From positions 3,206 to 67,205 of the forward strand of contig JAJYNO010000025.1 of assembly GCA_021786295.1 (NCBI GenBank): DNA of 64,000 bases, in the 5' to 3' direction. Within the stretch, counting starts at the first letter, position 1, and every line of letters begins with the position of its first letter. Source of the DNA: a bacterium. GTDB taxonomy: Bacteria; Elusimicrobiota; Elusimicrobia; Elusimicrobiales; UBA9959. A program made the translations under genes and the position numbers. A model generated the notes under the pieces. The model had not been told where the DNA came from. It saw only the letters and a list, made by a program, of their open reading frames with translations, and searched no databases. Shown here one piece after another: positions 1 through 64,000 of this stretch.

Positions 1-1596
1 CAGGCCGGTCAGCAACTCGGAAGAGAGCTGCGGGCGCCAACCGCTTTCTTTCAGCAGCAGCAATATGCCGGACAGCAGGACGAAGATAGAAAACAGGGTC
101 AGGTAGGTGACGCGCGGTCCTGCCGCTTTATAAAAATTCTCGTTGCCGACGATCATGTCGCTGTGGGCGTGGCTGATCCCGAACAGCACCGAGCGGGCGA
201 AGACCAGCAGGAAAGCGAAGAGAACGGCCAGGTGCGTAGATTTGTTGAGAGCCCCGCCGTGCCACAGCGCGGGCGCGTAAGCGCAGATGAAGGCCCAGCC
301 GAGGGCCGTGACGATGTCCTTCGAAGCCGGAAAGGCCCCGAATTTGTCCAGCCCCCGCGGCAATTTCAACGGGTAGATCATGCCGGCCGCCCAGAAGAAG
401 GCTGCGGTGAGGAAGACCTTCCAGCCAAGTGCGGCCGAAAGGAAGATGGCCGCCGCGCCGCAGACCGCAGAGATCCTGGCGGAGGCCGTCTTGTGTTTTA
501 TGAACAGCAGTTTGCGCGCCCGGTCCGGGGCGGCCGTGCCCCTCTCCCCGGCCCGGTTGGCGCTGTGCAGGCTGAAGGCGAAAAGCCCGGCCATTAGCAG
601 CAGCGCGCCCGAGACGGGAGCTCCTTCCAGCTTCATGCAGACGTAGGTGAGCGCGGAGGCGGCCACCGCGGTGTACAGCGAGCCGGTGATGAAAAGTTTC
701 CAGGCGAAGGAGAGCGGTTCCAGCAGGCGGTTCTCCCTGCTCTCCGCCAGCGCGCGCGCCTTCTCAAGCACCTTCTCGATCATCCACGAAGGGGTAGACG
801 CTCCGGCGGTTATGAAGACGCTGGAGACGCCTTCGAAAAGTTCCGGCCGCAACTCGTCCTCTTTTTCTATGTGGACGGCGCTCTTCGCCAGCCTCGCGCA
901 GATCTGGAAAAGGCGCGCCGTGTTGGCCGAGTTCTTGCCGCCTACGACTATGACCAGGTCCGACTTGCTGGAGAACTCCACCGTCTCCTTCTGGCGCTGT
1001 CTGGTCGGATTGCAGATAGTGTTGGATACCGACAACTCCCCGCATATCCCGCGGGCGGCCTCCGCGGCCTCCAGGAAGACGTCCCCCTCCTGCGTAGTCT
1101 GCGCGACTATGTTAGCCTTCTCCAGGCGAGGCAGCTTCCGTATCTCCTCCGGCCCGTCCACCACGAAGCAGCGGCCCTCGGCGTAGCCCATCAGTCCGAT
1201 GACCTCGGCGTGGTCCCTGTCTCCTACGATGATGGTTGAATAGCCCTTGCGGGCGTGGTCCCGGATGTTCTCCTGTACGTGCTTCACCAGCGGGCAGGTG
1301 GCGTCCACCACTTCCAGGTCCAGCGCGCGGATGCGGGCTTCCTCTTCCGGGGGGATGCCGTGCGCGCGGATGACCAGGATCGCGCCCTTCTCCTTTATCT
1401 CGTCCGAGGACTTAACGGAGAGGATGTTCTTCTCCTTGAGGGTCTCTATGACCTGCTTATTGTGGATCAGCGGGCCGAGGGTGTAGATGGTGCGCTGGCG
1501 GTCCTTGGCCAGCTCCAGCACCTTGTCGATGGCGTTCTTGACTCCGGGGCAGAACCCCGCGCTCCTGGCCACCGTGATCTGTATCTTTCCCGGCAT
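1..1596 (-). CDS. ispH: IspH (HMBPP reductase) fused to a C-terminal UbiA-like membrane domain; runs off the window edge
   Basis: Manual translation from ATG at 1596: MPGKIQITVARSAGFCPGV...GPLIHN...RAHG...DATCPLV...HAEV...QTT...NTICNPT...SAN...TAGASTP. The frame continues into multiple hydrophobic helices (KDIVTALGW; SDMIVGNENF). Absent from the ORF track because it lacks a stop in the window. Confidence 0.92.
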   Translation of the reverse strand, partial: MPGKIQITVARSAGFCPGVKNAIDKVLELAKDRQRTIYTLGPLIHNKQVIETLKEKNILSVKSSDEIKEKGAILVIRAHGIPPEEEARIRALDLEVVDATCPLVKHVQENIRDHARKGYSTIIVGDRDHAEVIGLMGYAEGRCFVVDGPEEIRKLPRLEKANIVAQTTQEGDVFLEAAEAARGICGELSVSNTICNPTRQRQKETVEFSSKSDLVIVVGGKNSANTARLFQICARLAKSAVHIEKEDELRPELFEGVSSVFITAGASTPSWMIEKVLEKARALAESRENRLLEPLSFAWKLFITGSLYTAVAASALTYVCMKLEGAPVSGALLLMAGLFAFSLHSANRAGERGTAAPDRARKLLFIKHKTASARISAVCGAAAIFLSAALGWKVFLTAAFFWAAGMIYPLKLPRGLDKFGAFPASKDIVTALGWAFICAYAPALWHGGALNKSTHLAVLFAFLLVFARSVLFGISHAHSDMIVGNENFYKAAGPRVTYLTLFSIFVLLSGILLLLKESGWRPQLSSELLTGL

Positions 1597-1606
1597 TACG
1601 GGCTAA

Positions 1607-1633
1607 ATTTTATCATTTTCAAATTGGTAGAAT
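1607..1633. promoter_or_regulatory. Back-to-back extended -10 promoters for ispH (TGATAAAAT, minus) and uvrB (TGGTAGAAT, plus)
   Basis: TGn-TAnnnT elements 10 nt and 6 nt upstream of the respective ATGs, in an AT-rich 43-bp gap. Confidence 0.65.
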
Positions 1634-1639
1634 CTTCCT

Positions 1640-3658
1640 ATGGAAGGCCGCTTCAAACTGACGGCGCCGTACAAGCCGGCGGGGGACCAGCCGGCGGCCA
1701 TAGAGGCGCTGGCGAAGGGGGTGCGGGGGGGCAAGGCCAACCAGACGCTGCTGGGCGTCACCGGCAGCGGCAAGACCTTCACGATGGCCGCGCTGGTGGA
1801 AAAGCTGCAGCGCCCGGCGCTGGTGATCTCGCCCAATAAGGTGCTGGCCGCCCAGCTCTACAGCGAGTTTAAGACCTTCTTCCCCGAGAACGCCGTCGAA
1901 TACTTCATCTCCTACTACGACTACTATCAGCCGGAGGCGTACATTCCGGCTACCGACACGTACATCGAGAAGGACTCCTCGATCAACGACCACATAGACA
2001 AGCTGCGGCTGAAGGCCACCACGTCGATACTCACGCGCAGGGATACGCTGGTGGTGGCGTCCGTTTCGTCCATCTACAATATCGGCTCCCCGGAGAACTT
2101 CTCCGAGCTGTGCCTTCACCTCAGGGTGGGGGAGAAGGCCGACCGCAAGGAGCTGACGCGTTTCCTGGTCAGCATACACTACGAGCGCAACGAGACGGCT
2201 TTCGAACGCGGCACTTTCCGGATGCGCGGGGCCAATCTGGACATATTCCCCGGCGATTCCGACACGGCCTGGCGCGTGCAGCTTGGCGACACGATAGAAT
2301 CCGTGACGGAGATAGACCCGCTCACCGGCAATACCATCCGCGGACTGAAGGAGACCTGGGTGTTCCCGGCCACTCATTTCGTCTCGACCGCGGGCGAGGT
2401 GGAGACCGCGGCGCGATCCATAGAGGCCGAGCTGGCCGAGCGGCTGGCGGTGCTCAAAGGGCAGGACAAGCTGCTGGAGGCCGAGCGGCTTTCGCAGCGC
2501 GTGCGCTACGACCTGGAGATGATCCGCCAGACCGGCTTCTGCTCCGGCATCGAGAACTACTCGCGCCACCTGGCCAACCGCGAGCCGGGCAGCAGGCCTG
2601 ACTGCCTGTTCGACTACTTTAAAGGCGACTTCCTGCTGTTCATCGACGAGTCGCACGTGGCCCTGCCGCAGATACGCGGCATGTACGAGGGCGACCGCGC
2701 GCGCAAGCAGACGCTGGTGGACTTCGGCTTCCGCCTGCCTTCCGCGCTGGACAACCGGCCGCTCAAGTTCGACGAGTTCGAGGCGCTGCGGCCCTCGACT
2801 GTTTTTGTTTCGGCCACGCCGGGGCCCTACGAGCTGCAGCATTGCTCCAGGGAAGACATCGTGGAGCAGATCATCCGCCCGACGGGGCTGGTGGACCCGG
2901 AGGTGAAGATCCTGCCGGTGACCGGCCAGATAAAGTCCCTGACCGAAGAGATAACGAAACGCGCCGAGAAGAAGGAGCGCACGCTGGTGCTGACGCTCAC
3001 CAAGAAGACCGCCGAGGACCTCAGCGACTACCTCAAGGAAAAGGGCCTGAAGGCGCGCTACATGCACTCCGACATGGACACGCTGGAGCGGCTGGACATT
3101 CTGGGCGCCTTCCGCAAGGGCGAGTTCGACGCTCTCGTAGGCATCAACCTGCTGCGCGAGGGCCTGGACATCCCCGAGGTGACGCTGGTCGCGATACTCA
3201 ACGCCGACAACGAGGGTTTCCTCCGCAGCGAGACCACGCTGATACAGATCGCCGGCCGCGCCGCCCGCAACCTGTGCGGCGAGGTGATACTCTTCGCCGA
3301 CCGCATGACGGGCTCGATGGAGCGGGCCATCTCCGAGATGAAGCGCCGCCGCGACAGGCAGGTGGCCTACAACAAGGCCCATCACATCACGCCGAAGAGC
3401 ATCGTGAAGAAGTACGTGGAATACGAGGAGCTGCGCAAGCAGGAGCGGCGCGAGGGCATAGCGGTGGCCGAGCCGCTGCCGAAGGGCCTCTCCAAGTCCG
3501 GCGCGCAAGCCCTGGCCGGCGAGCTGGAGCGCCGCATGCGCGACGCGGCCGACAGCCTTAACTTCGAGCTGGCCGCCGAGCTGCGCGACCGCCTGATGGA
3601 ACTGCGCGAGATGTCCGGGGTAAAACCAGGCGCGGTCAAAAATAAAAGAAAGAAGTGA
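1640..3658 (+). CDS. uvrB: Excinuclease ABC subunit B
   Basis: GVTGSGKT Walker A, YYDYYQPEAY beta-hairpin, DESH, GINLLREGLD, C-terminal UVR domain (FELAAELRD). Confidence 0.98.
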   Translation: MEGRFKLTAPYKPAGDQPAAIEALAKGVRGGKANQTLLGVTGSGKTFTMAALVEKLQRPALVISPNKVLAAQLYSEFKTFFPENAVEYFISYYDYYQPEAYIPATDTYIEKDSSINDHIDKLRLKATTSILTRRDTLVVASVSSIYNIGSPENFSELCLHLRVGEKADRKELTRFLVSIHYERNETAFERGTFRMRGANLDIFPGDSDTAWRVQLGDTIESVTEIDPLTGNTIRGLKETWVFPATHFVSTAGEVETAARSIEAELAERLAVLKGQDKLLEAERLSQRVRYDLEMIRQTGFCSGIENYSRHLANREPGSRPDCLFDYFKGDFLLFIDESHVALPQIRGMYEGDRARKQTLVDFGFRLPSALDNRPLKFDEFEALRPSTVFVSATPGPYELQHCSREDIVEQIIRPTGLVDPEVKILPVTGQIKSLTEEITKRAEKKERTLVLTLTKKTAEDLSDYLKEKGLKARYMHSDMDTLERLDILGAFRKGEFDALVGINLLREGLDIPEVTLVAILNADNEGFLRSETTLIQIAGRAARNLCGEVILFADRMTGSMERAISEMKRRRDRQVAYNKAHHITPKSIVKKYVEYEELRKQERREGIAVAEPLPKGLSKSGAQALAGELERRMRDAADSLNFELAAELRDRLMELREMSGVKPGAVKNKRKK

Positions 3659-3690
3659 CCTCCCCGGCCGCGGGTCCTTGCCGGCGGACC

Positions 3691-3718
3691 ACGGGCCGCT
3701 TGCATGGCCCGTTTTTTT
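3691..3718 (+). terminator. Intrinsic terminator after uvrB
   Basis: acgggcc...ggcccgt hairpin followed by a T-run. Confidence 0.75.
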
Positions 3719-3734
3719 GGCGCTATAATCGCGG

Positions 3735-4763
3735 ATGGGGGTTATGAAAGAAGCCATTCTCTATGAAAAGCTGGGCGGCGGCAAGGTGCGCTGCGGCGTT
3801 TGCCGGCGCCGCTGCGTTATAGCTCCGGGCGGCCTCGGCTTCTGCCGCACGCGCCGCAACGAGAGCGGCAGGCTCTATACCTTGATATACGGGCTGGTTG
3901 CCGGCCTCCACGCCGACCCGGTCGAGAAAAAGCCGCTGTACCATTTCTTTCCCGGCAGCCTCTGCATGTCGCTGGGCACGCTGGGCTGCAGTTTCCGCTG
4001 CCCCGGCTGCCAGAACTGGGAACTTTCGCGGGCAGCGCCGGGCGGGCCCGGCGGCGGCGCCGAGGAGCTTTCCCCGGAAGAACTGGTAAGATTGGCGGCC
4101 AGGTACAAGTGCCGCGGAGTCGCCTGGACCTACAACGAGCCCTCCATCTGGCTGGAATACACGCTGGACGGGGCGAAGCTGGCGAAAAAGAAAGGCCTCT
4201 ACACGGTTTACGTCACCAACGGCTTCATGACCCCTGAGGCGCTGGAACTGATGGCGCCGTACCTGGACGCCTTCAGGGTGGATATAAAGGGCTTCAGCGA
4301 GGAGACCTATCAGAGGATAGCCGGCGTGCGCGCGCTGGCGGGAGTGCTGGATTCGGCCAGGCTGGCCAGGTGCACGCACAGGATGCACGTGGAATGCGTG
4401 ACCAACGTGACCCCCACGGTCAACGACGACGAGGACGAGCTGAAGGGGATGGCCAGGTGGATAAGGTCGGAGCTGGGGCCGGATACGCCCTGGCACGTCA
4501 CCGCGTTCTCCCCGCACCAGGAACTGTCGGACCTGCCGTCCACGCCGGTGGCCGAACTGGAGCGGGTGCGTCAGTTCGGATTGGACGCCGGCCTGCGCTA
4601 CGTCTACATAGGCAACGTCCCGGGCCACCAGGCCGGGAACACCTGGTGCCACAAGTGCGGCGCGCTCCTGATACGCAGGGAGGGCTACGACACTTCGCTG
4701 GTCGGGTTGAAGGGAGCCGCCTGCGCCCGCTGCGCCGCGCCGCTGGCCGGCCGTTTCGCCTGA
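3735..4763 (+). CDS. amrS: AmmeMemoRadiSam system radical SAM enzyme (PFL-activase-like)
   Basis: N-terminal CxxCxxxC, DPVEKKPLYHF, CSFRCPGCQNW radical SAM motif, YNEP, C-terminal CxxC pairs. Confidence 0.88.
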   Translation: MGVMKEAILYEKLGGGKVRCGVCRRRCVIAPGGLGFCRTRRNESGRLYTLIYGLVAGLHADPVEKKPLYHFFPGSLCMSLGTLGCSFRCPGCQNWELSRAAPGGPGGGAEELSPEELVRLAARYKCRGVAWTYNEPSIWLEYTLDGAKLAKKKGLYTVYVTNGFMTPEALELMAPYLDAFRVDIKGFSEETYQRIAGVRALAGVLDSARLARCTHRMHVECVTNVTPTVNDDEDELKGMARWIRSELGPDTPWHVTAFSPHQELSDLPSTPVAELERVRQFGLDAGLRYVYIGNVPGHQAGNTWCHKCGALLIRREGYDTSLVGLKGAACARCAAPLAGRFA

Positions 4764-4780
4764 GCTGAAAAGGGGGGGCT

Positions 4781-5263
4781 ATGGAAATGATGACCGTCGC
4801 TGTAAAGAAACCCGAGGACGTGAACGTTATCCTCGGGCAGGCGCATTTCATTAAAACGGCGGAGGATCTTTACGAGGCGCTGATAGCCTCTTCCCCCGCG
4901 CTGAAGTTCGGGCTGGCCTTCTGCGAGTCCTCAGGCGCGTGCAAGGTGCGCGTCGAGGGGAACGACCAGGAGTTGAGGGACCTCGCGGCCGTCAACGCGC
5001 TTGAAATAGGGGCAGGGCACGCCTTTATCGTCATGCTGCGCGCCGGCTTCCCGATCAACGTGCTCAACGCCGTCAAGGGCCTGAGCGAGGTTTGCTCGCT
5101 CTACGCGGCCACGGCGAACCCTCTGGAGGTCGTCCTCGCCGACAACGGCAAAGGCCGCGGCATCCTCGGCGTCATAGACGGCCTCAAGCCGGTTGGCATA
5201 GAGGACGAAAAGGACGTCGCCTGGCGCAAGACCTTCCTGCGCGAGATAGGCTACAAACGCTGA
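4781..5263 (+). CDS. Adenosine-specific kinase family protein (DUF355)
   Basis: NVILGQAHFIKTAEDL, FGLAFCESSG, FPINVLN, ATANP, GRGILGVIDG, C-terminal IGYKR. Confidence 0.88.
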   Translation: MEMMTVAVKKPEDVNVILGQAHFIKTAEDLYEALIASSPALKFGLAFCESSGACKVRVEGNDQELRDLAAVNALEIGAGHAFIVMLRAGFPINVLNAVKGLSEVCSLYAATANPLEVVLADNGKGRGILGVIDGLKPVGIEDEKDVAWRKTFLREIGYKR

Positions 5264-5492
5264 CGGGCTGTCGCCGCGCATGCGGATGGGGACGCTGCTT
5301 CCTAATCCTTCCGGACTTTTTGATGTTGTCCGCGGATGGGCGAGATGGGCGGCGGCGGCGCTGTCTTCTTGGGCCGCCGGCAATAAGCGGCGCAAAAGAG
5401 CGGCGTTCAAGCCGTTCCCGGGATTTCGGGAACCGTCCGGACGGAGTGCCGGGCCTTATGTTTCCCGCGGATACAAATGGTAAAATCTTGGA

Positions 5493-6341
5493 GTGAAGGA
5501 ATTTGAAGCGGTCATAAGGGCGGCCCTGAAGGAAGACATAGGGACAGGGGACGTCACCACGCGCTTCTTCGTGCCGCTCGGGACCAGGTTCAAGGGGCGC
5601 ATCTTCGCCAAGGACAAAGGCGTGGTCTGCGGCCTCGAAGTGGCCAGAAGGGTCTTCCGGCTGGCCGCCAAGGGCTCCCGGGTAAAGTTGGTACGCAGGG
5701 ACGGCGCCCGCATAAGGAAGGGCGACACCCTGATGCTGGTGGAAGGCCCCGCCAGCATACTCACGGCCGAGCGCACCGCCCTCAACTTCCTGCAGCACAT
5801 GAGCGGGGTGGCCACCAGGGCCGCGCAGTTCGCCTCCGTCATAAAGCATTCCCGCACCAAAATTTACGACACCCGCAAGACCCTGCCCGGTCTGCGGCTG
5901 ATAGAGAAGTACGCCGTCCGCTGCGGCGGAGGGCGCAATCACCGCCTGGGGCTTTACGATATGGCCATGATAAAGGACAACCACGTGGCCTTCGCCGGCA
6001 ACGACCCCGCCGTCCTCGGCGCGAGGATCAGGGCCATGCGCCGCGCCGACCCGCGCATAAAGATAGAACTGGAAGTGGACACCCTCGCCCAGCTGAAGGC
6101 TTTCCTGCCGTTGGGCGCCGACGTCATCATGCTCGACAATATGTCCTACGGGGATATGAAGAAGGCTATCGCCTTCGTCCGCTCTGGCAAGGGCAAGGCC
6201 CCTGAAATTGAAATTTCCGGCGGCGTGGACCTGAAGATGGCCGCCCGCTATTCGAAGTTGGGCGCCGACCGCATCTCCGCCGGCGCCATCACCAGCGGCG
6301 CCAAACCGCTGGATATCTCTTTCGAGGTGAACCCCAAATGA
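5493..6341 (+). CDS. nadC: Nicotinate-nucleotide pyrophosphorylase (carboxylating)
   Basis: EDIGTGDVTT, ERTALNFLQHMSGVAT, DTRKTLPG, HRLGLYD, IKDNH, IMLDNM. Confidence 0.96.
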   Translation: MKEFEAVIRAALKEDIGTGDVTTRFFVPLGTRFKGRIFAKDKGVVCGLEVARRVFRLAAKGSRVKLVRRDGARIRKGDTLMLVEGPASILTAERTALNFLQHMSGVATRAAQFASVIKHSRTKIYDTRKTLPGLRLIEKYAVRCGGGRNHRLGLYDMAMIKDNHVAFAGNDPAVLGARIRAMRRADPRIKIELEVDTLAQLKAFLPLGADVIMLDNMSYGDMKKAIAFVRSGKGKAPEIEISGGVDLKMAARYSKLGADRISAGAITSGAKPLDISFEVNPK

Positions 6342-6946
6342 AGACCTGCGACTGTGACCTGAACCTTGATACACTGCCCGGAATCAGCAAGATAGTCTGC
6401 CTGGACGAGGTGGATTCCACCCAGGCCGTGGGACGCGAGTTGGCTCTGGAGGGCACGGCGGAGAAGACGCTGGTGCTGGCCGAGACGCAGACCGCCGGTA
6501 AGGGCCGCCTCGGCCGCGAGTGGGAATCCGGCCCGGGAGGCGTCTACATGACGCTGTTGCTGAAGCCTGAGACCGGGGTCAAGTTCCTGCCGCACCTGAG
6601 CGTGCTCAGCGGGGAGGCTGTCGCCGAAACTATCACCGAACTGTACGGCATAAAGACCCGCATCAAGAAGCCCAACGACGTGTACGCCTGGCATCCGCGC
6701 CGCCGCAAGTGGCTGAAGATCTGCGGCATCCTGACGGAGTCCTCCTCCATCAACAAGGAAGCCAGCTGGCTGCTGCTCGGCATGGGCGTGAACCTCAACA
6801 ACGCGCTCAGGCTGGAGACCGCCGTCAGCGTTAAAGCAATAAAGGGCAAGGAAGTTTCCCGCGAAGAGTTTTTGGAGGCCTTCTTCAGGAATTTCTGGCT
6901 GGAGTACTCCGCCTGGGAGTACGGCAGCCAGGCCAAGAGCTCGTGA
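6338..6946 (+). CDS. birA: Biotin-protein ligase, catalytic domain only
   Basis: DSTQ, AETQTAGKGRLGREW, KKPND, KICGIL, GMGVN; no N-terminal HTH; short C-terminus. Confidence 0.88.
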   Translation: MKTCDCDLNLDTLPGISKIVCLDEVDSTQAVGRELALEGTAEKTLVLAETQTAGKGRLGREWESGPGGVYMTLLLKPETGVKFLPHLSVLSGEAVAETITELYGIKTRIKKPNDVYAWHPRRRKWLKICGILTESSSINKEASWLLLGMGVNLNNALRLETAVSVKAIKGKEVSREEFLEAFFRNFWLEYSAWEYGSQAKSS

Positions 6947-7758
6947 ATTCCGCTAGGCTGAAGGAGATAGCTCTCTCGGCCGGCGCCTCGGCCGCCGGCA
7001 TAGCCCCGGCGGCGGACCTCCCCGAACTGGACAGGTTCTCCGTGGCCGTGAACGCGGTCCCGCCCGGGCTTTCCTACCTGCTCCGGGACCCTGAAAGAAG
7101 GAAGAACATAAAGAACTGGTACGCCGGCGCGCGCTCGGTGCTCGTCTGCGTTTTCCGCTACTGGTCCCCGGATACGGACTACGCGGCGGAGCTGGCTAAA
7201 GCCGGGGACCCGATGGCCTACCTCCGGAACACCGGCCGCAAAGCGTACCAGCCGGCCCTGCTGTCGCGGACCGGGGCTAAGATATCCCGTTACGCGCTGG
7301 GCCGGGACTACCACCTGACGGTGAAAGAGAAGCTCGCCGCGATGCTGGCGGAGATAAAAAAGGAAAAACCTGCCGCCGAGGGCAAACTTTTCTGCGACAC
7401 TTCGCCGGTGATGGAGAAGGAGCTTGCCCGCCTGGCTGGGCTGGGCTTCAGGGGGAAGAACACGCTGCTGCTCTCGAAGGAGCTGGGCAGCTGGTCCTTC
7501 ATTGGCGGTATCGCTTTGGATCTGGAGGCGCAGGCCGACGCGCCGTGCGGCGGCGACTGCGGCTCCTGCGACCTTTGCCAGCGCGCCTGTCCCACCGGCG
7601 CCCTCAGGGACGGCAGGCTGGACGCCTCGCTCTGCCTCTCCTACTGGACCACCCAGTCCAAACAGGAAATTCCGCCGGGCCTCGCCGCGAAGAACCCCGG
7701 CTGGGCCTATGGCTGCGACGCCTGCCAGGAAGCCTGCCCTTATAACAGTCCAAAGTAG
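6943..7758 (+). CDS. queG: tRNA epoxyqueuosine reductase
   Basis: ISRYALGRDYH, DTSPVMEK, GKNTLL, CGSCDLCQRACPTGA, CLSYWT, YGCDACQEACP. Confidence 0.93.
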   Translation: MNSARLKEIALSAGASAAGIAPAADLPELDRFSVAVNAVPPGLSYLLRDPERRKNIKNWYAGARSVLVCVFRYWSPDTDYAAELAKAGDPMAYLRNTGRKAYQPALLSRTGAKISRYALGRDYHLTVKEKLAAMLAEIKKEKPAAEGKLFCDTSPVMEKELARLAGLGFRGKNTLLLSKELGSWSFIGGIALDLEAQADAPCGGDCGSCDLCQRACPTGALRDGRLDASLCLSYWTTQSKQEIPPGLAAKNPGWAYGCDACQEACPYNSPK

Positions 7759-7775
7759 CCTCGCGGCCCGCCGCA

Positions 7776-7956
7776 GGGAGAAGGTCTGAAAAACACGGCG
7801 CCGAGACCCGGCCTATGGCCGTGCCGCATCAGGAGCTATGCTCATCAAGCGTCCGCCGTGCAAAGCTCCTCATGCAGACCTGGCCGCTTCGCGGACATCC
7901 GGCTTCGGCGCTTACGCAAGCCTCGGCCTCCGAGACGTTTTTTTTCTCCTCTTCCC
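7776..7956. repeat. ~180-bp imperfect palindromic element (MITE/REP-like)
   Basis: Nested inverted repeats 7826-7841/7860-7875 (14/16), 7798-7811/7899-7911, and imperfect terminal IR 7776-7797/7936-7956. Confidence 0.5.
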
Positions 7957-7966
7957 GCGTCGGGAC

Positions 7967-7999
7967 AAAAAAACAGGGGAGTCATGGGCTCCCCTGTTT
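7967..7999 (-). terminator. Intrinsic terminator of the response regulator gene
   Basis: aaacaggggag...ctcccctgttt stem with an A-run on the left (T-run on minus). Confidence 0.8.
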
Positions 8000-8019
8000 C
8001 GCGGCGGCTCGGACGGCCG

Positions 8020-8391
8020 CTATTTCTTCATCGCGAGGCCGTTCTTGACGGCTTCCATCAGGTCGTCCGTGTTGAAAGGCTTGGTAAGGAAGGCAGCCAC
8101 CTGCGAGAAGCGCTGGAACATCGTGCGGGAGGGCTCAAGCGCGGAAAGGACGATTATCGGCATATTGCCCAGGTCAGGGTCCTCGGAGATCTGCGTAGCC
8201 AGCGAGTAGCCGTCTATGCCTGGCAGCATCACGTCCAGCACCAGCAGGTCCGGCTTATAGGAGCGCAGCACGTCCATGACCTCGCGGCCGTTGTCGCAGA
8301 CCTTTATCTGGTGGCCGAGCGACTCGAGGGTGTACTGCACCAGGCTCGAGATCTCGGGGTCGTCGTCAACAACAAGAATTTTATTCCCCAT
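8020..8391 (-). CDS. Single-domain response regulator (CheY-like receiver)
   Basis: ILVVDDD, LDVMLPGIDG, LSA, KPF. Confidence 0.93.
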   Translation of the reverse strand: MGNKILVVDDDPEISSLVQYTLESLGHQIKVCDNGREVMDVLRSYKPDLLVLDVMLPGIDGYSLATQISEDPDLGNMPIIVLSALEPSRTMFQRFSQVAAFLTKPFNTDDLMEAVKNGLAMKK

Positions 8392-8413
8392 ATGGCCTAA
8401 TGTAACATAACTC

Positions 8414-9628
8414 TCACTTATAAAGCAAGAATTTCGCCGAGGAGGCCTTGAACTCCGCGCTCTCCCGGCGGAAAAGGGCGAGGATTTCGTCAGGGGAGGC
8501 CCCCGCCTCCAGCATCCGGTAAAAGTCGGGGGTGCCGGTCATCTTGCGTATCTCGAAAGGTTTCAGCTCGAATTCTTCGCCGTTGTACTTCTTCAGCAGC
8601 CAGGCCGCCCGGACGAAGATGTCCAGAGACCGTACCGCGCTTTCGTTCGTCACCTCTATCTCCACTCCGCGGCATTTCTTGCCCGCGTACAGGTCCGAGG
8701 AGGGCTTCAGGGCGCGCGTGCGGAACATCACGCCCGGAAGCCGGGCCTTGTTAAGTGCCCTCGCTATCTTGCCGGCCTTCATCCACGGCGCGCCGAACCA
8801 GTGGAATGGTTCCGGCGTGCCGCGGCCGACGGAGACGTCAGAGGCCTCGAAACAGCCCAGGCCGGGATAAAGCACCTCCGCTTCCGTGTCCCTGATGTTG
8901 GGAGAGGGGTCGGTCCAGATCAGGCCTGTCTGGTCGAAGAACATGGAATGGTCCCAGTTCTCCATTTTAATCACGTCAAGGACCAGGTTCAACTTCAGGT
9001 TTTCCTTGTGCAGGAAGGCCATCTCCCCGGCGGTCAGGCCGTGGCGCACGGGCACGGGGTAATAGGCGGTGAAATCGCGTATGTCTGGCTCCAGGACCGG
9101 GCCTTCGACCGCGCCGCCTATCGGGTTGGGACGGTCCAGCACCATGAACGGGACCCCGGCCTTCGCGGCCTCCTCCATGGCGTAGCCCATCGTGGTCAGG
9201 TAGGTGTAGAAGCGCGCGCCTATATCCTGGATGTCGAAGACCAGGATATCCAGGCCCTTCAGCATTTCAGGGGTCGGGCGCCTGGTCTTGCCGTAGAGGC
9301 TGAAGACCGGCGCGCCGGTCGCCGGGTCCGTGGAATTGCTTATAAGGACGCCGCCCTCGGCGGTGCCTCGGAAGCCGTGTTCGGGAGAGAAGATGGCAGC
9401 CAGCTTGAAATTGCCGGCCTTGGCGAACACGTCCGCCGCATTGTCTCCGTTAAGGTCAAGCGCGGACTGGTTGGTGATCAGCCCCACGCGTTTGCCTTCC
9501 AGTTTACGGAAGCCGTCGCGCTCCAATACATCCAAGCCGGTAAGCGTCATGGTAGCGGCGGCGGCGGCCGAAGCCAGGAAAGAGCAGAGAATTACGGCTA
9601 AAAAGTAGCCTGTCCCCTTTTTTTTCAT
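8414..9628 (-). CDS. namZ: Exo-beta-N-acetylmuramidase NamZ family (DUF1343), secreted
   Basis: Signal peptide, GLITNQS, FSPEHGFRG, FDIQDIGARFYTY, LDRPNP, RHGLTAGE, PSPNI. Confidence 0.9.
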   Translation of the reverse strand: MKKKGTGYFLAVILCSFLASAAAAATMTLTGLDVLERDGFRKLEGKRVGLITNQSALDLNGDNAADVFAKAGNFKLAAIFSPEHGFRGTAEGGVLISNSTDPATGAPVFSLYGKTRRPTPEMLKGLDILVFDIQDIGARFYTYLTTMGYAMEEAAKAGVPFMVLDRPNPIGGAVEGPVLEPDIRDFTAYYPVPVRHGLTAGEMAFLHKENLKLNLVLDVIKMENWDHSMFFDQTGLIWTDPSPNIRDTEAEVLYPGLGCFEASDVSVGRGTPEPFHWFGAPWMKAGKIARALNKARLPGVMFRTRALKPSSDLYAGKKCRGVEIEVTNESAVRSLDIFVRAAWLLKKYNGEEFELKPFEIRKMTGTPDFYRMLEAGASPDEILALFRRESAEFKASSAKFLLYK

Positions 9629-9666
9629 AGACGAGAGCGGTACATAAAAAGTAGCCTGTCCCCTTT
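9599..9666. repeat. Perfect 22-bp direct repeat TAAAAAGTAGCCTGTCCCCTTT (two copies, period 46 bp)
   Basis: Copies at 9599-9620 and 9645-9666. Confidence 0.9.
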
Positions 9667-10918
9667 ATTTTTTTAGGAGGAGGTAGAGGCGGCCGGGGTT
9701 CCAGAGCTTGAAGGCGAAGGTGCGGGCCTTCTTGCCGTTGCCGGCGAAGAAGTCCACCCGGCCCGGGCCCTTTATGGCGCCGCCGGTGTCCTGGCAGAAG
9801 ACGAAGCGGGCGTACGGCCTGCGGCCCAGCAGGACCCCGTCCTTGTCCACGTCGGGAGCGTCGTCTATCCGCAGGAAGGCCAGCGCGCCCATCGGCACGA
9901 TGGTGTTGTCCACCGCCACCGAGCGCCAGCCGGTGAGAGGCAGGCCGTAGGTGCCCTGCGGCCCCTCGTCGGGATCGGCCGGCTGCTCGAGTCTGAAGAA
10001 GACGTAGCGTCTGTCCATGCCGAGCAGGCGGCGCGCCTGGTCCGGGTGGTCCTCCAGGTATTTTTCGCCCTTCTCCGGGCTGATGCCGGCGCGCGGAAGC
10101 GCCCCCGCCTCCACCATGGCCGAAAGCCAGCCCTTGAACTTGAGGCTGTTCGTGGCCGCGAACTTGGCCTTCATCACGCGCCCGTCCGGCAGCAGCAGGC
10201 GGGCCGAGCCCTCGGTGTGCAGGTCCATCAGGTCGGCGCGGGACTTCAGCCAGGCCAGTTCCAGGCCCTTGCCGGCCAGAGCGCCCTTGAAGTCTATGTC
10301 GTCGCGGTTCAGGTAGGGGACCAGGTTCCCGTCCTGCACGCGGCCGGTTATCTTCTGGCCCTTCAGCTTAGGGTCGAAGTCCTCCAGGTTCACCGTTATC
10401 AGGTCCGGGGGCTTGGCGTAGATGGGGTACTTGTAAGGGCCGGTCTTGGTGAGGCTGGCGTCTATCGTGGGCTCGTAGTAGGAGCTGAAGACCACCGTGC
10501 CGGTGGAGTCGTTGCCCGCCAGCTCGTAGACGTCGAAGCCGGCCTTTATCTCGCGGTCCAGGTCCGCCGCCGTGGGGGAGGACTGGAGTATCTTTATGAA
10601 TTCCTCGTCGGCGGCAGCCAGGTCCCCGGCGGTCACCTCGCGGCCGGCGAACGCGTACGGCAGGCCGGCGCCCTTAAGGCCCTGGAAATAGGCGCGGTCG
10701 AGCAGAGCGGCCTTGAGGAGCCCGGCGCGGTCGCCTGGGTCGGCGAAGGACGGCAGGTCGGCCGCTGCCGGCACGAACATGGCCGGGGCGGCGGCAGCGG
10801 GAGCGGTGGAGACCGGGGCCGGGCAGGGGGGGCAGGGCGGACAGACCTGTGGCCTGGTCCTCAGCGAGGCGCAGCCCGTCAGCGCCAGTCCAGCCGTCAG
10901 TAAGATCGCGTTCTTCAT
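9665..10918 (-). CDS. mltA: Membrane-bound lytic murein transglycosylase A (lipoprotein)
   Basis: LTGC lipobox, SSYYEP, YPIYAKPPDL, RYVFF, SVAVD, QDTGGAIKGPGRVDFFAG (3D domain). Confidence 0.92.
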   Translation of the reverse strand: MKNAILLTAGLALTGCASLRTRPQVCPPCPPCPAPVSTAPAAAAPAMFVPAAADLPSFADPGDRAGLLKAALLDRAYFQGLKGAGLPYAFAGREVTAGDLAAADEEFIKILQSSPTAADLDREIKAGFDVYELAGNDSTGTVVFSSYYEPTIDASLTKTGPYKYPIYAKPPDLITVNLEDFDPKLKGQKITGRVQDGNLVPYLNRDDIDFKGALAGKGLELAWLKSRADLMDLHTEGSARLLLPDGRVMKAKFAATNSLKFKGWLSAMVEAGALPRAGISPEKGEKYLEDHPDQARRLLGMDRRYVFFRLEQPADPDEGPQGTYGLPLTGWRSVAVDNTIVPMGALAFLRIDDAPDVDKDGVLLGRRPYARFVFCQDTGGAIKGPGRVDFFAGNGKKARTFAFKLWNPGRLYLLLKK

Positions 10919-10988
10919 CAGTGCCTCCGTGTCCCGGCCGGATAAAATAGCGCCGTCTTTTGGATTTCATTATCCCAAAATCCGTTTA

Positions 10989-11017
10989 TTGACACAAGCG
11001 GGTTTTTCTAATAGACT
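10989..11017 (+). promoter_or_regulatory. Sigma70-type promoter of the FecR/barrel operon
   Basis: TTGACA-17 nt-TAGACT, ending 6 nt before ATG 11024. Confidence 0.8.
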
Positions 11018-11023
11018 CTCCCT

Positions 11024-12943
11024 ATGAAAGACAATATTTTCAGGGGGTGCGCGGCGCTGCTGTTCGCGGTCTTCGCCGCGCTCCCGGCCGCCGCGCTGGC
11101 CGGCGAGGCGCAGATAATCGCGCTGGGCGGCAGCGTTCAGGCGCGGCTGACCAGCGAGGGGGACTGGGTGAAGGCCTCCAAAGGCCTGTCGGTCCCGGAG
11201 GGCGGCGCGATACGCACCGACGCAGGAGGGGCGGCAGTGGTGCTGATGCCGAACAAGAGCAAGATCTGGCTAAAGGAGAGCACCCGCCTGGAGATAGAGC
11301 AGCGCCAGACGTTCGCCACCAGGCTGGCGCTGCTGTTCGGCAGGATCAAGGCCCGGGTGCCGCACCTGATGCGCCAGGAGAGGTTCGAGGTGCGCACTCC
11401 GTCTGCCGTCTGCGCGGTGCGGGGCACCGAGTTCACGATGGGCACCAGCGAGGACGGCAAGATGGACCTGAAGGTCCTTTTCGGCGAGGTCAACCTGCGC
11501 TTCAACGTGCCTCCGGCCGTGGGTCCGGACAGGTTCGACGTGCCGCAGGGGGAGGAGCTCTCAAGCGCCCCGGAGGGCAAGCCGAACAGGCCGGTGCTGC
11601 TGACGGCCAAGGCCGAGAGCGAGGCCCTCGAGAACTGGGACCCGGGGCTCACTCCGGAGGAGAGGACGGCGGACCTGGTGCGCAAGGAGAACGACCGCGC
11701 CCAGATCCGCGAGTTCGCCGCGGCCACCCAGAACGCCGAGGCGCAGGTCAGGAGCTTCCTGAACGTGGTCAAGGAGTCAGACCTGGCGGCCGGCCGCACG
11801 CTGACCGACGTGCACGGCAATCTGGTGCGAGTGGACCAGCGTCTGCTGCGCCCGGCTCCGGACCAGATACAGTTCTTCAACCTGGTCAAGCGCCAGGTCT
11901 ACAACAACGACGGCTCCTCGGCGCAGAACGGCGGCTTCGCGTACAACGGCGGGCAGGTGATGAACCGCCTGGACTACATGCAGATGACGATGGCCTTCAA
12001 CCAGGCCCTGCCGCAGCGCCTGGAGGACTGGCCAGGCTTCTTCGACAAGAACTCGGTCAAGCCGTCCTGGGCCTCCTTCGTGACGGCCAACCGCACCGAC
12101 GCCTCGCAGATCTTCTTCGCAGCCGAGGGCTACAAGTACGACCAGGCCAGGGACGAGCTGGTCAACAATCCCGGAATACTGACCAATGCCGACGGTTCCC
12201 CTCTGCCGGCCACCAGCCCGGACGACAGGGAGACGCTGATAACAGGCGTGCTGAACGACGATACCGGCGCCGGCGGGACCGGGATCAGCGCGGTACAGGG
12301 CCTGAGCATGATATCCAAACTGCAGGTGGCCGACTCCGGGGCCGGCAACGGGACGCTGGTCTACAAGGACGCCGCCTCCCATCCCGTGGACGGGACCGGG
12401 GCGGGGACCGCCTCGGACGTGGTCTGGGCCGTGCAGACGGCCAATCTGCCCGGCTATGAAAGCAAGGGCTCGGACACGGTAAGCGGCGACGGAGCCCCGC
12501 TCTGGCAGTACCAGGCGGACATGTACGATATCGGCAACCAGCAGTCTACGAACGCGGGAGAATACCTCTGGTTCGCCAAAGAGAACTACGGCATAAGCAA
12601 CAACGGCGCGATAAAGACGGTCGGGGACCTTACGGATTCCGGGCAGGACCCTTTCACCGTGCTGAAGAACAGCGCGCTGGAGAGCGTGATGTACATAAAG
12701 AAATCGTTCGGCAACGATCCGGCCGCCCTCGCCGCAGCGCTCAATCCCTCTCAGATCCCCGTGGCAGCTCTGACGCCCGCCCAGGAAGACGTCCTGAAAA
12801 ACGACATCTCCGGGGAAGATTACTTTTCCTACGGCTCCGGCGGCCCCGGCATGGGCACCAACATCGACGTGGTCTTTATCCCGGACCTGGCCGTGGCCGC
12901 TGTGCAGCGCATGCTGCCTGCTATAACGAGCCTTAAGAACTAA
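11024..12943 (+). CDS. Secreted FecR-domain protein with uncharacterised C-terminal region (paralog A)
   Basis: Signal peptide, FecR core (IRTDAGG...EVRTPSAVCAVRGTEF); shares further blocks with 52397..54022. Confidence 0.85.
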   Translation: MKDNIFRGCAALLFAVFAALPAAALAGEAQIIALGGSVQARLTSEGDWVKASKGLSVPEGGAIRTDAGGAAVVLMPNKSKIWLKESTRLEIEQRQTFATRLALLFGRIKARVPHLMRQERFEVRTPSAVCAVRGTEFTMGTSEDGKMDLKVLFGEVNLRFNVPPAVGPDRFDVPQGEELSSAPEGKPNRPVLLTAKAESEALENWDPGLTPEERTADLVRKENDRAQIREFAAATQNAEAQVRSFLNVVKESDLAAGRTLTDVHGNLVRVDQRLLRPAPDQIQFFNLVKRQVYNNDGSSAQNGGFAYNGGQVMNRLDYMQMTMAFNQALPQRLEDWPGFFDKNSVKPSWASFVTANRTDASQIFFAAEGYKYDQARDELVNNPGILTNADGSPLPATSPDDRETLITGVLNDDTGAGGTGISAVQGLSMISKLQVADSGAGNGTLVYKDAASHPVDGTGAGTASDVVWAVQTANLPGYESKGSDTVSGDGAPLWQYQADMYDIGNQQSTNAGEYLWFAKENYGISNNGAIKTVGDLTDSGQDPFTVLKNSALESVMYIKKSFGNDPAALAAALNPSQIPVAALTPAQEDVLKNDISGEDYFSYGSGGPGMGTNIDVVFIPDLAVAAVQRMLPAITSLKN

Positions 12944-12952
12944 GGGGAGACG

Positions 12953-13699
12953 ATGAAAAGAACAGCGTTCCTCATTCTGTCCGCTCTGTACGCGTCGCCC
13001 GCCTGGGCGGGAGTGGACTTCAATTCCGTCGGCATGAAGATGGCCGGCGAAGTGGTGGCCAACCCGGCCGGCTTCCTGTACGACTTCCAGCAGGATTTCG
13101 AGGGGACCACGCCGCTGCCGCCGGGCAAGAGCCTCAGTTTTCAGACCGGGCTTTGGGGAGGCATACTGCCGACGCTGGCGGCCATGCCCAGCCTTTCCGC
13201 CAAGTACCGCCTGCACCCGGAGGGCCGCCTGGCCCCCGGAGTGCCGCAGATAGACCTGATAGGCGGCTACTGGAGCTCGCCGCTGGCCAAGTCTGCCGGC
13301 AACAATTCCAGCGCCGTGAACGACCTGAAGTTCAACGGCTACTACATGGGAGCGCTGGTGACCTCTTCCGTGAGCCCGCGCGTCCGCACTTTCTGGGGCT
13401 ATAAGCACAGCCAGCTCAACGCCAGGCTCTCCTTCGCGGCGGGGCATGAACCGGACCTGCTGGGCACCAAGGTCAACAGTTTCAACACCGGTTTCAGGGA
13501 CGACTTCATCATAGCCGGCATAGAGACCCCGAAGGGCGTGGACAAGCTGTGGAGCATCCAGCTCGACTACGGCCTGGGCACGCAGACCTTCTGCAGCAAG
13601 GTCAGCTGGTACGGCAAGGTGTTCGAGCTGGGGCTGAACATCTACCCTGAGGGCGTGCTGGTGGTGCACCCCGTCTGGAACATGCACATCAATTTCTGA
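12953..13699 (+). CDS. Putative small outer-membrane beta-barrel protein
   Basis: Signal peptide, alternating hydrophobic/aromatic strands, C-terminal Phe (WNMHINF). Confidence 0.65.
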   Translation: MKRTAFLILSALYASPAWAGVDFNSVGMKMAGEVVANPAGFLYDFQQDFEGTTPLPPGKSLSFQTGLWGGILPTLAAMPSLSAKYRLHPEGRLAPGVPQIDLIGGYWSSPLAKSAGNNSSAVNDLKFNGYYMGALVTSSVSPRVRTFWGYKHSQLNARLSFAAGHEPDLLGTKVNSFNTGFRDDFIIAGIETPKGVDKLWSIQLDYGLGTQTFCSKVSWYGKVFELGLNIYPEGVLVVHPVWNMHINF

Positions 13700-13707
13700 G
13701 GACCGAA

Positions 13708-14958
13708 ATGAAAAAGACAATTCTCGGCGTTCTTATGACCGGAGCCCTGGCCGGCGGGGCCGCGGCGGCGGTGCCGGAGGACTCCAAGGTCTTCACTCCG
13801 TACTTCAACATGACGATGATGGAGGCCGGCTACGTGCCCAGCCAGGGGAACATCTTCAGCGGCGGCAACATCGACACGCAGGTCGGCATGCTTACGAAAC
13901 TCTCGCCGAAGGACCAGCTGTTCGGCCTTTACGACTTCAACTACGACGGTCAGGGCTTCGCGCCCCAGGATACGAAGCAGTTCACCGACCGCTCGATGAC
14001 GCACTCGTTCAACTTCGAGTACAGGCGCGCCCTGAGCGGGAAGTTCCGCCTGCGCCCCGGGGTCTCGTTCTCGCACGACTATTCCCGCACCGGCGCCAAC
14101 GAGACCTGGAAGACCGGCCTCTACAACATGAACTCCTTCGGCCTGCAGCTGGCCGGGGACTATCTGTTCGACTTCGAGAAGAACGGCATCGTCACGCTGA
14201 CCGTGCTGACCAAGAACGTCAAGTTCCCGAACTACACGGACCTGCTCAGCGAGTTCAACAGCGTCAACGGCCAGCAGGCCGGCGTCAACGGCGGCCTGGA
14301 GGACCAGCGCCTGACGCAGGTGAGCCTGCGCCCGATGTGGAACAAGTTCTTCGGCGGAATAACCTACACGCAGCAGGACTACAAGAACCAGAAGGTGGTG
14401 GACCTTAACTCTGCCGGAGACACTGCCGGCTACGGAGACACCAAGCAGAAGGACAAGACTACCATGCTGGACGCCGGTTTCAGGCATAAGATCTGGATCT
14501 TCGAGCTGTCGCCGATGGTCTCCTATACCGTACACCGCTCCAACCAGAACTACATCCGGTTCAAGTCCCTCGGCGCCACCTCCACCGACCTCACCTCCGG
14601 CAGTTCCGACGTGACCTTCATAGCCAGGAACTACGACTACAACGAGACCACGCTCAGCGTGCCGGTGGACCTGGACATAACCGGCAAGTGGGCCATAGGC
14701 GGAGCCGTAAGCGTGACCAGCCGCCACTATACGTCGCGGCCCAGGCGCGACGCCCTGAACGACTATATCATGGGCACCAAGCAGGACAACCTGATGACCA
14801 CGCTGACCGGCTCCATCCGCAAGCGCATCAACGAGATAGCCACGGTAAGGCTTTTCTACTCGCTGGTGGTGGCCAGCTCCAACTGCAAGTTCGAACAGTA
14901 TATGCCGTACAACTATACCGGCAACAGTTTCGGATTGGCCTACCAGCTGTCGTACTGA
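13708..14958 (+). CDS. Uncharacterised outer-membrane beta-barrel protein (paralog A)
   Basis: Signal peptide, amphipathic beta-strands rich in Y/F/N/T, C-terminal aromatic (FGLAYQLSY); homologous to 51028..52395. Confidence 0.78.
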   Translation: MKKTILGVLMTGALAGGAAAAVPEDSKVFTPYFNMTMMEAGYVPSQGNIFSGGNIDTQVGMLTKLSPKDQLFGLYDFNYDGQGFAPQDTKQFTDRSMTHSFNFEYRRALSGKFRLRPGVSFSHDYSRTGANETWKTGLYNMNSFGLQLAGDYLFDFEKNGIVTLTVLTKNVKFPNYTDLLSEFNSVNGQQAGVNGGLEDQRLTQVSLRPMWNKFFGGITYTQQDYKNQKVVDLNSAGDTAGYGDTKQKDKTTMLDAGFRHKIWIFELSPMVSYTVHRSNQNYIRFKSLGATSTDLTSGSSDVTFIARNYDYNETTLSVPVDLDITGKWAIGGAVSVTSRHYTSRPRRDALNDYIMGTKQDNLMTTLTGSIRKRINEIATVRLFYSLVVASSNCKFEQYMPYNYTGNSFGLAYQLSY

Positions 14959-14974
14959 GCGGCCGGCGCTTCCG

Positions 14975-15008
14975 CAAGGCCCGGCGGCGGGTCCTGGCCT
15001 TCTTTTTT
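14975..15008 (+). terminator. Intrinsic terminator after the FecR-barrel-barrel unit
   Basis: aaggcc...ggcctt stem followed by cttttttg. Confidence 0.65.
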
Positions 15009-15059
15009 GCGTAGTGAGAGCGCCCGATATTTGTTAATATAAGCGGTGTTCTGAACCAC

Positions 15060-16508
15060 ATGAGGACTTGCAAGGCCATAAAGACGTCCGTTCTGTGCGC
15101 GGCGGCCCTGCTGGCGGCTTCGGCCGCCGGCGCGGCCGGTCCCGGCACTTCCGCCGCCGACTTCCTGAAGATCCCGGTGGGGGCCAGGGAGACGGCTATG
15201 GGCGGAGCCTTCACTTCCGTTCCGGACGGTCCCGGCTCCGTGCTCTACAACTCCGCCGGCCTCGGCCTGGCCGCCGTGCCCGGGTTCACTTACTCCTATA
15301 ACGACTATCTGCCCGGCATCTCCCAGCACTGGCTGGCCGGCTCGCTGCCAGCCGTCGGCGGGGCCGTCGGCTTCGGCCTGGATTACCTGGACGTAAGCCC
15401 CTTCGCCTCTTACGATAATCTCGACAACAGGACCGGTTCGGTCTCCGCCTACGACATGGCCGTCTACCTGGGCTACGGGCGCGGCTTCAGGACCGGCCTG
15501 GCCTTCCTGCCTTCTCTCTACCTGGGCGCCTCTTTGAAATCGCTGAAGGAGAAGCTGGCTTCGGTCTCTGCCGCCGGCTACGCCGCCGACGCCGGCCTGC
15601 TGCTGCCTACCTCGGTGAAGGGGCTCGGCTTCGGGCTCGCGGCCAGGAACCTGGCCGCCAGCCGCCTCAGCTTCATCGGCTCCGGGGCCAGGCCGGCGGC
15701 CGAGTGGAAGGCCGGGGCCTCGTATTCGCTCGCTCCGTCCGCCTGGCCCGTGTCTTTCCTGGCCTCCGGCGACCTGAACCTGCCGAAGGACGGCTCCTCA
15801 TATTTCTCGGGAGGAATAGAAGGGACCTTCTACAGGCTGGTCTCGCTGCGGGCCGGCTACAGCTCCTACGGCGACATTTCCGACGGGCTGAGCTTCGGCC
15901 TGGGCCTGCTGCTGCCGTCGCGCTCGGGGCGGCGCCTGCGGCTGGACTATTCTTACGCCTCCACGTACGACCTCGGGAACATGCAGCGTTTCGGGATCTC
16001 CTGCGCGTTCGGAGGCCGGGCCGGCCGGGAGACGCCGGCTCCGTCCGCCGCGCCTCCCGCGACGGAGCCGGCGCCAGCAGGCGGAACCGCGCCGCCGGCG
16101 GCGGCCGCCAAGAGGAGCTTCGATTCCGCGCTGAACGACCTTTACGGCCAGGATCCGGTTAAATCGCTGGCTGCGGCAGAGTACCTCGCCGGCCTTAACG
16201 ACCCGCGGGCCATGGAGCATTTTTCGGCTCTGCTCTCCTCGGGCAGGACTGACTGGCAGATGGCGGCCCTGCGCGGTCTTGAACTCAGCAAGGACCCTCG
16301 CGCGGTTGGCGACCTCTGCCGGGCGCTGGGCGACCAGAAAGAAGAGGTGCGCGCGCACGCCGCCCTGGCCCTGGCCAGCCACCCGGGCCCGGCGGCCTCC
16401 GCCTGCCTGCAGGCCGAGCTGAAGGGCGAGAGTTCGGATATAGTGAAAAGCGCCATCATAAAGGTACTGGGCGGGATGAGCGCGGCGGGGGGGGCGGATG
16501 CACATTAG
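15060..16508 (+). CDS. PorV/PorQ-family barrel fused to a Pro/Ala linker and HEAT repeats
   Basis: ADFLKIPVGARETAMGGAF..YNSAGL PorV-type N-terminus; LRAGY; LDYSY..DLGNMQRFGIS; then HEAT-like repeats (ALGDQKEEVRAHAALAL). Confidence 0.82.
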   Translation: MRTCKAIKTSVLCAAALLAASAAGAAGPGTSAADFLKIPVGARETAMGGAFTSVPDGPGSVLYNSAGLGLAAVPGFTYSYNDYLPGISQHWLAGSLPAVGGAVGFGLDYLDVSPFASYDNLDNRTGSVSAYDMAVYLGYGRGFRTGLAFLPSLYLGASLKSLKEKLASVSAAGYAADAGLLLPTSVKGLGFGLAARNLAASRLSFIGSGARPAAEWKAGASYSLAPSAWPVSFLASGDLNLPKDGSSYFSGGIEGTFYRLVSLRAGYSSYGDISDGLSFGLGLLLPSRSGRRLRLDYSYASTYDLGNMQRFGISCAFGGRAGRETPAPSAAPPATEPAPAGGTAPPAAAAKRSFDSALNDLYGQDPVKSLAAAEYLAGLNDPRAMEHFSALLSSGRTDWQMAALRGLELSKDPRAVGDLCRALGDQKEEVRAHAALALASHPGPAASACLQAELKGESSDIVKSAIIKVLGGMSAAGGADAH

Positions 16509-17046
16509 GGAACAGTTCGCGCTCCTGGCCCTGGCCCTGGCCCTGGTCCTGCCCCTGGCCCGGCCGGCCAATGCGGCCATGAGCGGCGGGCCTTACGACC
16601 TGCCTCTGCTGGCCACGGTCTCCGGCGGGGGGACGGCGGCCGGCGGGAGCTTCACGGCCGGCGCGCTGAACCTGGGCGGGCCGTCTTTTTCTTCGGTGGC
16701 GCCGAGCGGCGGGGGTTATACCGTTGCGACGGGCGCTGCCCCGGCCGTCGTCCTGCTGGACTCCGCCCAGGTCAATCTGGCTTCCGCCCACTGCTATCCG
16801 GTGCCTTTCATGCCCTCGAGGGGGGATACCGTCATAACCTTTACCGGGCTGACCTCCTCGGCCGAGGTCAGGATATACACCATAAGCGGCCGGCTGGTGC
16901 GGGAACTGTACAAGAGCGACTTCGGGAGCAAGCTGGCGTGGGACGCCCGCAACTCCGCCGGCCAGCAGGTGGCCAGCGGGGTATATATTTACGTCATAAA
17001 GGGAGGCGGTCAGACCGCCACCGGAAAGCTGATGATAATCTGGTAG
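16498..17046 (+). CDS. Small secreted protein with T9SS-like/FlgD-Ig C-terminal sorting domain
   Basis: Signal peptide, Gly-rich N-domain, then HCYPVPF...VRIYTISGRLVREL...WDARNSAGQQVASGVYIY...TGKLMIIW. Confidence 0.82.
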   Translation: MHIREQFALLALALALVLPLARPANAAMSGGPYDLPLLATVSGGGTAAGGSFTAGALNLGGPSFSSVAPSGGGYTVATGAAPAVVLLDSAQVNLASAHCYPVPFMPSRGDTVITFTGLTSSAEVRIYTISGRLVRELYKSDFGSKLAWDARNSAGQQVASGVYIYVIKGGGQTATGKLMIIW

Positions 17047-17063
17047 AAGATCCGGAGAGAAAA

Positions 17064-18515
17064 ATGAAAAGAGCGCCTTTTTACAGCGGTATTATCCTTT
17101 TGTCCGCCCTGTTCCTGGCGGCTTCCGCCGGGCCGGCTTCCGCCGTGGTCCCGCTGAAGATAAACTTCCAGGGACGCCTGGACGAGAGCGGCCAGCCCGT
17201 GGACGCGACGAAGACGTTCGTCTTCAGGATATACGACGCGCTCACCGGGGGCACGCCGCTCTGGGTGAGCCAGTCCCAGCCCATAGCGGTCTCTAAGGGC
17301 GTCTTCAGCGCGGAACTCGCGGCAGGGTACCTTTCCGACCTTTCCACGCCCTCCGACATCTCCACCGCCACCTTCTCCGGGGCGCGCTACGTCGAGATAG
17401 TGGTGGACGGACAGACCCTCTCGCCGCGTCAGGAGATAGTGTCGGCGCCCTATGCGCTGGTGGCCCAGTCCCTCTCTCCGGACGCCCAGCTGCCGGCCTC
17501 CAGCATAGCCGACGGCTCGGTCACCGACGTCAAGGTGACTCTCAGCACCGCGGCCATCAGCTCCGGCAAGTTCTCCGACGACCGCGTGACCATCACCACC
17601 GGCGCCTTTAACGGCGGTTTCAACGCCGCCGACAAGCTGGTTCAGCTGCAGAGCAATGGCTATCTTCCGGCGCTTAACGGCTCCCAGCTATACAACGTCT
17701 CGGTGACCACGGCCGGTCTTTCCGGCACCATCACGGACGCGTCCGTGCAGCTCAGCACCGGGGCCATCACCTCCGGCAGGTTCTCCGACGACCGCGTGGC
17801 CATCACCACCGGCGCCGTAGCCGGCGGCTTCAACGGCGCGTACCAGCTGGTGCAGCTGGACGCCTCTGATAAGCTCCCGGCCTTAGACGGCTCCCGGCTA
17901 TACAACGTCTCGGTGACCACGGCCGGTCTTTCCGGCACCATCACGGACGCGTCCGTGCAGCTCAGCACCGGGGCCATCATCTCCGGCAGGTTCGGCGACG
18001 ACCGGGTCTCCATAACCACTGCCGCGGTCGCCTCCGGCAAGTTCTCCGACGACCGGGTGCTGATAACCACCGGGGCCTTCACCGGCGGCTTCAACGGCGC
18101 GGACCAGCTGGCGCGCCTCAACAGCGCCGGCAACCTGGCCATAAGCGGGGGCCTCTGGGCCGCCAGCCTGCAGGTCTCCGGGGCGCTGACCGCCGGGGGG
18201 GGCCTGACCCTGCCGGTGACGATAGTTACATCGACCTATACCGCCACCGCCAACGACGTCACCTTGATAATCAACTCGGCCGCCAGCGGGGCTATCACAG
18301 TAGAATTGCCTTCCGCCGTGGGCATAGCCGGCCGGATCTATATCGTAAAATGCGAGAATACCAACGGGGCGGCATACGATTATGTAGCTCCTTACGGTAG
18401 CGAAACCATAGACGCCGGAAGCTACGATGCTTCTAATCCCTACCCCATGATGGCCCCTAATTCCCTCGTCCTGCAGAGTGACGGGGCTAACTGGATCATA
18501 GTTACATATATCTAG
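17064..18515 (+). CDS. Secreted tail-fibre-like/adhesin protein with internal repeats
   Basis: Start after GGAGA; signal peptide; INFQGRL...PRQEIVSAPYA N-domain; repeated SG(K/R)FSDDRV / GGFNGA units; C-terminal ITVELPSA..GRIYIVK..TID..LQSDGANWII domain. Confidence 0.72.
   Translation: MKRAPFYSGIILLSALFLAASAGPASAVVPLKINFQGRLDESGQPVDATKTFVFRIYDALTGGTPLWVSQSQPIAVSKGVFSAELAAGYLSDLSTPSDISTATFSGARYVEIVVDGQTLSPRQEIVSAPYALVAQSLSPDAQLPASSIADGSVTDVKVTLSTAAISSGKFSDDRVTITTGAFNGGFNAADKLVQLQSNGYLPALNGSQLYNVSVTTAGLSGTITDASVQLSTGAITSGRFSDDRVAITTGAVAGGFNGAYQLVQLDASDKLPALDGSRLYNVSVTTAGLSGTITDASVQLSTGAIISGRFGDDRVSITTAAVASGKFSDDRVLITTGAFTGGFNGADQLARLNSAGNLAISGGLWAASLQVSGALTAGGGLTLPVTIVTSTYTATANDVTLIINSAASGAITVELPSAVGIAGRIYIVKCENTNGAAYDYVAPYGSETIDAGSYDASNPYPMMAPNSLVLQSDGANWIIVTYI
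17687..17979 (+). repeat. Intragenic tandem duplication, 210-bp (70 aa) period with an 83-bp identical core
   Basis: 17687-17769 is identical to 17897-17979. Confidence 0.9.
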
Positions 18516-18689
18516 CGGTCTAGATCTGTGCACGGTGGATCTTTTTCCGCGCTGTTCCCCGCGTTGTCGCTGAGGGTGAGCAGCGCGGCCGGGACACGCG
18601 GCACCCTTTATTTATATAATTAATCCTCCGCGCGCCCTGCGAGGCGTCGGGTTGTGTTCTTTGGTCATAACTTATCCCAGGGGAGTTCC

Positions 18690-21600
18690 ATGTACCTCAA
18701 AGCGCTTGAAATCTACGGTTTTAAATCCTTCGCGAACAAAACCAAAATGCCGCTGAAGCCCGGCATCACCTGCATAGTTGGCCCCAACGGCTGCGGCAAG
18801 TCCAACGTGGTGGACTCGATAAAGTGGTGCATAGGCGAGATGAGCTGGAAGTCGCTGCGCATGCCGTCGATGATGGACGTGATCTTCGCCGGCACCACGA
18901 AGCGCCAGCAGCTCAATATGGGCGAGGTCTCGATGACGTTCGACAACGGCAGCCGCAAGCTGCCGCTCGACTTCAGCGAGGTCACCGTCACCCGCAAGAT
19001 CTACCGCTCCGAGGAGTCGGAGTACTTTATCAACAAGGTGCAGTGCCGCCTGCGCGACATCCGCGAGATGTTCCTGGACACCGGCATAGGCACGGACGGC
19101 TACGCGATCATAGACCAGGGAGAGGTGGAGACCGTGCTGTCGGCCTCCGCCGAGCAGCGCCGCGAACTGTTCGAGGAGGCGGCCGGCGTCAGCAAATACA
19201 AGGCCAAGCGAGAGGAGGCCGCCCGCAAGCTGGAAAAGGTCCAGGCGGACCTGGACCGCCTGGCCGACAGCATGGTGCTGCTGGACGAGCAGATCAAGAA
19301 GCTGGACAAGGAGGCGGCCAAGGCCCGCCTGCAGGCCAAGTACAAGGACGAACTGACCGGCGCCGAGGTGGTGCTGCTGCTCAGGGACAGCGAAGCTTTC
19401 GCCGCCAGGAGCGCCGAGGCGGCCGCCAAGCTGGAACCCGTTAAGAAGGAGCTGGAGGAGATAACCGTCAGCATCAGCGGCCTGGAGGGCGAGATAGCCG
19501 CCCTGAACCTGACGCTGACCCAGAAGACCGAGGAGCAGCGCGTGCTCAAGGAGGCCATCAGCACCGTCAAGACGGACAAGGTGCAGGCCGAGGGCCGCAT
19601 AGTCTCCGGAGGGGAGATACTGGCCGAGATAGCCAAGCAGCGCTCGCAGCTGGAGGTGTCGGAAAGGCGCAACGCCGAGAAGCTGGCCTCCACCGAGCCC
19701 CGCATAGCCGAGCTGCGCGCCAGGCTCTCATCCGACGAGGGAGGCCTGCCGGCCCTGCAGGCCGAGTGCGACGCGGCCGCGGCCTCGCTGGCGGAGGTCA
19801 GCTCGCAGATGCAGGCCGCAGACGAGGCGGCCGACGCGCTGGTCCGCGAGATGAACGAGGTCTATTCCCGCGAGGTGGAAATTTCCAGCAGGATAGCCGT
19901 GACCGGTTCCAACATCGGCCATTACAACGAGGCCAGGGCGGGCCTGGAGAAGGACATGCAGGACCTGTCCGCGGCTGTCTCCGCGATGGAGGGGCGCCTG
20001 GCGGAGCTTAAGGCCCGCTCCGCGTCGCTCAGCTCCGAGCTGGCCGCCGAGAACGAGAAGGCCGCCGCGGCCGGGGCGCAGGCCGGGACACTTTCCGCCC
20101 GCCTGGACGAGATAGACGGCCGCCAGGCGGAGATACGCGAGAAGAAGGCCTGGGACCAGAGCCGCCTGGAGGCCCTGTTGGCCCAGGGAGAGCACGATTC
20201 CTACTGGGTAGGCATAAACAACGTGCTCAATTCCGGCGCGGCCGGCGTAAAAGGCACGCTGCGCCACCTGCTTTCCGTGCGCAAAGAGGACCGCGTGGCC
20301 GTGGACGAGGCGCTGGGCCGCTTCCTGGACTCCGTGGTCTGCGAGAGTTCCTCCGCGGCCGAGGACTCCGTCAGCTACCTCAGGCACATAGGCAAGGGCC
20401 GCTGCCGTTTCCTGATCCTGGACAGGGTGCCGCCGGCTCCGCAGCAGCAGGACGGCTGGAACGCCCCCGGCGCGCAGAAGGTGCTGGACAAGATCTCCTG
20501 CGATCCGCAGTATCTGCCGCTGGTGGCCGGCCTGCTGTCCGGAGTTTACGCCTCCGGCGGGGCCGTGCACGGACCCTTCTGGATGACCGGCGGCGCCGAC
20601 GAGGTTGTCTCCAACGAGCCCTACTGGGAGGAGGCCGACGACCTGAAGGAGCAGCTGAAGAAGCTGGACGAGGAGAACGCGGCGCTGGAGGCCGAGAAGG
20701 CCGGACTGCGGCCGCAGCTGGAAGCCGCCCGCTCGGCCGCCGCCGCCGCCGCGGAGAAGGCCGCCGCTCTCAACATAGACTTCCACAAGAACGAGACGGA
20801 GGCCGCCGGCGCGGAAGGGGACCTGAAGCTTAAGAAGGACGGCCTGGCGCTGACCGCCTCGGAGAAGGAGAAAGCCGAGGCCTCCATTGCTCAGGCCGAG
20901 GCCGAGTTCGCCTCCCTGCAGGAGGGCAAGGCCGCCGCTACTGCTGCCGTGGACGCCAAGAGGGCCGAGCAGGGCGCGCTGGGCGAGAAGAAGGAGGCCC
21001 TGCACCAGGAATTCGCCCACAGGAAGGAGGAACTGGGCGCCCGCAAGGCCAACCTGGACAATTACCGCCAGAACCTTGAGGCCCTGAAGGCGGAACTCTC
21101 GCGGGCGGAGGGCGACCTGGCCGCGCTGACCGAGGAACGGTCCCATTTCGAGGGGCGCCGCGCCGAGCTGGCCGAGCGCGAGGAGCGCTACACCAGGGAG
21201 ATAGCGGCGGCCAAGACCCGCCAGGCGGAGCTGATGCACGACCTGGCCGAGAAGGAGATCATAGACCGGGCCATGGAGGACGAGCTGAACGCCATGCGCG
21301 GGGACCTGTCCAGGCTGAGCGCCAACCTCTCGGACAGCCGGGCGCTGTCCGCCGAGAACGAGAGGACGCGCTACCAGATAGAGACCGAGCTGGCCACGAT
21401 AGCCGCCCGCGCCGAGGAGACCGCCAAGCGCATGAGCGAGGAATGGAACGTGACCCCGGCCGAGGCCCGCGAGCGCTACGCCGGCGTGCAGGCCGACCCG
21501 GAGCGAGTGCAGTTCCTGCGCCGCCGCATCCAGGAGATGGGCAACGTCAACATGACCGCGCCCGAGGAGTACGAGGCGCTGACGCAGCGCTATAACTTCA

Positions 21601-22178
21601 TGAACTCGCAGGTGGAGGACCTCAACCGCGCGAAGGCCGACCTGCGCTCGGCGATCAACAAGATCAACGACACTACGCGAGAGAACTTCAAGGCGACGTT
21701 CGACAAGGTGCGCGGCTACTTCAAGGAGATCTACGCGCTGCTGTTCAACGGCGGGGAGGCCGACCTTATCCTGACGATGCCCGACAACCTGCTGGAGACC
21801 GGCGTCGAGATCATGGCGCACCCGCCCGGCAAGAAGCTCGTCAGCATCTCGCAGCTCTCCGGCGGCGAGAAGGCGCTGACCGCGCTGTCGCTCTTGTTCA
21901 GCTTCTTCCGCGTGAACCCGTCCCCGTTCTGCATCATGGACGAGGCCGACGCCCCGCTGGACGAGGCCAACGTGGAGCGCTTCGTGCGGCTGATCAAGGA
22001 GTTCGCGGGCACGACGCAGTTCATCGTGATCACGCACAACAAGCGCACGATGGAGGCCGCCGACACGCTCTACGGGGTCACGATGGAGGAGCTCGGGGTC
22101 AGCAAGCTGATAGGCGTGGACCTGAAGCGGGCGGCGGACATGGCCGCCAACGAACCGCAGCCGGCGGGGGTGAACTGA
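18690..22178 (+). CDS. smc: Chromosome segregation protein SMC
   Basis: MYLKALEIYGFKSFA, GPNGCGKSN, coiled coils, hinge, LSGGEK, DEADAPLD, ITH. Confidence 0.96.
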   Translation: MYLKALEIYGFKSFANKTKMPLKPGITCIVGPNGCGKSNVVDSIKWCIGEMSWKSLRMPSMMDVIFAGTTKRQQLNMGEVSMTFDNGSRKLPLDFSEVTVTRKIYRSEESEYFINKVQCRLRDIREMFLDTGIGTDGYAIIDQGEVETVLSASAEQRRELFEEAAGVSKYKAKREEAARKLEKVQADLDRLADSMVLLDEQIKKLDKEAAKARLQAKYKDELTGAEVVLLLRDSEAFAARSAEAAAKLEPVKKELEEITVSISGLEGEIAALNLTLTQKTEEQRVLKEAISTVKTDKVQAEGRIVSGGEILAEIAKQRSQLEVSERRNAEKLASTEPRIAELRARLSSDEGGLPALQAECDAAAASLAEVSSQMQAADEAADALVREMNEVYSREVEISSRIAVTGSNIGHYNEARAGLEKDMQDLSAAVSAMEGRLAELKARSASLSSELAAENEKAAAAGAQAGTLSARLDEIDGRQAEIREKKAWDQSRLEALLAQGEHDSYWVGINNVLNSGAAGVKGTLRHLLSVRKEDRVAVDEALGRFLDSVVCESSSAAEDSVSYLRHIGKGRCRFLILDRVPPAPQQQDGWNAPGAQKVLDKISCDPQYLPLVAGLLSGVYASGGAVHGPFWMTGGADEVVSNEPYWEEADDLKEQLKKLDEENAALEAEKAGLRPQLEAARSAAAAAAEKAAALNIDFHKNETEAAGAEGDLKLKKDGLALTASEKEKAEASIAQAEAEFASLQEGKAAATAAVDAKRAEQGALGEKKEALHQEFAHRKEELGARKANLDNYRQNLEALKAELSRAEGDLAALTEERSHFEGRRAELAEREERYTREIAAAKTRQAELMHDLAEKEIIDRAMEDELNAMRGDLSRLSANLSDSRALSAENERTRYQIETELATIAARAEETAKRMSEEWNVTPAEARERYAGVQADPERVQFLRRRIQEMGNVNMTAPEEYEALTQRYNFMNSQVEDLNRAKADLRSAINKINDTTRENFKATFDKVRGYFKEIYALLFNGGEADLILTMPDNLLETGVEIMAHPPGKKLVSISQLSGGEKALTALSLLFSFFRVNPSPFCIMDEADAPLDEANVERFVRLIKEFAGTTQFIVITHNKRTMEAADTLYGVTMEELGVSKLIGVDLKRAADMAANEPQPAGVN

Positions 22179-22185
22179 GGGCGCG

Positions 22186-22917
22186 ATGAGGTACGGCGTC
22201 TTTTCCGACGTGCACGGCAATTACGTGGCCCTTAAGGCCGTGCTGGAGTTCCTGCGGAAGAACGGCGTGAAGGACTTCCTGTGCTGCGGCGATATCGTGG
22301 GCTACGGACCTCAGCCGCTGGAATGCGCTGAGGAGCTCATGTCCCTGCCGGGGCTGACCGCGGTGCTGGGCAACCACGACGCCGCGGCGGTAGGCAGGAT
22401 GGATATCAAGTGGTTCAACGCCAACGCGGCCTGGGCCATAGATTTCGCCAGGAGGCGGCTCACCGGCCGGGCCCTGGACTTCATAGCGGGACTGCCGGAG
22501 CGGGCGGAGAACGCCGATTTTACCATGGTGCACGGCTCGCCGCGCAAGCCGCTGACGGAATACCTGCTCAGCGAGGGCCAGTTCTCCGACAACTTCGGCG
22601 GCTGGACGGTCTCGCCCTGCTTCATCGGCCACAGCCATATGCCGCTTTTCTTCCGCGAGGGCGAGCGCGGCGTGCCGGAGACGGATTTTCTGAAGCCGGC
22701 GGTCAAGCTGCGCGTGAAGGGCCGGTTCATGATCAATCCCGGCTCCGTGGGGCAGCCGCGCGACGGCGACCCCCGCGCCTCCTGCGGCGTCTACGACGCC
22801 GCGTCGGGGACCTTCGAGCTTTACAGGGTGTTCTACGACGTGGAAGCGGTGCAGCAGAGGATGGAGGAGCTCAGGATGCCGGCGCTGCTGGCGGAGAGGC
22901 TCAGTTTCGGATTCTAG
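22186..22917 (+). CDS. Metallophosphoesterase (YfcE/MJ0912-like)
   Basis: SDVHGN, GDIVGYG, GNHD, HGSP, GHSH, NPGSVGQPRD. Confidence 0.92.
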   Translation: MRYGVFSDVHGNYVALKAVLEFLRKNGVKDFLCCGDIVGYGPQPLECAEELMSLPGLTAVLGNHDAAAVGRMDIKWFNANAAWAIDFARRRLTGRALDFIAGLPERAENADFTMVHGSPRKPLTEYLLSEGQFSDNFGGWTVSPCFIGHSHMPLFFREGERGVPETDFLKPAVKLRVKGRFMINPGSVGQPRDGDPRASCGVYDAASGTFELYRVFYDVEAVQQRMEELRMPALLAERLSFGF

Positions 22918-22951
22918 GAGCGGCGGAAAGCCCGGCCGGGGAACTATTGCT

Positions 22952-23347
22952 ATGGACATACTTATAGTGGACGACGACAAGAATTTCATCGAGACGCTTG
23001 AGGACGGCCTGAAACTTAAGAACGTCGAGGCCGGGGTCAGGGTGGCCAAGAGCGCCCGGGAGGCCCTGGACGCGCTGGCGGCCGCGGTCCCCTCCGTCAT
23101 CATCCTCGACATACAGCTGCCGGACATGCACGGCGTGGAGTTCCTGCGGCTGATACGGGAGTCAGAGCGGCTCAGGAAAGTGCCTGTGGTCTTCATCTCC
23201 GCCAAATACACTGAACCGGCCGACCGCTCCGAGGCCATGCTGGCCGGCGCCGGGGCCTTCTTCTCCAAGCCGATAGACATCGACGAGCTCTGGAAGGAGC
23301 TGCGCTACCTGCTGGGCCGCTCCGGCGGCCTTGACAATAAAAAGTAA
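22952..23347 (+). CDS. Single-domain response regulator
   Basis: ILIVDDD, LDIQLPDMHG, ISA, KP. Confidence 0.92.
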   Translation: MDILIVDDDKNFIETLEDGLKLKNVEAGVRVAKSAREALDALAAAVPSVIILDIQLPDMHGVEFLRLIRESERLRKVPVVFISAKYTEPADRSEAMLAGAGAFFSKPIDIDELWKELRYLLGRSGGLDNKK

Positions 23348-23359
23348 GTCTTATACCAT
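23331..23359 (+). promoter_or_regulatory. Sigma70-type promoter of trxA
   Basis: TTGACA-17 nt-TACCAT. Confidence 0.75.
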
Positions 23360-23410
23360 TACTTATCTTCCCCGGATTTTCAGAAATATACCAATAAAGC
23401 GAGGCAACCT

Positions 23411-23734
23411 ATGTCCAACGAAGTAGAGCTCACCGACGCGACTTTCGACAAGGAAGTGCTGAACAGCCCCATCCCGGTGCTGGTGGATTTCTGGGCGCCC
23501 TGGTGCGGCCCCTGCCGCATGCTCGGCCCCGTCATAGACGAACTGGCCAAGGAGTACGCCGGCAAGGTGAAGGTCTGCAAACTCAACACCGACGAGTCCC
23601 AGGACACCGCCGGCAAGTACCAGATCTCGGCCATCCCCACCATCCTGATGTTCAAGGGCGGCAAGCTGTCCCAGCAGCTGGTGGGCCTGCAGCCCAAGGA
23701 AGAGCTGAAGCGGCACCTGGACGAGCTCCTGTAG
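23411..23734 (+). CDS. trxA: Thioredoxin
   Basis: DFWAPWCGPC, IPT. Confidence 0.97.
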   Translation: MSNEVELTDATFDKEVLNSPIPVLVDFWAPWCGPCRMLGPVIDELAKEYAGKVKVCKLNTDESQDTAGKYQISAIPTILMFKGGKLSQQLVGLQPKEELKRHLDELL

Positions 23735-23862
23735 CCGTAAAAGCCGGGGCGCCGCGGACGCGCCCGGGCCCATGGGCCCCTCTTCCGCGGCGGCCGGCCC
23801 GCTTTTCCGCTTTGCCGGGCTTTCCCGCCAGTTTCTCCAGCGGTTCCTCAAAAGACCAATAG

Positions 23863-26430
23863 ATGCCTCCACGCGTTTTCATAGTAGACGCACACGCCTT
23901 CCTGCACAGGAGCTACCACGCCCTGCCAAAGCTCTCCACCTCGAAGGGGGAGGAGGTAGGGGCGCTTTTCGGCTTCATGCGCCTGCTGCTGAAGATACTG
24001 CGGGAGCGGCGGCCGGAGTATATGGCGGTCTGCTTCGACTCGAAAGGCGGCACGTTCAGGGACGAGCTTTACTCCGAGTACAAGGCCAACCGCGCGGAGA
24101 CCGACCCCGGGCTGGTCTCCCAGCTGCGGACCGCCCGCGAGCTGGTGAAGGCGCTGGGGCTGAAAGGGCTTTACGCCGAGGGCTTCGAGGCCGACGATAT
24201 AATAGCCACCGTGGCCCGCAGGGCCGCGAGGGCCGGGCTGGAGGCCGTGATAGTCTCTGGCGACAAGGACGCGGCCCAGCTGGTGGGCGGCGGGGTCAGC
24301 CTGTGGGACGGCAGCTCGGCCGAGTTCTCGGGACCGGAGACCGTGGAAAAGAAGTACGGCGTGCCGCCGGACCTGCTGCCCGACTATTTCGCGCTGCTCG
24401 GCGACGCCTCCGACAACGTGCCCGGAGTGGCCGGGGTGGGCGAGAAGAGCGCCGCCAGGCTCGTGAGCGCCTACGGTCCGCTTGAGAAGATACTGGCCGC
24501 GGCGATGGACCCGGAGCGGGTCAAGGCGGACAAACTGCTCGCCAAGGTGGCCGGGGACATGGAGAACGCGCGGCTTTCCCGGCGGCTGGTGGCCCTGGAC
24601 AAGGACGCCCCGGTGGAGGAAGGTCTGGATATGCTGAAGCCGGCCGTTCCGGGCGGGCCGGAGCTGGAGGAGATGGCGCGGCGGCTGGAGTTCAAGGAGC
24701 TGCTGGAACTGGCAGGCAAGGCGCCTGCCGCGGCCAGGCAGGCGGAATTGCCGCCGCTGAAGGCTCCGGATGAGGTGCTGGGCACCCAGCCGGAGGGGCT
24801 TTCCTTCGCCGCTTTCGCGGACGGCCTCGGCGCCGGCTCCCTCAAAGGGGCCTGCGTGCTGCGTCCGGGTTCTTTCTCCCCCGCGGAGGGGGGAGCCGCG
24901 GCCGCCCTGCTCTCCGACGGGCGGCGCAAGACCGTCTACGGGCTGAAACAGACGCTGCGCCTGCTGGACCTGCCAGCCGGCTTCCTGCCCGAGAACTGCT
25001 TCGACGCGGAACTGGCGGCCGGCCTGCTGGCCGCCGGCGCGCGCAGGACCGCCCTGCCGCAGCTGCTCTTCGAACGGCTGGGCCTGCCGCTGCAGCCGCC
25101 AGGTTCGGACGAGGAGAAGGCCCAGGCCTGCGCGGCGCTGCCCGAACTGGCCGCGGAGCTGGAAGCCGGGCTGGAGAAGGCCGGCATGAAGGGTGTTTAC
25201 GGGGAACTGGAACTGCCCCTGGCGCCGGCCGTGTACGCCATGGAGCGCACCGGGGCGGCCGTTGACGCGGCGCTGCTGGGCGAGCTGTCCGCGCGCTTCG
25301 AGGGGGAGATGGCCGCTCTGCAGGCGAAGGCGGAGGAGCTCTCCGGGACGCGGATAAATCTCAACTCGCCCAAGCAGGTCGCCTTCCTGCTCTACGAGAA
25401 GCTGAACCTGGGCCTGGGCGAGGCGCAGAAGAGGCAGTTCAGGACCAAGGACGGGTATTCCACCGGGGAGGAGGCTCTGAACTATCTCCGGGCCGCGCAC
25501 CCGGTGGTGCCGGTCATCATGGAATTCCGCGAGGTCTCCAAGCTCAAGTCCTCGTTCGTGGACAACCTGCTGGCGGCCGTCGGCCCCGACGGGCGTTTGC
25601 ACACCACCTTCGACCAGCTGGGGGCCGCCACCGGGCGTTTCTCCAGCTCGAAACCCAACCTGCAGAACATCCCGGTGCGCTCCGAGGCCGGGCTGCTGGT
25701 GCGCAAGTGCTTCACGGCGCGGGAGGGCTTTAAACTGCTCTCGGCTGACTACTCCCAGATAGACCTGCGCGTGCTGGCCCATCTCTCCGGAGACGGGAAC
25801 CTGACGGAGGCCTTCAGGAACGGCGAGGACGTGCACCTGCGTACGGCCGCCGAAGTCTTCCGCTGCGCGCCGCAGCTGGTGACCCCCGAGATGCGCCGCG
25901 CGGCGAAGGCGATAAATTTCGGCATAGTCTACGGCAAAACCGCGCAGGGCCTGTCCCAGGACCTGGGCATCAGCCGCGCCGAGGCGGCCAATTACATAAA
26001 ACACTATTTCGAGGCCTGCCCGGGCGTGAAGGACTGGAGCGAGCGTACCGTGGCCGAGGCCAGGAAGAACGGCTGGGTGTCCACTTTCACCGGCCGCCGC
26101 CGCGCCCTGCCCGAACTTACGGCCTCCAACCAGCACCTGCGCGGCTTCGCCGAGCGCGCCGCGGTCAACACCCCGGTACAGGGCGGGTCCTCCGACGTCA
26201 TCAAGAAGGCGATGGTGGGCCTTTTCCGCGGACTCCGCGGCTCCGGCGACGTCCTCATGCTGCTGCAGGTGCACGACGAGCTGGTCTTCGAGGTGCGCGA
26301 AGGAGAGCTGAAGGAGGCCGCCGCCGCCATCAAGAGGCAAATGGAAGGCGCTTACGAGCTGGCCGTTCCGCTGGTCGTGGAGATGAAGGCCGGCCCCAAC
26401 TGGCGCGACATGGAGAAATATGAGGCTTGA
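23863..26430 (+). CDS. polA: DNA polymerase I (degenerate 3'-5' exonuclease region)
   Basis: 5'-3' exonuclease motifs (YKANR, EADD, GDKD, GDASDNVPGV); polymerase motifs (ATGRFSS, DYSQIDLR, AKAINFGIVYG, LQVHDEL). Confidence 0.96.
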   Translation: MPPRVFIVDAHAFLHRSYHALPKLSTSKGEEVGALFGFMRLLLKILRERRPEYMAVCFDSKGGTFRDELYSEYKANRAETDPGLVSQLRTARELVKALGLKGLYAEGFEADDIIATVARRAARAGLEAVIVSGDKDAAQLVGGGVSLWDGSSAEFSGPETVEKKYGVPPDLLPDYFALLGDASDNVPGVAGVGEKSAARLVSAYGPLEKILAAAMDPERVKADKLLAKVAGDMENARLSRRLVALDKDAPVEEGLDMLKPAVPGGPELEEMARRLEFKELLELAGKAPAAARQAELPPLKAPDEVLGTQPEGLSFAAFADGLGAGSLKGACVLRPGSFSPAEGGAAAALLSDGRRKTVYGLKQTLRLLDLPAGFLPENCFDAELAAGLLAAGARRTALPQLLFERLGLPLQPPGSDEEKAQACAALPELAAELEAGLEKAGMKGVYGELELPLAPAVYAMERTGAAVDAALLGELSARFEGEMAALQAKAEELSGTRINLNSPKQVAFLLYEKLNLGLGEAQKRQFRTKDGYSTGEEALNYLRAAHPVVPVIMEFREVSKLKSSFVDNLLAAVGPDGRLHTTFDQLGAATGRFSSSKPNLQNIPVRSEAGLLVRKCFTAREGFKLLSADYSQIDLRVLAHLSGDGNLTEAFRNGEDVHLRTAAEVFRCAPQLVTPEMRRAAKAINFGIVYGKTAQGLSQDLGISRAEAANYIKHYFEACPGVKDWSERTVAEARKNGWVSTFTGRRRALPELTASNQHLRGFAERAAVNTPVQGGSSDVIKKAMVGLFRGLRGSGDVLMLLQVHDELVFEVREGELKEAAAAIKRQMEGAYELAVPLVVEMKAGPNWRDMEKYEA

Positions 26431-27169
26431 CGCGGCCAGGTTCGGGGAACTGCCTCCGGTCACGAAGTGGCTGGCCGTTTCGTTCTTCGCAGGCTGGATG
26501 GCCGAGCTGCTTTTCGGCGGCTGGACCAACTATTACCTCGGTCTGGTGCCGGCCCTGTTCCTGGGCCGGCTCTGGCTCTGGCAGGGGGCGACCTACGTCT
26601 TCATCCACGGAGGCTTCTGGCATTTCCTCTTCAACACCTTCATGCTGTGGATGTTCGGCCGGATAGTCGAGCCTGAGATGGGGTCCCGCAGGTTCCTGGC
26701 CTACTTCTTCGGCTGCGGCTTTGCCGCCGCCCTGCTCACCGGCGCGGTGGACCACGGCTCCTTCGTCCCTGTCATCGGGGCATCCGGGGCCATCTACGGA
26801 CTTCTGGGGGCGTTCGCGTTCATGCACCCGGACGTCACGGTGTACCTCTATTTCGTGCTGCCTGTCAGCGCCAGGATGATGGCCGTCATCTTCGGCGCCA
26901 TGGAGTTCGTCTTCACGCTTTCCCGGCCGGGCTCTGGGATCTCCAATGTCACGCATCTGGGCGGGCTGGCCGCAGGGCTGCTGTGGCTTTGGGCCGAGCG
27001 GCGCTGGCGCGGCCGGCCGGCCAGGGAGGAGCCCGACCCGGAAGTCCTGGAGCGGGAGGAGATAGACCGGCTGCTGGGCAAGATCTCCCGCGGGGGACAG
27101 GGCTCCCTTACCAGCTCCGAGCTGCGGACCCTGGACGACTACGCCAGGCGCAGGGGGGGCAGGGCGTGA
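26420..27169 (+). CDS. Rhomboid intramembrane serine protease
   Basis: HFLFN, GASGAIYG, HLGG, C-terminal IDRLLGKIS..SLT tail. Confidence 0.9.
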   Translation: MRLDAARFGELPPVTKWLAVSFFAGWMAELLFGGWTNYYLGLVPALFLGRLWLWQGATYVFIHGGFWHFLFNTFMLWMFGRIVEPEMGSRRFLAYFFGCGFAAALLTGAVDHGSFVPVIGASGAIYGLLGAFAFMHPDVTVYLYFVLPVSARMMAVIFGAMEFVFTLSRPGSGISNVTHLGGLAAGLLWLWAERRWRGRPAREEPDPEVLEREEIDRLLGKISRGGQGSLTSSELRTLDDYARRRGGRA

Positions 27170-27792
27170 CGCCCGGGCTGCGGTTCCCCCGGGGCAGGAC
27201 CGTGATAGGCCTGACAGGGCCCATCGCTTCCGGCAAGAGCCTGGCGCTGCGGCTATTTATAAAGGAAGGCGCGCTGGGGATCTCGGCCGACGCGATCTCG
27301 GCCGGGCTGTTGACAGAGCCGGAAATTTATAATAGAATATGCAGGAAGTTCAGCCCCGATAAAATCCTTACAGACGGTTTACTGGACAGAAAAAAGCTGG
27401 CGGCCGAGGTTTTCGGCTCGCCGGCGAAACGAAAATGGCTTGAAAGCCTGCTGCACCCCGAAATCCTTGAAAGAATCCGCCACCTGATAACCAGATCCCA
27501 TATAAAGATAGCCGTCGTGGAGGTTCCCCTGCTTTTCGAAGCGGGGCTGGCGGAGTGCTTCACGTACACGGTCTGCCTGGCCGCTCCGGCCGGGACGCTG
27601 GAGAGAAGGGCGCTCAAGAGGGGCTGGAGCCGCGGGCAGTACCGGGAGAGGGTCAAGGCCCAGCTGCCGGCCGAAGAAAAGTACGCCAGGGCGGACGTGG
27701 TCCTGGACAACTCCGGGACGCCGCGGGCGCTGCGGGAGAAGATTCGGTTCATAAGCCGTTTCCTGAAGGAGACGGCCAAAGAGGAAAAATGA
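27166..27792 (+). CDS. coaE: Dephospho-CoA kinase
   Basis: [39 protein letters not shown] start overlaps the rhomboid stop. Confidence 0.92.
27310..27338 (+). promoter_or_regulatory. Internal sigma70-type promoter inside coaE, probably driving rho
   Basis: TTGACA-17 nt-TAGAAT within an AT-rich patch of coaE. Confidence 0.7.
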
Positions 27793-29231
27793 TGCAACAG
27801 CAGCAGGATGAGAAAAGATTTCAGCGCGGCCATAACGGCCACAGCAACGGCCACGGGAACGGCGGGCCCAACGGCGGGCCGCGCGTCAACGGGAACCAGC
27901 AGGACCTGAGGGGGGGCATGAAACCTGATAACAGCAACAAGCCGCAGCAGAACGTCAATCCGAACCTGCCCAAGATGGACGTGGCCGGCATGACCAAGAT
28001 GACCGTCGCGGAGCTCGTCAAGATCGCCGAGCAGTTCAACATGGAGGGCGTGGCCTCCCTGCGCAAGCAGGAACTGATAGGCAAGATCATGGAGGCCCAG
28101 GCCAAGGCCAACGGCGTGGCCCAGGGCGAGGGCGTGCTCGAGGTGCTGCCGGACGGCTTCGGCTTCCTGCGCTCGCAGGAGTACAACTACCTCTCCAGCC
28201 ACGAGGACATCTACGTGTCCCCGTCGCAGATCAAGAAGCTGGGCCTGCGCAAGGGCGACTATGTCAACGGCATGATACGCCCGCCGAAGGACGGGGAGCG
28301 CTTCTTCGCGCTGCTGCAGGTGAAGACCGTCAACGGCGTGGAGATCGAGAACATCGTGCACCGCCCGCTGTTCGACAACCTGACCCCGCTGCACCCGAAC
28401 AAGCGGTTCCTGCTGGAGACCGCCAAGAACGAGATGACCGGCCGCGTGATAGACCTGATAGTGCCGGTCGGCAAGGGGCAGCGCCAGCTGATAGTCGCCG
28501 CGCCGAAGACCGGCAAGACGATGATCCTGCAGCGCATCGCCAACTCCCTCACCACCAACCACCCCGAGATAGAACTGATCGTGCTGCTGATCGACGAGCG
28601 CCCCGAGGAGGTCACCGACATGAAGCGCTCCGTGAAGGGCGAGGTCATCGCCTCCACCTTCGACGAACCGGCCGACCGCCACGTGCAGGTGGCCGAGATC
28701 GTGCTGGAGAAGGCCAAGCGCATGACCGAAATGGGCAAGGACGTCGTGGTGCTGCTCGACTCGATCACGCGGCTGGCGCGCGCCTACAACACCGTGGCCC
28801 CGTCCTCCGGCCGCGTGCTCTCGGGCGGCCTCGAGTCCACCTCGCTGCAGCGCCCGAAACGCTTCTTCGGCGCCGCCCGCAATATCGAGGAGGGCGGGTC
28901 GCTGACGATCATCGCGACCGCGCTCGTGGAGACCGGCAGCCGCATGGACGACGTCATCTTCGAGGAGTTCAAGGGCACCGGCAACTCCGAGATCTACCTT
29001 GAGCGCAAGCTGGCCGACCGCCGCGTGTTCCCGGCCATCGACATCAACCGCACCTCCACCCGCAAGGAGGAGCTGCTGATGAGCGAGGACGAGCTGAACA
29101 AGGTCTGGATCCTGCGCAAGGTGCTGGCCCCGCTGTCCCCGATAGACTCGATGGAGCTGCTGCTCTCGAAGCTGAACTCCACCAAGTCCAACAAGGACTT
29201 CCTGAAGTCGATGGAGATGGGCGGCCGCTGA
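27789..29231 (+). CDS. rho: Transcription termination factor Rho with Q/N/G-rich N-terminal extension
   Basis: [53 protein letters not shown]. Confidence 0.97.
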
Positions 29232-30160
29232 TGCGAGGACGCTGGAAGATCGCCGCGGGGGTCTGCGCGCTGCTGACGATAGCGGCGCTTTCCTCCGCGG
29301 TGGCTCCCGGCGTTTCCCCGGACTATTACGCCAGGTTCTCGGTCCTGACCCCGCCAGGCCCCTCCGAGCCGCCGCCGGAGGTCTTCCGGCTCGTCCCGCG
29401 CCTCATAAACGCCAGGCACAGGGTGACAGGCGGTGACAATGTGCGCGACCTGGCCGAGGCCTACGGCACCGACGTGCGCTCGCTGCAGAGCACGAACGGC
29501 AACGACTTCATCTTCATGCGGCGCGGAGGGTATATCCGCGTGCATAACGGCAAGGGCATGCTCTATGAGGTCTCCGTCGACGGCGAGACGCTGAACGGCA
29601 TAGCGCGCCGCTATCTCCCCAGGGGCATGTCCCTCCGGGAGTTCCGGGAGGACATAGTCCGCGAGAACCGCCTGCCGCCTTCCTCGCTGCTTTCCAACTA
29701 CGCGTTCAAAAAAGGGGACAGGGTGGGGCTTCCGGGCGTCTACCTGGACCTGGATACCTACCGTCTGCCGCTGCATATCTACGGCAGGCTGCATATAAGT
29801 TCCGGTTTCGGGATGCGCTATCACCCCATACTCCACCGGCGCATTTTTCACGACGGCTGCGACATCCCGATGCCCTACGGCACGCCGGTCTATCCGACGC
29901 GCTCCGGCAAGGTCATCTACGCCGGCTGGAAGGGGGGCTACGGCAACACGGTGGAGGTGCTGCACAGCGGCGGGGCGATATCCCGCTACGGCCACCTTTC
30001 GAAGATCGTCGTGAAGGTGGGGGAGACGGTCCAGAAATCCAGGACCATGCTGGGCAGGGTAGGCTCGACCGGGCTGTCCACCGGGCCCCACCTGCATTTC
30101 GAGATAATCACCCCTTCCGGGCGCCCGGTCAACCCGCTGGCCGAACTGGGCAAAAGGTGA
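29231..30160 (+). CDS. M23 metallopeptidase with LysM-like domains
   Basis: SSGFGMRYHPI, HDGCD, GGYGN, YGHL, STGPHLHFE. Confidence 0.9.
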   Translation: MRGRWKIAAGVCALLTIAALSSAVAPGVSPDYYARFSVLTPPGPSEPPPEVFRLVPRLINARHRVTGGDNVRDLAEAYGTDVRSLQSTNGNDFIFMRRGGYIRVHNGKGMLYEVSVDGETLNGIARRYLPRGMSLREFREDIVRENRLPPSSLLSNYAFKKGDRVGLPGVYLDLDTYRLPLHIYGRLHISSGFGMRYHPILHRRIFHDGCDIPMPYGTPVYPTRSGKVIYAGWKGGYGNTVEVLHSGGAISRYGHLSKIVVKVGETVQKSRTMLGRVGSTGLSTGPHLHFEIITPSGRPVNPLAELGKR

Positions 30161-30220
30161 TGCCGTCCTCCAGCGCTATATGCTATAATTTATATCCGGC
30201 ACGCTTTTGAGGAAAATATC

Positions 30221-30571
30221 ATGAAAAACGACATACATCCCGGTTACAATCTCTGCGAGGTCACCTGCGTCTGCGGGAACACCTTCAAGACCCGCTCGGT
30301 GAAGCCCTCGATAAAGGTCGAGATCTGCTCCGCCTGCCACCCGTTCTATACCGGCAAACAGAAACTGCTGGACACGGCCGGCCGCGTCGAGCGCTTCCAG
30401 AAGAAGTTCGCGGCCACCGACGGCAAGATGGTGGAGCGCAAGGCCAAGAAGGTGGCCGTAAAGTCCGTCACGCCCCGCCATACCGCCAAACGCAAGGTGC
30501 TGTCCTCCGCTCCCGTCAAGAAGGCGGACGAGAAGGCGCCGAAGGCCGCGCCGAAAGCCGAGTCCAAGTAG
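30221..30571 (+). CDS. rpmE: 50S ribosomal protein L31 (Zn-binding type) with Lys/Ala-rich C-terminal tail
   Basis: [27 protein letters not shown]. Confidence 0.96.
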
Positions 30572-30583
30572 TTCCGCTCCCTG

Positions 30584-30622
30584 AACGGGCGTTCCATTTT
30601 TCATATGGAACGCCCGTTTTTT
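30584..30622 (+). terminator. Intrinsic terminator between rpmE and prfA
   Basis: 14-bp perfect stem aacgggcgttccat/atggaacgcccgtt plus a T-run. Confidence 0.85.
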
Positions 30623-30638
30623 ATGGTCCCCTTCTTCT

Positions 30639-31686
<1,048 letters not shown>

Positions 31687-31712
<26 letters not shown>

Positions 31713-32529
31713 GGCCGCTGCCCGCCTGGCCGCCGCCGGGGTGGAGGAGCCGGGGCTGAACGCCCAGTGGCTGCTCGCCGACGCGCTCGGAATGCCGCGC
31801 CTGCGTCTGCTGGCCGAGCCGGACACCCAGGTGCTTCCGGCAGCGCGCAGGAAATTCGAGAAAGGGCTGCTGCTCAAGGAGCAGGGGCTGCCGCTGGCCT
31901 ACATACTGGGCTGGCAGGATTTTAGGGGCCTCAGGATAAAGGTGGACGGGCGCGTGCTGGTGCCGCGCCCGGAGACCGAGGAACTCGCCGGGCTGGCCGC
32001 GGACTTCCTGCGCGGCCGGAAAGGCCCGCTCTCCGCTTTGGATTACGGCTCCGGCTCCGGGGCTATAGGGCTGTGGCTCGCCTCGGAGCTCCCCGCGCTG
32101 AAGGTGACGGGGGTGGAAAAGTCCGCGCGGGCCGTGAAGTGCGCTTGCGAGAACGCGCTGGACCTCGGCCTGGCGGAACGGGTGCGGTTCGTGAAGGGGG
32201 CCTCTTTGTCCGCCAGATCGGAACCTTTCGACGCCATAGTATCCAACCCGCCCTATATCCCCACGCGCGTGATCCCCGGACTGGCGCCCGAGGTGCTCAG
32301 CGAGCCGCGCGTGGCGCTGGACGGCGGCGGCGACGGGCTGGACGTGGCGCGCATGCTGGTGCGCCTGGCCCCGTCGCGCCTGAGGAAGGGCGGGGCGTTG
32401 CTGCTGGAGCTGGGGGAGGACCAGGCCGGGGGGCTGCTGGCGGCCATGCCGGCGGCGCTCTGGAGGGACAAGAGGACTCATAAGGACCTGCGCGGCGTGG
32501 AGCGCTTCGTTTTCGCGAGGAAAAAATAG
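31687..32529 (+). CDS. prmC: Release factor glutamine methyltransferase
   Basis: [35 protein letters not shown]. Confidence 0.95.
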
Positions 32530-32531
32530 AT

Positions 32532-33788
32532 ATGGACAACTTCATCATCCGCGGGGGCAGGCCGCTCTCCGGCCAGACCGCGATAAGCGGCTCCAAGAAC
32601 GCGGCGCTGCCGATACTCTTCGCCACGCTGCTGACGAAGGAGAAATCAGAGGTGAGGAACGTGCCCGAGCTGATGGACATAAAGTCCACGTTCGAGCTGC
32701 TCAACTATTTAGGCAAGAACTGCTTCTACGGCTACGGCAGCTTCGTCGCGGAAGAGCACGGCGCGCTCAAGCACCACGCGCCGTACGACCTGGTGCGCAA
32801 GATGCGCGCCTCGGTGCTGGCCGCGGGCCCGCTGCTCGCCCGCTTCAGGGCCGTCCGCTTCTCGATGCCGGGCGGCTGCTCCATAGGCATGCGGCCTATA
32901 GACATCCACCTCGAGGGCTTCAAGAAACTCGGCGCGCAGGTGACCTACGAGAAGGGCGACGTCATCCTGACGGCCAAGAAGCTCAGGGCCGGCCGCGTGA
33001 GGTTCCGCTTCCCGAGCGTGGGCGCCACAGAGAACCTGATGATGTGCGCGGCGCTGATAGAGGGGACTACGGTCCTGGAGAACTGCGCCCGCGAGCCGGA
33101 GATAGAGGACCTCGCCGCGGCGCTGAACAAGATGGGGGCCAGGGTGGAGGGCGCCGGAAAGAGCACTGTCAAAGTGACCGGCGCCGCGAAACTGAAAGGC
33201 CTGAAGCACTCCGTGATGCCGGACCGCATAGAGACCGGCACGTTCATGCTGCTGTGCGCGGCCGCCGGCGGGCGCGTGCGCCTTCTGAACACCGCGCCGA
33301 AGACCCTTGCCGCCGTCATCAATGCGATGCGCAAGGCCGGAGCCAGGGTGAACTGTTACAGGGATTCGCTCGAGGTGGTCGCCCCGGCCGGCCGGCCCAG
33401 GCCTGTCAGCGTGGCCACGAAGCCCCACCCGGGCTTCCCCACCGACCTGCAGGCGCCGTGGATGGTCTTCATGGCCAGGGCCAGCGGCACGAGCGAGGTG
33501 CATGAGCACATCTTCGAGAACCGCTTCATGCACGCGCCGGAGCTGGTGCGCATGGGCGCCGACATAACCGTGCACGGCCAGAAGGCCGTAGTGAAGGGCG
33601 TGCCGCAGCTGCTGGGCGCGCCGGTCATGTGCTCGGACATCCGCGCCGGCGCCGCGATGGTGGTGGCCGCCGCGGCCGCCAAAGGCAAGAGCGTGATACG
33701 CCGCGTCTACCACATAGACCGCGGCTACGAGAGGCTGGTGCAGAAGCTCAAGGACCTGGGAGTGGACGCGTCCCGGGTGAAGGCTTAA
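32532..33788 (+). CDS. murA: UDP-N-acetylglucosamine 1-carboxyvinyltransferase
   Basis: GSKNAALP, MRAS, PGGCSIGMRP, SVGATEN, DRIE, GFPTDLQ, DRGYE. Confidence 0.97.
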   Translation: MDNFIIRGGRPLSGQTAISGSKNAALPILFATLLTKEKSEVRNVPELMDIKSTFELLNYLGKNCFYGYGSFVAEEHGALKHHAPYDLVRKMRASVLAAGPLLARFRAVRFSMPGGCSIGMRPIDIHLEGFKKLGAQVTYEKGDVILTAKKLRAGRVRFRFPSVGATENLMMCAALIEGTTVLENCAREPEIEDLAAALNKMGARVEGAGKSTVKVTGAAKLKGLKHSVMPDRIETGTFMLLCAAAGGRVRLLNTAPKTLAAVINAMRKAGARVNCYRDSLEVVAPAGRPRPVSVATKPHPGFPTDLQAPWMVFMARASGTSEVHEHIFENRFMHAPELVRMGADITVHGQKAVVKGVPQLLGAPVMCSDIRAGAAMVVAAAAAKGKSVIRRVYHIDRGYERLVQKLKDLGVDASRVKA

Positions 33789-33823
33789 GGAACAGGAGGG
33801 GCCGCCGCAGGGCCTTCCCGAGC

Positions 33824-35116
33824 ATGACCTTCGAAGAAGCTCAAGAACTGCTGATCTCGCGCCAGGACTACGTCAAGAAGGACGGGTTCGGCCGGGTCTA
33901 CGCCTGCCTGGGGAGGCTGGGCAACCCTCAGAACCGCCTTAAGGCGGTGCACGTTACCGGGACCAACGGCAAAGGCTCGGTCTGCGCGCTGTTCGAGGCG
34001 GCCGCGCGCGCGGCCGGCCTGAAGACCGGGCTCTTCGTCTCGCCGCACCTGGTCAGCATGACGGAGCGCATACAGGTGGCCGGGCGGAACATACCAGAAA
34101 CGGAATTCGCTGGCCTGCTGGAGGAGGTGTTCGCCGCCGGGCCGGACCTCAGTTTCTTCGAGCTGCTGACCTGCATGGCCTTCCTGCATTTCGCGCGCTG
34201 CGGCGTGCAGCTGGCCGTAGTGGAGGTGGGCATAGGCGGCCGCTATGACACCACCAACGTGCTGCCTAAGCCCGAGCTGAGCGTGATAACCTCGGTGGAT
34301 TACGACCATATGCGCTATCTGGGCACCACGCTGCCCGAGATCGCCTCCCAGAAGGCCGGCATCATCAAGCAGGGCGGCGTCTGCCTGGCCCCTTTGCTGC
34401 CGCCGGAAGCCAGGGTAGAGATCTCGAAGGAGGCGGCGGCGAAAGGCGCGCAGTGCCATTTCTTCGCCCCTGCCTTCGAGATCGCCGGGCGGAACTGGAC
34501 CGAGAACCGCCTCATGCTGCGCCACAGGAAGACCGGCGCGCTGCTGCCCTACGGCATACTGGGGGAGAAACAGGTCTCCAACGCCACGCTGGTCTGGGAG
34601 GGGATAGAGATGCTGCGGAACCTGGGCTGGCCCGTGACGCAGGCGCACGCCGCCGCTGGCTTCGCCTCGGTGCGCTGGCCGGCCAGGTTCCAGGTGCTGA
34701 GAGCGCCGCCGGCCTTCCCGGGCGCCGTCTTCGTGGTGGACGGGGCCCATAACCGCGAGGCGGCTGCCGCTTTCGCGGCCACCTGGAAGAGCTCCCCTTT
34801 CGCTGTCGGGGACCCAGTTCTGGTCGTCGGGATGATGCAGGACAAGGACAGGGCGGAAATACTCCGTCTGCTGGCGCCCCTGGCCGGCCGTTTCGTCCTT
34901 ACCCGTCCCGGATCGCCGCGCGCGGCCGACCCGTGCGCGCTGGCCGACGAGCTCTCCGCGCTGAGGCCGGAAGCGGAGACTGAAGTGCAGGACGATATAC
35001 TGGCGGCTCTCGCCGCCGCCGCTTCGCGGGGCGGCCCCGCGGCGGTCGTGGGTTCTTTCTACCTGGCGGGCTCCGCGCTGGAACTGCTGGCCCGGGAACG
35101 GGAGGTCAAATGCTAG
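33824..35116 (+). CDS. folC: Folylpolyglutamate synthase/dihydrofolate synthase
   Basis: HVTGTNGKGS, SPHL, EVGIGGRYDTTN, DH, KAGIIK, DGAHN, GSFYL. Confidence 0.94.
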   Translation: MTFEEAQELLISRQDYVKKDGFGRVYACLGRLGNPQNRLKAVHVTGTNGKGSVCALFEAAARAAGLKTGLFVSPHLVSMTERIQVAGRNIPETEFAGLLEEVFAAGPDLSFFELLTCMAFLHFARCGVQLAVVEVGIGGRYDTTNVLPKPELSVITSVDYDHMRYLGTTLPEIASQKAGIIKQGGVCLAPLLPPEARVEISKEAAAKGAQCHFFAPAFEIAGRNWTENRLMLRHRKTGALLPYGILGEKQVSNATLVWEGIEMLRNLGWPVTQAHAAAGFASVRWPARFQVLRAPPAFPGAVFVVDGAHNREAAAAFAATWKSSPFAVGDPVLVVGMMQDKDRAEILRLLAPLAGRFVLTRPGSPRAADPCALADELSALRPEAETEVQDDILAALAAAASRGGPAAVVGSFYLAGSALELLAREREVKC

Positions 35117-36054
35117 GAATAGGCATAGACATCGGCGGCACTAACACCAAGCTGGTGGTGATGAACAGGTCCGGCAAGCTGCTGGCCCAGGACAGGTTCA
35201 AGACGGAGGCCGACAAGGGGCCGCGCCATTTCCTCAGGCGCCTCGGGGCCGCCGTCGAGGGGCTGAGGCGCGACTATGGCCGCCAGCTGGTCTCCATAGG
35301 CATGGGCGCCGCCGGCGACGTGGACCCTGAGCGCGGGGTGCTGCGCTTCGCTCCCAATCTCAAATGGCGCGACGTCGGCCTTACGCGTCCTCTCGAAAAG
35401 CTGACCAGGCTGCCCTGCTTCATGGAGAACGACGCGAACATGGCGGCGTGGGGCGCCTACGAACTGGAGCTAAAGCGCAGGTACGAAAACGTGCTCGCCC
35501 TGACGCTCGGCACGGGCATAGGCTCCGGCATGATACTGGCCGGCAAGCTCTACCACGGCGCGACCGGCTCCGCCGGCGAAGCCGGGCACGTTAAGGTGGA
35601 ACCCGGCGGCAGACCTTGCGGCTGCGGCGGCCGCGGCTGCCTGGAAGCCTACTGCGGCAGCCGCGCCATCCTGGCGCGGGCCAGGGAACTGATAAAGGAC
35701 GAGAGCGCTTTCGTCAGGAAGTACGCGGCCTCGGACAGGGAGCGCTTCAACACCATCTGTCTGACCAACGCGGCCGCCGCCGGCCACGCGGCCGCCAGGC
35801 GCGTCTGGGAGGAGACGGGCCGCCGCCTGGGGGAAGGCCTGGCCGGACTGATACTGGTCCTGAACCCGGACTGCGTAGTGCTGACCGGCGGCGTTTCGAG
35901 GGCCAGGAAGTGGTTCCTGCCGGCCATGATGAAGGTCCTCGGGAAGCAGCAGATAAAGACCCCATTCGAGAAAGTGAAGATCCGCATCTCCGACGACGCG
36001 GACCTGGGCTCCCACGGGGCCGCGCTCTTCGGGCTGGAAAAGGCCCTCAAGTGA
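35110..36054 (+). CDS. ROK family sugar kinase (glucokinase-like)
   Basis: GIDIGGT, ENDAN, LGTGIG, GEAGH, CGCGGRGCLE. Confidence 0.92.
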   Translation: MLGIGIDIGGTNTKLVVMNRSGKLLAQDRFKTEADKGPRHFLRRLGAAVEGLRRDYGRQLVSIGMGAAGDVDPERGVLRFAPNLKWRDVGLTRPLEKLTRLPCFMENDANMAAWGAYELELKRRYENVLALTLGTGIGSGMILAGKLYHGATGSAGEAGHVKVEPGGRPCGCGGRGCLEAYCGSRAILARARELIKDESAFVRKYAASDRERFNTICLTNAAAAGHAAARRVWEETGRRLGEGLAGLILVLNPDCVVLTGGVSRARKWFLPAMMKVLGKQQIKTPFEKVKIRISDDADLGSHGAALFGLEKALK

Positions 36055-36103
36055 CGGCATGGGCGGGAAATAAGGAGAGAGATCTGCGCAGGAGAACGAC
36101 ATA

Positions 36104-38188
36104 GTGCCGCGCAAGTGGATACTGGCCGCGCTGCTGCTGGCGCCGGCGGCGCCCGCCGCCGCCTACGAGCTGCCGTCCTCCACCGGCACGCACCACGTCA
36201 GCTTCGACGCTGACGAGGCCGGCTTCAACGAGTATACGCGGGTCATAAACCTGAAGGGCGACGTAAAACTCCAGGAGTTCTCCCCTGAAGGCAAGGAGCT
36301 GAAACTGATCAGGGCCAGGGAACTGGCCGTGAACATGGCCAGCCGGACGGTCACCGCCCCCGGCGATTTCGTGATGGACGACGACTCCGGCACGGTCTAC
36401 GGCAAGAGCGGCTTTTATGACTACGGCAGCGACAGCGGCTTTGTCAGGGACGGCAGCTTCCAGTACCAGGGCTTCATCTTCAAGGGGCGCTCCGTCAGTT
36501 TCGGGCCTGACGGTTATGTCTACAAGAAGGCCAGCCTCACCAGCTGCGACAGGGAGCCGCCGCACTATCACCTGAGCTCCTCGCGCATCTACCTGGCCCC
36601 GGGCCGGTACTTCCTCGCCTACAACAACGTCTTCTACCTCGGCAGGATCCCCATCCTGTACCTGCCGGTGGTCTACAAGCCGATGGGCCGCATAACGCCG
36701 TTCGTCACCATCCTGCGCCCCGGCTACGATCAGCGCAACGGCGCGTTCATCAAGTCCACCTTCCTGTACCGGGCTGGCCCTCTGACCCGCGCCAAGCTCT
36801 TTCTGGACTATTTCTCCAGACGCGGGCTGGGCACCGGGGGCGAGCTGGACTACAGAAAACCGGAGAAGGACATAACGGACATCTCCCTTTACCGTATCAG
36901 GGAGTACGGGATGAGCAAGGACCGCTGGGGGGCCAATGGCGGCTACTGGCACCTGTTCAATCGTTTCAACGAATCCGACCCCGCGCAGTACTACAGCCAG
37001 GGCTATTTCCGGCTGCTCTCCGATCCCAAGGTAAACAACGACTTCTTCAGGAGCAATCCGTTCGCGGTCAGCCCCGACGAGCAGGCCAGCGTGGCCGTGA
37101 CCCGCAAGACCAACTACACCATCACCCATCTGAGCGCCTCCGGCACCGAGACCAAGAACGCCGACTCCACGGCCTTCCAGAAGGGGGCCAGCGCTATCCC
37201 CAGACTGGACTTCAATACCGTTCCGTTCAAGGTCCTGAAGCTGCCGGTCCTGAACACCTTCTCCGCCTACGCCGAGGACGCGCGCGACTCCACGACCACC
37301 TACACGCAGCAGCGCGGAGACATGAATTGGACGATGACGCAGTCCGTGAGGCTGGGCCGCAGGTTTTCGCTTACCCCGTCCGCCTTCTACGACCAGTCCG
37401 TCGCGGTCTCTACGGATTCCGCGGAACGGGTGGACTGGGTGGGCCGCTACGGCGGCGGGGCCACGCTGCGCTACGACAGGTTGTGGGGTTCCCTGGACCT
37501 GGGCTACGCCTATAAACGCCGTCTCCTGGCCAACAGGCTGCAGGACGATTCCGGGGCCCCGGACAAAGGGCAGGAGGCGAGTTCGCTGCTCTCCCAGCTC
37601 TTCGTCATCCCGGCCCCCAACAGCTACTGGAAGGTGTCCACCTCCTACGACGTGAGGACCTTCTACACCGCCGGCTTCAACAGACGCCTGCAGCCCATAA
37701 CCGCCGAGCTCTACTATTCGCCGCGCCCTAACCTGGACATCTTCGCGACTGAGACCTACAGCGTCTATTCCGGGACCAGGAGCTTCGTGGCGCAGGCCAA
37801 CTACGGGAACAGCGTGAATTACGTGGGCGGGGGCATAGCCAACTACAGCACGGACGGCAGATCCTGGGTCATCAGCCATACGTTCGGTTTCCGGCCGCGC
37901 GCCTCCTCCAGCTGGCGGCTGGAAGGCGTGCTCCGCTACCGGCTGCTGCTGGACGGAGGGCTGAACTTCGGCGGCATCAGTTTCTTCGAGAAGGCGGTGA
38001 CGCTGTACAAGGATTTCCACGACTTCCATACGAAGCTCGATTTCAGGGAGCGTTCCGGAGGGGTGAAGGAGATCTTCTTCTACGTGAACCTCAAGATGAA
38101 CGCTCCGGTGCCGCAGGATAACCTGGAGGAGAAGTCGAGGGAGTACTGGCATCCCTGGCGAAAGGAAGGAGAGGAGCGGGACCTGTGA
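36104..38188 (+). CDS. lptD: LPS-assembly protein LptD-like outer-membrane protein
   Basis: Signal peptide, OstA-like beta-jellyroll, TSCDREPPHY, IPILYLP, long aromatic-rich barrel. Confidence 0.78.
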   Translation: MPRKWILAALLLAPAAPAAAYELPSSTGTHHVSFDADEAGFNEYTRVINLKGDVKLQEFSPEGKELKLIRARELAVNMASRTVTAPGDFVMDDDSGTVYGKSGFYDYGSDSGFVRDGSFQYQGFIFKGRSVSFGPDGYVYKKASLTSCDREPPHYHLSSSRIYLAPGRYFLAYNNVFYLGRIPILYLPVVYKPMGRITPFVTILRPGYDQRNGAFIKSTFLYRAGPLTRAKLFLDYFSRRGLGTGGELDYRKPEKDITDISLYRIREYGMSKDRWGANGGYWHLFNRFNESDPAQYYSQGYFRLLSDPKVNNDFFRSNPFAVSPDEQASVAVTRKTNYTITHLSASGTETKNADSTAFQKGASAIPRLDFNTVPFKVLKLPVLNTFSAYAEDARDSTTTYTQQRGDMNWTMTQSVRLGRRFSLTPSAFYDQSVAVSTDSAERVDWVGRYGGGATLRYDRLWGSLDLGYAYKRRLLANRLQDDSGAPDKGQEASSLLSQLFVIPAPNSYWKVSTSYDVRTFYTAGFNRRLQPITAELYYSPRPNLDIFATETYSVYSGTRSFVAQANYGNSVNYVGGGIANYSTDGRSWVISHTFGFRPRASSSWRLEGVLRYRLLLDGGLNFGGISFFEKAVTLYKDFHDFHTKLDFRERSGGVKEIFFYVNLKMNAPVPQDNLEEKSREYWHPWRKEGEERDL

Positions 38189-38255
38189 GCGGGGCCGGGG
38201 TTTAAGGCCAGGCCACATTAATGATAGACTAGGGTCATACTTTAACGAGGTGCTG

Positions 38256-39212
38256 ATGATGAAAAGACCGCTTTGGCTTGTAACCGGAGGGGCCGGGTTC
38301 ATAGGCTCCAATATCGTGGAGGAACTGCTGAAGCGCGGCGAGCGCGTCCGCGTGTTCGATAATTTCTCCGCCGGCAGGGAGGAGAACCTCGCCCCGTTCA
38401 CGGGGCGCTTCGAGCTGGTGCGCGGCGACCTGCGCGAACCGAAGGACTGCGCGAAGGCCATGAAGGGCGTTACCTACGTTCTGCACCAGGCGGCCTTCCG
38501 CTCGGTGCCCAAGTCCGTGGACAACCCGCGCGCGGCCAACGACAACAACGCCACCGGCACGCTTAACGCGCTGATGGCGGCCAGGGACGCCGGCGTCAAG
38601 CGCTTCGTCTACGCGGCCACCAGCTCCGCCTACGGCGAGTGCCGCGTCTTTCCGCAGACCGAGGACCTGCCCACCGCGCCCATCTCCCCGTACGCGGTCA
38701 GCAAGCTCGCCGGCGAGAACTACTGCCGCGTCTACGCCAAGACCTACGGTCTCGAGACCGTGGCGCTGCGCTATTTCAACGTGTTCGGCCCTCGCCAGAA
38801 CCCGGAGTCGGTCTACTCCGCGGTCATCCCCAAGTTCATGGAGCTGGCGCTGGCCGGCAGGCCGCTGGAGATCCATTGGGACGGCAGGCAGTCCCGGGAT
38901 TTCACCTACGTGGCCAACGTGGTGGACGGCAATATCCGCGCCGCGCTGGCGCCTTCCTCGGTGTCGGGGCAGGTGATCAACCTGGCCACCGGCACTAATA
39001 TCTCGCTGCTGGACATAGCCCGCGGCCTGGAGCGCATACTCGGGCGGAAGCTGGAGAAGAAATTCCTGCCCAAGCGAAGAGGGGACATCCGCAAGACCTA
39101 CGCCGACATCTCGCGCGCCCGGAAGCTGCTCAGGTTCAAGCCGCTGGTGATGTTCCCGGAAGGCCTGGACCTGACGTGGGATTATTTCACGGCCAAATGG
39201 GGGAAGAAATGA
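38256..39212 (+). CDS. NAD-dependent nucleotide-sugar epimerase/dehydratase (WbpP/GalE-like SDR)
   Basis: TGGAGFIGS, HQAA, YAVSK, RYFNVFGPRQ, RDFTYV. Confidence 0.92.
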   Translation: MMKRPLWLVTGGAGFIGSNIVEELLKRGERVRVFDNFSAGREENLAPFTGRFELVRGDLREPKDCAKAMKGVTYVLHQAAFRSVPKSVDNPRAANDNNATGTLNALMAARDAGVKRFVYAATSSAYGECRVFPQTEDLPTAPISPYAVSKLAGENYCRVYAKTYGLETVALRYFNVFGPRQNPESVYSAVIPKFMELALAGRPLEIHWDGRQSRDFTYVANVVDGNIRAALAPSSVSGQVINLATGTNISLLDIARGLERILGRKLEKKFLPKRRGDIRKTYADISRARKLLRFKPLVMFPEGLDLTWDYFTAKWGKK

Positions 39213-39772
39213 TATTCAACGTCTCCGCTGCGTCCGGCTGGATAGAGGTGGTCTGCGGCAGCATGTTCTCCGGCAAGACGCAGGAACTGATCCGCCGGCT
39301 GAAACTGGCCAACATAGCCAAGCAGAAGGTGCAGGTTTTCAATTCGCACCTCGACGTGCGCTACGCCAAGGAACACCTGGTCTCCCACGACAAGTCGATG
39401 CTGGCGGCCAGGCCGGTGAGGACGGCCAAGGAGATACTGAAGGACGTGGAGAAGGACACCCAGGTGGTCGGCATAGACGAGGCGCATTTCTTCGGCCCCG
39501 AGATCGTGGAGGTGGCGCAGAAGCTGGCCAACTCCGGCCGCCGCGTGATCGTGGCAGGGCTCGACCAGGACTACCGCGGCGAAGCCTTCGACAACATGGC
39601 CAAGCTGATGGCCGTGGCCGAGTTCGTCACGAAGAACCTGGCCATCTGCATGGTCTGCGGCAACCCGGCCCATTTCAGCCAGCGCCTGACCGACTCCGGC
39701 AAGCGCATAGTGGTGGGCGCCGGGGATAAATACGAGGCCCGCTGCCGCAAGTGCTTCCAGCCGGAGAAATAG
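39209..39772 (+). CDS. tdk: Thymidine kinase
   Basis: GSMFSGKT, IDEAHF, AGLDQD, CxxC..YEARCRKC. Confidence 0.96.
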   Translation: MIFNVSAASGWIEVVCGSMFSGKTQELIRRLKLANIAKQKVQVFNSHLDVRYAKEHLVSHDKSMLAARPVRTAKEILKDVEKDTQVVGIDEAHFFGPEIVEVAQKLANSGRRVIVAGLDQDYRGEAFDNMAKLMAVAEFVTKNLAICMVCGNPAHFSQRLTDSGKRIVVGAGDKYEARCRKCFQPEK

Positions 39773-39776
39773 ACGG

Positions 39777-40271
39777 ATGTACCGTTCCGAAAAATTCAAT
39801 CCCACGCTGTTCGGCAAACTGTTCCACCTGGGCTCAAGGCTGGACGAGAAGAACCGCTGGCTGAAGCTGGCCGAGGCCCTGCCGTGGGAGAAGCTGGACG
39901 CCGAGTACGGCAGGTACTTCGCGGCCGGCTACGGAAGGCCGGCCAAGGACTCGCGCCTGGTCTGCGGCCTGCTGGCGGTAAAGCAGCTCAAGAACGTTTC
40001 CGACGAGGACGCGGTGACCGAGTTCATGGAGAGCCCGTACGTTCAGGCCTTCTGCGGCCAGGAGTATTTCGCCGTGGAGGATATGGTCAACCCGGGATTG
40101 CTTTCGGAGCGCCGCAAGCGGCTGGGCCCGGAATTCATGGCCATGCTGGACGCGGAACTGGTCTCCGCGCTGAAGACCCACAGGGACCTGAAGTTCCACC
40201 CGGCGCACCGCCCTGGACCGGAGCCGTTCCTTCCCGCCCTTCTCTCCCGCCTGCGCTCTCTTTTCTCCTGA
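39777..40271 (+). CDS. IS5-family transposase N-terminal domain (DUF772-like) only, without DDE domain
   Basis: NRWLKLA..PW..Y..GRPA..SDE..ESPYVQAFCG..L...RKRLG pattern typical of IS5 transposase N-termini; stops after 164 aa. Confidence 0.75.
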   Translation: MYRSEKFNPTLFGKLFHLGSRLDEKNRWLKLAEALPWEKLDAEYGRYFAAGYGRPAKDSRLVCGLLAVKQLKNVSDEDAVTEFMESPYVQAFCGQEYFAVEDMVNPGLLSERRKRLGPEFMAMLDAELVSALKTHRDLKFHPAHRPGPEPFLPALLSRLRSLFS

Positions 40272-40278
40272 GCGCCGC

Positions 40279-40328
40279 GCCGGGCGATAAAAAAGCGGAA
40301 CTGATGTTCCGCTTTTTTATCGCCCGGC
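40279..40328. terminator. Bidirectional intrinsic terminator
   Basis: Perfect 23-bp inverted repeat with internal A/T runs between convergent genes. Confidence 0.88.
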
Positions 40329-40337
40329 AGCCGCCGT

Positions 40338-41627
40338 TCAGGGGCTCCAGCTGGGGGTATAGGAATAGCCCTTCATGCCAGGCACCAGCGGGTGCGGGGC
40401 GCTGCCGTCCGAGTCCATGATGTAGATCTCCCTCCTGCCTCCGCGCGTGGAGGTGAAAGCTATGTACCTGCCGTCGGGGGACCAGGACGGGTCCTCGTTG
40501 TTGCCGGCCTGGTAGGTCAGCCTGCGTATCTGGCTTCCGGTCAGGTCGGTCAGGAAGATGTCTAGCGGGTCCCCGCGCCTTTCACGGCCGGAGAACACTA
40601 TCCACTGGCCGTCGGGAGACCAGGAGGGCGAGTCGCACCAGTTGAAGCGGGTCAGCTTGCGGGTCTTGCCTGTGTCCGTGTCCAGAACGAAGACCTCCGG
40701 GTTCCCGGCCAGGTCGGAAATGAAGGCCACCTGCCGGCCGTCCGGCGACCAGGTGGGGGAAGAACTGACGCCGAAGCCTTTCAGTATCCGCTTCACCTTC
40801 TTCGTCACCACGTTCAGCATGTAGATGCCGGGATCGTCCCCGCGCGACAGCGTCATGACCATCGTCAGTCCGTCCGGAGAGAAGCCTCCGGGGATGTTCA
40901 GGCCCTGAAAGGTGGAGAACGGGCGGATCTTTCCGGCCTTCAGGTCTATCTCGAACATGTCCGGATTGCCCCAGCGGTAGGTGGTGTAGTAGATGCGCGT
41001 GCCGTCCTGGGACCAGCGGGGCAGCAGGTCGATGCTGTTGTCGGAGGTCAGGCGGACCAGCCCATGGCCGTCGTAGTCCACCATGTAGATCTCCTTGCGG
41101 CCGGTGGCGTTGTTGGCGAAGGCTATCTTGGAGTGGGCTATCCCCTCCCGGCCGGTCAGGCGCATTATCACGTCGTCGGAGAACAGATGGGCCGCGCGGC
41201 GCAGGGCGTTCTTCTCGCCGCGGTAGAACTTCTCGAGCATCGGTTCCCCGGTGGAAAGGTCGTAGAGGCGGGCCGTGAAGGTCCAGACCGGGCCTGCGTC
41301 GCGCGCCTCGGCGGTTATGAGATGCGGGGCAAGGGCCTTCCACCAGGCCAGGGATCCCGGGGAATCGTCCAGGTTAGCGCGCGAGAGGGGGGCTTCCTTG
41401 AGGTCGAAATAGCGGGAATACAGCAGGTCGGCGCGGACGATGTCCCTGAACTCGCCGGCGAGGGCCAGGTCCTCCTCGCTGCCGGGCCTGGCCGGACGGA
41501 ACTGCGCCAGGGCCAGCGACTGCGTCTTCACCCCGCTGCCCGGTGAAACGCCTATGTAGACGTCGGTCCCGGCGAAGGCGCAGGATGTCAGAAGCAGCAG
41601 CGCCGCTGGCAGAAGCTTCCGGCGCAT
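40338..41627 (-). CDS. tolB: Tol-Pal beta-propeller protein TolB
   Basis: TolB N-domain, KIAF, KEIYMVDYDG, repeated PxWSPDG (PD40) motifs. Confidence 0.92.
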   Translation of the reverse strand: MRRKLLPAALLLLTSCAFAGTDVYIGVSPGSGVKTQSLALAQFRPARPGSEEDLALAGEFRDIVRADLLYSRYFDLKEAPLSRANLDDSPGSLAWWKALAPHLITAEARDAGPVWTFTARLYDLSTGEPMLEKFYRGEKNALRRAAHLFSDDVIMRLTGREGIAHSKIAFANNATGRKEIYMVDYDGHGLVRLTSDNSIDLLPRWSQDGTRIYYTTYRWGNPDMFEIDLKAGKIRPFSTFQGLNIPGGFSPDGLTMVMTLSRGDDPGIYMLNVVTKKVKRILKGFGVSSSPTWSPDGRQVAFISDLAGNPEVFVLDTDTGKTRKLTRFNWCDSPSWSPDGQWIVFSGRERRGDPLDIFLTDLTGSQIRRLTYQAGNNEDPSWSPDGRYIAFTSTRGGRREIYIMDSDGSAPHPLVPGMKGYSYTPSWSP

Positions 41628-41632
41628 GGTCG

Positions 41633-42415
41633 TCAGCCTTTCTTGGTCCGGTGACGCCGGGCCGGGGTCTTGGCCGGGGATCTGCGGGCCCCCGGTTTGC
41701 CCACGAGCTTCTCTATCTCCTCCCTGGCGCTCTTGGCTTCCTGGGACTGCGGGAAGTCGGCCACTACCGACTTCAGGTACTTGAGGGCCTCTTCCTTCTT
41801 GTCCCCAGGCATCCTGAGCAGGGAGAGGGCGTATTTAAGCCTGGCGGCCGGCACCCGGGAGCTGTCGGGGTACTTCTCCAGCATGTTGGCGTAGGCCAGG
41901 GCGGCCTCCTGCCAGTTCCCCTTCAGGTACAGCGACTCTCCCAGATAGAAATAGGCCCCTTCGGCCGTTTCGCCCTGAGGGAACTTGGAGAGATAGGTCT
42001 TGAACCCGGTGGCGGCGCCGTCGAAGTTGTTGTTCAGGTAGGCGTTGTAGGCGTCGTTGTAAATCTTGGCCGGCAGCAGGGAGGTCTGGACCTGCTCCTC
42101 CTGCTTGCGTATGCTCTGGCTGATGGCGCTGACATGCTTGTCGACGGAGGCTCCCAGCGCGCTGAGCTGCCCCGAGAGGCCGGTCATCTGCGCGGAGATG
42201 TCCTTCATGTTCTCGGAGGAGGCGTTGAGGTTGCGCGACAGCTCTTCCATCTTGACGGCCAGTTCGGCCTGGTTCTTCTGCATGTTGGCGAGGTTGGTGT
42301 TGAGGTCGTCCATCTGGCTCTGCATCTGCAGCATGTCCTGCTGCGTCGCGACGCAGCCCGCCGCCAGCAGCGCCGCCGGTAGAAGCAGGAGCGTCCTGGT
42401 GAAGGCCCGCATCAC
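41633..42415 (-). CDS. cpoB: Tol-Pal system protein CpoB/YbgF (coiled coil plus TPR lipoprotein)
   Basis: Lipobox AAGC, coiled coil, TPRs (AYFYLGE, YPDS..P.A.LK). Confidence 0.85.
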   Translation of the reverse strand: MMRAFTRTLLLLPAALLAAGCVATQQDMLQMQSQMDDLNTNLANMQKNQAELAVKMEELSRNLNASSENMKDISAQMTGLSGQLSALGASVDKHVSAISQSIRKQEEQVQTSLLPAKIYNDAYNAYLNNNFDGAATGFKTYLSKFPQGETAEGAYFYLGESLYLKGNWQEAALAYANMLEKYPDSSRVPAARLKYALSLLRMPGDKKEEALKYLKSVVADFPQSQEAKSAREEIEKLVGKPGARRSPAKTPARRHRTKKG

Positions 42416-42954
42416 TGCCCCTTGACCTCGGTGTCGGCGCGGCGGTTCTGGTGCCAGCAGGCCTCGTTCTCCTCGGTGCAGACCGGCTTCTCTTCGCCGT
42501 AGGATATGGTGCCGACGGAATTCTCGGGGACGCCCAGGCGCACGTAATAGTCGCGCACGGCCTTGGCGCGCCTCTGGCCCAGCGCGAGGTTGTACTCTAT
42601 CGTGCCGCGGTCGTCGCAGTTGCCGGCCACCAGCACCGTCCAGTCCTTGTGCTCCTTGAGGACCTCTGCGTTGGCCTGCAGCGTGGCCTGAGCCGCGTCG
42701 GAGAGGTCGTACTTGTCGAAGTCGAAATAGACGCTCTTTATCGACGGGTCTGCGGCGAAATCCCCTCCGCGGATATCGGGCTCGGTGGAGGCGGTCGAGG
42801 AGCTTTCCTCTACGTCAAGCGTCGGTATGGCCTGGGTGTTGGAGACCATCTGCGCGGGTACGCTCTCCGTTTTCAGGTTCTTCTTGGTGCAGGACGACAG
42901 GCTCAGCGCGGCCAGCAGCGGCAGAGCCAGGGTGAGGGATAGAAAAGATTTCAT
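42412..42954 (-). CDS. pal: Peptidoglycan-associated lipoprotein
   Basis: Lipobox SSC, VYFDFDKY, GNCDDRGTIEYNLALGQRRA, SYGEEKP, NRRA. Confidence 0.95.
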   Translation of the reverse strand: MKSFLSLTLALPLLAALSLSSCTKKNLKTESVPAQMVSNTQAIPTLDVEESSSTASTEPDIRGGDFAADPSIKSVYFDFDKYDLSDAAQATLQANAEVLKEHKDWTVLVAGNCDDRGTIEYNLALGQRRAKAVRDYYVRLGVPENSVGTISYGEEKPVCTEENEACWHQNRRADTEVKGQ

Positions 42955-42991
42955 GATCTCGGATCCTCCATAAACTGTCCGTTCAGACTAC

Positions 42992-43020
42992 AATCTATAA
43001 AAATATACGCGTCTTTACAA
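42992..43020 (-). promoter_or_regulatory. Sigma70-type promoter of pal-cpoB-tolB
   Basis: TTGTAA-17 nt-TAGATT on the minus strand; GGAGG SD downstream. Confidence 0.65.
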
Positions 43021-43071
43021 ATCCCCGGCCCGCGCGCGGGGCGTTCCTGTCCGGCGGCAGGGAACGGGGAG

Positions 43072-44037
43072 CTAGGCCGTGCGAGAGGCCAGCGCTGAAA
43101 GGAAGTCCTTCAGCGCCGCCGCCCCTTCCCTGTCCGGGAACTTTTCGGCCAGGGGGAAAAGAGCGTTTATCTTCACGGCGGCCTGGCGTCTGGCCGCCGC
43201 CGCGAACCCGCCGTCCCTCACCAGCGCGGCCAGGTCGAGGGCCGGCGCCAGGTCGGTTCCCGCGCCCGCCTTCACGGCGGCCAGCAGCCTTTCCGCCTCC
43301 GGCCCCGCCTTCGGGTCGTTCAGCGCCAGGATCAGGGGCAGCGTGAACTTCCCCTCGTTGACGTCCTTGAGCGTCTCCTTGCCGCAGGCCTCCGGTTCCC
43401 CCTCGAAATCCAGAACGTCGTCGACCAGCTGGAAGGCGCAGCCGGCGTCCTCCCCGAGGCGGGCGCAGCCGGGCAGCAGTTCCGGTCTGCCGGCCAGGCG
43501 GCACGCGGCTGCGGAGCACCAGCGGAAGAGCGCCCCGGTCTTGAGCGAGATTATCTTTTCCGAGGTCTCGGCGCTTATCCTGCGGCCCTTCGAATTCTCC
43601 TCGATCAGGGCCCCCTCTGTCATGCGCCTGACGGTGCCGATTAGGCTTCCCTGCAGGTCCGGAGCGGCGCTTGCGGCGCATTCCAGCGCCATGGCGATTA
43701 CCAGGTCCCCCACGAGTATGGCTTCGTTGACGCCGGCCTGGTCGTAAAGCGTCGGCAGCCCGCGGCGGTAGCGGGCCGAGTCCAGGCAGTCGTCGTGGAG
43801 CAGCGAGGCCGTGTGGGCCAATTCGGCCGCCGCGGCAGCCTTTTCCGCCGGGGCTGGCGCGGCGCCCAGCGCGGCGGAGGTCAGCAGGGTGAAGCGCGCC
43901 CTGGAGGCTTTGCCGACGAAACTGAGCGGGTATCTGGAAAAATCGAACACGTCCCCGTCCACCGCGGAAAGCTCGGCGGAGATGAGCTCCTTGACGGAAT
44001 GCAGGGACTCCTCTATATTCCTGACAGTTTTTGTCAT
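43072..44037 (-). CDS. Polyprenyl diphosphate synthase
   Basis: ELAHTASLLHDDCLD..RRG, GD, KTG, FQLVDDVLD, EGKFTLP; start uncertain (44037 or 44064). Confidence 0.88.
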   Translation of the reverse strand: MTKTVRNIEESLHSVKELISAELSAVDGDVFDFSRYPLSFVGKASRARFTLLTSAALGAAPAPAEKAAAAAELAHTASLLHDDCLDSARYRRGLPTLYDQAGVNEAILVGDLVIAMALECAASAAPDLQGSLIGTVRRMTEGALIEENSKGRRISAETSEKIISLKTGALFRWCSAAACRLAGRPELLPGCARLGEDAGCAFQLVDDVLDFEGEPEACGKETLKDVNEGKFTLPLILALNDPKAGPEAERLLAAVKAGAGTDLAPALDLAALVRDGGFAAAARRQAAVKINALFPLAEKFPDREGAAALKDFLSALASRTA

Positions 44038-44104
44038 ACTACGGACAAGGGAATATTTTAGCATTAAAAATAATATAATCCAATTATAGTAAAAGGAACG
44101 TCTT

Positions 44105-45013
44105 ATGGGAGATGAACATCACCGGCACGGGAGCCGAGTCCATGGCGGCGCCCATCGCGGGGCCATCGCGGCCGCGTTCTATCTGACCGCCGGCTATATG
44201 CTGGTGGAGGTCGCGGGGGGGCTGCTCACCGGCAGCATGGCGCTGCTCAGCGATTCCATGCACATGCTCACGGACGCCGCCGCGCTGGGAATGAGCTTTT
44301 TCGCCTCCGGGCTGGCCTCGCGGAAACCGGACCTGGACAGGACTTACGGATACCGCAGGGCCGAGGTGGTGGCGGCCCTCGGCAACGCGATGCTGCTTTG
44401 GATACTTACCGGTTACATGATGCGCGAGATCTACGAGAGGTTCCATTCCCCGGTGCGCGTCCTTTCCGGGCCGATGCTGGTCATCGCGGCGGTCGGCCTG
44501 CTGGTCAACCTCGCGGTAGCCGGGATACTGCACTCCCGCGGGGGGGAGAATATAAACGTCCGCGGAGCCTTTCTGCACGTTCTGGGGGACCTGGCCGGTT
44601 CGGTCGCCGCCATAGCGGCCGCCCTGGTGATCCGGCTCACGGGCTGGTACCAGGCCGACACCATAGTCTCGCTGCTGATAAACCTGCTTATCCTGTTCAG
44701 TTCCTGGCGCCTGCTCGCGGAGGCCCTGCACATCCTGATGGAGGGGGTGCCGCGCGGCCTGTCCCTGAAGGCGCTGGAGAGGGCCCTGCGCGGCATAGAC
44801 GGCGTTTCCGACGTGCACGAACTGCACGCCTGGAGCCTCTCCTCCGGCTTCGACGCGGTGACGGCCCACCTGGTGGTCAGGGACGCGGAAAAGCGCCAGG
44901 CAGCCCTCAAGACCGCCACCTGCGGAGTGGCCGCCGAATTCGGAGTGCGCCACACAGTGTTCCAGGTGGAGGGCGAGCCGGTGGAGAACTCTTCCTGCGA
45001 CGTCTGCCATTGA
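44105..45013 (+). CDS. Cation diffusion facilitator (CzcD/ZitB-like)
   Basis: His-rich N-terminus, ALLSDSMHMLTD, TYGYRRAE, NVRGAFLHVLGD, HELHAW. Confidence 0.93.
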   Translation: MGDEHHRHGSRVHGGAHRGAIAAAFYLTAGYMLVEVAGGLLTGSMALLSDSMHMLTDAAALGMSFFASGLASRKPDLDRTYGYRRAEVVAALGNAMLLWILTGYMMREIYERFHSPVRVLSGPMLVIAAVGLLVNLAVAGILHSRGGENINVRGAFLHVLGDLAGSVAAIAAALVIRLTGWYQADTIVSLLINLLILFSSWRLLAEALHILMEGVPRGLSLKALERALRGIDGVSDVHELHAWSLSSGFDAVTAHLVVRDAEKRQAALKTATCGVAAEFGVRHTVFQVEGEPVENSSCDVCH

Positions 45014-45058
45014 ACCGCGCGTGTGTCTAAAGTTACACTAAAATACTCCATTTTCCTG

Positions 45059-45087
45059 TTGACTGAAGCCGCGGAATTATATACCTT
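45059..45087 (+). promoter_or_regulatory. Sigma70-type promoter of the large-protein/PorV/barrel/FecR operon
   Basis: TTGACT-17 nt-TACCTT. Confidence 0.6.
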
Positions 45088-45234
45088 CTGGGGAAGCCCC
45101 GGATCTCATGCAAAGGGGTTAGGGCTTTCGGGTTAGCCCGATAGTGTCGGTTTAAGGTTTCGGGACCGCCATCGATCGGAAGAAAAATGACCTGCGGAGC
45201 GCCAGCCGCGCGGCTGACGCCCTACGGAGGGAAT

Positions 45235-48200
45235 ATGCGTTCATTCAGTATTTTGCTCGCCGCCGTCTTCGCGGCTGTCCTGTCGGGGACGGCTTTCGCG
45301 TCGCCTCAGCCGCTCATCGTCACCGTAAACGATAACCAGGGCAACCTCTTGGAGGACGTGACCGTGGCAGCGGTCAACTTCGGGGTGAACGGCCCCTCCA
45401 CTCACAGCGTGTTCGGATTGACGGACTCTTCTGGCGTCGCGGGCCTGCCGCTGGAGCAGGGCGTGGATTACGAACTGTTCGTCAGCACACAGGGCTATTC
45501 CCCGACGCTCGCCGATCAGTTCAACAACCCGGACCCCTCGGCGCATATCCACCTCCTCTATTCCGGCACCCAGCTCACCCGGACGGTAACTCTGGCCCCG
45601 GGGCTGTCGGGGGTGGGCCGCATAGTGCTCCCCTTCAAGAACGCCACCCCCAGCGAGGTGCTTTTCGGCAGCGTCAACAACAGCGCCCTTCAGCAGCCGG
45701 TGGCCTTCGGCATAACGCAGGCCCTGCCCGACAACACCGGTACGCTGATAGTGGACAACGTCCCCTACGCCTCGGCCGGCACGTATAATATCGGCGCGTA
45801 CGACCCCCAGCTCAACAGGGGCATAGGCCAGAACGTCGACCAGGACCTGAACGGCTCCACCCCGGTCACGATGGGGGCGCCGACCTTGGCCTATTCCCAG
45901 GCGGACTTCAACTATTCCGTGCCTCCGACCCGCGCTGACAATACCGCCGCGCAGAACGGCGGCGCCAGCGGCCTCTCAGTGCAGGGCGTGGTGCAGGACA
46001 CCGCCGCGGCGGTGGTCCCTAACATGGGCATCGGTTTCCAGTACTGCTACAACGGCAATTACAACAACATCTGGACGAATACCGACCAGAACGGGAGCTT
46101 CCAGCTTTACGGCCTCCTCCCAGGCGTCACCTACTACGCGCAGGTCTACGGCGGCTGCACCTGGACCCCGACCGGTCCCGGCGCCTGCTACGCTCCTTAC
46201 AGCAGCCCCGCTCTCTCCGGCGGCAGCCTGGACTGCACCACCCCTCCCTCCGTCAAAGGCCAGAACGATTTCGTGTATTACAGCTCGGCCAGCGTACAGT
46301 ACCAGATACTCAGCCTGTCCCAGATGCCGCCCAGCAGCGGCCAGATAAAGGTGTACGTTAAGGATTCCTCCGGCCACCCGATCCCGCAGGGCAACGTGGG
46401 GCTCAGTCCGGACGGCTCCCTCTGGAGCAATAACGGCTGCTCTGGCGCGCAGAGCTCCACCACGACTTTCTCCTCTCCCGGCTTCTCCAACGCCAACATC
46501 CAGCTGGCCCCGGACGGTTCCGCGGTCTTCAGCGGTCTGCCCAGCGGGAACTACGTCGTAAACGCGTGGACCCCGTTCTCGCAGAACGGCGCCAACGGTC
46601 CGGTCCCTTTCAACGCCGGACCTGACCAGCAGTTCGTCTGGGGCAGCTCAGAAGCGCACTGCGGCACCGACGATCTGCGCGTGGCCGTCGACACCGACCC
46701 CGCCACCAACGCCGGGAGCTACCTGCACGTGTACAATTCCTCCGGCACGGACCTGGGGATGTCCGCTATCGATGTCGCGGTCAACACCGGCGGCAACGCC
46801 ACGGGCAGTCTGACGGGCACGCTGCGGTTCAGCCAGGCCGCCGACCTGACCAAGGACCCGATGATGATAACGCTTAGCCCGATCTGCGGCCCCTCCGGCT
46901 GCCAGGGCCAGGGCAATTTCACGGTAGTCGGCAGCAGCGGCTCGCCCAGCTACACCTACGACATCCCGGTGACCAGCGGCACGGCTTACAACCTGAACGT
47001 CAACTCCAGGTGGTGGGCCTGGGCCCGCACCAACGGCGGCAATAACACCGTGGACCTTTCCACCGGGACCGGCAGCGCCGTCATGGACATGAACTTCGTG
47101 CCCGGCGGCGTGATAACCGGCACCGTCTACAAACCGGACGGCACGGTCTACACTCCCGGCAACAATATCTACGTCTGGATCAACGCCGATGCCGACCAGG
47201 GCTGGGCCGGGGCCCAGCTGTCCAAGGACGGCACGTTCGAGATCGACGGCGCGATGCCGGGCGTGAACCAGCTGTCGCTGAATATAAACGGCAACAGCCT
47301 GGAACAGTATACCCTGCCGTTCCCTGACCCGGTAGTGACCGTGGTGGCGGGCAGCACCGCCACGCTGAACCTGAACCTGAGAAGGGCCACCTACCTCGGC
47401 GCGACGGTCGACATGACCAAGCTTCCGGTCAGCTACTTCGAGGCTTCCGGCTCCGGGGACGCCGTCTACGGCTTCAGCGTGCTGCCGCTGCCGTCCGGCT
47501 CCCTGTTCACTCACGACGAGCTGATAAGCGTCCTGAACCACAAGGGCGGGGACAACAACAGCCTCTCCTATTCTCCTCCCGTAGCCCCCAACGCGCAGGG
47601 GCCTTGCGGCAACGGCTGGACGCCCAACGGCTTCTGCGCCGTCGACCTCCCCTCCCCGGCGGTCTATGACCTGTACCTGGTGCGCAACGGGGACTTCTCC
47701 GACATGAGCGTTTCAAATCCGCCTTACCCGTATTTCACGGTGTTCGGCTCCACGCGGAACGTGGTGCTCAACGATTCCAGGGCTACGGCCCCCGTCCCTC
47801 CCAAGTACATGGGCGGGCAGACGGTCAACGGGGTGAGCGTGGATATGACGCCCTCCTCCGACCTGAGCTCCCGCGGCAACGCGACGCTGGCGGGCTCCGT
47901 GACGGCGACCAACTTCTTCCGCCAGGCGGACTACGCCGCCACCGGCGGCGACTTCAACAAGTTCCTGAACTACCTGCCGGTGGTGAGCCTGTACAACTCC
48001 TCCGGCACCCTGAAGGCGGCGGGCCTGGTAGTCCCTTCTCCCTCCTATATACAGCAGCATAACGCCGAGTTCAGCGCGGACTTCGCGCTGGGCTACCAGA
48101 AATTCAGCACGCTGCTGAACAGCGCCGGGGGCTTCGGCTTCGGGATACAGGACCTGCCCCCGGGCGCCTGCTATACGGCCGTGGTCACTACCCCGAACTA

Positions 48201-50079
48201 TCCGCCGTACCAGACCCGCAGGTGCCTTGGCGCGCCCGGCTCCACTACCACCCTCAATATAGACCTGGACACCGCTGTCGGCTACGGGGCCAGCCTTTCC
48301 GGCGTAGTTTCCGATACCGGCACCGTTCCAATGCCTAACGTGCTGGTGACGGTCTCCGTCCCCGGCATGCAGGACAAGGCGGCGGTCACTGGCTCCTCGG
48401 GGACCTACGAGTTCGACGGCCTCCCGGCCGGCACGGTGAAGGTGAAGGCCTCCTTCGGCGGCTACGCCTCCGCCGAGGCCGACGTGGGAGTGAACGGCAG
48501 CGGGACCGCCTTCACGCAGGACCTGACGCTGACCTACGCCCCCGGCTCGATAACCGGCACCGTGTACTCCCAGAAGCTGCCTTTCGCCAAGGTGCAGCCC
48601 GGCGCCCAGATCTACGCCTACGACGACACCTACAACGGCACGCATACGGACAGCCCCCTGCCGCTGATAAAGACCAAGACAGGCCCGGACGGCTCCTACA
48701 CGCTGACCGGCCTCGTCCCCGGGGATACCTATAAGGTCTTCCTGAGCGTGCCCGGCAAGTACGTGCTGGACCAGTCAGTGACCGCCGCCACCTCCGCGGT
48801 CTCCGGCGCTGACTTCACGATGCTGCCCAAGCCGCTGGACATAGAGCTGTTCGCCAAGCAGGGGGAGAGCTACTACGACTTCACCGTGCTCAACCCGCAG
48901 GACTTCAAGTCCGGGGCGGCCTACTGGTGCGAGGCTCCGTACTCCTCCTGCTCCAGCCCGGCGCCGCTGCAGCTGAACCAGCTCTCGAGCGGGGAATTGT
49001 TCGGGCAGATCCCGCTGAGCCTGCTGACCCCCGGGCATACCTACGTGCTGCACGGCGAGGCGACCTCGCTCACCAACCAGACGGTGGTGAAGGAGATAAC
49101 CTTCGGTCTCGGGGTCAGCGCCAACGCCAGCCAGAACATAGACGACGCTATACTGGGCGACGACTCCGACAACGCCGCGGGCCGCGGCAACAACGAGGCC
49201 CCGGTGGACCCCACCGGGACGGACCCGTCCGCGCTGCAGTTCCCGGCCGGCGCGCTGCTGCCGGTCTCCACCGGCGCCATCCCGTCCTGCGCGTTCTCCA
49301 GCACCGACAAGAACGATCCGGCCGTTTCCACCGAGGTCGCTTCCGTAGGCGCGGACGCGATAAAGGGGAACCTGTACAACATCTCGCTGTCCAGCGTGGT
49401 CGTGAACCAGAACAAGGGTTTCGACGTGACGCTGGCCTACGACAAGAGCGCGGTGACGGACCCCTCCGGCCTGGCAGTGGCGCAGTACAACTCGGCCACC
49501 GACAGCTGGGAGAAGGTCCCCGGCCTGGCGGCTATAGACCCGCTGAGCGGCACCATAAAAGTGCGCCTTAAGAGCCTGACCTCGGTGCTGGCGGCAGGCA
49601 GGCGGACGGCCGCGCCGCTCTCCGTCTTCAACGGGCACGAGTACGTGGTCAGCGCGCCGGCCGGCGCTTCCGTCACTACCTCAGGCACCTTCACCGTGCT
49701 GGAATCCACTGCGGTAGGAGCCGGGGGGAGCGTCTCCACGGTCAAGGTCTACAACTTCCCGAACCCGTTCAACCTGGAAAGCAAGACCCTCGCCACCAGG
49801 TACGCCGGCAGCATGACCACCAACGGGACGATAATAAGCGTGGAGGTGCCGGCAGGCAACGGCGGCCCGGGTCACATCCGCATCTATACGCTTTCGGGGG
49901 AGCTGGTGCGCGACATCAGCATCAGCTTCACCGCTGGCGCCTATAACTACGTGACCTGGGACGGCCGGAATAAGGACGGTTCCGAAGTCGCCAACGGGGT
50001 CTATTACGGCTTCGTCAGCTTCTCCGGCAATAAGCCCGGCAGAAAGCACGCCACGTTCAAGATGGCGGTGATCAAGTGA
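45235..50079 (+). CDS. Large (1614 aa) secreted multi-beta-sandwich surface protein with T9SS-like/FlgD-Ig C-terminal domain
   Basis: GGAGG SD, signal peptide, carboxypeptidase-regulatory-like repeats (LSGVVSD..VTGSSGTYEFDGLPAGT), several Cys pairs, C-terminal YNFPNPF..IRIYTLSGELVR..WDGRNKDGSEVANGVY..KMAVIK. Confidence 0.85.
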   Translation: MRSFSILLAAVFAAVLSGTAFASPQPLIVTVNDNQGNLLEDVTVAAVNFGVNGPSTHSVFGLTDSSGVAGLPLEQGVDYELFVSTQGYSPTLADQFNNPDPSAHIHLLYSGTQLTRTVTLAPGLSGVGRIVLPFKNATPSEVLFGSVNNSALQQPVAFGITQALPDNTGTLIVDNVPYASAGTYNIGAYDPQLNRGIGQNVDQDLNGSTPVTMGAPTLAYSQADFNYSVPPTRADNTAAQNGGASGLSVQGVVQDTAAAVVPNMGIGFQYCYNGNYNNIWTNTDQNGSFQLYGLLPGVTYYAQVYGGCTWTPTGPGACYAPYSSPALSGGSLDCTTPPSVKGQNDFVYYSSASVQYQILSLSQMPPSSGQIKVYVKDSSGHPIPQGNVGLSPDGSLWSNNGCSGAQSSTTTFSSPGFSNANIQLAPDGSAVFSGLPSGNYVVNAWTPFSQNGANGPVPFNAGPDQQFVWGSSEAHCGTDDLRVAVDTDPATNAGSYLHVYNSSGTDLGMSAIDVAVNTGGNATGSLTGTLRFSQAADLTKDPMMITLSPICGPSGCQGQGNFTVVGSSGSPSYTYDIPVTSGTAYNLNVNSRWWAWARTNGGNNTVDLSTGTGSAVMDMNFVPGGVITGTVYKPDGTVYTPGNNIYVWINADADQGWAGAQLSKDGTFEIDGAMPGVNQLSLNINGNSLEQYTLPFPDPVVTVVAGSTATLNLNLRRATYLGATVDMTKLPVSYFEASGSGDAVYGFSVLPLPSGSLFTHDELISVLNHKGGDNNSLSYSPPVAPNAQGPCGNGWTPNGFCAVDLPSPAVYDLYLVRNGDFSDMSVSNPPYPYFTVFGSTRNVVLNDSRATAPVPPKYMGGQTVNGVSVDMTPSSDLSSRGNATLAGSVTATNFFRQADYAATGGDFNKFLNYLPVVSLYNSSGTLKAAGLVVPSPSYIQQHNAEFSADFALGYQKFSTLLNSAGGFGFGIQDLPPGACYTAVVTTPNYPPYQTRRCLGAPGSTTTLNIDLDTAVGYGASLSGVVSDTGTVPMPNVLVTVSVPGMQDKAAVTGSSGTYEFDGLPAGTVKVKASFGGYASAEADVGVNGSGTAFTQDLTLTYAPGSITGTVYSQKLPFAKVQPGAQIYAYDDTYNGTHTDSPLPLIKTKTGPDGSYTLTGLVPGDTYKVFLSVPGKYVLDQSVTAATSAVSGADFTMLPKPLDIELFAKQGESYYDFTVLNPQDFKSGAAYWCEAPYSSCSSPAPLQLNQLSSGELFGQIPLSLLTPGHTYVLHGEATSLTNQTVVKEITFGLGVSANASQNIDDAILGDDSDNAAGRGNNEAPVDPTGTDPSALQFPAGALLPVSTGAIPSCAFSSTDKNDPAVSTEVASVGADAIKGNLYNISLSSVVVNQNKGFDVTLAYDKSAVTDPSGLAVAQYNSATDSWEKVPGLAAIDPLSGTIKVRLKSLTSVLAAGRRTAAPLSVFNGHEYVVSAPAGASVTTSGTFTVLESTAVGAGGSVSTVKVYNFPNPFNLESKTLATRYAGSMTTNGTIISVEVPAGNGGPGHIRIYTLSGELVRDISISFTAGAYNYVTWDGRNKDGSEVANGVYYGFVSFSGNKPGRKHATFKMAVIK

Positions 50080-50105
50080 GGGCCGGCGTGACCAGAGGAG
50101 AGACC

Positions 50106-51011
50106 ATGAAACGTAATATTGTCCTTTCAGCGGTTTTGATGCTGGGCGCGGCCGCCGCCCGGGCGGCCGGCGTGGGCACTACCGGCGCCCAGTTCCTCGA
50201 GGTCGGGGTGGGGGCCAGGGAGCTGGCCCTCGGCTCGGCGGCGAGCGTCCTGACCAGCGGGGCCAACGCTATGAACTGGAACCCGGCCAGGCTGGCCGGC
50301 CTGGCCTCCAGGTCGCTGAGCGCCAGCTACAACTCGCTCTTCCTGGACGAGTCCCAGGGCTTCCTGGGCTACGCCGCCCCGCTCGGGGACGGCATGGGGG
50401 TGCTGGCCGGCGGCGTGAACTACCTTACCGTTTCCAACATAGATAAACGCGCCGGCGACACGGAGAACCCGGATTCGACGTTCTCCGACAACAATACCGC
50501 GCTCACGCTTTCCTACGCCAGGGACGAGGTGCGGCCCGGGCTGTCGCTGGGCGCGAGCCTGAAGTACGTGCAGCAGGGGCTCGACGGCCAGAACGACAGG
50601 GCCATGGCCCTGGACGCCGGCTCCGCCCTGAAGCTGGGCGGGGTCTGGACGGCGGCGCTGGCGGTGCAGAACCTGGGCGGCAAGATAGGCCCCGACGACC
50701 TGCCGCTCACCGTGCGGGGCGGCGCGGCGGCCAGCCTGCTGTCGGGCAAGCTGAGCGCGGCGGCCGACGTGGACTGGCTGGCCAACGACAAGCTGGCCTA
50801 TCTTTCCGTGGGCGCGGAATACTCGCTGGCCAGGTACCTCGCGGTGCGCGCCGGATACCAGTTCGGGCGCAGCCAGGACAAGCTCGGCGGGCTGACGGGG
50901 CTGGCGGCCGGCATGGGGCTCAAGTTCGGCGAGTTCTCGCTGGACTACGCCTATGTGCCGTTCGGCGACCTGGGGGATACCCACCGCATGACGATGGGCT
51001 TGAACTTCTGA
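50106..51011 (+). CDS. PorV/PorQ-family outer-membrane barrel
   Basis: GTTGAQFLEVGVGARELALG, WNPARLA, NLG, VRAGY, LDYAYVPFGDLGDTHRMTMGLNF. Confidence 0.87.
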   Translation: MKRNIVLSAVLMLGAAAARAAGVGTTGAQFLEVGVGARELALGSAASVLTSGANAMNWNPARLAGLASRSLSASYNSLFLDESQGFLGYAAPLGDGMGVLAGGVNYLTVSNIDKRAGDTENPDSTFSDNNTALTLSYARDEVRPGLSLGASLKYVQQGLDGQNDRAMALDAGSALKLGGVWTAALAVQNLGGKIGPDDLPLTVRGGAAASLLSGKLSAAADVDWLANDKLAYLSVGAEYSLARYLAVRAGYQFGRSQDKLGGLTGLAAGMGLKFGEFSLDYAYVPFGDLGDTHRMTMGLNF

Positions 51012-51027
51012 CGACGGAGCTGACAAA

Positions 51028-52395
51028 TTGAAAAAGGCCATCATCTTCTCGCTTCTCCTGTCGCCGGTCTGCGCCGGCGCCCAGCTCGTTCCCGAAGTAT
51101 CCACCGGCACGGCGGCCCCTCTTCCAGCCTCCGGCGCCGCGGCCGAACTGGAGTCCAAGGCCTCCGCGGCCAAGTCGGCCGTGGACCCCTTCAACGATAA
51201 CACCCACCGCCCCGCGGCCCCGGCAGGGAAGTACCAGCTGATGGGCACGCTGGACCTGTACGGCGGCCAGTACTTCTTCGGCGGTCAGTCCGGGGCTTTG
51301 AACGGCTACGGCGTGCTGAACGCCGAGCTGGCCAAGAGCTACTCGTCCAGCTACGGCTATTACCTGAGCCTAAATTCTGTCTACACAGGTTTCAAGCAGG
51401 TCAACGAGCTGGCCGGAGGCGGCACGCTGTTCCAGCAGAGCCTGGACAACAGCCTCGGCCTCAAGTGGATAAAACGCTACGACGGCGGGTACGCCCTGAA
51501 GCCTCACATAGGCGTGACCAGCGAGCTCTTCCGGGAGACCAAGGACGAGAAATGGGGGCAGGGGCTCTACGACTTCACCCGCTACGACGCCGGCCTTACG
51601 CTGGAACGCAAGACCCGCGCCGGCTTCGAGGTGCCCTGGACTTACCAGCTTTCCTGGGACGCCTATTACACCCGTTACACGCGTTTCAAGTCCCTGGCCA
51701 GCGAGTACGGGGCCGAACTGGCCGCCCCTGACCCGGGCAGCCGCGTGCTGGACGCCGTTACCAACCAGTTCTCCTATTACAACGAATGGGACCTGCCGGG
51801 CTTCGCGAAGGCCGAGGCGCTCGCTTCGGTCGCCGTCACGGGCTACCCGGAGCAGAAGGTCATCAACTCAGCCGGGTCCTACCTTCCCTCCACGCGCTCC
51901 GACTATTACGAACTGCTCACCCTGTCCGTCAGCAAACGCTATCCCGACGCGGAGGTCCTGGGCGGGATAAGACCGGTAGCGGGTTTAGGACTGACCTTCG
52001 ACGACCAGGTCTCCAACCAGAACCACCTGGACACCGACCCGGCGCACCTGAAGTTCATAAAGTCGTTCTACGATTACTACGAGACGACCCTCTCTCCCAC
52101 GCTTATGCTCACGTCGGTCTCCTCCGGCTTCGTGCTGTCGGCCAATTACAGCTTTACGGCCCGCTGGTATCCTGACCGCCTGACCCAGACCGACTCCGGC
52201 TCCTATACCGGGGATAAGCTGAGGCAGTATACCGGCGACTTCGGCCTGGAAGCCTCCTATCCGATAACGGCTTCCCTGGACGCGAGGCTGCGGACCGACT
52301 GGTCCCTCTCCCGCTCCAATAACCGTTACGAACAGGTCTACCGCTACAACTACGACAGCTCCACGTATTTCGCGGGCGTAGAATGGAGGTTCTGA
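51028..52395 (+). CDS. Uncharacterised outer-membrane beta-barrel protein (paralog B)
   Basis: Signal peptide, Tyr-rich amphipathic strands, C-terminal FAGVEWRF; homologous to 13708..14958. Confidence 0.78.
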   Translation: MKKAIIFSLLLSPVCAGAQLVPEVSTGTAAPLPASGAAAELESKASAAKSAVDPFNDNTHRPAAPAGKYQLMGTLDLYGGQYFFGGQSGALNGYGVLNAELAKSYSSSYGYYLSLNSVYTGFKQVNELAGGGTLFQQSLDNSLGLKWIKRYDGGYALKPHIGVTSELFRETKDEKWGQGLYDFTRYDAGLTLERKTRAGFEVPWTYQLSWDAYYTRYTRFKSLASEYGAELAAPDPGSRVLDAVTNQFSYYNEWDLPGFAKAEALASVAVTGYPEQKVINSAGSYLPSTRSDYYELLTLSVSKRYPDAEVLGGIRPVAGLGLTFDDQVSNQNHLDTDPAHLKFIKSFYDYYETTLSPTLMLTSVSSGFVLSANYSFTARWYPDRLTQTDSGSYTGDKLRQYTGDFGLEASYPITASLDARLRTDWSLSRSNNRYEQVYRYNYDSSTYFAGVEWRF

Positions 52396-52396
52396 G

Positions 52397-54022
52397 ATGA
52401 GAAAGCCGGGCTTTGTCCTTCTTATGCTGCTTTCCGTCCCCTGCGCGGCCATGACGCGCGGCATAGTTCTGGTCCCGAAGGGCACCGTGGAGGCCCGCGC
52501 TTCCGGCTCCGCCTCCTGGGTGCCGGTCTCCAGGGACGTGCGGCTGAAAGAGGGCGACGAGGTCCGCACCTCTGGCGGCGCGACCGCGGACGTCTATTTT
52601 TCCGACGGTTCCCGCTTCAGGATAGGCCGCGACAGCCATTTCGCCGTGGGCAGCACCGGCAGGAAGAGGACCGCCCTCAGCCTGCTTTACGGGAGGCTGA
52701 GGGCCGCGGTGGCGGGGTATTTTTCCAGCCGGGTGGAGGTGCGCACCCCTTCGGCCGTCTGTGCGGTGCGCGGCACCGAGTTCGACGTGCAGGTGGCCAG
52801 GAACGGCGATACCTCGATGAACGTGGACGAGGGCCTGGTTGAGGTCAGCGACGGCAAGGGCAAGACCGCTGTCGTTTCCTCCGAGGAGGCCATAAAGGTG
52901 ACGCAGGCCGGCATGTCCATGCCGCAGCTGGTGTCGCTCAGGGACGACAGGGCCGAGGCCGCCGCGCGGCCGATGGCCGTCATCCACGACACCGCCCGCC
53001 AGCGCACCCGCACGATGCTGGAGGAGCTGCGCAACCGCCAGCTCAAGGCCAACGAGGCGGAGCTGGGCAAGGACGCCATAGACGCGTTCGGCCACCGCGT
53101 GCGCCTGGAGGAGTACCTGCTGCGCCCCTCCGACAAGGAGTTCAAGCTGCTGTTCCTCAGCAAGCGCGAGGAGGCCAGCAGGCTGGACTGGGGCCAGATA
53201 GACGAACAGTTCCACGCCGCCATCCCGGACGACATCAGCAAGGTCGGGGACATTATCAGCGGCATGTACTTCTCCAAGACGGCCCCGACGAACTGGATGA
53301 AGTACTTCGAGGTGTACCTGACCAACACGGTGGACAGCGTGAAGGAGACCATAGACTTCACCCAGCCAGTAGCTATAAATTTCTCCGGCTATACCGGAGT
53401 GGCCAACGACTTCCGCTATTACCCGGGCTCGATCGACTGGAAGCAGATCCTGTCCGGGCCGGGCGTGGCGCTGGCCCAGGGCGCAGGCACTAACGCCCCG
53501 GGGCTCAACGCCGACGAGCGCATGCAGTTCGAGCAGAAGCAGGACTGGAACCAGACCTACGCCAACAATATCACGTTCACGCAGAGCGTGGTGGACGCCT
53601 CCGGAGCGATGGCCGAAATGTACCAGGTCGCTCTGAATCCGGCTCTCTCCGCCAGTGTGCAGGCCGCCGAGGCCGGGGCGTATACGTATTGGAACAGCAA
53701 TATTGACCCCACCCAGCTCACGCCGGCGTACAACAGCTATCCCAGCGGGCCGGACAAGGCGGACCTGTACGGGGAGAGCGTTTACGCCGACGGATCGACC
53801 TTGTCGGTGCGCAAGATGCTGGTGTCCAACGAAGGGGATATCTTGAGCATACCCGGGAACGCCGCCCCCGCCACCTTCCTCAAGGAGGGCAGCTACAACC
53901 TGGAGGAGGTCGTCGGCTCCAGCCTGTTCCAGGGCCGGGATATAGACGTGCTGCTGGCCCCGGAGATACTGAACCAGAAGAATAACGCCACCACCACCGC
54001 GGACAGCTTCAAGCTGAACTGA
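52397..54022 (+). CDS. Secreted FecR-domain protein with uncharacterised C-terminal region (paralog B)
   Basis: Signal peptide, GDEVRT, EVRTPSAVCAVRGTEF, VDEGLVEV; shares blocks with 11024..12943. Confidence 0.85.
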   Translation: MRKPGFVLLMLLSVPCAAMTRGIVLVPKGTVEARASGSASWVPVSRDVRLKEGDEVRTSGGATADVYFSDGSRFRIGRDSHFAVGSTGRKRTALSLLYGRLRAAVAGYFSSRVEVRTPSAVCAVRGTEFDVQVARNGDTSMNVDEGLVEVSDGKGKTAVVSSEEAIKVTQAGMSMPQLVSLRDDRAEAAARPMAVIHDTARQRTRTMLEELRNRQLKANEAELGKDAIDAFGHRVRLEEYLLRPSDKEFKLLFLSKREEASRLDWGQIDEQFHAAIPDDISKVGDIISGMYFSKTAPTNWMKYFEVYLTNTVDSVKETIDFTQPVAINFSGYTGVANDFRYYPGSIDWKQILSGPGVALAQGAGTNAPGLNADERMQFEQKQDWNQTYANNITFTQSVVDASGAMAEMYQVALNPALSASVQAAEAGAYTYWNSNIDPTQLTPAYNSYPSGPDKADLYGESVYADGSTLSVRKMLVSNEGDILSIPGNAAPATFLKEGSYNLEEVVGSSLFQGRDIDVLLAPEILNQKNNATTTADSFKLN

Positions 54023-54049
54023 TACCCGGGGATACGGAGCCTGCCGGAA

Positions 54050-54083
54050 AAGTGAAGGGCCGCTTAAAAGCGGCCCTTCACTT
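54050..54083. terminator. Bidirectional terminator hairpin
   Basis: Perfect 16-bp inverted repeat aagtgaagggccgctt/aagcggcccttcactt between convergent genes. Confidence 0.8.
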
Positions 54084-54708
54084 ATTTCAGGAAGTCCTCG
54101 TCGGGCCAGGTGCCTGGGGCCCCGCTGACCGACGCCAGGCGGGGGTCCTCGCTGGCGGCGGAGCGCATCTTCTGAAAGGATTCTTTCAGTTCCGAGAGGG
54201 AGATGTCCGACTTCTTTATCTTCATCAGCACCACGTAGCCGGCTGCGGCCGTGGCGGCGGAAACCGGCACCAGATATAGCCAGGCGCCGGCCTTCAGCTC
54301 GAAGACGAGCGTCGCGCAAAGCAGGACCCAGAGCGAGAGCGTCTCGCTGATGCCCGACAGGACGTAGCCTATGATGATGTTGTACTCCTCCGTCCTCGAG
54401 AGGGAGAGTATTATGGCCAGCAGCGCGATGTTCACCAGCGTCAGGTAGATGGCCCGCGCCACCCAGCTGCGCCAGCGGTGCTTGGAGAGGACCAGCGTGC
54501 CGTAGATAGGGTCGTTGATTATCTCGGCGTCGTCGTAGGTGGTCTCCACCGCGAACTTCTTTACCTTTTTCATCTCCGCCGGGGCGGCGTTGTAATTGAA
54601 GGTCTGCTCGCTTTTGCCGGCGTCCATCTGGGCCGCGGCGGGGGCCGGGCCGAGTAGCCAGAAGGCGGGAACGGCCAGGAGGGCTAAGAGCGGCAGCGCC
54701 CTTTTCAT
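54082..54708 (-). CDS. Hypothetical membrane protein
   Basis: Signal peptide plus about 3 hydrophobic helices; host-like codon usage; overlaps the upstream ORF by 4 nt. Confidence 0.7.
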   Translation of the reverse strand: MKRALPLLALLAVPAFWLLGPAPAAAQMDAGKSEQTFNYNAAPAEMKKVKKFAVETTYDDAEIINDPIYGTLVLSKHRWRSWVARAIYLTLVNIALLAIILSLSRTEEYNIIIGYVLSGISETLSLWVLLCATLVFELKAGAWLYLVPVSAATAAAGYVVLMKIKKSDISLSELKESFQKMRSAASEDPRLASVSGAPGTWPDEDFLK

Positions 54709-55007
54709 CTGCCCCCCGGCTGCGGCATCGGCGGCTTAGGCACCAGCGGATTGGTGTCGCTGTCCAGGTGATAGTACTGGGTGGTCCCTACGTGCATGCT
54801 CGACGGGATGAATTCCGTGTCGTTCAGCTCGCGCCGTTCCGCCGGCCGCAATATCCCGGTGCGCACCTTTATGTCGCGGCGTACCGAGATGCGGTCGGCG
54901 AAATGCCAGTAGGAGGAGACGAACGACCCGACGGAGCAGGCTATGATGACCCCGCCGAGGAAGTAGGTCTCCCTGTCTTTGCGTATCCAGAATCTGCGCC
55001 AGTTCAC
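54705..55007 (-). CDS. Small hypothetical membrane protein
   Basis: One TM-like segment; lies between hemW and the next ORF with ATGA coupling. Confidence 0.6.
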   Translation of the reverse strand: MNWRRFWIRKDRETYFLGGVIIACSVGSFVSSYWHFADRISVRRDIKVRTGILRPAERRELNDTEFIPSSMHVGTTQYYHLDSDTNPLVPKPPMPQPGGR

Positions 55008-55027
55008 GAGAGTGCCCCGCCGTCCTT

Positions 55028-56119
55028 TCAGACGAATTCCCTGAAGACCGCGTTGGAAACGTAGAGCCGGTCCTTCCTTATCCGCACGCGTCCGCCGGCT
55101 ATTTCAACAAGGCCAGCCTTCAGCAGACGGTCCAGCTCCGCCTTGAATTCTATAAATATATCGTCCGTCAGTTCAATTCCGGCGGTTTTCCTGAGGCCCA
55201 GCATTATCCGCTCCCCTGTTCTGGCCCTGCCCTCCAGCCTTTCGCGGTACTGCGCCGGGGGCGTCCTTCCGGCGGCCAGCGCGGAGACGTAATCGTCCGT
55301 TACGGGGGTGTTCGCTCGCCGCTCGCCGCGCAGGTAGGAGGCCGCGGCGGTCCCGAGTCCGAGGTACTCTCCCTGCTCCCAGTAGTTCAGGTTGTGCAGC
55401 GATTCCCTCCCCGGGCGCGCGAAGTTGGATATCTCGTACCTAAGCAGTCCGGCTTTCTCCAGGGCGCCGGCCGCCGCCTCGTACATGCCGGCCGCGGCTT
55501 CAGGCTCCTCCTTCACGCCGGCCGCGTAAAAAGCGGTCCCCTCATGCACCTCGAGGGCGTAGAGGGAGACGTGCTCCGGCCCCAGCCCCAGCAGCAGGTC
55601 CAGCGACTCCCCGAGGTCCCGCCCGGTCTGCCCCGGCAGGCCGCACATCAGGTCGGCGTTGAGGTCGGCGAAGCCAGCCTCCCGCAGCGCGGCAAAAGCC
55701 CTGACAAAATCGTCCTTCATGGCCACCCGGCCCAGTTTCTTGAGCAGGGAGTCCTGCGCGGCCTGCAGCCCCAGGCTCACCCGGCTTATCCCGGCCCCCT
55801 GCAGCAGCGCGGCCTTCTCCGCGTCCAGGCTCTCCGGGTTCGCCTCGAAGGTGGCCTCGGCCAGGTCCCGGAACGGCCCGGTCAGGCCTTCCAGCGCGGA
55901 GAAAAGGCGGCGCAGCTGGCCCGGCGAGAGCGCGCTGGGCGTGCCACCGCCGACGTAGAGCGTCCGGAAACCTCCCTTCAGCTCCGGATACAGCGCCGCC
56001 TCGGCGGCCAGCGCCTCGAGGTACGACTCTATCTCCATGGGCGTTCCGGGGGCGGAGGCGAAGTCGCAGTAGGCGCATTTGGCCCTGCAGAAGGGGATGT
56101 GCACGTAAAGGCCGCGCAT
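55028..56119 (-). CDS. hemW: Radical SAM heme chaperone HemW (HemN-like)
   Basis: LYVHIPFCRAKCAYCDF, GGGTPS, EANP, YEISNFA, HNLNYW. Confidence 0.92.
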   Translation of the reverse strand: MRGLYVHIPFCRAKCAYCDFASAPGTPMEIESYLEALAAEAALYPELKGGFRTLYVGGGTPSALSPGQLRRLFSALEGLTGPFRDLAEATFEANPESLDAEKAALLQGAGISRVSLGLQAAQDSLLKKLGRVAMKDDFVRAFAALREAGFADLNADLMCGLPGQTGRDLGESLDLLLGLGPEHVSLYALEVHEGTAFYAAGVKEEPEAAAGMYEAAAGALEKAGLLRYEISNFARPGRESLHNLNYWEQGEYLGLGTAAASYLRGERRANTPVTDDYVSALAAGRTPPAQYRERLEGRARTGERIMLGLRKTAGIELTDDIFIEFKAELDRLLKAGLVEIAGGRVRIRKDRLYVSNAVFREFV

Positions 56120-56146
56120 GACGATATATGTCTGTGCCCGCTCGAT

Positions 56147-56179
56147 AAAAAACAGGGGGACGGCCCCGGGCCGTCCCCC
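56147..56179 (-). terminator. Intrinsic terminator after the SPFH gene
   Basis: gggggacggcc/ggccgtccccc stem with an A-run on the left. Confidence 0.75.
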
Positions 56180-56200
56180 GCAGTCCGGCCTCGGCCGGCG

Positions 56201-56944
56201 TCAGTTCTGCATCTTTTTGACGAACATGCTGATCAGGTCCATCGGGATGGGGAAGATCGTGGTGGAGTTCTTGTCCGTGGCGATCTCGGTGAGGGTCTGC
56301 AGGTAGCGCAGCTGGATGGCCGCCGGCTGCCTGCCGATGACCTCGGCCGCGTCGGCCAGCTTCTGCGCGGCCTGGAACTCGCCTTCCGCGTGGATGATCT
56401 TGGCGCGGCGCTCGCGCTCGGAAACGGCCTGCTTGGCGATGGCGCTCTGCATGTCCTGCGGGATATCCACGTTCTTGACCTCGACGCTGGCCACCTTTAT
56501 GCCCCACGGCTCGGTGTGCTGGTCCAGGATCTGCTGCAGGTTCTGGTTGATCTTGTCGCGGTTGGAGAGCAGGTCGTCCAGCTCCTGCTGGCCGAGCACG
56601 CTCCGGAGCGTGGTCTGTGCGAGCTGGGAGGTGGCGTACATGAAGTTCTCTACGTTCAGCACCGCGGACTGGGGGTCTACCACCCGGAAGTAGACGACCG
56701 CGTTGACCTTAACGGAAATGTTGTCGTGCGTGATGATGTCCTGCGGCGGGACGTCCAGCACCACTACGCGGGTGCTGATGCGGAACAACTGCTGCACTCC
56801 GGGCAGCAGGATTATCAGGCCTGGGCCTTTCACTCCGCTGAACCGGCCCAGCGTCAGCACGACGCCGCGTTCGTACTCGTTCAGCACCTTGATGCTGGCG
56901 AAAAGCAGGACGGCTGCTATTATTACCAAAGGCAGTAAACCCAT
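56201..56944 (-). CDS. SPFH/band-7 (slipin/stomatin-like) protein
   Basis: [53 protein letters not shown]. Confidence 0.93.
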
Positions 56945-56988
56945 TTCAACCTCCGTATCCGGAAACCTAGGGTACCCTCTTCCATTTA

Positions 56989-57017
56989 AGTCTACATAAA
57001 GTGGAGGCCCGTGGCAA
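56989..57017 (-). promoter_or_regulatory. Sigma70-type promoter of the SPFH gene
   Basis: TTGCCA-17 nt-TAGACT on the minus strand. Confidence 0.65.
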
Positions 57018-57063
57018 CCGGCGGCGGCCCTGCGGCGTTTTCCTCTGGCGCGCCATAATTTAG

Positions 57064-59520
<2,457 letters not shown>

Positions 59521-59550
59521 GCGGCGGGCATCGAACAGGAGAACTAACGT

Positions 59551-61206
59551 ATGAAAATGCTTCTGATATCCGCAGCGCTGCTGGTTCCCGCCGGTCTCTG
59601 CTCCGCGGCGGGCGGGGACGGGCCGCAGCTGCTGATGGCGCCTCCCCCGGCGTCCGTCAGCGTCGGCAGGACCGTCCTGTTCAGGACCGCCGCGGGCTAC
59701 CATTTCAACCTGAAGGCCCCGCAGGACTGCGGCCCGGCCAAGGCCTTCGACGTCACCGAGGGATCCCTGAAATGCCGCTTCGACGTCCCCGGCAGGCAGA
59801 GCGTAAGCCTCAAGATCTGCGCTAACAGCGAAAGTTCGTGCATGTTCGAGAATTTCGAGATACTGGTGAAAGGCGCTCCGGCCGCCAAGGCCGTAAAGAC
59901 GCCGGCTCCCGCGGCGCCCGGCGAGGCCCCCATGGAGGGTTTCCTTCTGAACTCCCCTGAAAAGGCTCTGGCCGAGGCGGTGAAGCAGCATAAACCGCTT
60001 TTCATAGACTTCTTCGCAAAGTGGTGCCCGCCGTGCCGCCTGATGGAGAGCACCGTTCTGGACAAGCCGCAGTTCCTGGAGGCTTCGTCCGGGATGGTGC
60101 GCGTCAGCATGGACATCGACAGGCCTTCCTCCAGGGAATGGATGAAGCGTTTCGGCGTCCGCGCTTTCCCCACTTACCTGGTGGCGGACCCCCGGCTGCG
60201 CGAGATCGGGCGCTGGCTGGGCAGCGGTAGCCTTCCCGCTTTTTCCGCCTGGGTGAAGGACCAGCGGCGCTGGGAGGACCTGCCGATAGCCGAGGCCGAG
60301 GCCAAGGTCTCGTCGCTGGACGCGGACGGCAGGCTGCGGGTGGCCAAGGCCCGCCTGGCGGAGAAGGACTGGAAGGCGGCCATGGACCTGCTCTCCGGCA
60401 TAAAGACCCGGGAGGCCGGGTTCCTGTACGCTTCGGCGCAGGTCTCCATGGCCGAGGACGACGCCAAGAAGGACGTGAAGGCCTCCACCGGCCCCGCCTC
60501 GCCGCTGGTGCCGGTCTACAGGGACGCTATAGCCCGTTTCGACGGCAGCGACGGCAAGGCGGCCGAGGCCGACGTCCTGGAATGGATAGGCGACCTCTAC
60601 AAGCTGGACCCGGCCGCGGCCAGGCCCTGGCTGGACGAGCTCCCGGTTCTGGTCAAGCGCTTCCTGGCCTCCAAAGAAACGGCCGCCGAGGGCTATGCTC
60701 CGGCCGATATCTACGTGACCGTGGCGGATACGCTGGACGGCGCCGGCCTCTCCAAAGAGGCCGCGCCCTACTACCTCGAGGCGGCGCGGGATTACGCCGC
60801 CCAGGCCGACAAGGCCTCCAGCCCGGACCGCGCCAAGGGCCTGCGCTATTCTCAGGCCAGGTACCTGATGGCGGCCGGCCGGACAGGGGAGGCCGCGTCC
60901 GTCTACGGGGGCCTGGCGCGCCGCTTTCCGGGGGAATACGCTTTTCACCGCGCCTACGCCGCGGCCCTGGCGAAGCTCGGGAAATACCCGGAGGCTCTGC
61001 GGGAGGCCCGCCTGGCGGAGAAGCTCTCCTACGGCGACGTACGCTACGGCATAATGATGCAGACGGCTAAGATACAGCTGGCGCATAAGGACAGGCGGGG
61101 GGCGGTGAAGACGCTTATGGCCGCCCTCGCCGGGGCGGAGGCGGAAAAGTCCGGCTACGCCTCCCCGATCCGGGAGTATCTGGACGAGGTCCGCAAGGGA
61201 AAATAA
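59551..61206 (+). CDS. Secreted thioredoxin-domain plus TPR-repeat protein
   Basis: Signal peptide, Cys-containing N-domain, DFFAKWCPPC, FPT, helical TPR-like C-terminus. Confidence 0.8.
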   Translation: MKMLLISAALLVPAGLCSAAGGDGPQLLMAPPPASVSVGRTVLFRTAAGYHFNLKAPQDCGPAKAFDVTEGSLKCRFDVPGRQSVSLKICANSESSCMFENFEILVKGAPAAKAVKTPAPAAPGEAPMEGFLLNSPEKALAEAVKQHKPLFIDFFAKWCPPCRLMESTVLDKPQFLEASSGMVRVSMDIDRPSSREWMKRFGVRAFPTYLVADPRLREIGRWLGSGSLPAFSAWVKDQRRWEDLPIAEAEAKVSSLDADGRLRVAKARLAEKDWKAAMDLLSGIKTREAGFLYASAQVSMAEDDAKKDVKASTGPASPLVPVYRDAIARFDGSDGKAAEADVLEWIGDLYKLDPAAARPWLDELPVLVKRFLASKETAAEGYAPADIYVTVADTLDGAGLSKEAAPYYLEAARDYAAQADKASSPDRAKGLRYSQARYLMAAGRTGEAASVYGGLARRFPGEYAFHRAYAAALAKLGKYPEALREARLAEKLSYGDVRYGIMMQTAKIQLAHKDRRGAVKTLMAALAGAEAEKSGYASPIREYLDEVRKGK

Positions 61207-61210
61207 CCGG

Positions 61211-62710
61211 ATGGACAGGACGGCCTATCTCAGCGTCTACGACAAGACAGGCCTGGAGGACTTCGCCCGGGGGCTGGAGGAGCTGGGCTTCAGCCTGTAC
61301 GCGTCCGGCTCCACCTACGGGCTGCTGGCCGAGGCCGGCATAGAGGCCGAAGAGGTCCGTTATTCGCAGCCGGTGCCGTGGGCCGTACTGAAGGCCCTCT
61401 CCGGCCGCTTCCCGGCCGTCACCGAGAACGGGGTCGAACTGCCCCGCTTCTACGTGGTGGCCTCCAACCTCTACCCCATCGCAGGCATAGTCGGGCAGGA
61501 GGACTTCTCCGACGAGGAGCTGCCAGGCTACCTGGACCAGGCCAATTCCGCGGTGCTGCGCGCCGCCGCCAGGGATTTCGGCGGAACGATAACCGTTTCC
61601 TCGCCTTCGGACTACGCTCCTGTCCTGGGGGCCCTGCGGGAGGCCGGCGGCCTGGAGCCTCAGGCCAAGCGCCGTCTTGCGGCCAAGGCCTGGGAGTGCC
61701 TGGCGGCCTACGAAGCGACGGTGGCGCAGCACCTTTCCGGCGCTGGCGAACTGCTCGGCGACGAGGTGGTGCTGAGCCTGAGCAAGGTGAGCGACCTGGC
61801 TTACGGCGAGAACAGGCACCAGAGGGCCGCTTTCTACGCGCTGAGCGGCGCCCGCCCCCGCGGCCTGAACGCCGCCCGGCTGCTCTGCGGCCCGCCGCCG
61901 AGCTTCAACCATTATCTTGACCTTAACGTCGGGGCGGAACTAGCGCTTGAATTCTCCGGCCCGGTCTGCGTCATCGCTAAGCACGACCGTCCCGCGTCGG
62001 TATGCGCCGGCTCCACCCAGGCGGAGAGCCTGCGCGGCGCCCTCGCGGCCGATCCAGCCGGAGCGGTTGGGGGGACGGCCGCGTTCAACAGCGAGGTGGA
62101 CGAGGAGACCGCCTCTCTGCTGTCCGGCACTTTCATAGAGACCGTGGCCGCTCCGGGCTGCGGCCCCGCGGCGCTGAAAGTGCTGCGGGCTAAGGAGGGG
62201 CTGCGCGTCCTGGCCGTGCCGCCGGCGGTGCTTTCGCCCCACGAGGTGGAGCTGCGCTCGGTCTCAGGGGGGCTGCTGATAGAGGCCAGGGACAACGCCC
62301 TGTTCGCCGCGGAGCCCTCCTGCGTGACCAGGCGCAGGCCTTCCGAGGCAGAGGCCGCCGCGCTGCTGCTGGCCTGGAAAACGGTGAAGTACGCCAAAAC
62401 CTACGCCGTGGTGCTCGCGGAGGGGCGCACCGTGACGGCCGTGAGCGCCTCCGAAAGCTCCACTTACGACGCGGTGCGCGGCGCTCTCTGGAAGATGCGC
62501 GGCAAGCGCTCCATACTCCCGGCCGCGGGACCGCTGGTGATGGCCGCTGACGCGGCGCTGCCGCTGAAGACGCTGCAGACCGCTCTGGCCGGGGGGGTCG
62601 CCGCCGTGATCCAGCCCGGCGGCTGGCAGGACGACGAGGACTGCGCCAGGCTCTGCGACTCCCGCAACGCCGCCATGCTCTTGGCCGGCATCCGCCATTT
62701 CCGGCACTGA
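61211..62710 (+). CDS. purH: PurH-like protein (AICAR transformylase/IMP cyclohydrolase), strongly degenerate
   Basis: LSVYDKTG, NLYP, YGENRHQ, KH, IQPGG, GIRHFRH; several canonical motifs missing. Confidence 0.8.
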   Translation: MDRTAYLSVYDKTGLEDFARGLEELGFSLYASGSTYGLLAEAGIEAEEVRYSQPVPWAVLKALSGRFPAVTENGVELPRFYVVASNLYPIAGIVGQEDFSDEELPGYLDQANSAVLRAAARDFGGTITVSSPSDYAPVLGALREAGGLEPQAKRRLAAKAWECLAAYEATVAQHLSGAGELLGDEVVLSLSKVSDLAYGENRHQRAAFYALSGARPRGLNAARLLCGPPPSFNHYLDLNVGAELALEFSGPVCVIAKHDRPASVCAGSTQAESLRGALAADPAGAVGGTAAFNSEVDEETASLLSGTFIETVAAPGCGPAALKVLRAKEGLRVLAVPPAVLSPHEVELRSVSGGLLIEARDNALFAAEPSCVTRRRPSEAEAAALLLAWKTVKYAKTYAVVLAEGRTVTAVSASESSTYDAVRGALWKMRGKRSILPAAGPLVMAADAALPLKTLQTALAGGVAAVIQPGGWQDDEDCARLCDSRNAAMLLAGIRHFRH

Positions 62711-62856
62711 TCTGCTATTATGCCCGGCCCGGCAGGAGCCAAAGCGATTTTTAAAAACGCGCCGGTCAAAAGCGCGGAAAATCGCCCGGGACGCGCGATG
62801 GATGTTTTTACGGTTTTTATGGTCCTGATGCCTACAGCCCCCGGGGGCCTGACTCC

Positions 62857-64000
62857 GTGACGTGGGGCCTTTTTGCCGCCGCGGCGCTTTCCGCCGCCGT
62901 CTGGCTGGCCTCTAGAGCGCGCCTGTCCGCAGCCGGAAAACGTGCGCTTGAAAAGCTGCCGGATACGATCGAGTTCGTCCGGGTTCCCGAAGACGAATGG
63001 TGGGACCGCGAGGCGGCCGAGCGCGTGACGAAGCCACTGCTGCGGAAAGGCTTCGCGGATCTGGGGGTTTACGCGGTCTTCCCGTTGTCGGGTTTCAAGC
63101 TGGGCGTATTGGTCAACGAGATGGATAAGGCCGCGGCGTTCGTCAGCGAGCGACCCAGGCATCTCGGGATCTCCCTGGAACTGAACGCCCGCTACGAGGA
63201 CGGAACGACCTTCATGCTGGTAGACCGCTCCGCCAACGGCGTCCCGGCCCCCCCTTTCTTCCGGGTGGTCTTCGATCCCTCGGGAACTCCGAGCGGCCAG
63301 CTTTACGAACGTTTCCTGCGCGAACGGCCCCAGGCCGGGATCAAGGCGGTCACGGAGCAGAACGTGTTCGGGCAGTACCAGGCGGCCTGGACAAGCATGG
63401 CGCGGTGGCAGAAGACCCGCGGACTGAGCGCCGAGGAGACGGGGGGGATCGCGCGGCGCTGCGCGCACGCCGCGGTACCGGGCGTCGCTGCGGAAGACGG
63501 CTCTGCGGACTTCCCCGGAGCGGGGAAACCGCGGGATACTATAGAGATCGACCGCCGGTCGGCCTCCCTGAGGCTGTCGTGGCGCTGGGGCCGCTCGGCA
63601 GCCGGGGCTTACTTCCTTTTTGTCTTCGCCTTCTTCTGGTGCGCCCTGGCGCATTTCCTCACCCATCTAGGAGAAGCCGGCCGCGTTCTGCCCGCGGACG
63701 ACTACGCTTTCCTGCTTGCCGGCGTGTTCCCGGGACTGGCGTACGCTTACGCCGGAGCCGCCATACTCTGGAACAGGACGGAGGTCCTCCTGGAGGGAGG
63801 ACGTCTGAAAGTCCGGCGCGGCCCTCTTCCCTGGCCCGGTTCCAGGGACCTGGACTCCTCCTTGATCAGCGGGATCTATGCCGAGGGATACGTCAGCCAT
63901 GAGGGCCGCGGAGGCGGCGGGACTTTCTACGAAGTCAAGCTGTCCCTCACGAGCGGGGAGGAGATCAGGCTGCTGGGCGGGCTCTCCAGCCCCGCGCGGG
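62857..64000 (+). CDS. Hypothetical membrane protein, truncated by the window edge
   Basis: Manual translation is open from GTG 62857 to the end: N-terminal hydrophobic segment, soluble domain, two TM helices, then a PH-like beta region (LWNRTEV..LKVRRGPLPWPG). Confidence 0.6.
   Translation, partial: MTWGLFAAAALSAAVWLASRARLSAAGKRALEKLPDTIEFVRVPEDEWWDREAAERVTKPLLRKGFADLGVYAVFPLSGFKLGVLVNEMDKAAAFVSERPRHLGISLELNARYEDGTTFMLVDRSANGVPAPPFFRVVFDPSGTPSGQLYERFLRERPQAGIKAVTEQNVFGQYQAAWTSMARWQKTRGLSAEETGGIARRCAHAAVPGVAAEDGSADFPGAGKPRDTIEIDRRSASLRLSWRWGRSAAGAYFLFVFAFFWCALAHFLTHLGEAGRVLPADDYAFLLAGVFPGLAYAYAGAAILWNRTEVLLEGGRLKVRRGPLPWPGSRDLDSSLISGIYAEGYVSHEGRGGGGTFYEVKLSLTSGEEIRLLGGLSSPAR

Follow-up and report, generated by a model that had tools for sequence, protein, structure and literature searches.

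Two outer-membrane loci of an Elusimicrobiota genome and their possible place in a type IX-like export and display system

What do two gene clusters that each combine a FecR-domain protein, a predicted outer-membrane barrel, a PorV-family barrel and a protein with a C-terminal sorting domain (CTD) do in a bacterium outside the Bacteroidota? We asked this of a 64,000-nucleotide stretch of DNA (the window), whose preliminary description had read the clusters, here locus A and locus B, as two paralogous four-gene loci. All ten genes of both loci were confirmed, on the + strand throughout (Table 1), and every cassette protein has a signal-peptide-like N-terminus. Judged by its named homologues, which are Elusimicrobiota, the source organism belongs to that phylum and not to Bacteroidota, in line with the earlier remark that the housekeeping genes are unlike those of Bacteroidota; the claim that the window holds neither sprA nor gld genes also held among the 54 window ORFs scanned. 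A literature search found no published description of the cassette or of an Elusimicrobiota SprA.

Table 1. Positions of the features of loci A and B in the window
Feature	Position	Strand	Evidence
Sigma-70-like promoter candidate before locus A	10989..11017	+	TTGACA-17-TAGACT, 10/12, consensus match only
Type A FecR-domain protein, 639 aa	11024..12943	+	PF04773 at 63-156, E 1.5e-15
Small predicted outer-membrane barrel, 248 aa, C-terminal Phe	12953..13699	+	Fold inferred from alignment pattern
Type A barrel, 416 aa, new family	13708..14958	+	No family over cut-off
PorV/PorQ-family barrel with C-terminal HEAT repeats	15060..16508	+	NF033709 (PorV_fam) 97.1 bits, cut-off 90; HEAT_2 390-470
Small type A CTD protein, 182 aa	16498..17046	+	TIGR04183 39.5 bits, cut-off 23
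Repeat-rich fibre-like protein without CTD	17064..18515 (open frame from 16938)	+	Internal repeats
Giant CTD protein, 1,614 aa from 45235 (open frame from 45187)	45235..50079	+	CarboxypepD_reg repeats; FlgD_ig 1557-1607
PorV-family barrel, overlaps giant's stop codon	50076..51011	+	NF033709 146.4 bits; PDB PorV 6h3i_F E 5.5e-9
Type B barrel, 455 aa, no known family	51028..52395	+	Predicted 16-strand beta-barrel (AlphaFold2)
Type B FecR-domain protein, 541 aa	52397..54022	+	PF04773 54-149

The gene families do recur between the loci. The FecR proteins align at 26% over 326 columns (E 2e-26), the barrels at 22% over 332 (E 2e-8), the PorVs at 32% over 330 and the CTDs at 37% over 67, and the giant CTD protein matches the 182-aa CTD protein at E 5e-10. 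Judged by these alignments, the paralogy holds as real but old. The recurrence of PorV and CTD is not special on its own, because the source genome has 19 PorV-family (PorV_fam) matches and 13 of its 17 CTD genes directly adjoin a PorV-like gene. The barrel and FecR-tail families are confined to loci A and B within that genome. The equivalence of the two loci did not stand. Locus A consists of a conserved operon for FecR protein, small barrel and barrel, followed by a separate, optional PorV-HEAT/CTD/fibre insertion. Only 2 of 17 related loci have this trio behind the barrel, as against 9 with smc directly behind it, and locus A therefore does not repeat the four-gene system of locus B; the trio is an independent insertion.

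In the type A FecR-domain protein, a signal peptide and FecR domain precede a conserved tail without known family, and its gene adjoins the type A barrel gene (≤3.5 kb) in 30 of 35 loci. The gene for the small barrel, which matches no Pfam family at E≤0.05, lies within 400 bp of the larger barrel gene in 35/35 type A loci and 0/69 type B loci. The 416-aa barrel has 189 homologues and occurs in 60 of 201 genomes; type A barrels form a monophyletic clade in the tree (support 1.0). In 6/35 type A loci, from three families, sprA is no more than 7 kb from the barrel, versus 1/69 for type B. The type A operon may be the older form of the module, present in single copy, with a small barrel in addition and, in some families, close to sprA. 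Within the insertion, the 182-aa CTD protein is a likely adaptor for the fibre, and a 177-aa paralogue adjoins another fibre gene (C27:45349). The fibre protein itself has a weak Bdello_MAT_N match (E 1.5e-4) and shares its N-domain with C27:41370 and C27:153789.

Locus B is a true four-gene cassette of giant CTD protein, PorV, barrel and FecR protein, kept across the phylum in varying order. A FecR-tail gene adjoins the type B barrel at 62 of 69 loci. Within 7 kb of the barrel lie a CTD gene in 43/69 and a PorV gene in 37/69; 26/69 have no CTD gene in that range, and 20 of 50 long-flank loci have no PorV+CTD pair. Of the 47 CTD proteins encoded at the type B loci, 40 fall into a single family profile. 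In the reverse test, 62 of 85 giant matches fell within 15 kb of a type B barrel (36/59 outside the query alignment), and the barrel (63 genomes) and the giant family (64/201) occur together in 58. The window's gene order is kept in 22 of 24 close relatives, the remaining two being cut by contig ends. For locus B, then, the proposed linkage of the FecR-barrel pair with PorV/CTD genes was borne out, the four genes co-occurring across related genomes. The giant profile finds one strong member in the source genome (617 bits; next best 32). The giant's C-terminus passes FlgD_ig and weakly matches PorZ and PorU C-termini; against TIGR04183 there was no match at E≤0.1. Its PorV neighbour is likely its carrier and anchor. 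Both window PorV genes pass NF033709, and neither reaches the PorV or PorQ equivalog cut-off.

Where, then, is the export pore? The source genome (G000) encodes a divergent SprA of 1,795 aa (G000:C31:35699-41086), which TIGR04189 matches in three stretches at 140.5 bits (E 3.8e-41; best single stretch about 80 bits), below the equivalog cut-off of 200. A 20-row SprA profile matched only SprA in the PDB (E 3.9e-40), where the single sequence gave no match. Since SprA is encoded on C31 and occurs in 178 of the phylum's 201 genomes, a reading without a translocon is not supported. SprA can do without the FecR-barrel pair: in two large families with small genomes, SprA is present in 56/58 and 43/63 genomes and the barrel in 1/121.

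The preliminary description had left GldL, GldM, GldN and PorU to a genome-wide search. None of them was found in 50 genomes, with a positive control for PorU only. GldL, GldM and GldN scored 0/50 (49 genomes at least 90% complete), on profiles for which no positive control rang. GldK gave partial, under-cut-off matches in 1/5 genomes and none in G000, and the same profile also rings in non-T9SS controls. No gld gene stood among the scanned recurring sprA neighbours. PorU (peptidase C25) gave 0 matches in G000 and one weak partial match (E 6.5e-4) in the 50 genomes, with the Parabacteroides control at E 7e-110; PorP_SprF was not found in G000 and was found in 1/5 genomes. One alternative is an ordinary T9SS with every part in place, its motor and ring proteins being too divergent for the profiles and the window holding accessory cargo loci only. 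It would fit the silent GldL/M/N controls, the 79% completeness of G000 and a SprA so divergent that PF14349 missed it. We consider it improbable, given the lack of GldL/M/N matches in a set of mostly near-complete genomes, the GldK result, the sprA neighbourhoods and a PorU absence whose control worked. On our best reading, the SprA/PorV export-and-display system would lack the known motor. This matters beyond the phylum. According to two reviews, neither the T9SS nor CTD proteins extend beyond Bacteroidota or the FCB group (PMC10202324, PMC11205867); another study has release from SprA in Flavobacterium johnsoniae requiring the GldLM motor (PMC10994853), and T9SS has been proposed to derive from gliding machinery (PMC12635249). 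In a phylum where SprA is widespread, PorVs linked to cargo genes are numerous and neither a Gld motor nor PorU is detectable, the motor-need and the gliding-origin ideas both become testable.

We modelled the type B barrel with AlphaFold2 (pLDDT 85.5, pTM 0.80). A low-confidence segment precedes the predicted barrel, which begins at residue 68 and has long conserved outer loops and no periplasmic domain. In structure searches it matched CdiB (Z 20.4, rmsd 3.4, 288 aligned), chitoporin (19.6) and FhaC (Z 17.9), and the best Foldseek matches were porins (E about 1e-6, TM about 0.35-0.4). Of the 45 barrel positions conserved at ≥0.7, 41 map to the predicted outer face, and none of the 37 periplasmic-turn positions reaches this level; the turns are the least conserved part (mean 0.18). 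The conserved outer loops may be structural. The family comprises 724 clusters at 50% identity, some with fused N-terminal domains. It passes the cut-off of no Pfam or NCBIfam family, in line with the suggestion of an undescribed dedicated module, and shows no sequence kinship to PorV/PorP-type carriers. Its partner in locus B (pLDDT 76.9, pTM 0.58) comprises a signal peptide, a FecR domain, a helix (193-215), a beta-sheet tail (best Z 6.4) and a conserved C-terminal strand. The FecR domain is present in 55/56 FecR proteins and a lipobox-like motif in 2/56; type A or B CTDs (Pfam) and TPS domains each scored 0/56. By sequence comparison, the FecR-barrel pair is a conserved outer-membrane family without a name and a new gene pair. 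The barrel and FecR trees have 54 of 77/78 supported splits in common, an agreement that follows from co-inheritance alone, and a barrel-FecR coupling analysis was blank.

The porin matches raise a simple reading of the barrel: a porin or receptor that has a binding partner and came to lie near PorV/CTD genes by hitch-hiking in envelope gene clusters. PorV_fam matches number 8 to 25 or more per barrel-positive genome, so some barrel-PorV linkage is expected, and hitch-hiking holds for the trio of locus A. The type B link, however, is to one cargo family and survives many gene-order changes; the barrel pair duplicates with that family (second FecR-barrel pair in 10/24 relatives); and conserved outer loops reverse the usual porin pattern, in which these loops are the variable part. 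We regard this reading as very improbable.

Alternatively, the pair could be a self-contained two-partner exporter: the tail would thread the barrel, helix 193-215 fill the pore and the FecR domain act as a periplasmic retention plug, with giant and PorV using SprA separately. This reading, rather doubtful to us, comes closest to the FecR passenger of the preliminary description. The barrel's top structural match, CdiB, is a TpsB exporter, but lies within 1 Z of a porin, with more porins next at 7-13% identity, and the tie therefore shows a 16-strand barrel only. A language-model neighbour cluster carries SlipAM PF04575 on 19% of its members (score 0.96, 170 shared features, rank 9), and the fused N-terminal domains also fit; POTRA, TPR and PF04575 (E≤0.01), however, match 0/60 barrel family members. 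For the FecR domain there is a resemblance to the retention plug of an RTX adhesin (5ix9: Z 5.9, rmsd 2.9, 74 aligned; profile E 0.079) and a match to retention_LapA at E 0.0016, and PMC5550230 proposes that the RTX-adhesin retention domain plugs TolC. The periplasmic turns, where an exporter would receive its substrate, are unconserved, no FecR-barrel fusion was found (a weak test), and the links to sprA and to one cargo family are left unaccounted for.

We also think it unlikely that the FecR protein remains periplasmic, serving beneath the barrel as adaptor, chaperone or sensor, while the outer loops bind the giant or an outside ligand. Signalling in the periplasm is the role of FecR domains (match to PupR, Z 17.1), and this protein carries a signal peptide but no recognised secretion signal; the giant family goes with the type B barrel and could therefore be what its loops bind. 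Yet the periplasmic face is the barrel's least conserved, and type A barrels share loop motifs with type B but have a CTD neighbour in 4/35 loci only. The anti-sigma architecture is absent too: the FecR domain directly follows the signal peptide, with no membrane helix or other anchor and no cytoplasmic anti-sigma part, and the 54 window ORFs scanned include neither an ECF nor any other sigma factor, and no TonB-dependent receptor.

We tentatively favour the reading that the window carries add-on modules of a predicted type IX-like export and display system whose likely pore, the divergent SprA, is encoded elsewhere in the genome. On this reading the giant would travel through the pore on its own PorV and remain attached there, and the barrel probably keeps the FecR protein at the cell surface, the two forming another pair of carrier and cargo. 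Such a route would start from the signal-peptide-like N-termini, the SprA, PorV and CTD homologues and the co-travelling genes of locus B. As in known T9SS biology, the CTD would bind PorV loops in the SprA pore and exit through the lateral gate. With PorU missing, the CTD would stay uncut and the cargo would be kept on its gene-linked PorV, as PorZ is on PorQ, which would explain one PorV per cargo. The barrel would bind the conserved FecR tail, and the FecR protein would reach the outside via SprA, much as PorP/SprF shuttles carry type B cargo. In the most conjectural step, the displayed FecR protein might brace or co-assemble with the giant. Against this, known carriers are of the PorV/PorP type, to which the 16-strand barrel shows no sequence relationship, and the FecR protein matches neither CTD type. 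A bolder version, which we hold doubtful, makes the barrel a third class of SprA carrier, for FecR cargo with a new C-terminal signal, beside a SprA pore with one PorV per cargo and no Gld motor or sortase, where an orphan FliG-MotA-MotB set located among cargo genes may pull. If true, it would put the type IX core outside the Bacteroidota gliding machinery, its proposed source. The FecR-barrel family gives a precise, cheap prediction: the FecR partner should sit on the barrel's outer loops.

Like the Bacteroidota T9SS (F. johnsoniae, PDB 6H3I), the Elusimicrobiota system has a SprA homologue, PorV-family barrels, C-terminal sorting domains and Sec signal peptides. Unlike it, its SprA is about 1,800 rather than 2,403 aa, GldL/M/N and PorU were not found, many gene-linked PorVs replace one shared PorV, and the barrel and FecR families are additional. 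Gene-linked carrier-cargo pairs have precedent in PMC12618676 and PMC10202324: as described there, type B CTD/PorP-SprF, PorZ-PorQ and PorU-PorV pairs likewise set a cargo gene beside its own carrier gene, with uncleaved cargo predicted on the barrel. The Elusimicrobiota carriers, however, are PorV-family and their CTDs type A-like, and the FecR-barrel pair fits neither family. TpsB barrels (CdiB 6WIL, FhaC 4QL0) also have 16 strands and lie beside the exported partner's gene, but the window barrel has neither their two POTRA domains nor sequence similarity to them, and its partner no TPS domain. Type XI secretion (Slam/DUF560; bioRxiv 10.1101/2024.09.26.615229) similarly pairs a single barrel with an adjacent cargo gene, and the language model weakly links the barrel to the distant PF04575-bearing cluster; unlike the barrels here, Slam proteins belong with PF04575 and TPR, and their cargo has a C-terminal 8-strand barrel, of which the mixed-confidence FecR model shows no sign. 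The N-terminal FecR fold is shared with FecR/PupR anti-sigma factors, Leptospira LipL45/Lsa33 and 5IX9, whereas in the window family the signal peptide is cleavable, a membrane anchor is missing, 54/56 members lack a lipobox and the 350-residue tail has no family or clear fold match. Foldseek aligns this tail, modelled with mixed confidence, to TbpB at E about 5e-3 (prob 0.15).

Reading the sequence directly, we found ten genes in two loci where the preliminary description had placed them, every one on the + strand. Locus A (11024-18515) comprises a FecR protein, a small barrel (248 aa), a large barrel (416 aa), a PorV-HEAT protein, a protein with the C-terminal sorting domain (CTD) of type IX secretion (T9SS) cargo, and a fibre. 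Locus B (45235-54022) comprises a giant CTD protein, PorV, a 455-aa barrel and a FecR protein. Family profiles bore out the FecR, PorV/PorQ and sorting-domain assignments, and alignment showed that the giant bears a related C-terminal domain. The 248-, 416- and 455-aa proteins matched no family above cut-off, and an Rfam search of the window gave no match. The two loci share 22-37% identity in pairwise comparisons, which argues against a recent duplication. Named homologues belong to Elusimicrobiota, in agreement with a host outside Bacteroidota; the genome of the same organism (G000) is 2.3 Mb and 79% complete.

Genes of loci A and B with family assignments
Feature	Position	Strand	Basis
FecR-domain protein A	11024-12943	+	FecR domain
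PorV/PorQ-family protein with HEAT repeats	15060-16508	+	family match
CTD protein	16498-17046	+	type A sorting domain
PorV/PorQ-family protein, locus B	50076-51011	+	family match
FecR-domain protein B	52397-54022	+	FecR domain

Locus A had been read as a four-part system like locus B, a reading that did not survive comparison with 17 related loci: smc follows the barrel in nine, PorV-HEAT and CTD genes in just two, other genes in four, and the contig ends in two. Judged by these neighbours, the PorV-HEAT/CTD/fibre trio is an insertion behind the operon of type A (the barrel clade of locus A; type B is that of locus B). Fibre genes with the same N-domain adjoin a small CTD gene or PorV elsewhere in G000. 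Divergently upstream of the type A operon, mltA and namZ, encoding peptidoglycan enzymes (8414-10918, - strand), recur in 7 of the 17 loci.

Gene neighbourhoods mark locus B as a cassette. The order CTD-PorV-barrel-FecR is kept in 22 of 24 close relatives, the other two ending at contig ends; 21 of these 22 carry a giant-family gene and one a 364-aa CTD frame. A second FecR-barrel pair lies directly behind the cassette in 10 of the 24. With the window's giant as seed, a profile recruited 40 of the 47 CTD proteins of the fetched loci, and the giant is its sole high scorer in G000 (617 bits; next 32). The family occurs in 64 of 201 phylum genomes, 58 of them among the 63 with a type B barrel, and in none of the 121 genomes of two large small-genome families (f2 and f12). 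A type B barrel lies within 15 kb of 62 of the 85 matches (36 of 59 outside the query); the count omits the second piece of one split match, and 89 barrel rows were assigned to type B by score. Of the 23 distant matches, 22 sit on a contig without a type B barrel, and many such contigs may be short. A CDF transporter gene lies upstream of the giant in 11 of the 24 relatives. In the window, a Tol-Pal set (pal, cpoB-like, tolB; 40338-42954, -) lies 2.3 kb upstream of locus B, near a short DUF772 transposase-domain frame that is likely a remnant (39777-40271, +). Behind the locus, a membrane protein without a family (54082-54708, -), with hemW adjoining, is found in 4 of the 24.

We fetched 100 loci, 60 round barrel matches of a first survey and 40 round further type B matches, containing 35 barrels of type A and 69 of type B. 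The small barrel is adjacent in all 35 type A loci, with a FecR-tail gene (encoding the C-terminal part of the FecR-domain protein, of no known family) within 3.5 kb in 30; within 7 kb, PorV occurs in 6, CTD in 4 and sprA in 6 (three families). For type B, the FecR-tail gene is adjacent in 62 of 69, and linkage within 7 kb to CTD (43/69) and PorV (37/69) upheld the association proposed earlier; where at least 6 kb is present on either side, both occur in 30 of 50. As the loci share kinship, these figures are counts, not tests. The order differs among fetched loci, and a fixed gene order across the phylum was rejected. In trees of 130 barrel-FecR pairs, each of the two proteins divides into A and B with support 1.0, and 54 of 77/78 supported splits are common to both. 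The barrel family is present in 72 of 201 genomes: 71 of 80 outside f2 and f12, and one of the 121 within these families, which we infer are probably gut lineages. These families retain SprA and 1-12 PorV-like matches and lack the barrel pair, apart from that one barrel, and the giant family. Named matches are from Elusimicrobiota, in searches that reach chiefly close relatives. On present profiles, no Pfam or NCBIfam name covers the families of the barrel, the small barrel or the FecR tail.

The preliminary description had recognised no sprA in the window. The system is nevertheless not free of a translocon: a TIGR04189 search detected a divergent SprA of 1,795 aa elsewhere in the same genome (C31:35699-41086; L097:7700-13087; whole-protein score 140.5 bits, E 3.8e-41). 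The profile matches a 1,750-1,950-aa frame in 178 of 201 genomes, all below cut-off; PF14349 missed SprA, which TIGR04189 alone detected. Against the PDB, a 20-protein SprA profile returned F. johnsoniae SprA as its only match (E 3.9e-40), and the single G000 sequence returned none. The compact gene sits between lptFG, back to back with it, and a ComF-family gene, neighbours that recur in 17 and 18 of 20 loci, respectively. An M6-family metalloprotease with a CTD adjoins lptFG-sprA in 8 of the 20 (L098, L102, L105, L106, L110, L113, L114, L116), accompanied in six by a long PorV-like gene, always from the same family; it is a candidate core cargo, or a processing protease in place of the sortase PorU.

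PorV_fam matches occur in all 76 genomes hand-chosen from the 201, with 19 in G000. There, with genes predicted by a rough caller, a PorV-like gene is the direct neighbour of 13 of 17 CTD genes, and 13 of 20 PorV-like genes adjoin a CTD gene; the caller lost at least one further pair, and its 20 include distant barrels. NCBI models already label proteins of this kind as PorV/PorQ family or as T9SS type A sorting domain.

Across 50 genomes picked by hand, 49 of which are at least 90% complete, the PorU C25 domain gave one weak partial match (Parabacteroides control, E 7e-110). GldL, GldM and GldN gave no match; no positive control rang for these profiles, and the result stands as 'not found' only. 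The Parabacteroides record, the control for SprA and C25, contains no GldL/M match. GldK gave partial, sub-cut-off matches in 1/5 genomes, and PorP_SprF passes in 1/5, not in G000. G000 gave no match to flagellin or FlhA (1/5 over genomes tested; controls rang). As a possible energy source, between PorV and CTD genes in G000, a gene fusion with a FliG domain begins at C27:142675, with motA and then a motB-like gene behind it, within a run (C27:141440-166712, L123) that continues with CTD, fibre, PorV and a short FecR gene. A second fusion, FliG-TPR, lies downstream of a 12,795-aa CTD protein and its 521-aa PorV (C8:71399-113678, L122).

By analogy with T9SS, the giant would be exported by Sec, have its CTD caught by PorV loops inside the SprA pore and exit through the lateral gate, a scheme outlined in excerpts of PMC10994853. 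Lacking PorU, its CTD would remain uncut and bound to PorV, which would account for one PorV per cargo; excerpts of PMC10202324 describe PorZ staying on PorQ. That the giant follows this route, uncut on its own PorV, is in our view quite probable. In pore, carrier and signal the system works like T9SS, but PorU was looked for and not found apart from the one weak partial match, and a motor was undetectable, so we set the system beside T9SS rather than count it as a member. A literature search covering mostly openly accessible main texts found no description of SprA, PorV or the FecR-barrel pair in Elusimicrobiota, nor did excerpts of the co-mentioning papers PMC12204202, PMC7031533 and PMC8542988.

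The barrel B model is a 16-stranded barrel (pLDDT 85.5), preceded by a leader of 60 disordered residues and lacking a periplasmic domain. The best structural matches are generic: CdiB at Z 20.4, then porins at 19.6 and 19.3. PorV and SprA are absent from the best 50 listed, though either may be a more distant relative. Neither barrel family has PDB sequence relatives, and small and large barrels show no detectable relation (hhalign probability 3.8). By an assumed rule that puts long loops outside and short turns inside, 41 of the 45 positions with conservation of at least 0.7 (297 sequences) map to outer loops or to the outer ends of strands; of 37 turn positions on the periplasmic side, none reaches that level. 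In the FecR B model, a FecR domain (PupR, Z 17.1) is followed by a helix (193-215) and then by a tail of beta-sheet (best Z 6.4). Near-invariant in the tail are D229, G232, R236, R243, R257 and N310; its middle (331-440) varies, and its last strand is conserved. An atlas search with the tail gave no usable match. A lipobox-like motif occurs in 2 of 56 FecR proteins and a hydrophobic window above 1.6 in 8, seven of them type A. An anti-sigma role was rejected; that the FecR protein is a periplasmic adaptor seems unlikely.

For barrel and FecR protein, the reading that we favour is a putative carrier-cargo pair. The strict gene pairing, like that of type B cargo genes with shuttles in excerpts of PMC12618676, the outer-face conservation, the lack of a periplasmic part for substrate intake and the recurrence beside sprA or SprA cargo point this way. 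Against it, no known CTD is present in the FecR protein, and SprA persists in genomes without the pair. We hold the whole explanation, carrier-cargo pair included, tentatively; that the pair exports by itself and uses a retention plug we consider unlikely. Mean-field coupling over the 130 pairs (Neff 80) had no power: inter-protein scores did not exceed four shuffles, and contacts within the barrel were barely recovered (adjacent strands made up 20% of the top 20, against 7%). No barrel-FecR fusion appeared among 815-2,325-aa proteins, in a weak search that could miss a known 946-aa barrel fusion.

Five barrel-family members (P0160, P0162, P0163, P0164, P0144) have additional domains fused at the N-terminus, which are CsgG-like, fibronectin III, or repeats of 250-500 aa without clear family. 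Elsewhere, type B barrels adjoin a fibre-type gene in place of the giant (L124:8274-13008; L155:1438-14725), and in L155 sprA is followed directly by the FecR-tail, fibre and barrel run.

Follow-up and report, generated by a model that had tools for sequence, protein, structure and literature searches.

What does a secreted FecR protein do when the genes beside it offer nothing to signal to? The window, by which we mean the whole 64,000-nucleotide stretch of Elusimicrobiota DNA that was analysed, encodes two such proteins, and neither gene is adjoined within it by an ECF sigma factor or a TonB receptor. The original prediction had noted this absence and read both proteins as surface-filament or adhesin subunits, with conserved ends around a variable, exposed middle.

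Two FecR proteins share an unnamed helix and sheet module

The two proteins, called X_A and X_B here, have the following features.

11024..12943, + strand: X_A (protein A), 639 aa, with signal peptide, FecR, helix and unnamed beta-sheet domain
11024..11101, + strand: X_A Sec-type signal peptide, aa 1-26, inferred from sequence, without a lipobox
11102..11503, + strand: X_A FecR region, aa 27-160, N-terminal half with the 5IX9 plug fold, predicted periplasmic
11651..11782, + strand: X_A long helix, aa 210-253, no indels in 114 orthologs, barrel-pore crossing predicted by homology with X_B
11783..12169, + strand: X_A conserved N-terminal part of the beta-sheet domain, aa 254-382
12170..12571, + strand: X_A variable centre, aa 383-516
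12572..12940, + strand: X_A C-terminal blocks, residues 517-560 conserved, 561-610 variable, 611-639 conserved
52397..54022, + strand: X_B (protein B), 541 aa, paralog of X_A with a similar layout
52970..53053, + strand: X_B helix, aa 192-219, placed by the complex model against inward-facing residues of its barrel

FecR indeed follows the signal peptide directly in both proteins (PF04773 at aa 63-156 of X_A and 54-149 of X_B, E 1e-15 in Pfam), and the shared blocks quoted from the two reading frames lie where they had been placed. With the signal peptide running straight into FecR, and neither a cytoplasmic domain nor a membrane anchor before it, an anti-sigma role for X was rejected, as the original prediction had also concluded. 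Besides PF04773, nothing in Pfam or NCBIfam matched either protein above cut-off. The post-FecR domain belongs to no family of either collection (39 members were checked in Pfam), and PDB sequence searches with X and F0, the barrel described below, gave no real match (none at E 1, or four chance matches at E 0.8-1.5), in agreement with the earlier description of the region as unnamed.

The sharing of this domain was confirmed by hhalign (99.8%, in an alignment that includes FecR) and by a single post-FecR profile that retrieved both genes at E 8.5e-94 and 1.1e-76, both being among the sequences it was built from; 560 clusters at 50% identity match it. The C-terminal blocks said to be shared are too weak for a pairwise case (E 0.07 and 3.2) but do align across 50 family members. 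The identical 16-mer that had been taken to connect the two proteins is present, but as a motif generic to FecR proteins: three others of the genome, which lack the unnamed domain, carry it identically or with little change, and it was rejected as a marker of the pair.

AlphaFold2 monomers (pLDDT 78 for X_A and 88 for X_B) are laid out as FecR, a linker, one long helix (38 residues in X_A, 28 in X_B) and long antiparallel strands. Fold searches with the whole models gave clear matches to FecR/PupR and to 5IX9; no filament fold was among them, which is a weak test. The sheet domain drew generic matches in the chance range (partial barrels and lipovitellin, Z up to 7.2), so we make no claim to a fold that is new, and the Atlas gave no usable match for it. 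The middles, earlier described as unrelated, are strands with loop insertions, and their proposed richness in G/T/N/D/S holds for X_A (0.47) but not for X_B (0.34, versus 0.32 in its own N-terminal sheet part). The conserved part of X_A reaches to about residue 382, far beyond the blocks first recognized.

The greater variability of the centre, by contrast, was borne out among orthologs. Mean pairwise identity in the centre is 0.37 for A (114 sequences, length 105-152) and 0.42 for B (115 sequences, length 76-112), compared with 0.66-0.77 in the helix and N-terminal sheet and 0.58-0.81 in the conserved blocks flanking the centre. The helix is free of indels in the 115 B orthologs as it is in those of A, the FecR domains of the A subfamily are well conserved (0.75), and the last conserved block of X_A (611-639) ends in a hydrophobic helix present in that subfamily.

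A hydrophobic N-terminus was found in 245 of 274 X proteins and a lipobox in none of the 274, on which ground a lipoprotein anchor was rejected. An inner transmembrane helix was rejected too, the hydrophobic stretch flagged in 81 proteins being C-terminal in 78. No pilin-like leader was seen, no RTX family was matched in Pfam, and X carries no C-terminal T9SS sorting domain.

Most X genes are paired with a cognate outer-membrane barrel

The original prediction had missed a barrel gene close to each of the two X genes.

13708..14958, + strand: F0_A, cognate outer-membrane beta-barrel of X_A, 416 aa
51028..52395, + strand: F0_B, cognate outer-membrane beta-barrel of X_B, 455 aa, about 16 strands from residue alternation

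F0_A and F0_B are homologous (E 1e-8) and represent an unnamed family of about 410 aa with alternating strands and a C-terminal aromatic residue, the barrel strands starting right behind the signal peptide. The roughly 16 strands of F0_B are joined by short turns on one side and by long conserved loops on the other. F0 belongs to no Pfam or NCBIfam family and matches neither the PorV nor the PorP models; PF04575 was found in 0 of 59 F0 proteins and no TPR family in the same 59, and no POTRA/ShlB or TPS family was found at X/F0. A single weak match to the Pfam Autotransporter family stayed below its cut-off (22.7 bits against 26).

Pairing with X is close to the rule. Among 228 X genes from genome and metagenome loci (duplicates kept), 193 have F0 within 1.5 kb; as for the remaining 35, 27 end within 1.2 kb of the end of the record, 4 have F0 at 1.7-4.7 kb and 4 have none. 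The stop and start codons of the two genes often abut. Distances within X and within F0 correlate at 0.89 over 161 distinct pairs, a value inflated by kinship, and all eight nearest relatives of each window paralog are common to its own barrel. Moreover, X and F0 are fused in three proteins (63-66% identical to each other) through a hydrophilic linker of 55-60 residues, with no second signal peptide.

The pair usually stands beside a giant T9SS-type protein

The neighbours of the two pairs in the window are these.

12953..13699, + strand: F4, a 248-aa unnamed secreted protein, likely a small outer-membrane barrel
15060..16508, + strand: PorV/PorQ-family barrel with HEAT repeats, found after F0_A in only some genomes
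16498..17046, + strand: small protein with a T9SS type-A sorting domain (TIGR04183, 39.5 bits, cut-off 23)
45187..50079, + strand: F1, a giant secreted multi-Ig protein of 1630 aa with a FlgD-Ig/T9SS-like C-terminal domain
50076..51011, + strand: PorV/PorQ-family barrel (NF033709, 146.5 bits)

Of 49 non-A loci, 43 have, no more than four genes away, a giant or F1-family gene whose product ends in a T9SS-like domain, and 27 have a PorV-like gene. The usual setting of X and F0 is an operon that also encodes a giant T9SS-type protein and a PorV-like one. A-type loci mostly have no giant gene and carry F4 instead, a gene whose 12 observed loci all place it between an A-like X gene and its barrel; the cell-wall enzymes MltA and NamZ are further neighbours there. 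In six loci F0 itself bears an N-terminal extension of 300-370 residues, the start of which, by inspection, resembles some giant F1 proteins.

The wider genome holds a SprA-like gene, 17 CTD-type and 21 PorV-like matches, and pairs of a giant protein with PorV occur throughout it without X. PorP-like barrels are said to anchor type B cargo in T9SS (PMC9143113). X-F0 shares with T9SS its operon company, and differs from it in that X has no CTD, the CTDs being in the neighbours at 16498-17046 and 45187-50079, and in that F0 fits the models of neither PorV nor PorP.

The helix of X is predicted to occupy the barrel pore

The complex of F0_B with mature X_B was modelled from separate, unpaired alignments, and pair A was read by homology. 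The complex scored 0.77 (runs at 0.77, 0.65 and 0.84), while the best of three controls scored 0.00. The mark used for this score admits 116 out of 157 solved complexes and lets through 2 out of 215 mismatched pairs; these counts are only roughly valid for alignments of this kind. The runs share at least 39% of contacts with partner pLDDT of at least 78, the second run being the weaker one (0.65, 114 confident contacts). The PDB sequence search returned no complex like F0 with X.

The best contacts set helix residues 176-190 of mature X_B against every second residue of several F0_B strands. The start of the helix (170, 176) touches the first short turn of the barrel, its end (190) comes near the long loops, and the sheet touches the long loops as well. 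Sheet blocks 196-264, 477-482 and 502-508 and part of FecR complete the interface. The variable stretches are absent from these confident barrel contacts, which fits the earlier suggestion of a variable and probably exposed centre. The 31 strand positions of F0_B in contact are less hydrophobic than their neighbours (0.28 versus 0.48).

Inside and outside were read from contact lists, strand assignment and a general rule for outer-membrane barrels, whose termini and short turns are periplasmic, and not from coordinates. Because the helix start meets the short-turn end and the helix end the long-loop end, this rule predicts FecR in the periplasm and the sheet outside. Binding and threading are thus predicted for pair B from the model and for pair A from homology, and we regard the overall topology, with the helix in the pore, FecR periplasmic and the variable sheet on the surface, as likely. 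The fusions sit awkwardly with it: in them the C-terminal end of X, which the model puts outside, runs on into the first strand of the barrel, which starts in the periplasm, so that their linker would have to re-cross the pore or be cut.

Covariation between X and F0 touches the modelled interface

A total of 179 complete X-F0 pairs gave 161 distinct aligned pairs (Neff 134 at 80%), a sample of low power, and mean-field DCA compared 108 columns of X with 386 of F0 (41,688 inter-protein column pairs). The top pair, X190-F0 125 (Z 9.3), numbered as in mature X_B and the F0 construct, is among the 25 contacts listed from the complex model. Both residues lie in the interface in 8 of the top 20 inter-protein pairs, against 3 expected; in the other 12 they do not. 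Plain mutual information ranked X190-F0 125 second, behind a non-interface pair, and the intra-barrel DCA signal was noisy.

When changes were counted over nine independent pairs, the Q/K state at X190-F0 125, a pair chosen post hoc, agreed in direction in 6.2 and disagreed in 0.1 (median p 0.03). Three other pairs failed this test (median p 1, 0.25 and 0.125). At the listed contact X186-F0 151, 131 of the 161 pairs combine K/R with D/E, and the 10 A-type rows, all from a single clade, show a concerted change on both sides.

The N-terminal half of FecR has the fold of an adhesin retention plug, and FecR is optional

The FecR fold of X matches PupR and BDI_1681 (6OVM/4M0H) at Z 14-17. Its N-terminal half also matches the retention plug 5IX9, at Z 9.8 in X_A (rmsd 2.7, 73 of 76 residues aligned) and at Z 5.9 in X_B. 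In the sections of PMC5550230 that bear on it, the 5IX9 domain of the ice-binding adhesin MpIBP is described as a periplasmic plug under a pore-spanning segment of about 40 A. The sequence-level match of X to retention_LapA (NF033682) is below cut-off (18.7 bits against 50, E 0.0016), and matches to the NCBIfam FecR models are weak and far below theirs.

FecR is absent from 15 of 100 signal-peptide-bearing X representatives, and is therefore not an obligatory plug. In most FecR-less members the signal peptide and the sheet are separated by the helix alone, about 30 residues long; in one, a lipase-like region takes the place of FecR, and one FecR-less gene seen in its context has F0 1.8 kb away. 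Since these members retain helix and sheet, the two together are the constant unit of X, and FecR is an optional inner module.

Relation to known surface and signalling systems

The nearest analogy is with the type 1 retained adhesins (MpIBP region I and LapA). Their retention, as described in PMC5550230, depends on three parts that X would share: an N-terminal domain of the same fold in the periplasm, a segment of about 40 A that spans the pore, and a domain outside. X differs in having a Sec signal peptide and no RTX match, in using a single-chain barrel of about 16 strands encoded next door as its pore rather than TolC with an ABC transporter, and in spanning that pore with a predicted alpha-helix. 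By this analogy X-F0 would work like type 1 adhesin retention while standing outside that family.

Slam/T11SS (DUF560, PF04575) shares with F0 a single outer-membrane barrel beside a cognate secreted protein. Slam barrels carry an N-terminal TPR region; F0 has none, nor a PF04575 match in the 59 proteins. A genome search with PF04575 was uninformative, matching nothing anywhere, controls included. A cluster of F0 look-alikes, found in the Atlas by language model (score 0.96), does have PF04575 SlipAM on 19% of its members. T11SS cargo is described, in the portion of bioRxiv 2024.09.26.615229 concerned with it, as ending in an 8-stranded barrel. X ends instead in a large sheet with no recognisable 8-stranded TbpB-type barrel, no such Pfam family in 39 members and no credible fold match for one in searches with whole models, and it is predicted to stay in the pore.

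In autotransporters a helix in the barrel pore holds the outer domain. The X-F0 fusions, and the F1-like region joined to F0 at six loci, stand in an autotransporter-like order. Unlike type Va proteins, X and F0 are normally two chains (separate genes in the window, one chain in the three relatives); and compared with both Va and Vb, F0 is about 390 aa of barrel only, POTRA is missing, and the N-terminal domain of X is predicted to remain inside. The FecR/PupR anti-sigma proteins share PF04773 and the FecR fold with X, which in contrast to them lacks a cytoplasmic domain and an inner-membrane anchor and has the helix and sheet module and a dedicated barrel. FecR domains also occur on the Leptospira surface proteins LipL45, Lsa33 and Lsa19 (PMC13719327), a precedent for non-signalling use.

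The main texts of open-access literature yielded no description of the X-F0 pair or of such an anchoring route. On these comparisons we would place X-F0, a pair of unnamed families, as a variant among the plug-and-thread modes of surface retention. A connection is thereby drawn between the FecR fold and an adhesin retention plug, and two families that have no Pfam or NCBIfam models gain a predicted structure and role.

An outer-membrane anchor weighed against its alternatives

Taken as a whole, we consider it reasonably probable that X and F0 form a two-gene outer-membrane anchor that plugs, threads and displays. Both proteins would be exported by Sec, and X would then be fed C-terminus first through F0 and come to a halt once helix and folded FecR reach the pore, in the way of type 1 adhesins in TolC. 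The helix of about 30-40 residues would probably lie inside the F0 pore, FecR, as a stopper or handle, would probably not leave the periplasm, and the beta-sheet domain, variable centre included, would be displayed on the cell surface. There it might serve as an adhesion surface, or as a dock keeping the co-encoded giant protein on the cell, a proposal whose chances we put a little short of even; the adhesin part of the original prediction is, to this extent, a possible reading.

The same threaded complex might act as a sensor, in which an outer ligand or load moves the helix and FecR relays signal or force to an inner-membrane partner, as an inverted form of cell-surface signalling. The likeness of FecR to the signalling module of PupR/FecR speaks for it, as does a FecR conservation in the A subfamily that exceeds the needs of a mere stopper. 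Of 61 wide loci, 6 have an ECF sigma gene a short way upstream of X; however, these sigma factors mostly come with a zinc-finger anti-sigma of their own, which in some cases carries CBM48, upstream ECF genes were found for just 5 of the 123 X genes whose upstream flank is 2.5 kb or longer and beside neither gene of the window, and FecR is lost or replaced in the 15 representatives noted above. A signalling role is left possible by these ECF genes, but their placement looks like local regulation, and we think the sensor unlikely. We hold it somewhat less likely still that F0 is a Slam/T11SS-like pore whose cargo X is released or handed on, the model having caught a passing state. The SlipAM-bearing look-alike cluster and the FecR-less members without a plug would suit this, and T11SS barrels do export soluble cargo encoded alongside (in the pertinent part of bioRxiv 2024.09.26.615229), but a fixed-length helix with conserved, covarying pore contacts suits a lasting complex, the fusions hold both partners in one chain, and the F0 barrels are without PF04575.

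Could X bind F0 without leaving the periplasm at all, an accessory or plug of the POTRA/TPR type, with the threading a modelling artefact? The fusions would be simplest if X lay on the N-terminal side of the barrel, the cell-wall enzymes are neighbours in A-type loci, and the sheet has weak, generic fold matches at best (Z about 7). Against this, the top covarying pair links the middle of the helix to a point on a strand towards its long-loop end, sheet residues touch the long conserved loops, and a variable, loop-rich centre fits the outside, so that we judge this arrangement improbable. Least probable is the filament subunit of the original prediction, its conserved ends polymerising and its centre exposed. 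Conserved ends do flank a variable centre, open sheet edges could pair between copies, and some genomes carry tandem paralogs. Yet X stands 1:1 beside a cognate barrel and is fused to it in three proteins, the heterodimer model is strong, no pilin-like leader was seen, nor a lipobox such as type V pilins have as lipoprotein precursors, and the clear fold matches, a weak test, include no filament.

The anchor reading can be carried further, and here we are tentative: X-F0 may constitute a separate class of export and anchoring, in which X, exported by Sec and threaded through a dedicated 16-strand barrel, stays there for good as a rod across the outer membrane; its periplasmic module would be exchangeable (FecR, an enzyme-like domain, or nothing), and its diversifying sheet would hold giant T9SS-type proteins. 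If true, this class would be near-universal in free-living Elusimicrobiota, could couple the periplasm mechanically to the surface, and would combine type 1-like retention, a Slam-like barrel and autotransporter-like fusions within one family. How diderm bacteria beyond the model phyla retain their surface proteins is for the most part an unanswered question; X-F0 offers a directly testable two-gene device for it, and hints at a way in which T9SS-like systems other than those of Bacteroidota may hold giant cargo at the cell.

Distribution among Elusimicrobiota

F0 was found in 91 of 251 sampled Elusimicrobiota genomes, and X, searched with a single query, is distributed similarly (82 of 251). 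Outside two families, F0 is present in 88 of 99 genomes; within them it is present in 3 of 73 and 0 of 79. The genomes of these two F0-poor families are mostly small where listed, and we infer that they are host-associated lineages. Because F0 occurs in 88 of 99 genomes as against 3 of 152 in the two small-genome families, X-F0 likely marks a free-living lifestyle. The best 80 of 171 genome loci comprise 78 from Elusimicrobiota/Endomicrobiia and 2 labelled only 'bacterium', and the X homologs with a named source are from Elusimicrobiota. X paralogs in tandem were observed in some genomes.

An expanded T9SS-like system

A genome search returned an SprA-like gene, together with 17 CTD-type (T9SS-like C-terminal domain) and 21 PorV-like matches genome-wide, frequently as adjacent pairs:

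G000:C31:35675-41083, SprA-like gene, 1803 aa

Judged by sequence, the SprA-like gene and the many CTD-type and PorV-like matches represent a predicted expanded T9SS-like system outside Bacteroidota. A PorV-like gene also immediately follows one of the three short secreted FecR genes of this genome, and the sheet domain typical of the X family of secreted FecR proteins was absent from all three of their products, each of which ends in a charged C-terminal tail:

G000:C27:21653-22417, short secreted FecR protein
G000:C27:160523-161305, short secreted FecR protein
G000:C35:about 14550-15454, short secreted FecR protein

Neighborhood and architecture of X loci

Comparison of the neighborhoods of X loci revealed an unnamed protein (F4) that was seen only alongside A-like X genes, whose products carry a conserved hydrophobic helix at the C-terminal end; the two may be partners:

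12953-13699, F4, 248 aa, likely a small barrel

Upstream of the window's A-like X gene lie divergent cell-wall enzyme genes, NamZ and MltA (8414-10918, minus strand), an arrangement shared by most A-type loci of the family. Downstream of F0_A, the outer-membrane barrel (F0) gene paired with this X gene, a gene (16938-18515) encodes a fibre-like, repetitive protein with a weak, below-cut-off match to NF053851 (Bdellovibrio mosaic adhesive trimer N-domain, E 1e-4), and this gene, with PorV-HEAT and small CTD genes, occupies that position in some genomes only.

At L132 (7828-9939), a 300-370-aa N-terminal region whose start resembles the giant secreted F1 proteins is fused to the F0 barrel, and L068, L122, L133, L138 and L139 share this layout, resulting in an autotransporter-like domain order. 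In one X-family protein (P0393), an Mbeg1/lipase-like region takes the place of FecR, followed by the X helix and sheet. ECF sigma genes lie upstream of X at L067, L074, L085, L088, L102 and L108, several of these six loci having a zinc-finger anti-sigma with a CBM48-like domain.

Elsewhere in the window, sequence reading identified a short ORF (39777-40271), which we presume to resemble the N-terminal region of IS5-type transposases.

Follow-up and report, generated by a model that had tools for sequence, protein, structure and literature searches.

What does a stand-alone outer-membrane β-barrel do for the FecR-domain protein encoded beside it? The question is raised by a 64,000-nucleotide stretch of contig JAJYNO010000025.1 from an Elusimicrobiales bacterium (GCA_021786295.1), hereafter called the window, which carries two intact barrel genes, B1 (positions 13708..14958, + strand; 416 aa) and B2 (51028..52395, + strand; 455 aa), the latter with a Pro/Ala-rich N-terminal extension. 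An initial annotation, made from the DNA letters, had regarded the two as copies of one barrel family, and their paralogy was evident. BLASTP aligned them with 74/332 identities (22%, E = 2e-8), and their Smith-Waterman local score of 121 lay far above that of 500 shuffles of B2 (40.0 ± 5.8, maximum 65). All seven motif pairs quoted in the annotation are present and colinear, at residues 132, 176, 225, 278, 304, 339, and 391 of B1 and 174, 220, 273, 329, 343, 379, and 430 of B2. A search with the family profile found exactly these two copies in the source genome (79% complete), and the named relatives of both barrels belong to Elusimicrobia/Elusimicrobiales. Both N-termini are signal-peptide-like in sequence and, as had been noted, both chains end in an aromatic residue, Tyr in B1 and Phe in B2.

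The strand number, which had been left to structure prediction, was 16 in an AlphaFold2 model built from an alignment of 98 relatives (pLDDT 90.3). Strands in the model are joined by short turns at one end of the barrel and by long loops at the other; conservation is concentrated within the long loops of that face, and the outer loops hold conserved polar and aromatic residues. In the model of B1, the first strand starts at residue 28 and no helical domain follows the signal peptide. The earlier statement that POTRA, plug, and TPR domains are absent held, with no match to these families for B1 or B2 in Pfam and NCBIfam and no Pfam match to POTRA or TPR in any of the 98 family members. None of the 98 matched DUF560/SlipAM (PF04575) or the Omp85 families in Pfam at E ≤ 0.01 either. 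B1 and B2 hit no NCBIfam family at E ≤ 0.1, the PorV/PorQ and PorP-SprF profiles were unmatched, as was any such Pfam family, and a PDB sequence search with the barrel returned nothing at E ≤ 1. An identity as Autotransporter (2/98 members) or PagL (1/98) was rejected, all Pfam matches being sub-threshold. The barrel family is without a Pfam, NCBIfam, or PDB assignment. It comprises 552 representatives in a profile search at E ≤ 0.001, and its long members carry other N-terminal extensions in place of a fused partner.

Structural comparison placed the barrel among generic 16-strand pores. The closest structure was CdiB (Z 21.2, rmsd 3.0, 279 aligned residues), followed by OprB (Z 19.8) and FhaC (Z 19.5). 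Porins (OmpC, OprB, and OmpT) matched with Z of 18-20, a generic similarity that is on a level with CdiB/FhaC, the identities being 6-13%. The predicted fold is that of a barrel and no particular small-molecule porin emerged, so neither outcome that the annotation had named as contrary to it was seen. In a Foldseek search against the PDB, no TM-score by query reached 0.5 among the matches listed. Among the barrels that had been suggested for comparison, AlgE (Z 15.3) and Wzi (Z 13.4) were recovered below the 16-strand barrels, while Slam and PorP/SprF were not among the structural matches listed, an absence that does not amount to exclusion. The nearest Atlas cluster outside Elusimicrobiota comes from Ignavibacteriota (TM 0.67 by query) and carries SlipAM on 19% of its members, which we take as a lead only.

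The FecR-domain partners are F1 (11024..12943, + strand; 639 aa) for B1 and F2 (52397..54022, + strand; 541 aa) for B2. Each consists of a signal peptide, a FecR domain (Pfam FecR, E = 1.5e-15 in F1 and 2.2e-16 in F2), a helix (about residues 225-257 of F1, linker included), and a C-terminal β domain, and the homology between the two extends beyond the FecR domain. In the F2 model (pLDDT 85), the FecR domain is followed by the helix (residues 194-218, 52976..53050, + strand; 175-199 of the mature model) and a β meander. The same plan was found in 73 partners, whose β-rich C-terminal domain ends in an RKIDL-like motif. The linker between the FecR and β domains is 50-99 aa long, reaching at least 50 aa in 73/73 partners; in most of them, an Ala-rich helix pattern forms its end. 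An Arg-Gly-Thr motif, found at R133-G134-T135 in F1 and at 52769..52777 (+ strand) in F2, is kept in 71/73 partners and corresponds by motif to the self-cleavage Gly-Thr of FecR-family proteins. FecR itself self-cleaves at Gly181-Thr182 (PMC12036975), and a Gly-Thr site has been discussed for Leptospira FecR-domain proteins (PMC13719327). The partner has neither an anti-sigma domain nor a membrane helix, its FecR domain coming straight after the signal peptide, and a second hydrophobic segment above 1.6 (Kyte-Doolittle 19-residue mean) was seen in only 3/73 partners.

The FecR part of the partner is structurally close to the CJM subdomain of PupR (Z 17.6, rmsd 2.3, 131 aligned), and the match spans PupR residues 111-246 only, leaving the STN subdomain outside. 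According to the PupR study, which also gives the subdomain boundaries, STN is likewise required for binding the transducer (PMC7186176). The first 90 residues of the partner also resemble the RIN domain of MpIBP (5IX9; Z 6.1, rmsd 2.6, 73/76 aligned), although a Z of 6.1 is within the range of common arrangements; Foldseek gave the same match with a TM of 0.66 by target and E = 0.07, and NCBIfam retention_LapA reached E = 0.0016 at 18.7 bits, below its cut-off of 50. The C-terminal domain showed no clear known fold (best Z 7.3 in a search with the whole partner), and an Atlas search returned FecR clusters alone. The partner bears no type-A-like C-terminal domain (CTD) and no Pfam match to a TPS domain. 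A TbpB-like 8-strand barrel was absent from its Pfam matches and from the fold matches listed for the whole partner.

The gene order is F1-M248-B1 in copy 1, and B2 followed by F2, 1 base apart, in copy 2. The barrel had been described as always next to a FecR protein, which is exact only for copy 2, because B1 is the third gene of F1-M248-B1 and M248 separates it from F1; in addition, 13/127 barrels had no partner within 4 kb. M248 (12953..13699, + strand) encodes a 248-aa exported protein ending in Phe and is the fixed middle gene of this operon, lying directly upstream of the B1-type barrel in 29/30 loci. It is likely a small outer-membrane barrel, and 1/28 of its members weakly matched OMP_b-brl (E = 0.014). 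The idea that M248 is a half-barrel homologue of B1 was discarded (hhalign probability 13.6%, on the signal peptide only), as was a terminator after B1 as evidence for the operon end, since the fold was no better than shuffles (z 0.93).

PorV/PorQ-family genes and proteins with a type-A-like CTD occur at both loci. Upstream of B2 lie a gene for a 1630-aa exported protein (45187..50079, + strand) with carboxypeptidase-regulatory-like repeats and a T9SS type-A-like CTD, which is a frequent neighbor of B2-type pairs, and, between it and B2, a PorV/PorQ-family barrel gene (50076..51011, + strand; NF033709, 146 bits against a cut-off of 90). Downstream of B1, a PorV/PorQ-family barrel is fused to HEAT repeats (15060..16508, + strand; NF033709, 97 bits); this gene follows B1 in only some loci and is a variable neighbor outside the core pair. 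The window neighbors gave no Pfam match to a sigma factor, a cyclase, a transporter, a catabolic gene, an ABC transporter, or a membrane-fusion gene, and the neighbors in other loci were scanned with six custom profiles only.

We examined how closely barrel and partner travel together in 201 Elusimicrobiota genomes. The barrel was found in 72 and the partner helix plus C-terminal domain in 75, the former all within the latter (one genome, G029, was entered from the tally), so that every barrel genome has a partner. Each was found in 1/58 and 0/63 genomes of two large small-genome families, which we infer to be host-associated. From 136 barrel matches, 127 near full length were retained and nine fragments left out. 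A partner lay within 1 kb of 100 of the 127 barrels and at 1-4 kb from 14. The remaining 13 comprise four barrels at contig ends, one with its partner 4.1 kb away, and eight that are truly unlinked. For all eight, a type-matched partner is encoded at another place in the genome, F1-type for the five B1-type barrels and F2-type for the three B2-type ones. For 71 adjacent pairs, the tree distances of barrel and partner correlated with r = 0.87, which none of 2000 within-genome shuffles reached (mean 0.46, maximum 0.83), and the true pairing was best in 20/20 multi-copy genomes; joint duplication of neighbors alone would also yield such congruence. One natural fusion of partner and barrel was identified at locus L105 (913 aa, in the order passenger-barrel, with no internal signal peptide). 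No further fusion was present among 150 listed of the 552 representatives (146 of them new) or among 7993 longer candidates, the latter being weak evidence. The three-gene operon was also found in records labelled Nitrospinota, Coatesbacteria, and others; the range outside the phylum is uncertain because the label of at least one of them (L206) seems to belong to a genome counted as Elusimicrobiota in the phylum search. A search of the open-access literature gave no description of the barrel family or of T9SS-like genes of Elusimicrobiota; one article mentions Elusimicrobia in connection with Tol-Pal (PMC12204202).

The physical relation of barrel and partner was addressed by complex prediction for copy 2, in one job with residues 67-455 of B2 and 20-541 of F2 and with our own alignments. 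The complex scored 0.86, while the best of three controls with unrelated partners or an unrelated barrel scored 0.00. The mark for this score is reached by 116/157 solved and 2/215 mismatched pairs, counts that apply roughly to a job with its own alignments. At least 84% of the contacts agreed between runs, and the partner pLDDT was at least 79. In the predicted complex, the F2 helix fills the B2 lumen with at least 200 confident contacts. In the best resolved of these, residues 176-197 of the helix (mature numbering) meet alternate residues of strands 5-10, the pattern of positions that face the lumen. When strand direction was mapped, helix residues 176-183 were in contact with the periplasmic strand ends (barrel residues 36, 46, 125, 141, and 185), and residues 190-197 with the outer ones (147, 149, 175, and 179). 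The FecR domain would therefore lie under the periplasmic turns and the β domain on loops 2-8. These loops contain the motifs that the initial annotation had picked out as conserved, and the predicted contacts of the β domain are with the outer loops holding the most conserved motifs of the barrel family. Since the search returned no solved protein related in sequence to the barrel, a passing score copied from a close homologue is unlikely, though a helix inside a barrel lumen is a familiar arrangement. The model supports binding of F2 by B2, as a prediction.

Inter-protein covariation (128 paired rows, Neff 80) gave weak support for this interface. The 24 best predicted contacts had a mean Z of 0.43 versus -0.01 ± 0.24 for random sets, a value reached by 62/2000 draws, and neighboring outward-facing positions had -0.65. 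In both interface sets together lay 41 of the top 200 covarying column pairs against 5% expected, although the top pairs resemble subfamily markers.

On balance, we lean slightly toward a reading in which the barrel is a dedicated outer-membrane socket that anchors and displays its cognate FecR-domain partner, with the predicted helix running through the lumen. Both proteins would be exported via Sec by their signal-peptide-like N-termini, with no second hydrophobic segment to hold the partner. The barrel would be inserted by BAM via its aromatic C-terminus, as is established for outer-membrane proteins. The C-terminal domain of the partner may then cross the pore unfolded, or BAM assembly may close the barrel around the helix as in RcsF-OMP complexes. 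The interlocked end state, which is a prediction for B2+F2 and is carried over to B1+F1 on the basis of homology, would keep the folded FecR domain in the periplasm as a stopper and place the C-terminal β domain on the outer loops for surface display. Speculatively, cleavage at the conserved Gly-Thr site could loosen the stopper and allow release. In B2-type loci, the likeliest client of the displayed domain would be the co-encoded pair of giant CTD protein and PorV. The barrel had been proposed to be a dedicated translocator or anchor for the FecR passenger. The barrel fold and the cognate relation agree with this proposal. Its anchor half is better supported than its translocator half, since the complex is predicted in an interlocked and retained state, and translocation of the passenger by the barrel itself is an inferred step.

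A more far-reaching version appears rather doubtful to us. In it, a POTRA-less and TPR-less 16-strand barrel would both export and permanently clamp a separate passenger as a self-sufficient two-gene surface display system, i.e., a split inverse autotransporter whose self-cleaving FecR domain is a releasable stopper. Free-living Elusimicrobiota in general would employ this system for the docking of giant T9SS-like cargo. The L105 fusion is awkward for the topology of the main reading, as its extracellular C-terminus would have to return to the periplasm via a linker of about 55 aa before strand 1. This single case strains the proposed arrangement unless a second segment passes the lumen.

Among known systems, the pair is best read as working like pore-retention systems, but its barrel family and its stopper are both new. 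In LapA/LapE and MpIBP/TolC (T1SS), the N-terminal β domain cannot pass the pore because of its size and stays in the periplasm, a thin segment occupies the pore, and the functional part is outside: LapA is tethered in LapE (10.1101/198937), and the RIN domain of MpIBP is too large for the TolC pore and blocks release (PMC5550230). The FecR N-terminal part shows a weak resemblance to RIN. The differences are that a TolC trimer serves there and a predicted monomeric 16-strand barrel for one partner here, and that the present pair has a Sec-type signal peptide and neither an ABC transporter nor a membrane-fusion gene among its window neighbors. A comparable N-in/C-out arrangement, here predicted only, is found in the inverse autotransporters of type Ve (intimin and invasin), with the linker in the lumen and the C-terminal passenger outside (PMC13078405). 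RcsF-OMP complexes likewise have a separate protein passing through the lumen of an OMP (PMC4942254). There, the threaded protein, RcsF, is a lipoprotein whose C-terminal domain is periplasmic and which uses general OMPs, whereas the partner here lacks a clear lipobox, is predicted in the reversed orientation, and has a cognate barrel. The pair is not a type Ve system, as at every locus but one two genes encode the barrel and the passenger, and the exception has them in the opposite order; the 16 strands, the helical linker, and the lack of a sequence match in Pfam and the PDB also differ. Inverse autotransporter barrels have 12 strands.

The functional likeness to two-partner or Slam/T11SS pairs suggested in the initial annotation did not hold as membership in either. 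TpsB proteins (FhaC and CdiB) share with the present family a 16-strand barrel, CdiB being the best match, and an adjacent dedicated cargo gene. They also have a conserved VRGY/F motif in loop 6 and an H1 helix from the barrel's own N-terminus in the lumen. The present barrel, in contrast, has no POTRA domain, 9-13% identity, no Omp85-family match among the 98 members, a luminal helix supplied by the partner, and a loop 6 consensus of SNQN...YYDY, and its cargo is without a TPS domain match; a [VILM]RG[YF] word occurs in 6/98 and 8/117 family sequences, counted anywhere in the sequence with positions unchecked. Slam resembles it as a stand-alone OMP gene beside a surface-protein gene, and SlipAM domains occur in the Ignavibacteriota cluster mentioned above. 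In Slam, however, an N-terminal TPR domain is combined with a barrel predicted to have 14 strands (PMC5449769), and the cargo proteins known for it carry an 8-strand barrel at their C-terminus (10.1101/2024.09.26.615229), whereas 16 strands, no TPR, 0/98 matches to PF04575, and no TbpB-like match among those listed for the partner were found here. B1 and B2 match neither the PorV nor the PorP/SprF profile, unlike their neighbors, which do match PorV_fam. PorV and PorP/SprF barrels have 14 strands. With the anti-sigma factors FecR, PupR, and FoxR, the partner shares the FecR (CJM) fold and the Gly-Thr motif. It does not belong to an anti-sigma system, as it lacks the anti-sigma domain, the membrane helix, and STN; in place of these it carries a helix plus a novel β domain and is paired with a dedicated barrel. 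A non-regulatory use is also seen in the FecR-domain envelope proteins LipL45, Lsa33, and Lsa19 of Leptospira (PMC13719327).

Even if the predicted complex is correct, it could serve signaling, the outer β domain sensing a ligand and the helix relaying this to the FecR domain and on to an unlinked inner-membrane regulator, RcsF-like or NsrA-like. NsrA has a FecR domain. This barrel receptor passes its signal to cyclases of the inner membrane (PMC7529298), and RcsF, which runs through OMP lumens, transmits a signal across the outer membrane (PMC4942254); the conservation of Arg-Gly-Thr would also fit. We nevertheless consider this unlikely, because the partner has a cleavable-type signal peptide without an anti-sigma domain or, as a rule, a second hydrophobic helix, matches the CJM part of PupR without the STN also needed for transducer binding, and has a linker of variable length (50 to 99 aa), and because neither a sigma factor nor a cyclase is among the scanned window neighbors. 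A gated solute channel, i.e., a porin-sized pore with the partner helix as a plug in trans and the outer domain as a substrate-binding lid, SusCD-like with no TonB box, is quite improbable. The 16-strand porins among the best structural matches, the polar and aromatic residues conserved on the outer loops, and the near absence of the barrel from the two small-genome families would suit it, but the porin matches are generic and level with CdiB/FhaC, the lumen is filled by the predicted helix, and the window neighbors include no transporter or catabolic gene.

We judge it very improbable that the barrel is an accessory of a T9SS-like pathway, in which a SprA-like translocon exports the partner and hands it to the barrel, which would join PorV and PorP/SprF as a third type of shuttle. 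The source genome has 17 PorV-family ORFs and one SprA-like ORF of about 1800 aa, and SprA-like ORFs of this size were found in 178/201 genomes, by weak matches all under the cut-off. A CTD-bearing ORF of at least 800 aa lay within about 6 kb in 36/80 loci, a SprA-like gene lay 2.5-4 kb from the B1 operon in two loci examined, and for type B CTDs, barrels specific to a given cargo have been described (PMC9143113). GldM gave no match in the 201 genomes and GldN none in the source genome; the control genomes gave no match either. The partner itself, however, has no type-A-like CTD, and lateral hand-over from another translocon would hardly reach a lumen-threaded state. Furthermore, SprA-like genes persist in 56/58 and 43/63 genomes of the two families nearly devoid of the pair, and SprA was matched in 0/2 Nitrospinota-labelled genomes with a barrel match, both of uncertain completeness; therefore, the pair is probably not a core part of the T9SS. 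That there is no physical pair at all, the two being co-regulated envelope genes and the threading a modeling habit of placing a helix in an empty barrel, is highly improbable. Covariation is weak and a complex score is no measurement, but the controls scored 0.00, a type-matched partner is retained for 8/8 unlinked barrels, and the L105 fusion joins the two in one chain.

If the predicted topology is true, the anchoring of a threaded partner would provide a mechanism for an envelope module that is conserved yet lacks annotation, in a phylum that has been little studied, and would place the new barrel family among the few pores in which a protein made separately is kept threaded. The barrel-partner pair would also be a compact tool for surface display. 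Furthermore, a non-regulatory use would be suggested for many orphan FecR domains, as a periplasmic stopper whose shape is related to the retention modules of T1SS. The source genome encodes four other FecR-domain ORFs, which stand without such a barrel beside them.

An SprA-like ORF of 1803 aa lies on the forward strand of the source genome G000 (C31:35675-41086; loci L001-L003), and SprA-like ORFs of about 1750-1950 aa were found in 178 of 201 Elusimicrobiota genomes, every match being below the TIGR04189 cut-off. GldM was detected in none of the 201 genomes by a search that was also silent in control genomes. Taken together, these results suggest that a T9SS-like translocon whose motor is not recognisable is present across the whole phylum.

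G000 also encodes 17 ORFs of the PorV/PorQ family, and it is as if each CTD cargo were paired with its own barrel of this family, because many of these ORFs directly adjoin a protein with a type-A-like CTD (for example, at 45187-51011 and 15060-17046 of the window). PorV-family matches numbered 44 and 67 in two further genomes (G203 and G204). A 182-aa protein (16498-17046) consists of hardly more than a signal peptide and a CTD, and is followed by a repeat-rich, fibre-like protein (16938/17061-18515) with a weak match to the Bdellovibrio MAT N-terminal domain (E=1e-4). Elsewhere in G000, a 12,796-codon open reading frame, which would encode a giant surface protein, has a CTD-like region at its end (C8, near 109478-109753), and a PorV-family gene comes after it.

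At L126 (G107:C36) and L127 (G105:C7), 2.5-4 kb containing two permease-like genes (LptF/G-like by eye) separates the F1-M248-B1 operon (FecR-domain partner, 248-aa exported protein and barrel) from an SprA-like gene; similar permease-like genes flank the SprA-like ORF of G000. The complete operon was also found on a 30.9-kb contig labelled Nitrospinota (L140), with sequences near those of the Elusimicrobiales copies, and that genome gave no SprA match; horizontal transfer or mis-binning is possible. Type IV pilus-like genes adjoin the operon at L140.

Upstream of F1, a near-consensus sigma-70 promoter (window 10989-11024; TTGACA-17-TAGACT, 10/12 consensus positions) ends 6 bases before the start codon, and a transcript of the operon from this predicted position would be leaderless.

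Partner and barrel are fused in frame in a 913-aa protein (L105:5998-8736, reverse strand, G009:C87), with a linker of roughly 55 aa and no internal signal peptide. Some barrels (L083:4867-7182, P0296, P0301, P0274, P0254, and P0249) carry long N-terminal extensions, made up of a beta-rich repeat of roughly 250 aa (single or duplicated) or of other domains, which by eye look like passenger or periplasmic domains. At two loci a single barrel is accompanied by two partner-type genes, which are in tandem at L112 (G124:C1), while the second copy at L207 lies downstream and is without a FecR domain. In the window, a reverse-strand tol-pal cluster of TolB-like, CpoB-like TPR, and Pal/OmpA genes (40338-43681) lies upstream of the second (B2) locus, at a distance of about 1.5 kb.
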